In this document: positions 1-21,333 of the stretch, piece by piece | Numbering within the stretch: the first letter of the stretch is position 1 | Layout of the letters: each line of letters starts with the position of its first letter | NCBI GenBank assembly: GCA_004524535.1 | Contig: SDNY01000059.1 | Span: 1-21,333 of the forward strand | Length of the DNA stretch: 21,333 nt | DNA from: Promethearchaeota archaeon | GTDB lineage: Archaea; Asgardarchaeota; Lokiarchaeia; Sigyniarchaeales; SOKP01 | Direction of reading: 5' to 3' | Made by a program: the position numbers and the translations under genes | The notes under the pieces: generated by a model | The model's input: only the letters and a program-made list of their open reading frames with translations | Database searches by the model: none | What the model was told of the DNA's origin: nothing

Positions 1-93
1 GTTCGAGTGGTTCCAAATAAATTCTGGAAAATCATTATTCCTGTATATGCTATAGGAATTGGGGTATATATCATTTATTCCATATGTATGTAA
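1..93 (+). CDS. 3' end of a membrane protein (partial), possibly another TauE/SafE permease
   Basis: Frame 1 is open from the window edge: VRVVPNKFWKIIIPVYAIGIGVYIIYSICM*, TAA at 91-93. A basic/Pro turn followed by a terminal TM helix, like the end of the next gene. Confidence 0.55.
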   Translation, partial: VRVVPNKFWKIIIPVYAIGIGVYIIYSICM

Positions 94-155
94 AAATTTG
101 TTTGAAAATAATCATAAGAAAAGAGTGGTAAATTATAGATCTCACTATAATAATT

Positions 156-899
156 TTGATTTTAATTTTAGCATTCGGATGTGAACTTATTGATTCTTCT
201 CAGGGAATGGGTTATGGAACTTTAATGTGTCCAGTATTATTTCTCTTAGGATTTGATATTTTTATAATAATTCCGTCGATTTTATTTGCAGAAATGTTAA
301 CCGGATTTTCTTCAGCACTCTTTCATCATGAAATGGATAATTGTAAATTAGGAATAAAAGAAAGAAATCTTCGAATTGTACTTTTTGTATCAGTTTTATG
401 TATAATTGCAATGATTATATCTATCATTATAGTCCTGCAGATTCCTCAGATTTTTATTGAAATTTACACTGGAATTATGGTAATAATCCTTGGTCTAGTA
501 CTTTTATTTAGAAAAAAAGCCATTTTTTCTTGGAAAAAGTTAGAAATTATAAGTGTGATTGGTGCATTTAATAAAGCGATATCTGGTGGTGGTTTTGGTC
601 CAATTATAACTGCTGGTCAAATGCTATCAGGTAGAAATTATAAAGAATCGATTGGAACGACTAAAGCTGCAGAATTCTTTGTGTCATTAGCAGGATTTTT
701 TACTTTTTATATATTCTATGGAATTTCGGATTATACACTCCTTAAATTATTAGTTATTAGCGGTACATTTGCTACTCCATTTGGTGCGTGGGGAACAAAA
801 TCTATTAAAAGTGAAAATAAGGCGAAAATCTTAATTTCGATTCTCGCAATCTCAATAGGCTTGATTCTTCTCGTCAAAATTATGATTTGTGGGATCTAA
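156..899 (+). CDS. Sulfite exporter TauE/SafE family permease
   Basis: Several hydrophobic TM segments; DSSxGMGYGT and NKAISGGGFGP repeat motifs typical of TauE/SafE. The true start may be slightly upstream (in-frame ATA at 135). Confidence 0.85.
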   Translation: MILILAFGCELIDSSQGMGYGTLMCPVLFLLGFDIFIIIPSILFAEMLTGFSSALFHHEMDNCKLGIKERNLRIVLFVSVLCIIAMIISIIIVLQIPQIFIEIYTGIMVIILGLVLLFRKKAIFSWKKLEIISVIGAFNKAISGGGFGPIITAGQMLSGRNYKESIGTTKAAEFFVSLAGFFTFYIFYGISDYTLLKLLVISGTFATPFGAWGTKSIKSENKAKILISILAISIGLILLVKIMICGI

Positions 900-903
900 T
901 TCT
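860..903 (+). repeat. 44-bp direct repeat, left copy
   Basis: cttgattcttctcgtcaaaattatgatttgtgggatctaattct, identical to 2817-2860; contains the tauE stop codon. Confidence 0.97.
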
Positions 904-1459
904 AAGCGAAGAAAAGAAAGATATTTTACAAGATTTAAGAATTGAGGATAAAATCGAGAAACGGTATGAGAATCAAGCCTTAATTAAAGCGGCACGGCTG
1001 CTCGGCGTCGAAGAAATATTAGTCGATTTCACAATCTCGGGAAAACATGGAAATATCAAAAATAAGATCGCCAGAAATTACCACGCAAAAAATCGGTTCC
1101 TTATCATCGTCCTATTCGGAAAACATCCAGATACACAAATCGCCAAACTAAGGGAATCATATTGCGGGAGCAGCACAGACCCCGATGTGAGCAAGCAGTA
1201 CGAGCACATTGAAATCATGTCGGCAGCGGAATTCCGGGATTATATCGGCATAAATCTGTACAGCACGGATGCGGCAAAGCACTGGGCAGCGGAATATAAC
1301 CGGGTTCAGACATTATGCGGGCCTAATGGCGTGTACAGCACTGATGCCAAGACCAGAAAGGATGCTCGGGACGAATTAATCCGACGCTCGGCACAGTCCA
1401 GAAAGAGGCTAATGACCACGCAGACGACCTTGCTAAGATATCTCGGGAAGGCAGATTAG
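887..1459 (+). CDS. Hypothetical protein, probably the 5'-truncated C-terminal part of a larger foreign gene (weak nuclease/toxin-like alpha/beta pattern)
   Basis: 190-aa ORF whose TTG start lies inside the host-derived repeat with no clear RBS; its stop overlaps the stop of the convergent ORF at 1456-1459. Confidence 0.45.
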   Translation: MWDLILSEEKKDILQDLRIEDKIEKRYENQALIKAARLLGVEEILVDFTISGKHGNIKNKIARNYHAKNRFLIIVLFGKHPDTQIAKLRESYCGSSTDPDVSKQYEHIEIMSAAEFRDYIGINLYSTDAAKHWAAEYNRVQTLCGPNGVYSTDAKTRKDARDELIRRSAQSRKRLMTTQTTLLRYLGKAD

Positions 1460-2655
1460 GCGTACCGCTCCTTACAGGTTCTTTTATGGCGCCCAAGTCT
1501 GATGAATTCTTTCCCGCAGTACGGGCATTTGGACTTCTCATTCGGATCTCGCCATTTTTTCTCTTCCTCTTTTTTCTTCTTACGTATTTCATCAAAATAT
1601 TCATTTGAGAAACCAAATTGATCCAGAAGTAGGCATGTAATATAACGAGAATAAAAAGTATATCCTTCTTTTAGCATTGGTATCAACATTTCTTTAGCTA
1701 ACGATCTTGGGATTTGAATGTCAACGGATTCAACTTTATGCCTTAAAATATGTCTATACGCACCCCTCGAATCTTCGAACCAATTGTATTTAGATTTATG
1801 TAATTCATCTATTACATAGATCTTCCGTTCAGGGGTCTCTCTTATAATAAAAGGATAGCCGCCCGCATCAATGAATTTCTTATTCAGATATGGCTCAATC
1901 TTCTTCTCGTATTCGGGGTATTCGGCATACCAGTCGAGCCGTTCCATGTACGGTTCCCCGAAGCTCACGCCCATGTGCGTGCTCCCCTCATCGTGATGAT
2001 ATACGCCCCAGAAATCCGAAACGGGCACCTTCTTGAGCGCAAATTCCAGCGCATCGAGGAATAAGTTCTGCTCCTCGTGCGTGAACTCAAAGGGACTTGA
2101 ATTAATAACGTCCATGAGATCCTTAGGGAAATAGGTCTCATCCATATTATCTTTATCCCAATCAGAAGGTCCGGTAAATTCCTTGTTCACTTCCTTATAG
2201 AACTTTTGGATCGATTTCAATGAGCACCAGCCGCCGATGGACATTCCCGAAGCACCATAATACAGAGTCGCAGGGAACATTCTGCCCTCCGGTGTCTTTA
2301 CGAACATCCAGACATCGAAAAGTTGTTCATGACCGCCGAACTCCAGCGTCGGCACGAGCGTTTTGACCGACCCCACCAGAAGCATGTCATACACCTTATC
2401 ATACTCCAGATAATTGTCGAATTCCTCAATGGATTCAATCTTATCCAAATCCTTGGTCACCTTCTTCACGAAATCCCGCATCGAGCCTGCCCCGAACACT
2501 TTACTGCTTCCAATCGAAATAACATACGGGAGCCCGCAGTCATAGTTTCTAAACACGAATCCATAGCCGTTCGAGCCGACCGCGCCTTTCTCAAAGTTAT
2601 CTACCCCCTCTGCCGCTCTTGAGACCAACTCGACCAATTCCTTGACGCCCGACAT
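1456..2655 (-). CDS. Hypothetical protein with C-terminal C2HC zinc finger
   Basis: 399-aa ORF with ATG start and AT-rich upstream region; ends CPYCGKEFIRLGRHKRTC (C-x2-C-x9-H-x3-C). Confidence 0.75.
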   Translation of the reverse strand: MSGVKELVELVSRAAEGVDNFEKGAVGSNGYGFVFRNYDCGLPYVISIGSSKVFGAGSMRDFVKKVTKDLDKIESIEEFDNYLEYDKVYDMLLVGSVKTLVPTLEFGGHEQLFDVWMFVKTPEGRMFPATLYYGASGMSIGGWCSLKSIQKFYKEVNKEFTGPSDWDKDNMDETYFPKDLMDVINSSPFEFTHEEQNLFLDALEFALKKVPVSDFWGVYHHDEGSTHMGVSFGEPYMERLDWYAEYPEYEKKIEPYLNKKFIDAGGYPFIIRETPERKIYVIDELHKSKYNWFEDSRGAYRHILRHKVESVDIQIPRSLAKEMLIPMLKEGYTFYSRYITCLLLDQFGFSNEYFDEIRKKKKEEEKKWRDPNEKSKCPYCGKEFIRLGRHKRTCKERYA

Positions 2656-2816
2656 GTTTAAGTTTAAGAGTAGGTGAAATTTATGATTTATTCCTTTTCC
2701 TTACGTGTTATATAGAAATTCACAAATTTAAATATTTATATTTAGGCAAGAAAGGTAGACATTTAAAAAACCATTTGCTATAGTTATATAGGGGCGATCC
2801 CTGAATTAGGGAATAA

Positions 2817-2860
2817 CTTGATTCTTCTCGTCAAAATTATGATTTGTGGGATCTAATTCT
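2817..2860 (+). repeat. 44-bp direct repeat, right copy
   Basis: Identical to 860-903; contains the minus-strand stop (2853-2855) of the histidine kinase. Confidence 0.97.
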
Positions 2861-3911
2861 GATTTGCTTTTTGTAGTAAAATAATAAAATTACTCCCGTT
2901 TGAATAATCTCCTTTGATCCTATCTTCAATCCATATCTTCCCGTCAAAAATATCAATAATTTTTTTTACTAGCGACAATCCGAATCCATTTCTTCTATTT
3001 TTCCTTTCGTGTGAATAGTTTTGTTGAAAAATGACTACTTTTCTCTTATCTTCTATTCCTATTCCATTATCGATAAATTGCATCTTTACATAATTTTTCC
3101 CATCAACAAATACTTCTGAGATTTTAATTTTTATTTCGATTGGACTTCTCTTGTTATGTTTTATTGCGTTTAACAAAATATTGTCAAAAACATTTTCAAG
3201 AAGATCATTAGCCAAAACTAATAAATTATTTCCATCCTCTTCAATATTAATTATTACTTCTTTTCCTTGTATGGCTTTTTTAATTATCTCAATTGATTTA
3301 TTTAGTAACTTAGAAACTTCAATTCCTATAAGAGTAGGCTTTAAGTTCTCTAATTCTGAAAATGTATGAATATTTGAAATCAATACACCTCCTCTTAAAC
3401 AAAATTCATTTATAATATTTATATATTGATTTAAATTATCTAAATTTCTAACATTTTTTTTTTCTAAAGAGTAGAGTTCTGCAGATGATTTTATACATTG
3501 AAGAATATTGCTCATATCATGCAGGAATAAATCTTTATATAACGCTATTCTATTATATGCGCTTTTTAATTCATCTACCATTGATATTTGCTCACTTAAA
3601 AAGGCAATAACGACTCCAATAAGAATTAAAATGATTGCTCTTATTAAATTCTCAAATAAAAAAGAATAATTGCCTGCTAAAAAAGGTATAATTATCAGGA
3701 ATCCTGCTAAGAACAACGAAACCAAGATACCTTTATATTTCCACCAAATACAAGCTAAAATTAGAGGTAGATAAAAAAAATGTGAAAATATAATATTGAT
3801 TTTAAGGATTATATTGAAATAATATGTTAAAAAACATGAAATACATAATAAAAAAACAATTATTGTAATCTTTTTTATTACTTCTCCATTCTTGATCTTC
3901 AATACAATCAT
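2853..3911 (-). CDS. Membrane-bound sensor histidine kinase (N-terminal ~4 TM, HisKA, HATPase_c)
   Basis: H-box LFLHDMSNILQ, N-box VFDNILLNAIKH, G1 FIDNGIGI, G2 GFGLSLV. Confidence 0.92.
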   Translation of the reverse strand: MIVLKIKNGEVIKKITIIVFLLCISCFLTYYFNIILKINIIFSHFFYLPLILACIWWKYKGILVSLFLAGFLIIIPFLAGNYSFLFENLIRAIILILIGVVIAFLSEQISMVDELKSAYNRIALYKDLFLHDMSNILQCIKSSAELYSLEKKNVRNLDNLNQYINIINEFCLRGGVLISNIHTFSELENLKPTLIGIEVSKLLNKSIEIIKKAIQGKEVIINIEEDGNNLLVLANDLLENVFDNILLNAIKHNKRSPIEIKIKISEVFVDGKNYVKMQFIDNGIGIEDKRKVVIFQQNYSHERKNRRNGFGLSLVKKIIDIFDGKIWIEDRIKGDYSNGSNFIILLQKANQN

Positions 3912-4125
3912 ATTTGTATTATTGATAAAAGAAAGTATACTTTAGTGCTTAAATAGAAGGCATCCAAATTAATTTATTTGTCTATTATGTGTAATATAGA
4001 ATTATATTAATTTAAACTTTGAATCTCTTACTAAATATGATCATCCTAATTATCATAAAGAATAATAATAGTAGAAATAATGTCGAAAAAGAAAAAAAAG
4101 AAAAAATAAATACAATATTAATGCT

Positions 4126-5574
4126 TTATGGGATGGAATCAATGAATTCATTATAGAGTACGTGCATAAAATTATTCTGCAAAAAAAGATCCTCAAGTTC
4201 CTTTAATTCATCTGATTTGATCTTATTAATCATTTCCTTAAATTGAATTTTAAATTTCTTCATCTCATCTTTGAAAACTTGGTAAGGACTATATGGTCGA
4301 AAGCCCCCATTAACTTCAGCAATCCAATTACGCTGTTTTAGTTTATTGAGTATACTGCGAACTTTTACTTCATTTATATTCATTACCCTACCCAAAATAG
4401 ATAAATCAGTATATCCTAAGGATATTAATACTGAATATGTTTTTAATTCGATTTCCGATATATTAAAAAATCGCATAGCTGATATAACTTTATTATCCAT
4501 TCTCATTACATTTGACTTTTTCTTTAATGACGCTTGTTCTATTTTTGTAATATCAATCTTATTGGAAAACTCAATTTTTTTTGAAGTAACAACGTCATCA
4601 AACAACTTTTTACCAGCATCACTACGGATAATTACACTATTCCACTTTTCTGAAGGAGCACCAACACTTCCAACTGAAATATCAGCAAATTCCGCCGTAT
4701 AATCCTTGCAATATTGACAGCTAGGCCACTGATACGATTTTACGTCTTTTAAAGGAATTTCTCTTATTTTCCCATTTCTTAATAAAACGATAAGTTTTCC
4801 CTGAATAATGTCAAATTTTTGTATCTCACCTAATTTCAAACCTAGATTATTCTTGAGATATTTCTTAATTAAATCATAGCTATAATTGGATGTACAGAAA
4901 AGACCTAGAATCATTTTAAATTTTCCTAATTTGTTTGAAAGTGGGGGATCTATTTGGAGTTTTCTTACTGCTTGAATTTGACAAGGCATTCCAACAAATG
5001 CAAGCCTCTCAAGTTTATATTTATGAATCGCATCACCATAAGGAAGTAATGTAGGTGCTATTGTATACTTTGAACCCGATGAAGCTATTATTTGTTCTGC
5101 CGTTCTCGCAACGACCGGGATGGGACGCCAATCTTCATCTTTATCAATTAATAAGACACCATCAACATATCCTGTATTTAAAGCATGTATAAGTAATGTA
5201 GTAATGATACCCCCATTTTGCGCCTTTTTAAGAATCAATTCATCGGAGCTTCTTGCTACAATAGCTCTTTGATAACAGCCTAAGATAAAATCTTTCTTTT
5301 GGTTACTAAATACTTTTTTTTCAAATAATTCTTCGGGAAAGAATGTTCTTGCGCAATATTTTGAACATAAGGAGCAATCCGTATCCCTTTCTAAAAGAGC
5401 AGGCTTATTTTTTAAGATACCAATTCGAGGACATAGTGCGATGCATGTTCCGCAAAAAACACAATTATCATTATTTATCACCAAATCGCATAGTTCTTGA
5501 AATCCAAAACCACCCTCATAATCTTCTAAATAATTAATTATTTTATTTTTTATAGTCATTTTTTCATACCTCAT
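4126..5574 (-). CDS. Ferredoxin + FrhB/FdhB-family (F420-binding) protein with C-terminal TrmB-like winged HTH
   Basis: CVFCGTCIALCP and CSLCSKYC; FrhB motifs AQNGGIITTLL, SGSKYT, VGMPCQ, LGLFC, CQYCKDYTAEFADISVGSVG; C-terminal FNISEIELKTYSVL...VRSILNKLKQRNWI resembles a TrmB HTH. Alternative start at ATG 5559. Confidence 0.85.
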   Translation of the reverse strand: MRYEKMTIKNKIINYLEDYEGGFGFQELCDLVINNDNCVFCGTCIALCPRIGILKNKPALLERDTDCSLCSKYCARTFFPEELFEKKVFSNQKKDFILGCYQRAIVARSSDELILKKAQNGGIITTLLIHALNTGYVDGVLLIDKDEDWRPIPVVARTAEQIIASSGSKYTIAPTLLPYGDAIHKYKLERLAFVGMPCQIQAVRKLQIDPPLSNKLGKFKMILGLFCTSNYSYDLIKKYLKNNLGLKLGEIQKFDIIQGKLIVLLRNGKIREIPLKDVKSYQWPSCQYCKDYTAEFADISVGSVGAPSEKWNSVIIRSDAGKKLFDDVVTSKKIEFSNKIDITKIEQASLKKKSNVMRMDNKVISAMRFFNISEIELKTYSVLISLGYTDLSILGRVMNINEVKVRSILNKLKQRNWIAEVNGGFRPYSPYQVFKDEMKKFKIQFKEMINKIKSDELKELEDLFLQNNFMHVLYNEFIDSIP

Positions 5575-5794
5575 TCACATTTTTAGCTTATTAATAGATT
5601 TAATTTAGTTTTACAAAATTATATGTCATATTACATACAAGGCTTGATCAATTACGGGGATCATATGATCGACCACAAGATATAAATGATCGGTTTCCTA
5701 TATATATAGTGACCATTTCAATATATAAATTTTTGATTTTGAGAAAAATAAAAAAAACTCAAATAATTAAAAAAAAAAGGGTGTAAGAAAAAAA
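5575..5794. promoter_or_regulatory. Divergent promoter region between two FrhB-HTH genes
   Basis: Palindromic TATA-like ctatatatatag (5698-5709); TGATC at 5645, 5666 and 5687; degenerate operator TTTACAA-N6-ATGTCAT at 5610-5629. Confidence 0.6.
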
Positions 5795-7243
5795 ATGATT
5801 GAATTAAGTGATTTTCATGATTTTAGAGGTATAATTCCAAAAAAAATAGATGTATCAATTCAACAAGCTCTAAATGATTTTCAATTTAGATCTCTCACTA
5901 AGGCAAAAGAAACTATCTTAAAAAATGGAAAATATGATGAGAATTCACTTAAATTTATCATAGATTCTATACTTAAGGAAGCTGTAATTCGAAAATATAT
6001 TTTGCAAGAATTAAAAGGGAAAAAACCGATTACATTAAAAAAAGCCACAGAAATTTTAGGAATTCCCTCTAATAGAGTTATTTATGAAATCTTAAATCTA
6101 AAGGATAAGGGTTTTATCGAAGAAGTAGATGAAAAAAGGGTTCAAGGAGGAACTGCTAAGCTATACAAAGTTATAGATGATACAGAAAAAATCTGGGAAA
6201 ATTATTTTAAACCTGTTGAAATATTTGCTAACCAAGGTTCTTGTAACAGATGTGGATTATGTTCCTCAATTTGTCCTGTAGATGCAATAAAATTTACAGA
6301 GGATTATTTATATATAGATGAGAGCAAATGCATTACATGCGGCCTCTGTTATAGTTTTTGTCCAAATTCTTTTAGATTGGATCCATTGTATAATAGTTCC
6401 AAAAAATCTGATCGTTATTTAAAACACTCAAAGAATTTCGGGTATTATTATAAAATATCTTCAGGTAAAACTCAAATAAGTGAATTAATGGATAAAGGAC
6501 AAGATGGAGGCGTTGTTACTTCATTACTTTATTATTTACTAGATAAAAAGTTAGTAGATGCAGTAGTTACTGTAAAACATTCAAGAAATTATTGGAAACC
6601 CAAGATATCTATTGTAAAAAATAAAAATTATTTAACTAATGCTTCAGGCACTATATATGCTCATGTACCTATTTTATCCATTCTAAATAAAGTGAAACAA
6701 TTTAATAAAGTAGCAATTGTTGCTCTCCCTTGCCAGATTAGAGCTATAACAAGAGGAATAGAATCGCCGATAAAACTACCGATTTTTAGTAATATAAAGT
6801 ATAAAATTGGGTTGTTCTGTATGAAATCGTTTACTTATGAGAGGATCCTAACTCTTATACAAGAAAAATTTAATATCACTTTAGATGAAATAACAAAAAT
6901 GGATATAAAAAAAGGCAGATTTATCCTCCATCTTATAAATGGAAACACTATTTCTACATCTTTAAAAAATTGCAGCGAATACACTTCAAATTATTGTCAA
7001 CAATGTTATGATGCAACATCAGAATTAGCAGATATTTCAGTAGGGGCGATTGGGTCGAAAGTAGGCTGGTCCACAGTGATAATGAGAACCAAGAAGGGAC
7101 AAGATCTTTTTATTGGCGCTGTTAAAGATAGATTAATCAAGACAAATAACCTTATGGACATAACTAATTGTCAATCTTTAGTAGATAAAATCGCAATGAA
7201 AAAAAAAGAAAATTATATACAAATCGAATTGGGGATAAAATAG
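5795..7243 (+). CDS. N-terminal helical/winged-HTH + 2x[4Fe-4S] ferredoxin + FrhB/FdhB-family protein
   Basis: KYILQELKGKKPITLKKATEILGIPSNRVIYEILNLKDKGFI (wHTH); CNRCGLCSSICP, CITCGLCYSFCP; GQDGGVVTSLL, LPCQ, IGLFC, ELADISVGAIGS..GWSTVIMR. Confidence 0.85.
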   Translation: MIELSDFHDFRGIIPKKIDVSIQQALNDFQFRSLTKAKETILKNGKYDENSLKFIIDSILKEAVIRKYILQELKGKKPITLKKATEILGIPSNRVIYEILNLKDKGFIEEVDEKRVQGGTAKLYKVIDDTEKIWENYFKPVEIFANQGSCNRCGLCSSICPVDAIKFTEDYLYIDESKCITCGLCYSFCPNSFRLDPLYNSSKKSDRYLKHSKNFGYYYKISSGKTQISELMDKGQDGGVVTSLLYYLLDKKLVDAVVTVKHSRNYWKPKISIVKNKNYLTNASGTIYAHVPILSILNKVKQFNKVAIVALPCQIRAITRGIESPIKLPIFSNIKYKIGLFCMKSFTYERILTLIQEKFNITLDEITKMDIKKGRFILHLINGNTISTSLKNCSEYTSNYCQQCYDATSELADISVGAIGSKVGWSTVIMRTKKGQDLFIGAVKDRLIKTNNLMDITNCQSLVDKIAMKKKENYIQIELGIK

Positions 7244-7248
7244 TAAAG

Positions 7249-7503
7249 GTGGATAAACTGGTGAAATATAAAAGGAAAAATATAAATCTTAAATACCAAA
7301 ACAAGGATAATTTAAATAAAAATAAGCAAAATATTCCCATTTCTGAACCCTATCCACCTACTAATGTATATAAAAGATTAAACGACATAAAGAATAAGTT
7401 AATGAACTCAGAACATGGACCAGTATATTATCCTAATTTTTTTATTAGAATTAATAATTTGGATGCAAAAATTAAACATAAAAGGAAAATTGAAGGCGAT
7501 TAA
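7249..7503 (+). CDS. Small basic hypothetical protein
   Basis: 84-aa K/N-rich ORF with GTG start 5 nt after the upstream stop; no recognisable domain. Confidence 0.35.
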   Translation: MDKLVKYKRKNINLKYQNKDNLNKNKQNIPISEPYPPTNVYKRLNDIKNKLMNSEHGPVYYPNFFIRINNLDAKIKHKRKIEGD

Positions 7504-7649
7504 GAAAATATAGTGTAATGAAAAATTTTAATAGAACATAAAAAAAGATTAGAGAATATTGATTTTAACAAAAATCGAAGGTTAAATATAAAGAAAAACT
7601 AGATAATCTAAATCAATGTAAGTATCTTTTCTCAATAACTAAAATCTTA

Positions 7650-7665
7650 TTTTTTTTTTTTTTTT
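7650..7665 (+). terminator. T16 tract, probable archaeal oligo-T terminator
   Basis: 16 consecutive T downstream of the 5795-7503 unit. Confidence 0.45.
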
Positions 7666-7711
7666 CTCGAATTTGCAGAATAATTTCTCAAATAATTCGT
7701 AAAAAAATTTT

Positions 7712-7804
7712 TTGACAAGAAAACTAATCTTATTTTTTATTTTGACATTAATGAATTTTTTTGTCTTTTGATTTGCAAATTTTTTTGTCAAATCTTTTTT
7801 ATAA
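7712..7804 (+). promoter_or_regulatory. Operator-like sites and TATA box upstream of the LELKP/mtd/nfn genes
   Basis: TTGACAA (7712), TTGACAT (7742) and TTTGCAA-N6-TTGTCAA (7772-7791) at 30-bp spacing, followed by TTTTATAA at 7797-7804. Confidence 0.55.
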
Positions 7805-7876
7805 CTATTTGGAGATTTATCAAATGTAGAAATAAATGATAAATTAGTTAGAAATAAAAACCAAGGTTAGATTTAT

Positions 7877-8509
7877 TTGGAGATTCTTGAATTAAAACCT
7901 CTAAGAAATAAAAAAGTAAAATTATATTTAATAAGAAGTGAGGATAAGGATTTTACTAATGAAGATTATAGAAATCTCCGGGAAATATTAGAAAATGAAT
8001 TGTTTAGGTTTGCTGTTATTGATTTAAACAGAAAGAACTTAAAAGAAATTTATGAGGAACCACTTTTTAGATTTTTGGAAAAATTTAAAATACCTTATTA
8101 TAGTGTTGATATCCCTGAAAACGTTAAAGACTATTTATATGTTGAAATTCTTGAAAAAGAGGTTCAAATTAATGATTTAGAAAAAGAATATTCTCTCTTA
8201 TGTGTTGATCCAGAAAATCAAAATTCGTTTAAAGCTCAGAATTTAAAATCCTGGATTGAATTATTGAAAAAAGAAGTAGAAAATAAGAAAAAATATTTAA
8301 AATTAACCGTTAAACCTCAGTGGATTGTTAAACAAGTTCTGGATATTGCTAATAGGATTAATAATAACGAATTTTCAATTATGCATTTCACTTATGGAGA
8401 GCTTTATTCAGAATTAAAGAAATTATTTAAGGAGTATAATATCAAGGTCATTAAAATTGACATTGAAAAAAAAAACATTAAAAATATATTAATAGAAAAT
8501 AGGAGGTAA
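7877..8509 (+). CDS. Uncharacterised 'LELKP' family protein (degenerate TraB/GumN-like alpha/beta domain with coiled-coil insert)
   Basis: TTG start; MEILELKPLRNKK and VDIPENVKDYLY motifs shared with the proteins at 8516, 20755 and 21047. Confidence 0.75.
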   Translation: MEILELKPLRNKKVKLYLIRSEDKDFTNEDYRNLREILENELFRFAVIDLNRKNLKEIYEEPLFRFLEKFKIPYYSVDIPENVKDYLYVEILEKEVQINDLEKEYSLLCVDPENQNSFKAQNLKSWIELLKKEVENKKKYLKLTVKPQWIVKQVLDIANRINNNEFSIMHFTYGELYSELKKLFKEYNIKVIKIDIEKKNIKNILIENRR

Positions 8510-8515
8510 AATAAA

Positions 8516-10180
8516 ATGCAAGTACTAGAATTAAAACCTTTAAAAAATAAAAAACTCAAACTGATAATTGTTGAGAGCGAATTTCCCATTGATTGGTCAT
8601 TAGAAGCATCAGAGAATAATGAAATTCTTGGAAATTTATTTTTCATATCAAAAGAATATCTGAATTTCCTTGAAAATCTTATAAAGAAATATAAGCCTGA
8701 TTTTGCCATAGAAGACAAGGGACTTCGAATAGGAGAAGAGAAAATGAGTGATGATGATATATTTTTAAGATTATTTAGAAGTTCTGGAATTCCATATGAG
8801 TTAGTCGATATTCCAGATTATGCATTAAATTATATCACATCACCCATATACAATAAGAAAGCATTATTAAAAAAATTTTCAGAAGAAATTGAAGAATACA
8901 AAAAAAGAGGTCAAATTCATTATAATGATACTCATTTTCAGCAATTAGCTCAATGGCATCTATATTTAATGGATGATGTGAAAGAACAAGAGGATGAAAT
9001 TAGATATAAAATTCGAGAATCATGGATGATGATGGGGATATTAGAATTAGCCAAGAAACAAAATAAAAAGGAATTGACCGCCTTATTTATTTGTGACAAA
9101 AATCATTTTGATGGGATCATCTTTTTGGCTAAAGAATTAGAAATAGAATATGAGTTAATTAATATTAAAAAGGTTGCTAAAGGATTAGACAAAGCAAGCT
9201 CAGTTAAGGATATATTAGAATCCTCAGTCTTAGAAATTATGCCAATAAAAGTTAAAAAGAAGGAGAAAAAAGAGAAATTATTATATTTTTTTGATACAGA
9301 TGATTATTGTTCTCCATTTGATACTAATATGGGATATGATGCTGGATTTGATGCCGTTGTACCTTATTGCAGAATGACAGCAGATATGGTACCAAAATTA
9401 GTTCAAGATGCGATGTTTTCTAGGAAGGTAGGAGCACCTACAGTGTATTTCGTTGGAGGATCAAACGTAGAAGAAAGTGAAAAGATTGCGGAAGCAGTAT
9501 TAAAATCACTCGTTCCACCATTTGAATCTCCTGTAATTATTGATCCACGCGGGGCTCATACAACAGCATCTGCAATAGTAGCCAAGACAATCGAAGTTGC
9601 AAGGATACATGGTATTCAAGATTTATCTGGTAAAAAAATTGTTTGTTTAGGTGGTACTGGACCGGTTGGACAAATAGCTGCATTAATAGCTGCTAAGCTC
9701 CATGCAAATGTGGTGATAACTTCAAGGAGGGAAGATTTCGTTAAAAAATTAGCAGAAAGCTTAACAGAAAAAGCGGGTTCCGCAGCATCAAAAATAGAAG
9801 GAGTTTTGGCAGATTCTGAGGATGATTTTTATAAAATTGTGAAGGATGCTGATGTAATTTGGTCTGTGGGCAAAGCTGGGATACAAATGTTATCAAAAGA
9901 AGTAATGAATAAGCTTCGACCAAATAAGATTGCTGTAGATATTAATTTGGTCCCCCCTTATGGTATTGAAGGATTAGAACCAAACTTTAATGATAAAGAA
10001 TTCTATCCTGGAATATTTGGTTTAGGGGCTCTTGACATTGGTCGTTTGAAATATAAAATTGAGAGTATTATATTCAATGAGGCAGCTAATACAAAAGGGA
10101 AAAAATTATTCGATTATAACATTGCATTTGAAATTGCTTTTAAGATCTTAATAGGGGAAGAAATCAAAATTTCGATATAA
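8516..10180 (+). CDS. mtdB: Fusion of an N-terminal LELKP/TraB-like domain and an NAD(P)-dependent methylene-H4MPT/H4F dehydrogenase (MtdB/MtdA family)
   Basis: RBS aggaggt; C-terminal ~300 aa contain SPFDTNMGYDAG, VQDAMFSR, DPRGAHTTA, GGTGPVG and DINLVPPYGIEG, characteristic of MtdB-type enzymes. Confidence 0.85.
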   Translation: MQVLELKPLKNKKLKLIIVESEFPIDWSLEASENNEILGNLFFISKEYLNFLENLIKKYKPDFAIEDKGLRIGEEKMSDDDIFLRLFRSSGIPYELVDIPDYALNYITSPIYNKKALLKKFSEEIEEYKKRGQIHYNDTHFQQLAQWHLYLMDDVKEQEDEIRYKIRESWMMMGILELAKKQNKKELTALFICDKNHFDGIIFLAKELEIEYELINIKKVAKGLDKASSVKDILESSVLEIMPIKVKKKEKKEKLLYFFDTDDYCSPFDTNMGYDAGFDAVVPYCRMTADMVPKLVQDAMFSRKVGAPTVYFVGGSNVEESEKIAEAVLKSLVPPFESPVIIDPRGAHTTASAIVAKTIEVARIHGIQDLSGKKIVCLGGTGPVGQIAALIAAKLHANVVITSRREDFVKKLAESLTEKAGSAASKIEGVLADSEDDFYKIVKDADVIWSVGKAGIQMLSKEVMNKLRPNKIAVDINLVPPYGIEGLEPNFNDKEFYPGIFGLGALDIGRLKYKIESIIFNEAANTKGKKLFDYNIAFEIAFKILIGEEIKISI

Positions 10181-10190
10181 AAAATTCACA

Positions 10191-10201
10191 TTTTTTTTTT
10201 T
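10191..10201 (+). terminator. T11 tract between mtd and nfnA, possible terminator or attenuator
   Basis: Oligo-T 10 nt after the mtd stop codon. Confidence 0.35.
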
Positions 10202-10246
10202 GTTTTTAGTATTGTGAAGTACAACTAAATTAAGGTGAGATTAAAC

Positions 10247-11131
10247 ATGCCATACAAAATATTAGAAAAAAGAAAATTAGGACAAAGTGGAATATTGTAT
10301 GAAATGGTGTTAGACACACCATTAATTGCAGAAAAGGTTAATGCGGGAAATTTTATTATCATAAGAATTAATGATACAGGAGAACGAATTCCATTGACTG
10401 TTGCAGATTATGACAGAGAAAAAGGAACCATAACTATCGTTTTTCAAGTAGTAGGAAAAAGTACAAAATTACTTTCAAGTATTGATGTTAATGGGGTCAT
10501 TCTTGATATTGTTGGCCCTTTAGGAAAAAAGATACATATCAAAAAATATGAACATCCTATTGTCATTATAGGAGGTGGCGTTGGCATAGCACCTTGTTAT
10601 CCTCAAGCTAAAGAATTAAAGCAAGCTGGGAATAAAATTTTTATGATAATGGGTGCAAAAAATAAAGATTTTTTATTCTGGAAAGAAAAGACAAGAAGAA
10701 TAGTAGATGAATTAATAATTTGTACTGATGATGGTTCAGAAGGAATTAAGGGTATTGTAACAGATCCTTTAAAACAATTATTAAAAAGAGAGAAAATAAG
10801 TTTGGTTATTGCGATTGGACCTCTTATCATGATGAAGTATGTTTGTCTTATGACGGACGGTTCAAATGAATTACCCAAAGTAGTTACAATGGTATCGCTT
10901 AATACAATTATGGTTGATGGCACAGGAATGTGTGGAGGATGTCGATTTATGACTAAAGATGGAAAAGCCTATTTTGCATGCGTTGATGGACCAGATTTTG
11001 ACGGACATATAATTAATTTCGACAACCTTTTAAATCGAGCAAAAAGGTTTCATAAGAAAGAGGCTGAATCCTTGAATGTTTATAATAAGAAATGTAGGGC
11101 ACTTGAAAAATTTTATGAGGTGACAATCTAA
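10247..11131 (+). CDS. nfnA: NfnA/SudB (ferredoxin-NADP reductase small subunit, FAD + [2Fe-2S])
   Basis: GERIPLTVAD, GPLG, GGGVGIAP, TDDGS, DGTGMCGGCR...CVDGPDFD. ATG at 10247 follows RBS aggtga (the ORF track starts at GTG 10235). Confidence 0.92.
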   Translation: MPYKILEKRKLGQSGILYEMVLDTPLIAEKVNAGNFIIIRINDTGERIPLTVADYDREKGTITIVFQVVGKSTKLLSSIDVNGVILDIVGPLGKKIHIKKYEHPIVIIGGGVGIAPCYPQAKELKQAGNKIFMIMGAKNKDFLFWKEKTRRIVDELIICTDDGSEGIKGIVTDPLKQLLKREKISLVIAIGPLIMMKYVCLMTDGSNELPKVVTMVSLNTIMVDGTGMCGGCRFMTKDGKAYFACVDGPDFDGHIINFDNLLNRAKRFHKKEAESLNVYNKKCRALEKFYEVTI

Positions 11132-11132
11132 G

Positions 11133-13901
11133 ATGGAATTTCAAACACCTTTAGTTAAAGTTTTAATTGAAAATGAAGATAAAATCTTAAGCTCTAAGAA
11201 ATTTTCAAAGCAAGAATTTGAAATTTTTATTAAAGATTTAACTGTAGCAGAGAATCAAAGATACTTAATTTTAGAGAAAATAAGAGAAAAGGGAGATTAT
11301 GATTTAGATGTTTTACAAAAAACTCTAAATGTTTCCAAAAGAGAACTTATCTTAAATATTGAATTTCTAAAAGAACTTGGACTTCTTAAATTTATTAATA
11401 TGGAATCAGCCTTTTATGAAAATCTAGAAAATAAAAATGACATAAAAGGTTTATTTCCAAATATCTCTGAAATACAAGAGAAAAAAATATGTTCGGGATG
11501 TGGTCTATGTGTCTCAGTATGTCCTGTCAATGCAATCAAATTTAAAGATGATATTTTAACCATAGATCTCGATTTATGTATAAATTGTGGATTATGTTAT
11601 GCTTGTTGTCATAGAACTTTTTTTCCTAAAGAATTAGAAATAAATGAAGCTTGTAATGAAATAGATGCAAAATTTCAAGAAGAATTCAATGGGTTTAAAG
11701 AAATTCATACCGCACAGACGAGGGATTCTGAGATTAAAAGAGTTGCTCAAGACGGAGGGATAGTCACATCATTATTAAAAGCAGCTTTTAATGAGAAAGT
11801 GATAAAAAATGCTTTAGTTGTTGGAGAATTTAAAGATGGATTTTCACTAAAACCCTTGCCTCTATTGGTTAAAAATGAGGTTGAATTATTAAGGAGTAGC
11901 GGAACAAAATATAGCAATGCTCATATTTTACAGTTATTACATGAGGCTAGAGGAGTTGAGGATTTAGCAATTGTAGGGACTCCTTGTACTATGCAAGCGC
12001 TCAAAAAAATCTCTTTTTACCCATTAAATAAACCTTATTATAATAACATTAAGTTAAAAATAGGTTTATTTTGTATGGAATCATTTGATTATCAGAAAAT
12101 AATTGAGATTTTGAAAGAAGAATTCAATAAAATTCCAGAAGAAATAAAAAAAATGGATATCAATAACGGACATTTTTTTGTTTATGACAAAAATTACAAA
12201 TCTTACAGTATTCCCATTAAAAATATTAAAAAGTACGGTAGATATGGATGCTTTTTATGTAGCGATTTAACTACCGAACATTGTGATATTTCAGTTGGAT
12301 CAATTGGTTCTAATCCTGGTTGGTCAACTATGATTATAAGAACTGAAATAGGGCAAAATTTATTTCAGAAATCAACCAGTAGAAATTTGATTTTTACAAA
12401 AAAAATCAAAGAAGATGAGAAGAATTTCAGCCTATTAAGTAGAATTGCTTTATCCAAAATTAAACGATACAAAGAAATTCCACGGCAAAAAATGATTGAA
12501 CAAGATCCTAATATAAGAATCCAGAATTTTGAAGAAGTCCCTCAAGGTTTAACGGAAAAGATGGTCATTCTTGAAACTCAAAGGTGTTTACAATGTGGTA
12601 ATCCATTATGCATACAAGGTTGTCCCGTAAATGTTGATATTCCTCAGTTCATTAAATTATTAAGATCGAAAAAATATAAAGAAGCTTCAATGTTTATTAA
12701 ACAATATAATTTATTGCCAGCGATATGTGGAAGAGTGTGCCCTCAAGAAACTCAATGTGAAGGAGTATGTTTATTGGGAAATGTGGATAAACCTGTTGCG
12801 ATTGGTTACTTAGAAAGATTTATAGCAGATTGGGAACGAAAAAGTGAGATGAAAGAATGCCCTGAATGTCAAGCCCCTAAAAACATAAAAGTAGCAATTA
12901 TCGGCTCAGGACCAGCTGGTTTAACGTGTGCTGGAGAATTAACGAGGATCGGATATGATGTAACGGTTTTTGAAGCATTGCATACAGGTGGTGGTGTGTT
13001 AGTTTATGGTATTCCTGAATTTCGTTTACCAAAGATCATAGTTGAAGAGGAAATTGAATCTCTGAAAGACTTAGGAGTCAAAGTTAAATATAATATGATA
13101 ATTGGCAAAATTTTATCTATTGAAGATCTTAAAGAGAAGGGATATAAAGCTATTTTTATTGGCGTTGGAGCAGGATTACCAGTTTTTCTAAATATACCAG
13201 GATTAAGATTAAATGGGGTTACAAGTGCTAATGAATTTCTTACAAGAGCTAATTTAATGAAGGCATATAAATTTCCAGAATATGATACACCAATTAGAGT
13301 TGGAAAAATAGTAACTGTTATAGGAGGAGGAAATGTTGCCATGGATTCAGCTCGAGTTGCTCTAAGATTAGGAGCCAAGAAAGTAATAATTGTATATAGA
13401 AGATCTGAACAAGAAATGCCAGCAAGGAGGGAGGAATATCATCATGGAAAAGAAGAGGGTCTTGAATTCCAATTTTTGACAAATCCAATAGAATTCCTTG
13501 GTGATCAAGATGAGAATGTTAAACAAATGGTGTGCCAAAAAATGGAATTAGGAGACCCTGATGATTCAGGTAGAAGGAGCCCTATTCCAATAAAAGGTTC
13601 AGAATTTATAATTGATACCGATATGATTATTATCGCTATTGGAACTAGAGCTAATCCTATTTGTCCTAAATCTATTCCAAATTTAAATCTTAACAAATGG
13701 GGTTATATTGAAACAAATGATAAATGTCAGACAAATTTAGAAGAAATATTTGCTGGTGGAGATATTGTTACTGGAAGTGCTACTGTAATTTCTGCTATGG
13801 GTGCCGGAAAACGGGCAGCTGAAGGGATTCATGAATATTTAACAAAAAAATATAAGATTTCCGTTGATCATTTAGAGAAAATAGTTGATTTAACGCATTA
13901 A
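11133..13901 (+). CDS. nfnB: Fusion: wHTH + ferredoxin + FrhB-family domain + NfnB/SudA (GltD-like) large subunit
   Basis: N-terminal half: CSGCGLCVSVCP, AQDGGIVTSLL, SGTKYS, VGTPC, IGLFC, DISVGSIGS. From ~12480: RCLQCGNPLCIQGCPV, CGRVCPQETQCE, IGSGPAG, GGGNVAMD, YRRS, AGGDIVTGSATV. Starts 1 nt after the nfnA stop. Confidence 0.9.
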   Translation: MEFQTPLVKVLIENEDKILSSKKFSKQEFEIFIKDLTVAENQRYLILEKIREKGDYDLDVLQKTLNVSKRELILNIEFLKELGLLKFINMESAFYENLENKNDIKGLFPNISEIQEKKICSGCGLCVSVCPVNAIKFKDDILTIDLDLCINCGLCYACCHRTFFPKELEINEACNEIDAKFQEEFNGFKEIHTAQTRDSEIKRVAQDGGIVTSLLKAAFNEKVIKNALVVGEFKDGFSLKPLPLLVKNEVELLRSSGTKYSNAHILQLLHEARGVEDLAIVGTPCTMQALKKISFYPLNKPYYNNIKLKIGLFCMESFDYQKIIEILKEEFNKIPEEIKKMDINNGHFFVYDKNYKSYSIPIKNIKKYGRYGCFLCSDLTTEHCDISVGSIGSNPGWSTMIIRTEIGQNLFQKSTSRNLIFTKKIKEDEKNFSLLSRIALSKIKRYKEIPRQKMIEQDPNIRIQNFEEVPQGLTEKMVILETQRCLQCGNPLCIQGCPVNVDIPQFIKLLRSKKYKEASMFIKQYNLLPAICGRVCPQETQCEGVCLLGNVDKPVAIGYLERFIADWERKSEMKECPECQAPKNIKVAIIGSGPAGLTCAGELTRIGYDVTVFEALHTGGGVLVYGIPEFRLPKIIVEEEIESLKDLGVKVKYNMIIGKILSIEDLKEKGYKAIFIGVGAGLPVFLNIPGLRLNGVTSANEFLTRANLMKAYKFPEYDTPIRVGKIVTVIGGGNVAMDSARVALRLGAKKVIIVYRRSEQEMPARREEYHHGKEEGLEFQFLTNPIEFLGDQDENVKQMVCQKMELGDPDDSGRRSPIPIKGSEFIIDTDMIIIAIGTRANPICPKSIPNLNLNKWGYIETNDKCQTNLEEIFAGGDIVTGSATVISAMGAGKRAAEGIHEYLTKKYKISVDHLEKIVDLTH

Positions 13902-14920
13902 ACTCGCTTATCTAATTCTATTTTTTTACAAATCAATATCTTATTATTTTCTATAATATTAAGTAAATAATCATTAATTCCTGGAATGATAGGTGAGATA
14001 AATAATATTTCCTCTTCAGGAAACCACAACTCAATTTTTTCATTAAAAACTTCTTTTTCAAAAAAATCCTTAACAAAGGTAATTTTTACTCTTAAATCTC
14101 TAATCGATTTGGAAAAGATATTTTTTAGAGTTATTTCCATTTCTTGATTGCCTTGGTTTAATTCAATATTTGATATTTCAAATGGCGCCTTTAATTGAAA
14201 TGTTTCATTATTACTTTTAGTGGAATCAAAAAATCTTATATTCAAAGAGTCTTGTTCTTTTTTATGATTGAAAATGTTAGATATCTTTATACCTTTTAAC
14301 ATTAAATATGAAAGAGCTTTTTGTAATTTAATTGATGTTGCATCATATTGTTCTATGATGGATTCAAAAAACTCTTTACATGCAGAATCTATCATGTTTA
14401 TCATCTTTTTTTTCATTAACTCTCCTTTATTGATGGTTTCAAGAATAGGGGGTGTTTTAATTATTTCAAACCTAAATAATTCAGACTCAATGATATTATA
14501 TAAAGTATTTTGGAAATTCTTTATAACTATATCTGAAATTTTATTAAGAAGTGCTCTACCAAAGATATCAATATCGGTCGGTATTCTTACAATTAATATT
14601 ATTGTTTCGGGAGTTTCTTCCATCAATCCGGCTCTTTTTTTTTTCCTTTTTGATTTCACAAGAAATTTTTGAGCAAAATACATATTTCCTTCATATTCTA
14701 AATCAACTCGATTAAAATCCTCATGATCCTTAATCTCTAAAAACCAGATTGGGTGGATCTTAATTAAACGTAATTTTTCACCATCATTTCTTATAGATTC
14801 ATCTGGATAAAATAAAAGAGGTACCGCTCCTTGCATCTCATCAAAATATAACATATAAATTTCATAAAATACTGAGAAATTCTTCTCTGTCTTCTTTTCT
14901 TCAACAAAAAATTCATTCAT
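13898..14920 (-). CDS. Hypothetical protein with N-terminal uDENN/longin-like (NPRL2-like) domain and C-terminal Ig-like beta domain
   Basis: IYMLYFDEMQGAVPLLFYP matches the hhh-FD-x3-G-x-hhh-YP start of uDENN/longin domains; the last ~95 aa show an alternating beta-strand pattern (MEITLKN...LRVKITF). Confidence 0.6.
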   Translation of the reverse strand: MNEFFVEEKKTEKNFSVFYEIYMLYFDEMQGAVPLLFYPDESIRNDGEKLRLIKIHPIWFLEIKDHEDFNRVDLEYEGNMYFAQKFLVKSKRKKKRAGLMEETPETIILIVRIPTDIDIFGRALLNKISDIVIKNFQNTLYNIIESELFRFEIIKTPPILETINKGELMKKKMINMIDSACKEFFESIIEQYDATSIKLQKALSYLMLKGIKISNIFNHKKEQDSLNIRFFDSTKSNNETFQLKAPFEISNIELNQGNQEMEITLKNIFSKSIRDLRVKITFVKDFFEKEVFNEKIELWFPEEEILFISPIIPGINDYLLNIIENNKILICKKIELDKRV

Positions 14921-14980
14921 TTTAATAAAACTTTTATTTTATTTGTAATTTGATTTTTAATATTGAATTTTAGGATGATT

Positions 14981-16291
14981 TCAATGAGTAGCACATGATA
15001 TACATGGGTCAAAAGCTCTAATTATTAACTGAATTTCTTTCTTTATCGTATCAATATCAGTTTTTTCATATAATTTTTGAGCATAGTTCGTTATCATATG
15101 GTTTATGAGAGGAATATTAATCTCTGTGGCAATAAATAGTTTAATTTGATCGATTGAATTTTCTTTATTGAGATGATAATGATGCAAAAGAATCCCTCTG
15201 GGGGCCTCAACTACCCCTATCCCATCCATATTTTTTATATTTGTTAACGATAAAAGGCTCTCATTTTTATTTACTAAAGGGTCATTCAGAAGTTCCAAGG
15301 CTTTAAATGTCTCAACATACATTTCTAATAAGCGAATAAAATTCGTAAATAATATATTTTTATACCAAGTTTTATCAAAAACGCTTAAAAAATTAGAAAC
15401 TTCTTCTATATCATAACTTTCTACAATATGATTGCGTGCTAAGGGACCTACTAAAATATTATTACCAATAGAAAAATCAATCCCATTTAAATCAATATCT
15501 TTATTAAAATAGTTAGTATAGTTTTTTTCTATAAAGTTTGTAATTTTTTTATTATCTTCCTTAAATCCAAGAATACCAGAATATCTATCAAAGATTCCAT
15601 GATTATGCATTCCTAAAAAGATAGGATTAGGAATCATAAACTCCTCAGGGGGTATTTTTTTAGAGAATAGTTCAATGAATCTTTCTATGACTACCTCCAA
15701 ATTCATTAATACTTTTTGAAAATATTTTCTTGCTAATGTTATATTTTTTTTTGATGGATTGTAAATAACTCCTCCTGGAATTACTGTTATTGGATGAACA
15801 GATCTACCCCCAAATATTTTATCAATTTCATTTCCTATTTTTATTAATTCAAAGAATATTGTTGTTAATTGGGGATAATTTTTTATAATAGCATATGGTG
15901 ATAGTATTTTTTGATGAATATTAAAAATCCTTAATAAATCTGGAAATGCTTGAAAAAAGAAATGGAGGCTATGAGATTTGATTAATTCGCCTGTCATTAA
16001 TAATTTCCGCACTAATATTGATTGTTCAGAAGGTTCAATTCCATAAATATTCTCAATTGTTTTGCAACTAGCGATTGATTGCGAAGCGTGACATAAACCA
16101 CATATTCGTGAAATAATTTTAGGAAGATCACATAATTTTTTATGTTTCAATATGTGTTCAAACCCTCGATAAGCTTCTATTTCAAATGTAGCTTGTGTTA
16201 TCTCTTCATTTTTATTATCAAGATATATTTTCACTTTACCATGACCTTCAACTCTCGTACAAACATCAACGATTTTTAACAAATTCCTCAC
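14981..16291 (-). CDS. mvhA: Group 3 (MvhA-like) [NiFe]-hydrogenase large subunit with atypical, sensor-like motifs
   Basis: TRVEGHG, L1 RICGLC, GGRSVHP, EAPRG, L2 DPCISCATH*. The GTG start overlaps the mvhG TGA stop (GTGA). Confidence 0.88.
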   Translation of the reverse strand: MRNLLKIVDVCTRVEGHGKVKIYLDNKNEEITQATFEIEAYRGFEHILKHKKLCDLPKIISRICGLCHASQSIASCKTIENIYGIEPSEQSILVRKLLMTGELIKSHSLHFFFQAFPDLLRIFNIHQKILSPYAIIKNYPQLTTIFFELIKIGNEIDKIFGGRSVHPITVIPGGVIYNPSKKNITLARKYFQKVLMNLEVVIERFIELFSKKIPPEEFMIPNPIFLGMHNHGIFDRYSGILGFKEDNKKITNFIEKNYTNYFNKDIDLNGIDFSIGNNILVGPLARNHIVESYDIEEVSNFLSVFDKTWYKNILFTNFIRLLEMYVETFKALELLNDPLVNKNESLLSLTNIKNMDGIGVVEAPRGILLHHYHLNKENSIDQIKLFIATEINIPLINHMITNYAQKLYEKTDIDTIKKEIQLIIRAFDPCISCATH

Positions 16292-17052
16292 CTTTTAAAC
16301 GTTGGTTTTGAAAATCGATAAAAAATACCATCATAATTTCTTATCTTTTTTGAAAGATGAATTAAACTGATAAAATTAATTGTATTGGAAAAAAAGCTTT
16401 TTGAAACAGGCCCCATACATCCTTCACAAGGAAGACCTTCTTTAATACATACATGTTCACATCCATCTCGAGTGATAGGTCCCAGACATAAAATTCCTCT
16501 TTTTAAAAAACACTCAGTATCTTCTTCGACAGGTATTATTTCCTCTGGATTGGGATTAATTTGAGTAATTTTTGTTTGAAAATTTTCCTCAGCCTCTCCT
16601 CTTAATGGACATGTTGCACATAAATTCTTTTTTGGAATATCAACATCAATTTCTCTATTCTCAATTAATTTTATTAGACAATTACCTAACAATTTTGAGG
16701 GCGGCGGGCATCCAGGAATGACACCATCTATTTCAATATATTTAGAAACGGGTTCTGCTATCCTTTTTTTCGAAAGACTTAAAATACCTCCGAAGCCCGC
16801 ACAAGTCCCTATGGAATAAACCTTTTTAGTTTGTTTCCTTATTTTTTTAAGTAAATTAACTTGTGAGTCTTCAGAAACACATCCTTCTATAAGTGCGATA
16901 TCACATTCTTCAATTTCTTCTACATCCATTATAAAAGGAAAGTAAATTATTTTTGTCCTTTCAAGGAACTGAGGGAATATATCTAAAGATAATAGGGTAG
17001 AAATACATCCACTACACCCTGTTAATGATGAAATTAATATTTTAGGCTTCAA
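16288..17052 (-). CDS. mvhG: Group 3 [NiFe]-hydrogenase small subunit (MvhG-like)
   Basis: GCSGC, EGCV, GTCAGFGG, PGCPP, CATCP, CFLKRGILCLGPITRDGC...CEGCMGP; TTG start with ggagga RBS overlapping the upstream stop; no Tat signal. Confidence 0.88.
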   Translation of the reverse strand: MKPKILISSLTGCSGCISTLLSLDIFPQFLERTKIIYFPFIMDVEEIEECDIALIEGCVSEDSQVNLLKKIRKQTKKVYSIGTCAGFGGILSLSKKRIAEPVSKYIEIDGVIPGCPPPSKLLGNCLIKLIENREIDVDIPKKNLCATCPLRGEAEENFQTKITQINPNPEEIIPVEEDTECFLKRGILCLGPITRDGCEHVCIKEGLPCEGCMGPVSKSFFSNTINFISLIHLSKKIRNYDGIFYRFSKPTFKR

Positions 17053-19591
17053 ATTTAATCTCCTCCGATAATTGATTATAAAAAGTTTTCACCATCTCAG
17101 CAAATTTTATACCTTCTACAGCATTCATATTTTCAATTATAATGCGTTTCTTATATTTGGGATTTAAAACATCTTTCAATAATTCAATTTTACGTTGAAT
17201 TTTTTCAATGCCGTCAATATATCTACATGAGTTTCTCCTACAACCAATTATCATAACTCCATCAAATCCATGTTCAAATGAATTAATTATGAAGCTTGTG
17301 TCAATGCGCCCTGTACAAGGAACTTGAACTATGAAGATGTTTGGATTATAGGAGATCTTTTTTAATCCTGCATCATCTGCAGCTGCGTAACCACACGAAC
17401 GACAGCAGAATGCTATAATTTTTGGCCGTTTTTTAAATTTTGAGAGTATTTCAATCGTTCTATTAATCTTTTCTGTGGTATCTATGTTCATTTCTATCGC
17501 ATTAGTCGGACACACACTTACACAGGTACCGCATCCCTTACATTTAAACATGTCGATGCTTAATTTATCTGATTCTATGGTTATAGCATTATATGGACAT
17601 GATTTCGAGCATAATCCACATATTCCACATAATTCCTCATTGATTTCAATTCCACTAAACTCTGATATTAAAGAATCCTTAGATAAAAGTGCTATTATTT
17701 TTAATGCAACATTATTAGCTGTAGAAATCGTAGAATTATAATCCAAAGGTCCGAAAATTGTCCCTACTCCATATATTCCAGAGGCTATTGTTTCTTCGCT
17801 CATAAAACCGTTATCATCAAGAGTGAAATCCATAGTTTTTCGCAAGATTTTCAAATCTTTATTCGGCACCATCATGACATTCAAGACTATTAAATCACTC
17901 GGATATTCTTTAGAGTTAGCAACAATTATATTTTTATTGTTTCTTTCAATAATTTTCAAGTCATTTACATAATGAAACTTTTTATCCATATGAGTTGATA
18001 ACGAATTATGATTTTCCTTAAGTTTGTTTAAATCATAAAAAACATTTACCTCACAATTAGGAATATGTTGTTTTATTGATTCTAGATATTTTAATGCTAA
18101 AATATCATTATACTCTAATCGATTATATATAGGACCTACGCATTGGATAATTGAAACAGATTCAGGAGGCACTTTACTTGAGATTTTCAAGATATCTCCA
18201 TTTGTAAAACCATCAGAAGAAAGCATTCTTTCGAATTCGGGAGATGTAATAATATCATTTTTTGGATTATAATGATATTCTTCTAAATCTGAATAAAGAT
18301 CAGACCCAATTGCGATTACTTTTGTACCAACTTTGATTCTAATTTTTTCTAATTTCTGATCTAAGTCAATCGCTTTATTAATACAGGCGCGTTCACAAAT
18401 TCTACAATTGATACAATTTTTTATGTCCTCCTCATCAATTATAGGAGCAAATGGATAAGAATGAATAAATGGAATATAAATTATTTTTCTATTTGTTAGT
18501 TCAAATTCATATTGATTAGGTTTTTCTATACTACATACTTCAATGCATTGTTTACAACCTGTACACTTTTTTTCATCAACAAAACGAGGTTTTTTAATTA
18601 AATCAATCGTAAAATTCCCAACCTCTCCAGATACGTTCTCAATTTCCGTATTAGTTAAAATTTTTATATTTTTTTCGTTAACCAATTCAGCAATTAATTC
18701 AGAAATAAAACAAATTGAACAATCTCCTATATTTGAAATTCGATCCCATCTAGCAACCTTCCCCCCTAATGTCGGTGATTTTTCAATAAGATATACTTTA
18801 ATTCCAGCTTTAGCCAAATTTAGTGCAAGAGTCATACCTCCTATACCCCCTCCTATAATTGCACAACTTTTTTCAATCTCAACTCTCTTTGCTTTCACTT
18901 TTTTTTGCATTATTACTCTTTCTATAGCCGCTTCTATTAACAACTTAGCTTTTTCTAATATGAGCAGGGGATCGAATTCTCTACCATTTGAATGATGTAC
19001 CCATGCACATTGTTCTCGTATATTCGCAATCTCAATATTGGCATGCTCTATAACCTTTTCAAATATCCTCTCAAATAGATGTTGATGTGTTTTCGGTGAA
19101 CATGCCGCTATAACTATTTTATTAATGAAATTTTCTTTAACCCAATTTGTAATTTTGCTAAAATTCTTTTGTTGGCATAAATTCTCAAAAATTTTTACGG
19201 AAACAACATTCCGAAGCTTATTGATATAATTTTCTAACGCATTTACATTGATAATATTTGAAATTTCAGTATTACAATTACATATGATTACCCCTACTCG
19301 ACTTATAGTACTTCCTTTTGCACCTAAATATTCATCAACGTTTTCTCCTGATAAAATTCTTTTATTAATATTAAGAATTTGTAATATTTTTTTACCATCT
19401 TCCGTAATAAAATATGATTTTTTATCTTTATTTATAAGAGAACCGAGTTTTTTTAAATGAAAATTTAATTGACCTGTTGTCTCTAAATTTAATCGCTCCA
19501 TTAAATCCGTATAAGGGATATATCCTTCTTTTTCTAAAATAAGTAAAATTTTTCGCCTAAATGGATGAGATAATATAGAATAAATATCCAA
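17042..19591 (-). CDS. hdrA: Fusion: ArsR-like winged HTH + divergent HdrA + MvhD
   Basis: LSHPFRRKILLIL...TGQLNFHLKKL...YFITEDGKK (wHTH); AACSPKTH, NIREQCAWVH, GGGIGG, EFERML and two ferredoxin pairs (HdrA); IIAFCCRSCGYAAAD, VPCTGRID, GCRRNSCRY (MvhD). Confidence 0.9.
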   Translation of the reverse strand: MDIYSILSHPFRRKILLILEKEGYIPYTDLMERLNLETTGQLNFHLKKLGSLINKDKKSYFITEDGKKILQILNINKRILSGENVDEYLGAKGSTISRVGVIICNCNTEISNIINVNALENYINKLRNVVSVKIFENLCQQKNFSKITNWVKENFINKIVIAACSPKTHQHLFERIFEKVIEHANIEIANIREQCAWVHHSNGREFDPLLILEKAKLLIEAAIERVIMQKKVKAKRVEIEKSCAIIGGGIGGMTLALNLAKAGIKVYLIEKSPTLGGKVARWDRISNIGDCSICFISELIAELVNEKNIKILTNTEIENVSGEVGNFTIDLIKKPRFVDEKKCTGCKQCIEVCSIEKPNQYEFELTNRKIIYIPFIHSYPFAPIIDEEDIKNCINCRICERACINKAIDLDQKLEKIRIKVGTKVIAIGSDLYSDLEEYHYNPKNDIITSPEFERMLSSDGFTNGDILKISSKVPPESVSIIQCVGPIYNRLEYNDILALKYLESIKQHIPNCEVNVFYDLNKLKENHNSLSTHMDKKFHYVNDLKIIERNNKNIIVANSKEYPSDLIVLNVMMVPNKDLKILRKTMDFTLDDNGFMSEETIASGIYGVGTIFGPLDYNSTISTANNVALKIIALLSKDSLISEFSGIEINEELCGICGLCSKSCPYNAITIESDKLSIDMFKCKGCGTCVSVCPTNAIEMNIDTTEKINRTIEILSKFKKRPKIIAFCCRSCGYAAADDAGLKKISYNPNIFIVQVPCTGRIDTSFIINSFEHGFDGVMIIGCRRNSCRYIDGIEKIQRKIELLKDVLNPKYKKRIIIENMNAVEGIKFAEMVKTFYNQLSEEIKFEA

Positions 19592-19690
19592 TTTTTACCT
19601 ATCCTCTCCTTTTTCAATTTTTTTTTTTTATTAAAAAATAGTATGGATATTCTAAAATTAAATGACAATTTTAACAAATTATTTATCTAC

Positions 19691-19720
19691 ATGACAAAAA
19701 TAGTTGTCAAAATATATAAA
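19691..19720 (-). promoter_or_regulatory. Minus-strand TATA box with an operator immediately downstream (hdrA-mvh operon)
   Basis: ATGACAA-aaatag-TTGTCAA at 19691-19710; 19711-19720 reads TTTATATATT on the minus strand. Confidence 0.6.
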
Positions 19721-19746
19721 TCTATCTATTGTGATCAGTCATCAGG

Positions 19747-19771
19747 ATTTACCAAATTGATCATGGTAAAT
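19747..19771. promoter_or_regulatory. Inverted repeat ATTTACCA-N9-TGGTAAAT, candidate second regulator site
   Basis: Perfect 8-bp arms with TGATCA in the spacer; lies between the divergent hdrA and lrp genes. Confidence 0.4.
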
Positions 19772-20037
19772 ATTTATTCGAAATTTTTTATCGGTCTCAT
19801 TAAAATTAATACAAGTCCTATACCTTTAAATAATAAAAATAAGTTTTTCTAGTTTCAGTTATATGATTTTTTATCCATTAATTATGATTCAAATTATATT
19901 TTAATAAATATATGATTGTTTTTTTAATAAAAATGAAAAGATTTAATAATTCAATTACTCTTTTTATAATTAGAAATTATCATTTTAATTAAAATAATTT
20001 ATGAAGAAATAAATAATTGAAATCTCTTAACAGGTGA

Positions 20038-20463
20038 TTGCTTATTGATGTGATTGACCTAAAAATACTTGAAGAATTGAAACAAGATAGTAGAGTAAGT
20101 TTCAATGAAATCTCTCAAAAAGTTGGAAAAACTGAAGCAACTGTTCGTCGTCGCGTAAAAAAATTAATTGATGAAGGAATAATTAAAAGGTTTACAATTG
20201 AATATTCTATTGATTCAAAGCCAAAAACTCGTGCAACTGTTAAAATCGAGCCTGATTTTAAGGAAATTAAAAGGATACTAAATAGTTTAGCGCAAATTCA
20301 AGAGATCACGGATATTTGGAGGCTTTCAGGAGAATGTGGATTGCTATTGAAAGTAGAAATTGATTCCATTGAGCTCTTTAATCCGTTGATTGAAGAGAAA
20401 ATTAGTACCGTTAATGGTATTAGAATAGTAGAAACATGTTTTATAACAGATATAATTAAGTAA
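20038..20463 (+). CDS. Lrp/AsnC family transcriptional regulator
   Basis: DVIDLKILEELKQDSRVSFNEISQKVGKTEATVRRRVKKLIDEGIIKRFT HTH plus C-terminal RAM domain. Confidence 0.93.
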   Translation: MLIDVIDLKILEELKQDSRVSFNEISQKVGKTEATVRRRVKKLIDEGIIKRFTIEYSIDSKPKTRATVKIEPDFKEIKRILNSLAQIQEITDIWRLSGECGLLLKVEIDSIELFNPLIEEKISTVNGIRIVETCFITDIIK

Positions 20464-20635
20464 TATATTTTTTTTGAAATTTAATTGATTTAACCTTATT
20501 TTTTTCTTTTTTTTTAAAAATAAGATTTTGATAAAAATATTTTTCAAACTTTTGTAATCAAAAATTTACTATTATGTAAAATCACTTAATTTGCTAATAA
20601 GATTCTTGATTTGTAATTTAATTAAGATTGTAAAT

Positions 20636-20655
20636 TTGACAAAACAAATTGTCAA
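20636..20655. promoter_or_regulatory. Perfect palindromic operator TTGACAA-N6-TTGTCAA
   Basis: ttgacaa aacaaa ttgtcaa, upstream of TTTATAT (~20684) and the second LELKP gene pair. Confidence 0.7.
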
Positions 20656-20754
20656 TAACCTAGAAATTTCTCTTATCAAATTCTTTATATTTTGGGGATT
20701 TCACTTTATTCTTGGAATAGTAATATGATAAAAAAAGAAAGAGGTGGTTTAAAA

Positions 20755-20988
20755 ATGGAAATTTTAGAAGTTAAACTTACTCCAGTTGAAGATATAAAAA
20801 AAACCCAGGATAATGAATTCTTAAAAGAACTAGCAGAGGGATATCTTGAAGTAGAGATTTCCAAAAAGAAGGCGTTACTAAAAGAATATTCAAAAGCTTA
20901 TGATAATTTACAAGATAAAGATTCCTTTAATGGACAGTACCTAGAGACATTGATATCCATATTAAGAGATGAGCTAAAGGATAATTAA
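20755..20988 (+). CDS. 77-aa miniature LELKP-family protein (N-terminal peptide + helical hairpin only)
   Basis: ATG at 20755 after RBS gaggtgg; MEILEVK; AEGYLEVEISKKKALLKEY...DSFNGQYL aligns with VKDYLYVEILEKE...NSFKAQNL (7877) and NKKALLKKF (8516). Confidence 0.75.
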   Translation: MEILEVKLTPVEDIKKTQDNEFLKELAEGYLEVEISKKKALLKEYSKAYDNLQDKDSFNGQYLETLISILRDELKDN

Positions 20989-21046
20989 CCATTTTTTTCC
21001 TTAATTATAAATATAATATTAATTTCTGAAGGAGGTGTATAATAAA

Positions 21047-21333
21047 ATGGAAGTTTTGGAATTAAAACCAATAAAAAATAAAAATATGACAGTTTATTTA
21101 ATTGAAAAACCAAAAAATTCAATTAATTCACAGAATTTAAGATGTCTCATCGATTTTTTACTCACTAAAGAAATTAAATTTATCTCTATAGATTTAGAGG
21201 ATAGAGATTTGAACAATGGAAAAAATGCATCAATAGAAAAATTACTTGAAGAAATTAAAGTTCCATGTCATCGCGTTGATATTCCTGAATACGCAAAGGG
21301 ATATCTTTATGAAGAGATATCCCAAAAGGAGGA
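21047..21333 (+). CDS. LELKP-family protein (partial, runs off the window; not in the ORF track)
   Basis: RBS ggaggtg at 21031; MEVLELKPIKNKNMTVYLIE...FISIDLE...KVPCHRVDIPEYAKGYLYEEISQKE, open to the window end. Confidence 0.85.
   Translation, partial: MEVLELKPIKNKNMTVYLIEKPKNSINSQNLRCLIDFLLTKEIKFISIDLEDRDLNNGKNASIEKLLEEIKVPCHRVDIPEYAKGYLYEEISQKE

Follow-up and report, generated by a model that had tools for sequence, protein, structure and literature searches.

Winged-helix domains on four redox enzymes of an Asgard archaeal locus: about three acquisitions and, apparently, two different jobs

A 21,333-nucleotide stretch of DNA from a Promethearchaeota archaeon (contig SDNY01000059.1, assembly GCA_004524535.1; hereafter the window) encodes four redox enzymes that all bear winged-helix (WH) domains, which raises the question of whether these domains read DNA or serve the enzymes that carry them. 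The four are encoded as follows: P1 (4126-5574, minus strand; 482 aa) combines a [4Fe-4S] motif and FrhB_N/FrhB_C with a C-terminal TrmB-type WH and a long helix; P2 (5795-7243, plus strand; 482 aa) has a helical cap, a WH, two [4Fe-4S] motifs and FrhB; P3 (11133-13901, plus strand; 922 aa) has a cap/WH module, two [4Fe-4S] motifs, FrhB and an NfnB/GltD-type flavoprotein; and P4 (17042-19591, minus strand; 849 aa, TTG start) joins an ArsR/DUF7347 WH to HdrA and MvhD. The first-pass annotation had recognized four redox enzymes with helix-turn-helix (HTH) domains at these coordinates, where all four ORFs are uninterrupted, and Pfam, AlphaFold, Foldseek and hhalign together establish that the domains are real. 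Each architecture was found again in other Asgard MAGs and is no quirk of the window. That the fusions are artefacts of mis-called starts, frameshifts or a chimeric assembly of regulator and enzyme genes is extremely improbable: we found nothing in support of such a reading, and rejected it given the continuous frames and the recurrence of the same junctions and starts in many independent MAG contigs.

The domains do not share one origin. The N-termini of P2 and P3 had been proposed to be related and the other two HTHs to be of different types, implying about three fusions, and profile comparisons confirm both points. Residues 8-88 of P3 (11154..11396, plus strand) match the P2-family profile over P2 residues 31-111 (hhalign probability 94.3%, E 1e-7), and full-length BLASTP aligns the two proteins collinearly from P2 residue 32 and P3 residue 9 (33% identity over 448 aa, E 4e-74); BLASTP of the N-terminal pieces only was not significant (E 6.7). 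By hhalign, neither the P1 domain nor the P4 domain is related to the P2 module (probability 0.3% and 0.2%, respectively). Thus, WH domains were acquired about three separate times, namely in P1, in the shared module of P2/P3 and in P4. The four seem not to form a single phenomenon and appear to serve two different jobs: our leading, if tentative, explanation is that the P2/P3 WH is an adaptor, the P4 WH a regulator, and that of P1 either a regulator or a dimerisation element.

The P2 module (aa 1-127; 5795..6175, plus strand), with its WH at aa 49-126 (5939-6172), is recognized by structure: its Pfam HTH matches all fall below threshold (TrmB 0.0042, HTH_20 0.0096), and the P3 N-terminus alone recovers only CggR_N (0.0082) and HTH_11 (0.16). 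The AlphaFold model of P2 aa 1-145, built from 70 aligned sequences (mean pLDDT 82.7), displays three short cap helices, then helices at 49-73, 81-87 and 92-104, and a two-strand wing. The PDB matches listed by Foldseek are mostly winged-helix proteins, such as the ArsR-like 3cuo, PadR 5h20, TFE-alpha, MarR, ScpB and Zalpha, with E-values of 5e-3 to 4e-2 and none at 1e-3 among those listed. The P2 family is large (629 matches at E<=1e-10), and most of the 119 relatives listed span 94-100% of P2. Within it the cap and WH are conserved like the catalytic core (column identity 0.70 and 0.72, as against 0.74 for the FrhB core), and the helix ENVIRDIIYLKEQGYIEE is almost invariant even at its exposed positions. 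The net charge of aa 1-145 averages -6.2 across the family and is positive in only 14% of its members. The full-length AlphaFold model of P2 reaches a pTM of 0.89, a value from which we infer that the module, 27% of the chain, is not positioned at random but placed with confidence against the enzyme body. The best structural matches of the model are 8riu_B (E 5e-24) and 8rja_E (E 2e-22), over 345-352 aligned columns, with the HCAR entry 5dqr also among the matches.

Relatives of P2 indicate where such a module belongs. The first ferredoxin Cys motif lies at residue 140-199 in 100 of 123 P2-type proteins, while 17 of the 119 relatives listed have it about 130 residues further in, at residue 260-309, the length that would fit an N-terminal MvhD fusion. 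FlpD was found in 8/8 of these late-motif proteins scanned, and all eight long members (609-635 aa) of the family alignment carry an N-terminal MvhD/FlpD, so that the cap and WH sit between MvhD and the ferredoxin-FrhB part. The first-pass annotation had itself allowed that the P2/P3 domain might be structural and linked to MvhD, and these fused relatives lend weight to that caveat. Gene context, counted where 3 kb or more of flanking sequence was present on each side, is of a piece with them: among group B loci, an HdrA-like gene lies within 8 kb in 45/46 cases, a free MvhD occurs in the locus in 39/46 and a second FrhB-like gene adjoins in 38/46, and in group A loci a P1-type gene lies within 3 kb in 8/9. 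P3 (TIGR01316, 579.9 bits; cut-off 471.75), whose FrhB+Pyr_redox_2 architecture forms Atlas clusters in Promethearchaeota, is preceded on the plus strand by orf7877 (7877-8509), an MtdB-like gene (8516-10180) and an NfnA-like gene (10235-11131), a set in which Pfam detects Mpt_N and DHODB_Fe-S_bind and NCBIfam NF004862 (349.7 bits; cut-off 220).

Conservation at the level of the catalytic core, an acidic average, confident packing and a position between MvhD and ferredoxin argue that the P2/P3 module is most likely an integral protein-protein adaptor: a fixed docking element, rather than a DNA reader, in what would be the FrhB-type electron-input subunit of MvhD/HdrA-type flavin-based bifurcating complexes. 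A suggestive parallel is BamF, the MvhD-like protein of class II benzoyl-CoA reductase, a winged-HTH-bearing [2Fe-2S] adaptor of an HdrA-like electron-bifurcating complex whose wHTH motif, according to a preprint (bioRxiv 10.64898/2026.04.10.717634), forms a protein-protein interface by contacting BamI. The P2 relatives carry MvhD, then cap, WH, ferredoxin and FrhB in one chain, whereas BamF is bacterial, without an FrhB part and with extra Rossmann-fold domains, and the P2 and P3 of the window have no MvhD of their own. The ferredoxin-FrhB part of P2 in turn resembles the FrhB of Frh and of the F420-reducing CODH/Fmd complexes of Ca. Ethanoperedens (8riu_B, 8rja_E), in which FrhB is a plug-in electron module of a larger complex; none of these chains has the cap and WH, and the alignment covers ferredoxin and FrhB only. 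As counter-points to the adaptor reading, a near-invariant recognition helix would also be expected of a regulator with a conserved operator; moreover, the P2 module of the window is slightly basic (26 K+R, 23 D+E; that of P3 is mildly acidic, with 17 and 21), and 7/31 P2-family members match Pfam HTH_DeoR (best E 2.7e-6).

The WH of P1 (aa 368-430; 4285..4473, minus strand) is of another kind. Besides FrhB_FdhB_N and FrhB_FdhB_C, Pfam assigns this region to TrmB (PF01978), at 25.7 bits for the whole protein and 28.6 bits (E 1.3e-6) for the domain cut out, against a cut-off of 25.6, and it matches the TrmB structure 3qph (E 0.022) in an alignment that extends into the helix beyond the WH (aa 431-482; 4129-4284). 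The family numbers 265 matches at E<=1e-5. All 120 of those listed are full length (460-497 aa, 92-100% coverage), and by our count by eye 95 of these 120 have a precomputed PF01978. Across the family, the region from aa 340 to 482 has a mean net charge of +4.5. P1 keeps the hallmarks of a transcription factor, less clearly than P4. TrmB regulators bear the WH at the N-terminus of a sugar-sensing protein; in P1 it is the C-terminal part of an FrhB enzyme that lacks the TrmB effector domain. The putative recognition helix of P1 varies among orthologues where it is exposed, which weakens a DNA-reading role. The TrmB-type WH and its helix could be either a second DNA-binding regulator or a dimerisation element.

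Conserved elements also occur in the promoters. A block, AA.AT.TAAATGATC....T.C.TATAT (5677..5703), common to P1-type and P2-type genes, is invariant in 6/6 divergent P1/P2 intergenic regions. All 11 P1-type genes examined at full length have TAAATGATC 70-110 nt upstream, and its orientation with respect to the gene is always the same. The densest GATC cluster of the window, with four sites (5646..5691), contains the perfect palindrome GATCATATGATC (5659-5670), which we record as a lead only. TGATC/GATCA occurs at 5.98 per kb in 24 P1/P2/P4-type promoter regions versus 2.17 per kb in 70 others, a motif picked post hoc and compared across related loci.

On the side of P4, the WH (aa 1-75; 19367..19591, minus strand) matches DUF7347 over aa 2-72 (45 bits; cut-off 27.6) as well as HTH_24 (E 1.5e-5); among PDB sequences it matches the ArsR-type 1y0u best (E 0.009). 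Residues 98-714 span all of solved HdrA (E 1e-113) and 722-841 align with MvhD, so that aa 1-97 constitute an add-on; the best NCBIfam model is HdrA2 (aa 98-843; 587 bits, below its cut-off of 1100). Downstream on the minus strand follow genes for an MvhG-like small subunit (16288-17052) and an MvhA-like [NiFe] large subunit (14981-16291), both recognized by Pfam and NCBIfam, and no hdrBC genes lie in the window. The arrangement recalls HdrA2-type fusions and the Mvh/Fdh-Hdr complexes (5odc, 7bkb, 8rvu), whose solved HdrA chains all lack the 97-residue N-terminal extension with its WH. Orthologues of 849 aa, aligned over residues 1-849, occur in five further loci: in L002, L003 and L008 the P4-MvhG-MvhA order is repeated, and in L006 and L011 it matches up to MvhG, at the contig end; L005 has a P4 fragment, then MvhG and MvhA. 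Further DUF7347-HdrA-MvhD proteins are cluster representatives (P0124, P0149, P0190). Small DUF7347/ArsR-type proteins share 35-48% identity with the P4 WH, and in 11/11 family members the motif hP.R..IL...TG.LN.HL is kept with a net charge of +2 to +5. In sequence the P4 WH is little diverged from free-standing regulators and keeps transcription-factor hallmarks.

The P4 operon also has a candidate operator, the palindrome TGACAAAAATAGTTGTCA (19692..19709; consensus TGAYAA-N6-TTRTCA), 3 nt from the operon's TATA box (19713-20) and some 100 nt ahead of the TTG start. An exact copy (20637-20654) and one with a single mismatch (20529-20546) lie upstream of orf20692 and orf21035, the latter a paralogue of orf7877; another single-mismatch copy (4038..4055) lies 127 nt upstream of a histidine-kinase-like gene (2853-3911, minus strand), whose homologue in L005 has one 235 nt upstream. 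The window's four matches at up to one mismatch compare with 0.76 expected, and no shuffle of 100 reached four. In 1.31 Mb the exact palindrome has 14 matches, limited to the window and to those five of 80 related loci that carry wHTH-HdrA-MvhD. This co-occurrence is partly by construction, since P4 promoters are where the palindrome was first detected. Of the 14 matches, nine precede the P4 operon and three precede orf7877/MtdB-type operons. The promoter of the window's own orf7877-MtdB-NfnA-P3 operon has copies with two mismatches only.

The first-pass annotation had taken all four proteins for "trigger enzymes" whose DNA-binding WHs signal the status of F420, NAD(P) and H2. The WH fold common to all four, the two distinct conserved promoter elements adjoining these genes and the TGATC/GATCA density speak for it, and the candidate operator makes the idea concrete for P4. 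As a uniform set it is not supported: the P2/P3 domain looks like an integral protein module, and the FrhB fold serves acceptors besides F420, as in HCAR (5dqr). Checked for conservation and charge, the P4 HTH is conserved and basic, those of P2/P3 conserved and acidic on average, and that of P1 basic with variable exposed positions; as an account of all four together, we consider the reading improbable. A stronger competitor, still rather unlikely, holds that all four WHs are structural, mediating dimerisation or docking, and that the palindrome and the P1/P2 block are bound by ordinary free-standing regulators, of the Lrp/AsnC type or others whose genes lie elsewhere. The evidence on P2/P3 and BamF counts here too, as do the Foldseek matches to the non-DNA-binding ScpB and RNA polymerase III subunits, the variable P1 recognition helix, and an Lrp/AsnC-type gene (20038..20463, plus strand; Pfam) that diverges from P4 across one intergenic region and is a candidate alternative binder of the palindrome. 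Against it stand the basic, motif-conserving P4 WH with its kinship to free DUF7347/ArsR-type proteins, the above-cut-off TrmB match of P1 with its aligned helix, and the lack of any free-standing regulator gene common to the six P4-bearing sources within about 10 kb on each side; an Lrp-type gene lies near P4 in three of the six (window, L003, L006) within the captured range. P1 is likewise present in all six, and either it or Lrp/AsnC could be the palindrome binder.

Bifunctional enzyme-repressors such as PutA and BirA offer an analogy for P4, and possibly P1: they combine a cofactor-dependent enzyme and a DNA-binding domain in one polypeptide, and in trigger enzymes of this kind catalytic or redox state can set the transcription of related genes. 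Neither of them is of the HdrA or FrhB type or belongs to a hydrogenase complex, and the DNA-binding domain of PutA is a ribbon-helix-helix. In solved structures HdrA forms a dimer whose interface involves the N-terminal domains (PMC9012536), and by that geometry the two-fold axis of a P4 dimer could have two WH copies close to it. We propose that such a pair binds TGAYAA-N6-TTRTCA, which in its own operon falls after the TATA box and before the expected start of transcription, and which also precedes the MtdB-type operon. Under our preferred explanation, the locus would comprise Asgard-specific hydrogenase/HdrA/FrhB/Nfn-type electron-transfer enzymes that took up WH domains three times; in P4, beside its conserved palindrome, the WH may be a real gene switch, whose binding would tie H2-, ferredoxin- and C1/NADPH-linked transcription to the enzyme's own assembly or redox state.

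All four redox enzymes in which the first-pass annotation had recognized winged-helix (WH) domains are encoded by intact frames among the 27 ORFs of at least 80 aa in the window (G+C ~29%), and the presence of the domain was corroborated by Pfam for P1 and P4, by AlphaFold and Foldseek for P2 and by hhalign for P3. Their architectures are as follows: P1 (4126-5574, minus strand) joins a [4Fe-4S] motif, FrhB_N and FrhB_C to a TrmB-type WH (aa 368-430); P2 (5795-7243, plus strand) displays an N-terminal extension of ~145 residues followed by two [4Fe-4S] motifs and FrhB; P3 (11133-13901, plus strand) has an extension of ~115 residues, a P2-like ferredoxin-FrhB part and an NfnB/GltD-type flavoprotein; and P4 (17042-19591, minus strand), which begins with a TTG start, combines a DUF7347/ArsR-type WH with a complete HdrA and MvhD. 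The FrhB_FdhB_N and FrhB_FdhB_C domains of P1, P2 and P3 lie far over the Pfam cut-offs; in the NCBIfam scan, the scores of these FrhB-type proteins for TIGR03289 and NF006807 are under cut-off. P3 is preceded by an MtdB-like and an NfnA-like gene (10235-11131), and the resulting NfnAB/GltD-type pair passes curated NCBIfam cut-offs (10235-11131: NF004862, 349.7 bits against 220; C-terminal half of P3: TIGR01316, 579.9 bits against 471.75). P4 is followed by MvhG- and MvhA-like genes and is divergent from an Lrp/AsnC gene (20038-20463), and a histidine-kinase-like gene is found at 2853-3911. Rfam and tRNA scans of the window returned no matches.

Several further features of the neighborhood deserve mention. 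The stretch 1001-3000 has a G+C of 41-44% against ~29% elsewhere and bears ORFs at 1456-2655 (minus strand) and 887-1459 (plus strand); the 399-aa ORF in it has no Pfam or NCBIfam family and no Rfam match, and the stretch may be foreign DNA. The MtdB-like protein (8516-10180, 554 aa) has a 266-residue N-terminal part without a family, to which, in relatives, the N-terminus of proteins of the type encoded by orf7877 (7877-8509, plus strand) is weakly similar; a second gene of this type starts at 21035 (ORF 21035-21331), runs off the window and is 53% identical to the copy in the related locus L003. The stop codon of the MvhA-like large subunit (14981-14983) lies immediately 3′ of DPCISCATH, so that the protein lacks a C-terminal extension which a maturation protease would cleave off; selenocysteine read-through at this end was rejected, as the frame stops directly after that motif.

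The N-terminal modules of P2 and P3 constitute a single type. An AlphaFold model of P2 aa 1-145, built from 70 aligned sequences (mean pLDDT 82.7; above 90 across aa 21-110), presents three short cap helices, then helices at 49-73, 81-87 and 92-104 and strands at 108-112 and 122-126; as modelled, the module shared by P2 and P3 is therefore a three-helix bundle with a helix-turn-helix and a β-hairpin wing. The Foldseek matches listed for it are mostly WH proteins (ArsR-like, PadR, MarR, TFE-alpha, ScpB and Zalpha), with a probability of 1.0 for most and E-values of 5e-3 to 4e-2, none reaching 1e-3. Every Pfam HTH match in the P2 and P3 extensions is below threshold, and the protein-atlas look-alikes of P2 aa 1-140 are ArsR-type clusters whose score of 0.84 is under the level for more than a lead. 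A word-index homologue search with P2 aa 1-145 recovered P2 alone, a limit of the index that is silent on uniqueness. The alignability of the two N-termini, claimed in the first-pass annotation, is borne out: P3 aa 8-88 matches the P2-family profile with an hhalign probability of 94.3%, and the two proteins are paralogues whose collinearity starts at P2 aa 32. The WHs of P1 and P4 are unrelated to the P2 module by hhalign (probability 0.3% and 0.2%); hence, the first-pass count of about three independent fusions also stands.

The P2 architecture is widely represented: 629 relatives reach E≤1e-10, and of the 119 listed almost every one spans the whole protein. In 17 of these 119 the first ferredoxin motif lies ~130 residues further in, and their length and motif offset are as expected for MvhD-fused forms. 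We identified the fused MvhD by length and by a Pfam scan on a 31-row family alignment, in which all eight long forms (609-635 aa) have an N-terminal MvhD/FlpD domain (Pfam FlpD), giving the order MvhD, linker, cap, WH, ferredoxin, FrhB; BLASTP with the MvhD of P4 as query missed these domains, which are too divergent. P3-type fusions recur too, as indicated by two Promethearchaeota atlas clusters of FrhB+Pyr_redox_2 fusions (67 and 69 members; representatives of 911 and 824 aa), apparently both with and without the extension, which we take as a lead only. A genome scan with one genome per species gave 485 confirmed P2 relatives, from which 80 loci were kept, 70 of them titled Promethearchaeota/-ia, Hodarchaeota, Hermodarchaeota or Thorarchaeota and 10 “uncultured archaeon”. 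Full-length P2 relatives, present in 78 of the 80, fall into two groups. Group A (16 loci) holds the nearest relatives, with a 621-638 aa form in 10; nine of its loci have flanks of 3 kb or more on each side, and of these nine, eight show a P1-type gene within 3 kb (divergent, tandem or convergent), five an 849-aa wHTH-HdrA-MvhD gene with MvhG behind it (and then MvhA, if the contig extends that far), and five an orf7877-MtdB pair. Group B (62 loci) is mostly of the Lokiarchaeia type; of its 46 loci with long enough flanks, 38 have a module-free FrhB-like gene of 370 aa next to the P2 relative, 45 have HdrA-like genes, including tandem double-HdrA proteins of ~1,013-1,043 aa, within 8 kb, and 39 have a free-standing MvhD. 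Thus, the P2 family is a regular member of HdrA/MvhD clusters.

The tandem double HdrAs, which have two FAD-binding modules and sit beside a free MvhD (e.g., L019 12782-15823, L020 13931-17017 and L003 12395-15526, among others), resemble the long HdrA homologues that a passage of PMC9012536 describes for ANME archaea. Most group B loci contain an HdrA-like gene in two pieces, ORFs of 100 and 442 aa lying ~15 nt apart (e.g., L019 7768-8070 and 8086-9414); by analogy with HdrA, which is reported as an Asgard selenoprotein in a passage of PMC11227280, the split probably reflects an in-frame selenocysteine codon.

Column identity in the P2 family is 0.70 for the cap and 0.72 for the WH against 0.74 for the catalytic core, with hardly any variation in the would-be recognition helix ENVIRDIIYLKEQGYIEE. 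The charge of aa 1-145 averages −6.2 across the family and is positive in 14% of its members; the P2 of the window (+3) is an exception, and the P3 module is at −4. In the full-length P2 model (mean pLDDT 86.3, pTM 0.89), which superposes on FrhB chains, the module appears to be confidently placed against the FrhB body. Its closest structural matches, 8riu_B and 8rja_E, cover the ferredoxin-FrhB part alone, and a module like that of P2 is absent from every solved FrhB-type chain. A predicted complex of P1 with full-length P2 gave an ipSAE of 0.00 in both runs, which is evidence neither way. An integral adaptor, part of an FrhB-type input subunit that serves HdrA/MvhD complexes, is the reading favoured by the evidence, and we regard DNA binding by the P2/P3 module as improbable. 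The first-pass annotation had itself allowed for a structural role, remarking that similar tails occur on some MvhD proteins; this is supported by the MvhD/FlpD domain lying ahead of the module in the long relatives and matches the precedent of BamF of class II benzoyl-CoA reductase, described in a 2026 preprint (bioRxiv 10.64898/2026.04.10.717634) as an MvhD-like adaptor more than 100 residues longer than usual, which by analogy matches the adaptor reading of P2 and P3 as well. The MvhD-fused P2 relatives resemble BamF in bearing MvhD and a WH on one chain, and an interface role for their WH may be proposed by analogy; unlike them, the P2 and P3 of the window have no MvhD.

P1 presents a different picture. 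Its match to TrmB (PF01978) is over the Pfam gathering threshold by a narrow margin (25.7 bits for the whole protein and 28.6 bits for the cut domain; cut-off 25.6), and a weak alignment to the TrmB structure 3qph runs on into the long helix after the WH. At E≤1e-5, 265 relatives of P1 were recovered. Every one of the 120 listed is full length (460-497 aa), and a count by eye found a precomputed PF01978 match on 95 of them. Unlike in the TrmB family, where the WH is N-terminal and precedes an effector domain, that of P1 is C-terminal to an FrhB enzyme; Pfam detects no TrmB effector (sugar-binding) domain in it, and, judged by sequence, P1 would carry only the TrmB-type DNA-binding module. The C-terminal region is basic (mean +4.5) and has a column identity of 0.60 against 0.73 for the enzyme core; the exposed positions of helix 3 differ among orthologues. 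On balance, DNA binding by P1 is conceivable, with the odds leaning against it.

The DNA between P1 and P2 is itself conserved. The block AA.AT.TAAATGATC....T.C.TATAT is invariant in all six divergent P1/P2 intergenic regions; TAAATGATC precedes each of the 11 examined full-length P1-type genes by 70-110 nt and nine P2-type genes by 87-150 nt, and is retained also where the two genes are not divergent. This block may consist mostly of back-to-back TATA/BRE elements, and for that reason we keep it as a lead only. The same intergenic region in the window features four GATC sites in 46 bp and a perfect GATCATATGATC. GATC-type words are locally clustered here and upstream of P4; a GATC-type operator was rejected, as AATGATC, TGATCA and TTGATCA are not over-represented across the whole window.

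P4 offers the strongest case for a regulatory WH. The domain matches DUF7347 with 45 bits (Pfam cut-off 27.6); it is followed by regions aligning with solved HdrA (aa 98-714 with 8rvu_a residues 13-650, E 1e-113) and MvhD (aa 722-841 with 5odc_D, E 6e-26; FlpD 119 bits against a cut-off of 22.3). The first 97 residues are absent from every solved HdrA. P4 falls below the NCBIfam equivalog cut-offs (587 against 1100) and is thus HdrA-like rather than a named HdrA subtype. Its WH has 846 relatives at E≤1e-3, mostly small proteins with one or two WH copies, and DUF7347 was recovered in all 15 of the small ones checked; the complete DUF7347-HdrA-MvhD arrangement is found in three cluster representatives, and a partial one in two. 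The motif hP.R..IL...TG.LN.HL and a charge of +2 to +5 are kept in 11 of 11 family members, and the P4 domain is 35-48% identical to free-standing relatives. It therefore resembles ArsR/DUF7347-type regulators both in passing the Pfam threshold and in its similarity to their free-standing members. The wHTH-HdrA-MvhD-MvhG(-MvhA) operon begins with a WH-free ferredoxin-FrhB gene of 384-387 aa in L006 (2973-4136), L008 (1333-2490) and L011 (3056-4210), three of the five P4-bearing loci; such a gene is absent upstream of P4 in the window.

A palindrome, TGAYAA-N6-TTRTCA, is shared by the window and five related loci ahead of the P4 operon, where it directly follows TTTATATA. In the window this candidate operator occupies 19692-19709; 3 nt separate it from the TATA box, and the TTG start of P4 is ~100 nt away. 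Allowing at most one mismatch, the window contains four copies against 0.76 expected, a number reached in none of 100 shuffles. Among the 80 loci, exact palindromes occur only in L002, L003, L006, L008 and L011, the five with an 849-aa P4 orthologue, an association to be read with the motif having been discovered in P4 promoters, the loci being mutually related and P1 being likewise present in all six sources. Nine of the 14 exact copies in 1.31 Mb precede the P4 operon or the FrhB-like gene at its head, and three lie ~104-125 nt upstream of orf7877/MtdB-type operons; one-mismatch copies precede orf7877-type genes in L007 and L010. Further window copies at 20529 and 20637 are upstream of orf20692 (20692-20988) and of orf21035, the orf7877 paralogue; the promoter of orf7877 itself has two-mismatch copies only. 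Homologous histidine-kinase-like genes also have a one-mismatch copy upstream, at a distance of 127 nt in the window (4038-4055) and 235 nt in L005 (6298-6315), which hints that the kinase belongs to the same regulon as the P4 operon. Within the captured flanks, no free-standing regulator gene is common to the six P4-bearing sources, and an Lrp/AsnC gene is found in three of them. The ~100 nt between palindrome and start (window 19592-19691) is likewise conserved in the window and these five loci, as ...ATAA..TTTGTTAA.AT.GTCATT.AATTT..., and a further TTGTCA half-site falls within it; the stretch may serve as an additional operator or as a leader element of the RNA.

The first-pass annotation had cast all four proteins as “trigger enzymes” reporting F420, NAD(P) and H2 status to DNA. 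Recognition-helix conservation and charge differ among them: the P2 family is near-invariant and on average acidic, P4 is conserved and basic, and P1 is basic on average and variable. The DNA-reading interpretation is not favoured for P2 and P3, and for P4 it is a reasonable hypothesis. For P1 and P4 the domain content fits such enzymes, and conserved promoter elements adjoin. Archaeal repressors usually act at a promoter position like that of the palindrome; we propose that P4 is an autoregulatory “trigger enzyme”, a reading to which we give a little less than an even chance. Solved HdrA dimerises via its N-terminal domain, as a passage of PMC9012536 states, and the two WHs of a P4 dimer may by inferred geometry lie near its two-fold axis. 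Under this scheme, HdrA, as a dimer within an Mvh-type hydrogenase complex, would occupy TGAYAA-N6-TTRTCA of its own operon and also the palindrome of the methylene-H4MPT dehydrogenase/Nfn operon, and would leave them according to redox or assembly state; H2/ferredoxin status would thereby be wired directly to transcription in Asgard archaea, and P1 could be a second sensor acting at the shared P1/P2 promoter block. Taken in its entirety, a DNA-binding electron-bifurcating flavoenzyme released from its operators by redox or assembly state, possibly with P1 as a second sensor, is a speculative and rather unlikely model.

Models of eukaryogenesis give a central place to the hydrogen and electron-bifurcation metabolism of Asgard archaea, the closest known relatives of eukaryotes; to our knowledge, almost nothing has been established about the regulation and assembly of this metabolism, and our full-text searches brought up no publication describing FrhB or HdrA fused to a WH in these archaea. 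The present analysis points to three lineage-wide recruitments of WH domains into this machinery. If the FrhB-borne module, which current annotation conceals under the name “coenzyme F420 hydrogenase beta subunit”, is an adaptor, it would represent a new way to plug FrhB-type input modules into HdrA/MvhD complexes. If the WH of P4 binds the palindrome, P4 would be the first bifurcating enzyme to double as a transcription factor, and a small, directly testable regulon would be defined.

Follow-up and report, generated by a model that had tools for sequence, protein, structure and literature searches.

A [NiFe] hydrogenase-HdrA flavoprotein system with a built-in winged helix-turn-helix domain in Asgard archaea: a candidate autoregulating trigger enzyme

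Organization of the hydrogenase locus

The window, i.e. the whole 21,333-nucleotide stretch of DNA analysed here, lies on the contig labelled C151 of a 3.66 Mb genome; the source is one family of Asgard (Loki-type) archaea. Its minus strand carries an operon of three open reading frames (14981-19591; Table 1), which encode a fusion of a winged helix-turn-helix (wHTH) domain to HdrA- and MvhD-like parts, an MvhG-type small subunit and a [NiFe] hydrogenase large subunit. As an earlier note made from the sequence alone had described, successive start and stop codons overlap, by 11 nt (fusion/MvhG) and 4 nt (MvhG/large subunit). A fourth, conserved gene completes the operon, and its orthologues are found directly 3' of MvhA in many loci. 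A profile scan of this gene gave no Pfam match, and the proteins similar to it are only hypothetical proteins of Promethearchaeota; its AF2 model has a pLDDT of 72, with PDB matches confined to a C-terminal β-sandwich.

We fetched 80 orthologous loci, all of which show this set of features, and it recurs in a family further removed (52% identity). Absence of the wHTH from orthologues, which the earlier note had named as evidence against its proposal, was looked for; the domain was matched, and fused in frame, in 76 of the 80 loci, the other four being cut by contig ends. PF24038, the Pfam family of this wHTH, is listed for 109 of the best 120 database relatives (67-99% identity, our own count). 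The small-subunit gene directly follows the fusion gene in 75 loci, the remaining five again being cut by contig ends.

Table 1. Features of the hydrogenase locus and of linked elements in the window
Feature	Position	Strand	Basis or remark
wHTH-HdrA(no HA4)-MvhD fusion gene	17042..19591	-	849 aa, TTG start; ORF, Pfam, NCBIfam, alignments
wHTH domain, residues 1-75	19367..19591	-	PF24038, AF2 topology, 1y0u match, homodimer prediction
Recognition helix, residues 39-52	19436-19477	-	within wHTH domain
Linker, residues 76-97, wHTH to HA3-bearing N-terminal HdrA domain	19301..19366	-	low pLDDT, conserved
HdrA-like flavoprotein part, residues 98-714	17450..19300	-	HA3 cysteines, C291/C294 pair, inserted and C-terminal ferredoxin domains
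Degenerate HA4 cluster remnant, residues 483-500	18092..18145	-	alignment, entropy
MvhD domain, residues 716-849	17045..17446	-	PF02662 (119 bits), 5odc_D match
MvhG-type [NiFe] small subunit gene	16288..17052	-	254 aa; PF01058, NCBIfam VhuG
[NiFe] hydrogenase large subunit gene	14981..16291	-	436 aa; L1, L2, L5 motifs
L1 RVEGH	16241-16255	-	motif
L2 RICGLCHASQ	16079-16108	-	motif, Gln at final position
L5 DPCISCATH, final residues	14984-15010	-	motif
Fourth operon gene, conserved	13898..14920	-	340 aa, no known family
Shine-Dalgarno-like GGAGAGG	19603-19609	-	11 nt ahead of the TTG of the fusion gene
Promoter core (TATA and palindrome O1)	19692..19720	-	conserved element
TATA box TTTATATA	19713-19720	-	promoter of hydrogenase operon
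Palindrome O1 TGACAA-N6-TTGTCA	19692-19709	-	3 nt beyond TATA box
Further half-site	19663-19668	-	near O1
Second half-site cluster, with O2	20529..20731	+	upstream of small ORFs 20692-20988 and 21035-21331
Palindrome O2 TTGACAA-N5-TTGTCAA	20636-20655	+	exact palindrome in second cluster
Third half-site cluster, 4 sites	7713..7842	+	upstream of operon starting at 7877
Candidate co-regulated redox operon	7877..13901	+	Pfam; Atlas lead

An ArsR-like wHTH domain at the N-terminus of the fusion protein

The N-terminus matches PF24038 (DUF7347, a wHTH) over residues 2-72 (E 5e-10, 39.9 bits against a cut-off of 27.6), and when scanned alone it gives E 1.2e-11 and 45.1 bits; HTH_24 matches it as well. 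The AF2 model of the domain (pLDDT about 80) has the succession helix-strand-helix-helix-strand-strand-helix, among solved chains 1y0u (a putative ArsR repressor, E 0.0085) comes nearest, and its relatives are small ArsR-type proteins, stand-alone or in tandem, the nearest of which are annotated as ArsR-family regulators. The ArsR-like wHTH of the earlier note is thereby borne out. Among the eight domains of the fusion protein it has the second lowest entropy (0.61) in the orthologue alignment. The motif TGxLN(F/Y)HLK of the 'recognition helix' is common to the whole DUF7347 family, and the helix is therefore not tuned to one operator.

A homodimer of the domain was predicted with a score of 0.45, the best control reaching 0.01; the mark that it passed is attained by 20 of 30 solved homodimers and by 1 of 23 solved monomers, and at least 77% of contacts agreed between runs at pLDDT of at least 80. 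The predicted interface comprises residues 1-8, 13 and 68-80, leaving the recognition helix (39-52) and the wings free. The wHTH is thus predicted to form an ArsR-like dimer, although its resemblance to ArsR dimers of known structure may account for the pass. Archaeal ArsR/SmtB-type regulators (1y0u; DUF7347, HTH_20, HTH_5) share its fold and family-wide motifs and dimerize through N- and C-terminal helices, as the model suggests for this domain, but they are small stand-alone proteins, whereas the wHTH of the window is covalently part of an 849-aa Fe-S flavoprotein. The AF2 model of that whole protein is poor (pLDDT 59). Residues 78-96 of the linker also have low pLDDT, and N76, R78, L80 and G82 are invariant in an alignment of 16 sequences.

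Loss of the HA4 cluster from HdrA

The body of the fusion protein matches NCBIfam HdrA2 (residues 98-843, E 4e-176), and its HdrA part aligns with residues 13-650 of 8rvu_a (E 1.1e-113). The MvhD domain is recognized by PF02662 at residues 725-842 (E 1.4e-34) and matches 5odc_D with E 6.4e-26. When aligned to the solved HdrA (8rvu), the HdrA part was found to lack the CxGxRDx6-8CSxxCC motif of cluster HA4, the position reading IIQCVGPIYNRLEYNDILA; this is the core Fe-S motif whose absence had been noticed earlier. This remnant is the most variable stretch of the fusion protein (entropy 1.64), with C484 present in only 20% of orthologues, whereas the remaining HdrA cluster cysteines are all retained (conservation 0.99-1.0 among 71 orthologues), and in the same set strong purifying selection acts on HA3, on both ferredoxin domains (inserted and C-terminal) and on the FAD fold.

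The genome has 15 MvhD matches and 17 HdrA-like ORFs; HA4 is retained in 14 of the latter, and a wHTH is found on the fusion only. HA4 is likewise absent from four more distant wHTH-HdrA clusters and from the 52%-identical f4 orthologues, and on this sequence comparison its loss appears specific to the wHTH form of HdrA. Multiple HdrA paralogues per Asgard genome, as well as long HdrA fusions in Asgard and TACK archaea, are described in the accessible part of PMC11237513, in which no mention of an N-terminal wHTH or of HA4 loss in such fusions was found. According to the available portion of PMC13580544, FAD to HA4 to HdrB is the high-potential branch, and FAD to HA3 to HA5/HA6 the low-potential branch. 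Consistent with the earlier note there is no hdrBC in the window, and none of the 42 CCG-domain matches of the genome lies on its contig.

The [NiFe] subunits

The small subunit matches PF01058 (E 1.1e-17) and NCBIfam VhuG (E 2.4e-34, well under the curated cut-off). The large subunit bears both sensory signatures that the earlier note had ascribed to it. First, the final residue of L2 is Gln, where solved MvhA, VhuA and HydL have His; this Gln is present in 71 of 72 orthologues. Secondly, the protein stops at DPCISCATH, while its solved relatives extend about 25 residues more, and the L5 His is the last residue in 67 of the 69 orthologues with a complete motif-bearing C-terminus. These two features speak for a sensor-like site of low turnover and against a working enzyme. 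Regulatory hydrogenases have Gln at this L2 position (HoxC Gln67). Text searches found no open paper stating Gln for the L2 His in HoxBC/HupUV sensors. Regulatory hydrogenases lack the C-terminal extension according to the accessible parts of PMC8159394 and PMC7294309, but the latter also describes it as normally missing from catalytic groups 4c and 4e; therefore its absence is not specific to sensors. The best matches of the large subunit are catalytic group 3 enzymes (7t2r, 5odc, ShyA, VhuA), not group 2. Identity between orthologues is 44-64% for the large subunit and 64-79% for the fusion protein, the former evolving faster. Elsewhere in the genome, where the earlier note had proposed looking for a separate hydrogenase, we found one that is of the Vhu type and contains selenocysteine; it has the L2 His as well as a C-terminal extension and adjoins hdrCB and hypC.

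Operator-like palindromes and their distribution

The palindrome O1 begins 3 nt beyond the TATA box, confirming that an operator-like element abuts the promoter of the operon. Sites of the form TGAYAA-N6-TTRTCA occur twice in the window (0.02 expected; none of 100 shuffles gave two), and of the eight exact sites in the genome the only two that are intergenic are both in the window. A genome-wide PWM scan scored the operon's own site at 38 bits, the runner-up at 23 and the rest at 18 or less. In 50 of 71 loci the promoter of the operon carries TATA box and palindrome together, against seven matches elsewhere in 1.93 Mb. In 21 of these 50 the operon starts with an FrhB-like gene and the element stands before that gene, roughly 1.3 kb upstream of hdrA; it thus follows the promoter of the operon even where another gene comes first. 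Half-sites in 76 upstream regions average 3.39 against 0.83 expected. A GATCA motif is present within 40 nt upstream of the TATA box in 41 of the 50 loci (2.7 expected), which shows that other factors act at this promoter, and because transcription is expected to start at a point overlapped by the right half-site, conservation of that half-site may partly reflect promoter or initiator sequence. The regulator of a locus-specific operator is usually encoded at the same locus; the remaining conserved neighbours have no DNA-binding fold, and the AsnC gene that lies in the window is not conserved next to the hydrogenase operon.

Within the window, 300-nt stretches with at least four half-sites are found only at the promoters of the two linked operons, the hydrogenase promoter having three. 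One of these operons (7877..13901) encodes a TraB/GumN-like protein (a weak lead), an MtdB-like methylene-H4MPT dehydrogenase to which that same domain is fused, a SudB-like protein and an FrhB-GltD fusion; in many loci these genes adjoin the hydrogenase operon in divergent orientation. By hand count, the MtdB-like gene is present in all 65 hydrogenase-positive genomes, and in 8 of these 65 high-quality genomes the present hydrogenase is the sole [NiFe] large subunit found with this query; both observations were counted for a metabolic role. The MtdB operon has a half-site cluster in 12 of 12 fusion-bearing genomes, as against 1 of 6 that lack the fusion gene, although these related genomes are not independent, and an equivalent cluster precedes the operon in 10 of 10 further hydrogenase-bearing genomes and in genome G113. 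The exception among the negatives, genome G027 (99% complete), keeps four half-sites before the MtdB operon, and a trans-acting regulator could therefore own the sites. The five genomes lacking both fusion gene and cluster also lack the first gene of the MtdB operon, so the correlation may merely reflect inheritance of a module.

Relationship to known hydrogenase and regulatory systems

The subunit kinds are those of the electron-bifurcating MvhAGD-HdrABC and VhuAGD-HdrABC complexes of methanogens (5odc, 8rvu, 9sw2). The cofactor-binding domains come in the same order, and MvhD, the HA3 cysteines, the FAD-adjacent Cys pair and both ferredoxin domains align (E 1e-113 for HdrA, 3.5e-52 for MvhA). 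The system of the window differs in the loss of HA4, the lack of hdrBC in the operon, the fusion of HdrA to MvhD and an N-terminal wHTH, the L2 Gln for His and the missing C-terminal extension, and its scores fall far under the NCBIfam cut-offs (587 against 1100; 171 against 800). A C-terminal MvhD is shared with HdrA2, the HdrA-MvhD fusion of Methanosarcinales. The group 2b regulatory hydrogenases HoxBC/HupUV similarly have a large subunit without the extension, but they belong to group 2 and signal via a separate histidine kinase and response regulator, whereas the complex of the window is near group 3, in an HdrA/MvhD setting, with the DNA-binding domain on the complex itself. In the Thermococcales, hydrogenase genes are controlled by SurR, a wHTH regulator with a redox switch. 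In PutA an N-terminal DNA-binding domain represses the protein's own, divergently arranged regulon, and the flavin redox state releases the DNA. PutA, a trifunctional proline utilisation flavoenzyme according to the accessible part of PMC5293562, thus has the flavoenzyme-repressor logic that the present locus looks built for; it differs in its ribbon-helix-helix domain, its enzyme, its proline signal and its relocation to the membrane, and the likeness would be one of logic only, implying neither homology nor membership.

Functional interpretation

The comparative evidence favours a regulatory role for the wHTH, and the reading that we tentatively prefer, giving it somewhat less than an even chance, is that of a 'trigger enzyme' resembling PutA: a hydrogenase-flavoprotein that does not bifurcate electrons and that regulates its own expression. 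A cytoplasmic Mvh-type [NiFe] hydrogenase would be wired via the [2Fe-2S] domain of MvhD to an HdrA-like FAD/Fe-S protein that has lost HA4, the exit to HdrBC in canonical complexes, and kept the route from the HA3 'shuttle' cluster to the inserted ferredoxin domain. As only HA4 is lost and the low-potential route is kept, the complex would be non-bifurcating, interconverting H2 and reduced ferredoxin or a ferredoxin-like partner, and would serve the neighbouring MtdB-like/SudB/FrhB-GltD redox module of the Wood-Ljungdahl pathway. The wHTH would dimerize on the HdrA dimer and bind TGAYAA-N6-TTRTCA operators, which at its own operon extend over the region where transcription starts and which also distinguish the promoters of the linked operons. 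The domain to which it is attached, the HA3-bearing N-terminal one, is a mobile arm in solved Mvh-Hdr complexes, and therefore an H2-set redox or conformational state would change DNA binding, the flavoenzyme moonlighting as its own repressor. Given the built-in DNA-binding domain and the conserved palindrome, the complex may tie the expression of its own genes and of neighbouring ones to the availability of hydrogen, turning them on or off. Counted against this reading are the half-sites of G027, the non-independent genomes, the GATCA motif, the start-site overlap, the wHTH of BamF and that fused to a further redox enzyme of the window (both below), the L2 Gln with the missing extension and the poor AF2 model of the whole protein.

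A less probable but serious alternative is that the complex is an enzyme only, the wHTH having a structural or docking role, possibly in dimerization or in the attachment of a partner, for instance an FrhB-like subunit or a polyferredoxin, with the palindromes bound by a separate regulator encoded elsewhere. A precedent is BamF of class II benzoyl-CoA reductase, an MvhD-type adaptor with a wHTH in an HdrA-like bifurcating complex, although according to the accessible part of its description (bioRxiv 10.64898/2026.04.10.717634) that wHTH is an internal part of the MvhD-like subunit and has a structural role in contacting BamI, whereas that of the window folds separately, as an ArsR-type domain at the N-terminus of HdrA, beside a conserved operator. 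The window has one more solid wHTH-redox fusion (4126-5574, FrhB plus TrmB domain) and two redox enzymes with sub-threshold HTH matches, which hints at a general non-DNA role for such domains. An FrhB-like gene heads the operon in 21 loci, and in L024, the one examined, a Fer4+CCG (HdrCB-like) gene follows it, suggesting larger metabolic assemblies. The G027 half-sites, the GATCA motif and the family-wide recognition-helix motif also fit this alternative. Against it stand the confinement of the exact palindrome to the hydrogenase locus, with no other conserved DNA-binding gene nearby, the annotation of the nearest wHTH relatives as regulators, the recognition helices and wings left free in the predicted dimer, and the tracking of the fusion gene by the half-site cluster.

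The earlier note's one-component H2 sensor in its strict form, without metabolic flux and with a change in DNA binding by the wHTH as its only output, we regard as rather unlikely; the anatomy on which that proposal was built stands, but a moonlighting trigger enzyme fits the evidence better. In such a sensor, H2 would bind to a sensor-type [NiFe] site and be oxidized there slowly, thereby reducing the cofactors; this would be in keeping with the L2 Gln, the missing extension, the faster evolution of the large subunit, the loss of the HA4/HdrBC branch and the presence of a Vhu hydrogenase with canonical catalytic motifs; the operator evidence applies to it equally. A sensor has no obvious need for the whole ferredoxin-side electron path and FAD fold, which are strictly conserved, and the genomes with a sole [NiFe] large subunit would often leave no other [NiFe] enzyme to regulate. 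The missing extension of groups 4c/4e, the affinity to group 3 and the lack of a linked histidine kinase further argue against it.

An artefact, in which an error of assembly or reading frame has joined a separate small wHTH gene to hdrA or the TTG start has been misassigned, as the TTG itself and the 11 of 120 database relatives called about 30 residues shorter without a Pfam match might suggest, is refuted by the in-frame fusion in independent genome loci, the ATG of orthologues at the position of this TTG, the GGAGAGG before it, and the joining of the domains without an intervening stop through a conserved linker.

An operon for a wHTH-HdrA-MvhD fusion protein and two [NiFe] hydrogenase subunits

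The genome that contains the window (3.66 Mb in 198 contigs, 99% complete by marker genes) encodes at this locus three ORFs with overlapping ends, as the earlier note had read them, the first of which specifies a large fusion protein. Its N-terminus matches PF24038 (DUF7347), scoring 39.9 bits in the full-length protein and 45.1 bits as an isolated domain, both above the cut-off of 27.6, together with additional Pfam matches to HTH_24, HTH_45 and HTH_20; this bears out the ArsR-like winged helix-turn-helix (wHTH) domain that had been suggested for this end of the protein. The region that follows aligns with the solved HdrA 8rvu (E 1.1e-113; the HdrA of 5odc could also be aligned), and can be recognized as HdrA by its thioredoxin-reductase-like FAD fold, an N-terminal four-cysteine domain for the HA3 cluster, matches to the Pfam FAD/NAD and Fer4 families, and two 2x[4Fe-4S] ferredoxin domains, one inserted and one C-terminal, with conserved cysteines. 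Against the NCBIfam HdrA models the fusion scores 587.4, 431.6 and 382.7 bits, below their cut-offs (1100 for HdrA2 and 1300-1400 for HdrA). The C-terminal module is of the MvhD/FlpD type (PF02662, 119.2 bits against a gathering cut-off of 22.3; 5odc_D, E 6e-26), with cysteines C729, C730, C733, C759, C784 and C789 conserved at a frequency of at least 0.99. An AlphaFold2 (AF2) model of the whole fusion, based on a 16-row alignment of orthologs, was too poor to place the wHTH relative to the enzyme body (pLDDT 59, pTM 0.40). Relatives carry only the database names "hydrogenase iron-sulfur subunit", "FAD-dependent oxidoreductase" and "heterodisulfide reductase subunit A", and full-text literature searches returned no description of the wHTH-HdrA-MvhD architecture. 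The available part of a paper on archaeal fusions reports HdrA-MvhD fusions in Asgard genomes and there makes no mention of a wHTH (PMC11237513).

Features of the hydrogenase locus, its surroundings and a second hydrogenase of the same genome
Feature	Position	Strand	Description
Three-ORF operon	17042-19591, 16288-17052, 14981-16291	-	Successive ORFs overlap by 11 and 4 nt
Fusion protein, 849 aa	17042-19591	-	N-terminal winged helix; HdrA-like body, residues 98-714; MvhD, residues 725-842
TATA box TTTATATA	19713-19720	-	Palindrome TGACAA-N6-TTGTCA (19692-19709) 3 nt after
Perfect 8-nt inverted repeat ATTTACCA-N9-TGGTAAAT	19747-19771		Upstream of the TATA box
Fourth gene	13898-14920	-	Conserved in the operon; no Pfam match; found only in Promethearchaeota
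Operon with MtdB-like gene	from 7877		TraB/GumN-like protein, its fusion to an MtdB-like dehydrogenase, SudB-like, FrhB-GltD
Domain of about 200 aa (MEVLELKP...), three paralogous copies	7877-8509, 8516-9235 (of 8516-10180), 21035-21331		The copy at 8516-9235 is the N-terminal part of the MtdB-like fusion
Second hydrogenase, [NiFeSe] Vhu type	C51:10303-15633		Small subunit of 436 aa, large subunit, VhuU-like peptide, hdrC, hdrB, hypC

Loss of the HA4 cluster and retention of the remaining electron path

In the canonical Mvh-Hdr complex, as set out in the accessible portion of a 2026 study (PMC13580544), the HA4 cluster links the FAD to HdrC/HdrB and is the exit of the high-potential electron, and the low-potential electron passes to HA3, a "shuttle" cluster on a mobile arm, which hands it via HA5/HA6 to a polyferredoxin. 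The HA4 motif CxGxRDx6-8CSxxCC is absent from the HdrA part of the fusion and from all relatives checked, in agreement with the loss of a core Fe-S motif noticed earlier. An HA4-type motif is kept by 14 of the 17 HdrA-like ORFs of the genome, and among these ORFs the wHTH is restricted to the fusion. Across 71 orthologs all cysteines of HA3, the C291/C294 pair, both ferredoxin domains and MvhD are conserved at 0.99-1.0, and the fusion is most variable where the HA4 motif used to be (entropy 1.64; C484 in 20%). This pattern indicates that the electron input and the low-potential path are under selection and that the branch to HdrBC is gone. Consistent with the earlier observation that hdrBC is missing from the window, none of the 42 matches to the HdrB-type CCG domain in the genome lies on its contig. 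In one orthologous locus (L024) a gene for a 409-residue Fer4+CCG protein (11214-12443), resembling an HdrC/HdrB fusion, replaces the fourth gene about 600 nt after mvhA. Judged by these sequence features, normal flavin-based bifurcation with HdrBC by this complex appears unlikely; it may simply exchange electrons of H2 with ferredoxin or with another partner, for example one of the FrhB type. Given the loss of the HdrBC branch, reconstructions of metabolism in which this operon appears as MvhADG-HdrABC should be reconsidered.

Sequence affinities of the hydrogenase subunits

The second ORF encodes an MvhG-type small subunit and the third a [NiFe] large subunit with complete Ni-Fe-binding motifs (L1 RVEGH, L2 RICGLC and L5 DPCISC). 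Both of the features of the large subunit that had been singled out as sensory signatures are present. First, its L2 motif reads RICGLCHASQ, ending in a Gln in place of which the solved MvhA, VhuA and HydL have a His, as seen in chains 7t2r_D, 5odc_F and 9sw2_F; this Gln recurs in 71 of 72 orthologous large subunits, the 72nd being aligned in its C-terminal part only. Second, it stops at the His of DPCISCATH, the solved relatives running about 25 residues further, and the end likewise falls at the motif His in 67 of the 69 orthologs with a complete motif-bearing C-terminus. Thus, it resembles the group 3c MvhA/VhuA in its Ni-Fe cysteines but lacks their L2 His and cleavable C-terminal extension. 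The absence of the extension is shared with the regulatory hydrogenases of group 2b (HoxBC/HupUV), and HoxC has a Gln in the L2 motif, a point for which our literature searches found no open text; however, the group 2b enzymes have a cognate histidine kinase (HoxJ/HupT), and none is encoded in the operon or by its conserved neighbors. The lack of a C-terminal extension in regulatory hydrogenases is described in the accessible portions of two papers (PMC8159394, PMC7294309), and the feature is not exclusive to sensors. Placement in group 2 finds no support among the top PDB and NCBIfam matches, which belong to group 3, with no group 2 model near the top. The best matches of the large subunit are spread over groups 3b, 3c and 3d (ShyA, 2.8e-51; VhuA, 3.6e-50; 7t2r, 2.5e-58), and a preprint, in its accessible part, reports new Asgard [NiFe] groups 3e-3l.

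Phyletic distribution and metabolic linkage

The best 120 relatives recovered in protein searches are 67-99% identical to the fusion and nearly all 816-855 residues long; PF24038 is listed for 109 of them, the other 11 having been called with an N-terminus about 30 residues (in one case about 56) shorter. When one genome per species was scanned, 106 relatives were confirmed, and the best 80 loci were kept. All 80 come from metagenome-assembled genomes, and the named relatives of the window's proteins are all from Promethearchaeota/Lokiarchaeia. The wHTH end of the query was matched in 76 of these loci, with the remaining four truncated by contig ends, and the fusion gene is directly followed by mvhG in 75 and mvhA in 72, the rest ending too early. 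Among 150 genomes of the order, large subunits of the window's type (E ≤1e-100) are confined to its own family, f1. In the sister family f2 (14 genomes) the best large-subunit match has an E-value of 3e-41, most are around 1e-22 and one genome yields none; together with the restriction of the loci to metagenome-assembled genomes, this means that expression and proteome data from cultured strains, as available from parts of two papers (PMC7015854, PMC11216029), are not transferable here. In another family, f4, the large subunits are 33-38% identical to that of the window; the loci fetched from it show the same divergent gene pair, a wHTH-HdrA-MvhD protein of 52-53% identity without the HA4 motif, and a large subunit that reads RICGLCHASQ and extends just 5-6 residues beyond the terminal His. 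The linkage of the fusion with a Gln-type MvhA, for which a search of archaeal genomes had been suggested, thus holds in both the orthologous loci and those fetched from f4. Four more distant clusters of relatives also possess the wHTH and lack HA4, two of them being full-length wHTH-HdrA-MvhD proteins and two without an MvhD match. This co-occurrence across relatives indicates that the wHTH, the absence of HA4, the L2 Gln and an absent or minimal C-terminal extension constitute a single syndrome.

Counting by eye the f1 genomes at least 90% complete, with a best E-value ≤1e-100 scored as positive, the large subunit is present in about 65 of 89, in 8 of the 65 positive genomes the window's query finds no other [NiFe] large subunit, and an MtdB-like gene (E ≤1e-40) accompanies the large subunit in 65 of 65, often on the same contig; these hand counts are lower bounds, as one genome (G113) was scored MvhA-negative solely through a contig end inside the operon. 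Of the 24 hydrogenase-negative genomes, 9 have an MtdB-like gene. The co-occurrence links the complex with the H4MPT Wood-Ljungdahl redox module. Taken with its being the sole large subunit in some genomes, it also speaks against a role limited to sensing for another [NiFe] hydrogenase. Such a separate hydrogenase, for which a check elsewhere in the genome had been proposed, is found next to hdrC and hdrB on contig C51. Its large subunit has the canonical L2 His and no L5 motif; the latter is instead found in the neighboring VhuU-like ORF, which has a C-terminal extension and an in-frame TGA, probably specifying selenocysteine, at the first L5 cysteine. The genes hdrB and hypC are separated by an ORF on the opposite strand.

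The wHTH domain

Few parts of the fusion are as well conserved as the wHTH (entropy 0.61), which AF2 models as a canonical winged helix with a pLDDT of about 80; the linker after it has low confidence. Searched against a library of 1.84 billion representatives, the domain has 850 relatives at E ≤1e-3; the 150 listed are mostly proteins of 90-320 residues that carry it N-terminally, along with some tandem ArsR-type proteins. Among solved chains, 1y0u, a putative ArsR repressor, comes closest (E 0.0085). Homodimer prediction for the domain gave a score of 0.45 against 0.01 for the best control, with runs agreeing in at least 77% of contacts and a pLDDT of at least 80; that mark is attained by 20 of 30 homodimers and 1 of 23 monomers of solved structure, and the result may stem from resemblance to solved ArsR dimers. 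In the predicted dimer the interface is formed by residues 1-8, 13 and 68-80, leaving the recognition helix and the wing free, a model that supports the putative DNA binding by the wHTH.

A conserved operator-like element at the operon promoter

The earlier note had placed an operator-like element against the operon's TATA box, and the palindrome indeed lies next to it. Matches to the more general form, TGAYAA-N6-TTRTCA, number two in the window against 0.02 expected. Alignment of orthologous upstream regions uncovered a shared promoter layout about 85-160 nt upstream of the start codon, namely TTTAWATA, 3-4 nt, TGAYAA-N6-TTRTCATG, and a further TTRTCA about 20 nt downstream. With at most one substitution allowed, 50 of 71 loci with enough upstream sequence carry the element at the operon promoter, and it has seven matches elsewhere in the 1.93 Mb scanned. 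In 21 of the 50 positive loci an FrhB-like gene without a wHTH (e.g. L024:4735-5898) precedes hdrA, and the element is situated before this gene, about 1.3 kb upstream of hdrA, showing that it belongs to the promoter of the operon rather than to the immediate upstream region of hdrA. Even the 21 element-negative loci have 3.7 half-sites per 300 nt where 0.9 would be expected, and the figure over all 76 upstream regions is 3.39 against 0.83. The exact palindrome occurs eight times in the window's genome, with only two instances being intergenic, both inside the window. When the whole genome was scanned with a position weight matrix (PWM) built from 15 non-redundant orthologous promoters, the operon's own site scored 38 bits; the runner-up, ahead of an acyl-CoA synthetase gene on C18, reached 23 bits, and all others at most 18. 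Hence, the element is not a general promoter feature. We do not claim a wider regulon, given the single additional site of moderate score.

Within the window, 300-nt stretches with at least four half-sites are restricted to the promoters before 7877 and before 20692/21035; of the latter two ORFs, one is small and the other also belongs to the TraB/GumN-like family. Three half-sites are present at the hydrogenase promoter. In many other loci the genes downstream of the two four-site promoters are divergent neighbors of the hydrogenase operon, with one shared intergenic region. Upstream of the TATA box, 41 of 50 loci (2.7 expected) additionally have the motif GATCA/TGATC at a distance of up to 40 nt, mostly 7 or 17-20 nt away (at about 19728-19736 in the window), and several loci repeat the motif just downstream of the palindrome. 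This conservation suggests that further factors act at this promoter too, and the motif may be the site of one of these.

Candidate binders of the sites

An AsnC/Lrp gene at 20038-20463 was considered as the regulator and rejected, since homologs at least 50% identical occur in 3 of 80 loci and none at the promoter. A DNA-binding domain was looked for in the other conserved neighbor genes and not found. This leaves the wHTH of the fusion as the only DNA-binding domain that could be recognized as a constant companion of the sites. A half-site cluster precedes the MtdB operon in all 12 fusion-positive genomes compared (that of the window, 10 of 10 hydrogenase-positive genomes fetched, and G113, where the fusion gene is at a contig edge) and in one of six fusion-negative genomes, where the best HdrA match shows 36-39% identity and begins near residue 90; this comparison involves related genomes, and the five that lack the cluster (G067, G103, G108, G118 and G128) also lack the first gene of the MtdB operon. 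The sixth, G027, is a genuine counter-example, having kept the cluster with no fusion ortholog found. A regulatory wHTH is the best single explanation of operators that are conserved, specific to the locus and follow the promoter, and we infer from these patterns that the wHTH of the fusion may bind the palindrome at its own promoter.

Functional interpretation

The combination of a fused wHTH domain with an operator-like element at its own promoter, which the domain is predicted to bind, is that expected of a trigger enzyme. We lean, with confidence just short of even, toward a PutA-like moonlighting enzyme, i.e. a hydrogenase-flavoprotein that also regulates transcription through its wHTH. 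The related proposal that the hydrogenase-flavoprotein complex is itself a transcription factor and a one-component sensor of H2 is tentative and somewhat less likely than not. Under such a mechanism, oxidation of H2 at the sensor-like [NiFe] site would alter the redox and conformational state of the mobile arm of HdrA, and the ArsR-type wHTH dimer tethered to this arm would thereby be moved off or onto the TGAYAA-N6-TTRTCA operators. In Asgard archaea, expression of both the hydrogenase and the Wood-Ljungdahl redox module would then depend directly on the supply of H2, with neither a kinase nor a second messenger.

A more doubtful alternative, though one to be taken seriously, is that the wHTH is structural and that the sites are served by a separate regulator. 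It draws on the precedent of BamF, an MvhD-like protein of class II benzoyl-CoA reductase, in which a wHTH acts as a protein adaptor according to the accessible part of a preprint (bioRxiv 10.64898/2026.04.10.717634), and on the presence in the window of one solid further wHTH-redox fusion (4126-5574) and two below threshold. As for the H2-sensing regulator proposed in the earlier note, its regulatory wHTH is favored by the operators, but a dedicated H2 sensor is improbable because the electron path is retained and the complex is linked to metabolic redox genes, on which grounds the moonlighting enzyme is to be preferred.

Dependence on and exchange of H2 are central to current models of Asgard metabolism and the origin of eukaryotes, and known H2 sensors signal through a separate kinase. 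If the regulatory reading is true, a hydrogenase complex with its own DNA-binding domain would represent a new kind of H2 sensor and the first candidate H2-responsive regulator in Asgard archaea, with an architecture that varies known kinds, namely regulatory hydrogenases and trigger enzymes. H2 sensing in these archaea also becomes testable without culture, with a 97-residue domain and 60 bp of DNA. The analysis further defines a widespread form of HdrA without the HdrBC branch, which bears on which of the Asgard "Mvh-Hdr" genes can bifurcate.

Further observations on the window and related genomes

The wHTH of the FrhB-like ORF at 4126-5574 (-) is a C-terminal TrmB domain scoring 28.5 bits alone against a cut-off of 25.6, and two other FrhB-like ORFs, 5795-7243 (+) and 11133-13901 (+), have sub-threshold N-terminal HTH matches (E 0.004-0.01). 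Fusion of wHTH domains to redox enzymes may be a recurring pattern in this lineage. The genome has just one other DUF7347 wHTH, at the head of a 666-residue protein (C72:3142-5142), immediately upstream of which is a weak PWM match of 12.5 bits. A membrane-anchored histidine-kinase-like protein is encoded at 2853-3911 (-), 11 kb from the operon (HATPase_c, E 8.5e-18); no link of this ORF to the operon was seen, and it lies outside the set compared with other loci.

For the product of the fourth gene the Atlas gave hypothetical proteins only, and Foldseek against the PDB just a generic beta-sandwich (TM about 0.18). Its model comprises an N-terminal alpha/beta domain (strand-strand-helix-strand-strand-strand-helix), a helical middle and a C-terminal beta-sandwich, the N-terminal half appearing longin/roadblock-like by eye. 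The approximately 200-residue domain with three copies in the window is weakly linked by the Atlas to the TraB/GumN fold (TM 0.56 for the structure; 0.84 for the feature score), and its fusion to the MtdB-like protein also occurs in Bathyarchaeota (Atlas).

The MvhD matches C96:770-1138, C27:10029-10397 and C83:7135-7500 contain two in-frame TGA codons each, and TGA is also seen inside many HdrA paralogs of related genomes, which is consistent with these being selenoproteins; such proteins are reportedly present in Asgard archaea (PMC11227280). Between 1001 and 3000 the GC content of the window is 0.41-0.44, against 0.23-0.34 in the remainder, and this stretch, whose ORFs 887-1459 and 1456-2655 have no Pfam match (1456-2655 having been scanned), may be foreign DNA. 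Finally, a third type of [NiFe] large subunit, 28-32% identical to that of the window and encoded by ORFs of about 437-491 residues, is present in some genomes of the family (G105, G125, G056, G066, G146, G065, G113 and G121).

Follow-up and report, generated by a model that had tools for sequence, protein, structure and literature searches.

The window analysed here, a stretch of 21,333 nucleotides from a Promethearchaeota archaeon, encodes a [NiFe]-hydrogenase whose small and large subunit genes lie directly downstream of a gene fusing a winged helix to HdrA and MvhD. The favoured reading, to which a probability of about 55 % is given, is that these three proteins constitute a one-component H2/redox-sensing repressor. 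An earlier note on this DNA had singled out the large subunit, on account of a Gln in its L1 motif and a stop immediately after its terminal motif, as a sensory hydrogenase convergent with the group 2b enzymes. That observation marks a conserved Asgard clade. The regulatory reading gains support from the winged-helix–HdrA–MvhD partner and from a palindrome in the promoter, evidence absent from the note. The features of the hydrogenase operon are as follows.

14981..16291, minus strand: [NiFe]-hydrogenase large subunit, group 3 scaffold (motif reading, AlphaFold model, fold match)
14981..14983, minus strand: TGA stop directly after the terminal His (bridged by an independent contig)
16076..16108, minus strand: L1 motif RICGLCHASQS, with Gln at Cys+4
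16288..17052, minus strand: MvhG-like small subunit, 254 aa (profile matches, Cys alignment)
17042..19591, minus strand: winged helix, HdrA and MvhD fusion, 849 aa (profile matches, alignments)
19337..19591, minus strand: N-terminal winged helix-turn-helix of the fusion, residues about 1–85 (Pfam DUF7347, 40.1 bits against a cut-off of 27.6)

Large subunit gene

In the large subunit, Gln71 lies four residues past Cys67 in L1 (minus strand, 16108–16076), and the reading frame ends in DPCISCATH followed by TGA at 14983–14981. Both features were correctly described in the earlier note. Among the matches listed, Gln at Cys+4 and the absence of an extension are shared by 118 of the 120 closest homologs; in the other two the L1 motif could not be parsed, one ending at the His and the other in CATY. 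Family f1 large subunits, read from the loci and the window, have Gln and no tail in 50 of 51 cases, the 51st having been called without its N-terminus. At the level of contigs rather than raw reads, the stop is bridged by a contig from another study's run (X2, record 9, 14948–15137) with 0 differing letters. Among the sequencing runs listed as holding this DNA, none was of RNA. A sequencing error at the stop was ruled out, since homologs terminate at the same His, and a selenocysteine-recoded TGA was ruled out because all four active-site Cys precede the stop and homologs end at that His.

The ORF caller placed the start at GTG 16291, giving 436 aa. An alternative start, TTG at 16282, follows a GGTGAGG element; the resulting 433-aa protein is as long as the nearest homolog (P0001), and from the sequence this start is the likelier. 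In the numbering of the longer form, the protein retains Glu15, Cys64/Cys67, Arg365, Thr389, Asp428, Cys430/Cys433 and His436, with Gln71 replacing His. The AlphaFold model of the large subunit (pTM 0.89) has MvhA (5odc_F) as its best fold match, with a TM score of 0.84. A complex prediction for the large subunit, small subunit and MvhD domain scored 0.00 and is evidence neither way. HypD and a maturation protease are encoded in the genome. On the same strand, the large subunit gene is followed in 12 of 38 clade loci, all f1, by a gene for a 340-aa protein without a known family (13898–14920 in the window).

Phylogenetic placement

The closest solved relatives of the large subunit are group 3 enzymes, both by sequence and by fold, and no NCBIfam model reaches its cut-off (the VhuA model scores 171 bits against 800). 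The nearest homologs carry the names Promethearchaeota, Lokiarchaeota and Loki_b32, which would put the organism with the Lokiarchaeia-type Asgard archaea. In the trees, the large subunits tied to the winged-helix fusion all fall in a single clade within group 3 (SH-aLRT 100; 97/94 in a 31-row tree in which the group 3 node has support of 100/100). This clade stands beside 3b and 3c/3d-like groups, the branching order among group 3 clades not being resolved. The trees were built under LG+G4 and rooted on group 1 and 2 sequences, without methanogen MvhA or FrhA; L046 and L063, which have incomplete N-termini, were omitted. Sequence match, fold match and tree agree with the group 3 scaffold proposed in the earlier note, and the distinct clade, apart from group 2b HoxC, is in keeping with its suggestion of a possible new subgroup.

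Within this clade, the Gln branch has support of 100/99 in the 31-row tree. Joining it with HoxC in one clade was rejected by the AU test (31 rows, LG+G4; p 3.75e-96), and the Gln is therefore convergent with that of HoxC, as had been proposed. Subgroups 3e–3l are named in the available part of a survey of Asgard large subunits (bioRxiv 10.1101/2024.07.04.601786), which may already include and label the Asgard clade; that part of the text holds no description of the group 3 subgroups and ascribes no sensory or regulatory role to one. A literature search on the names 3h–3k returned nothing relevant.

Diagnostic value of the Gln and the missing tail

Of 136 more distant group 3 relatives examined, 112 had both motifs parsed; the 24 outgroup proteins dropped had unparsed motifs, and three of them were short in-clade fragments with Gln. 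None of the 112 has Gln at Cys+4, five have Tyr, and 15 have His without a tail, although some of these 15 may be truncated gene calls. Two tail-less sets cluster in the 3b-like part of the tree. The tail-less 3b-like groups with His are P0172, P0234, P0241, P0253 and P0264, and P0210, P0215 and P0258; in P0234 and P0241 the N-terminus is longer by about 170 residues. Both His and a tail are present in all 24 canonical Asgard group 3 loci fetched. The Gln is thus specific to the Gln branch, whereas the missing tail is not. Outside group 3, groups 4c, 4e and 4g are listed as naturally tail-less, 4c and 4e being catabolic (PMC7294309).

The two traits are also uncoupled inside the clade. Families f19, f31, f21 and f28 have His and a short tail, f4 and f6 have Gln and a tail of 5–11 aa, f5 and f1 have Gln without a tail, and one protein (P0122) has His without a tail. 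The co-occurrence of Gln and missing extension therefore holds among the closest homologs and breaks down across the families of the clade. In HoxC itself, the Gln apparently plays no part in sensing H2, according to PMC5665086. Together, the two marks are weak evidence of sensing, because of the tail-less relatives, the report on the HoxC Gln and the basal members with His and a tail. The contention that these traits by themselves show a sensor was not upheld; the catabolic groups 4c and 4e and the uncoupling within the clade also weigh against it.

Winged-helix fusion and small subunit

The modelled winged helix (pLDDT 88) has ArsR/HxlR/MarR-type regulators as its nearest solved folds, none at E <= 0.001. 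Its predicted recognition helix, G-x-L-N-F/Y-H-L-K-K, is nearly invariant across the winged helices, whose mean identity to the window copy is 70 %, compared with 56–76 % for the enzyme domains. The HdrA–MvhD part of the fusion scores 587 bits against NCBIfam NF040770, below the cut-off of 1100. The small subunit retains the 12 Cys columns common to canonical small subunits and lacks a loop of roughly 40 residues and a long C-terminal tail.

In the window, the reading frames of the fusion, small subunit and large subunit overlap, with the fusion gene upstream. In 32 of 38 clade loci the fusion gene immediately precedes those for the small and large subunits, and four more loci are cut by contig ends; in two genomes (G123 and G278) it lies away from the hydrogenase genes. 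The same order is found in all 11 more distant loci, from families f19 and f31 (eleven more genomes, with a more diverged copy). In a search of 399 Asgard genomes, the large subunit and the winged helix were both present in 104 of the 110 genomes having either, by strict thresholds and genome lists compiled by hand. The system is present in at least 121 of the 399 sampled genomes, and since related copies are not independent, family and locus counts overstate. The same type of winged helix was also seen fused directly to a protein comprising an unknown domain and MtdA (658 aa, L127:3002–4975), with no hydrogenase genes in the stretch fetched.

HdrA clusters and the proposed mechanism

In the window fusion, the FAD motif, the HA3, HA5/HA6 and C-terminal cluster Cys and the Lys409 equivalent are all present. 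Across all 32 aligned sequences, the FAD motif, HA3, the inserted and C-terminal cluster Cys, Cys291/Cys294 and the MvhD Cys are conserved. A four-Cys motif, which we take to be HA4, lies immediately ahead of the Lys409 equivalent. It is complete in f19, f31 and f28; of the 28 f21 and Lokiarchaeia-class sequences examined, none has more than two of its Cys, and the window fusion has one of the four. In the Gln branch, the domain that follows it is shortened as well. No hdrB or hdrC was found among the 17 window ORFs scanned. From the accessible parts of the sources, Lys409 sits beside the flavin (PMC13514486) and HA4 carries the high-potential electron to HdrB (PMC13580544, PMC12350162).

On the root used, the inferred order of events is gain of the winged helix and its site, loss of HA4 (node 94/80), gain of Gln (100/99) and finally loss of the tail, the last node being weak (84–85 in two trees, not resolved in the 31-row tree). 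The Gln and the tail loss are likely to be late refinements, not the cause of sensing.

Two families show other changes. The N-terminal Glu of the large subunit has a role in turnover. It is lost in all five f31 large subunits (L112, L113, L118, L119 and L121), in which the EAPRG motif is also altered, while f31 HdrA retains the four-Cys motif; loss of this Glu suggests, as far as the sequences go, weak selection on turnover in f31. In f28 (L062, L064, L065 and L066), Lys stands for the L1 Arg and Val for the final His, and fwdB/fwdD-like genes are nearby.

In the repressor reading, the three proteins would form a complex that represses its own operon and probably also the neighbouring mtdA one-carbon operon. 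By homology to MvhAGD–HdrA, H2 would be oxidized at the NiFe site, and electrons would pass from the small subunit to the [2Fe-2S] cluster of MvhD and on to FAD. With HA4 missing, the high-potential exit to HdrBC is predicted to be closed, and for that reason the flavin and clusters would report H2 availability, not bifurcating flux. The mobile arm of methanogens consists of the HdrA N- and C-terminal domains together with MvhAGD, according to the available text of two papers (PMC13580544, PMC12350162). The winged helix is attached to the HdrA N-terminal domain, which in methanogens is part of this arm, and the state of the arm would set the fit of the two winged helices of an HdrA dimer on the palindrome. 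Somewhat short of even odds is the fuller proposal of a dedicated archaeal H2 sensor, derived from the electron-bifurcating Mvh–Hdr machine, in which the HdrA arm moves a DNA-binding domain without a kinase. Living lineages would preserve the steps of this conversion, namely the winged helix and operator, HA4 loss, replacement of His by Gln in convergence with HoxC, and tail loss.

Candidate operator

A palindrome precedes the fusion gene, and further copies lie elsewhere in the window.

19692..19709, no strand: palindrome TGACAA-N6-TTGTCA, candidate operator, about 100 bases upstream of the fusion gene
19713..19720, minus strand: TATA-like TTTATATA, 3 bases upstream of the palindrome (read by eye)
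20637..20654, no strand: second exact palindrome, upstream of two small ORFs of a family that elsewhere heads the mtdA operon
20529–20546: one-mismatch copy, upstream of the same two small ORFs
4038–4055: one-mismatch palindrome, upstream of a membrane histidine-kinase-like gene (2853–3911)

The consensus TGAYAA-N6-TTRTCA was read by eye. Within the sample from which it was read, a site with at most one mismatch is present in 18 of 30 upstream regions, where the null mean is 0.42 and other spacers give 0–4; two of the 32 regions were left out, their start being unparsed. Two checks were independent of that sample. Such a site, again with at most one mismatch, is found in 9 of 13 f19 and f31 loci; here the null mean is 0.04, and six other spacer lengths give 0. 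In each of the four loci with frhB inserted before the fusion gene, a pair of exact sites precedes frhB. The f4 and f28 loci, as well as L055 and L063, gave no site within one mismatch. The 24 canonical group 3 control loci, mostly more GC-rich than the family loci, have no intergenic palindrome. The palindrome is a candidate operator for the winged-helix fusion.

Both exact upstream sites of the genome fall in the window. Across the genome, no excess of the palindrome was seen (eight exact sites, compared with six for a spacer of 5), and a genome-wide regulon was sought and not found. Genomes without the system also contain the palindrome, at chance level. It is absent from the vhu promoter, and control of the main hydrogenase, the task of HoxBC, is therefore not seen.

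The link between palindrome and fusion bears on a different explanation, in which the winged helix serves for protein docking, the hydrogenase is simply a divergent member of group 3, and the palindrome is the site of some other regulator, for example that encoded by the divergent Lrp/AsnC gene at 20038–20463. This is very improbable. An Lrp-like gene occurs in just 4 of the 38 loci, the palindrome tracks the fusion across distant families and the recognition helix hardly varies, although the absence of a significant fold match for the winged helix would be in keeping with docking. No Rfam match was found in the window.

The mtdA operon, Vhu and the possibility of a working enzyme

One further operon in the window is a candidate target.

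7877..10180, plus strand: unknown 210-aa protein, and a paralogous domain fused to an MtdA-type methylene-tetrahydromethanopterin dehydrogenase

In relatives, the mtdA operon is divergent from, or directly after, the hydrogenase operon; it is linked to the system in 19 of 38 loci and in all 11 of the more distant loci, and palindromes precede such operons. The region upstream of the window mtdA operon contains two-mismatch sites only. A gene for a CDC48-like AAA ATPase follows mtdA on the same strand in L041, L043 and L049.

The genome also encodes a canonical VhuG/VhuA/VhuU enzyme, on contig C51, with His and with a tail on VhuU. It is a split selenocysteine-type Vhu (G000:C51:10282–14634), comprising vhuG, vhuA and a short vhuU with an in-frame TGA and a tail, and the genes after vhuU resemble hdrC and hdrB by eye. 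Within the class, a Vhu-like match, which may be a fragment or in a few cases a non-orthologous hit, was found in 82 of the 102 genomes that have the system and in 49 of the 58 that lack it. Given these similar frequencies, the system does not appear to replace Vhu, and the data fit an add-on. Two of the 20 system-positive genomes with no Vhu-like match are 92 % and 99 % complete. The idea that the system is the only hydrogenase in many genomes was rejected, the drop-out of Vhu being 20/102 with the system and 9/58 without it.

Two observations count against a sensor, namely that every catalytic residue examined is kept and that the low-potential HA3 and HA5/HA6 clusters are intact, and because of them the complex could carry flux. 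It could then be a working metabolic hydrogenase–flavoprotein, interconverting H2 with ferredoxin or a partner in the mtdA pathway and also repressing its own genes, so that DNA binding would be real and sensing a side job. This is a less likely account than the repressor reading. In its favour, basal members retain HA4, His and tail, linkage to the mtdA operon persists even in the distant loci, the palindromes are confined to the hydrogenase cluster, and a fifth of the system-positive genomes give no Vhu-like match. That last point is offset by the similar drop-out among system-negative genomes. The loss of HA4 and shortening of the next domain in the Gln branch, the lack of hdrB and hdrC among the scanned ORFs and the loss of Glu in f31 also speak against a metabolic role.

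The signal itself may be other than H2. The complex might sense the redox state of ferredoxin or nicotinamide through HdrA, with the hydrogenase acting as a reset or vent. The candidate targets (mtdA, frhB-like and hdrA genes) concern redox and one-carbon metabolism, not hydrogenases, the decay of the active site takes different forms in f31 and f28, and two genomes hold the fusion apart from the hydrogenase genes. This remains improbable when set against the retention of hydrogenase genes with the fusion in nearly all genomes that have either, with all four active-site Cys. As regards the H2/redox-sensing repressor, winged-helix fusions are not unique to the hydrogenase complex, because other redox proteins in the window carry extra helical or winged-helix domains.

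Comparison with known systems

The nearest functional parallel is group 2b HoxBC–HoxJ–HoxA of Cupriavidus necator, which likewise has Gln at L1 Cys+4, lacks a C-terminal extension and, as would be the likely role here, couples H2 to transcription. As read from pHG1, C. necator HoxC has Gln67 at Cys63+4 and no tail, as the note had it, although its motif is RVCGICSVSQS and not the RICGICSxSQS given there. Unlike HoxBC, the Asgard subunit is on an unrelated group 3 branch, as judged by the AU test, and has no site at the main hydrogenase (vhu) promoter. There is no conserved histidine kinase or response regulator, and the output would be the winged helix fused to HdrA–MvhD. A kinase-like gene is found in 4 of 38 loci and next to the large subunit in only one (L033); that of the window is 11 kb from the hydrogenase, with HATPase_c the sole domain shown. 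Leu66 and Gln114 stand at the positions aligned with Ile62 and Phe110, the gas-channel pair of HoxC. On current inference, the system works like a regulatory hydrogenase without being a member of group 2b.

The Asgard proteins resemble group 3c MvhAGD–HdrABC (PDB 5ODC, 8RVU and 9SW2; PMC13580544, PMC12350162) in best fold match, in the MvhG-like small subunit, in MvhD and, within HdrA, in FAD, HA3, HA5/HA6, a Cys202/Cys205-type pair and the Lys409 equivalent. They differ in forming a separate clade at about 27 % identity, in the fusion of HdrA and MvhD with a winged helix, upstream of and overlapping the hydrogenase genes, in the loss of the HA4 motif, in having no hdrBC in the window, and in the Gln and missing tail. 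The system lacks defining features of bifurcating group 3c. HdrA2-type HdrA–MvhD fusions (NF040770; PMC11237513) also have HdrA with a C-terminal MvhD; unlike the Asgard fusion, no DNA-binding domain on HdrA is described for them in the portion of that source available.

The winged-helix fold and conserved recognition helix are like those of ArsR-like transcription factors, with fold matches that are weak by E-value. PutA is an enzyme–repressor fusion in which a DNA-binding domain on a flavin-related enzyme controls nearby genes; unlike PutA, the Asgard fusion would take its input from a [NiFe] hydrogenase through an Fe–S wire.

H2 exchange is central to models of Asgard metabolism and of the origin of eukaryotes. 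If the reading is true, a sensor carried by at least 121 of the 399 Asgard genomes sampled would reveal how these cells keep track of H2, and surveys that count this clade as catabolic 3c would overstate the capacity for H2 flux. The independent gain of a HoxC-type Gln is a natural experiment on the role of that residue. A 95-residue domain and an 18-base site are enough for a direct test of the reading. HydDB, in the part available, lists NiFe H2 sensors in group 2 only (PMC5037454). Literature searches, which left most subscription papers outside their coverage, turned up no archaeal hydrogenase with a direct connection to a DNA-binding protein, and no published description of hydrogenase-to-winged-helix wiring.

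Other genes of the window

Three FrhB-like flavoproteins with extra domains are encoded in the window (4126–5574, 5795–7243 and 11133–13901). One has at its C-terminus a TrmB-type winged helix (25.7 bits in Pfam, where the cut-off is 25.6), and a second has an N-terminal extension of about 140 aa. The third is a fusion of an N-terminal domain, FrhB and NfnB behind nfnA, and may connect F420 with an Nfn-type enzyme. An archaeal family that has no name and no Pfam match is represented at 7877–8509, 8516–9265, 20692–20988 and 21035–21333; the family, for which there is a weak TraB/GumN-like fold lead, travels with the hydrogenase operon, and one copy is that fused to MtdA. The region from about 1000 to 3000 has a GC content of 41–44 %, compared with about 30 % overall, contains a 399-aa ORF without a Pfam match and is possibly foreign.
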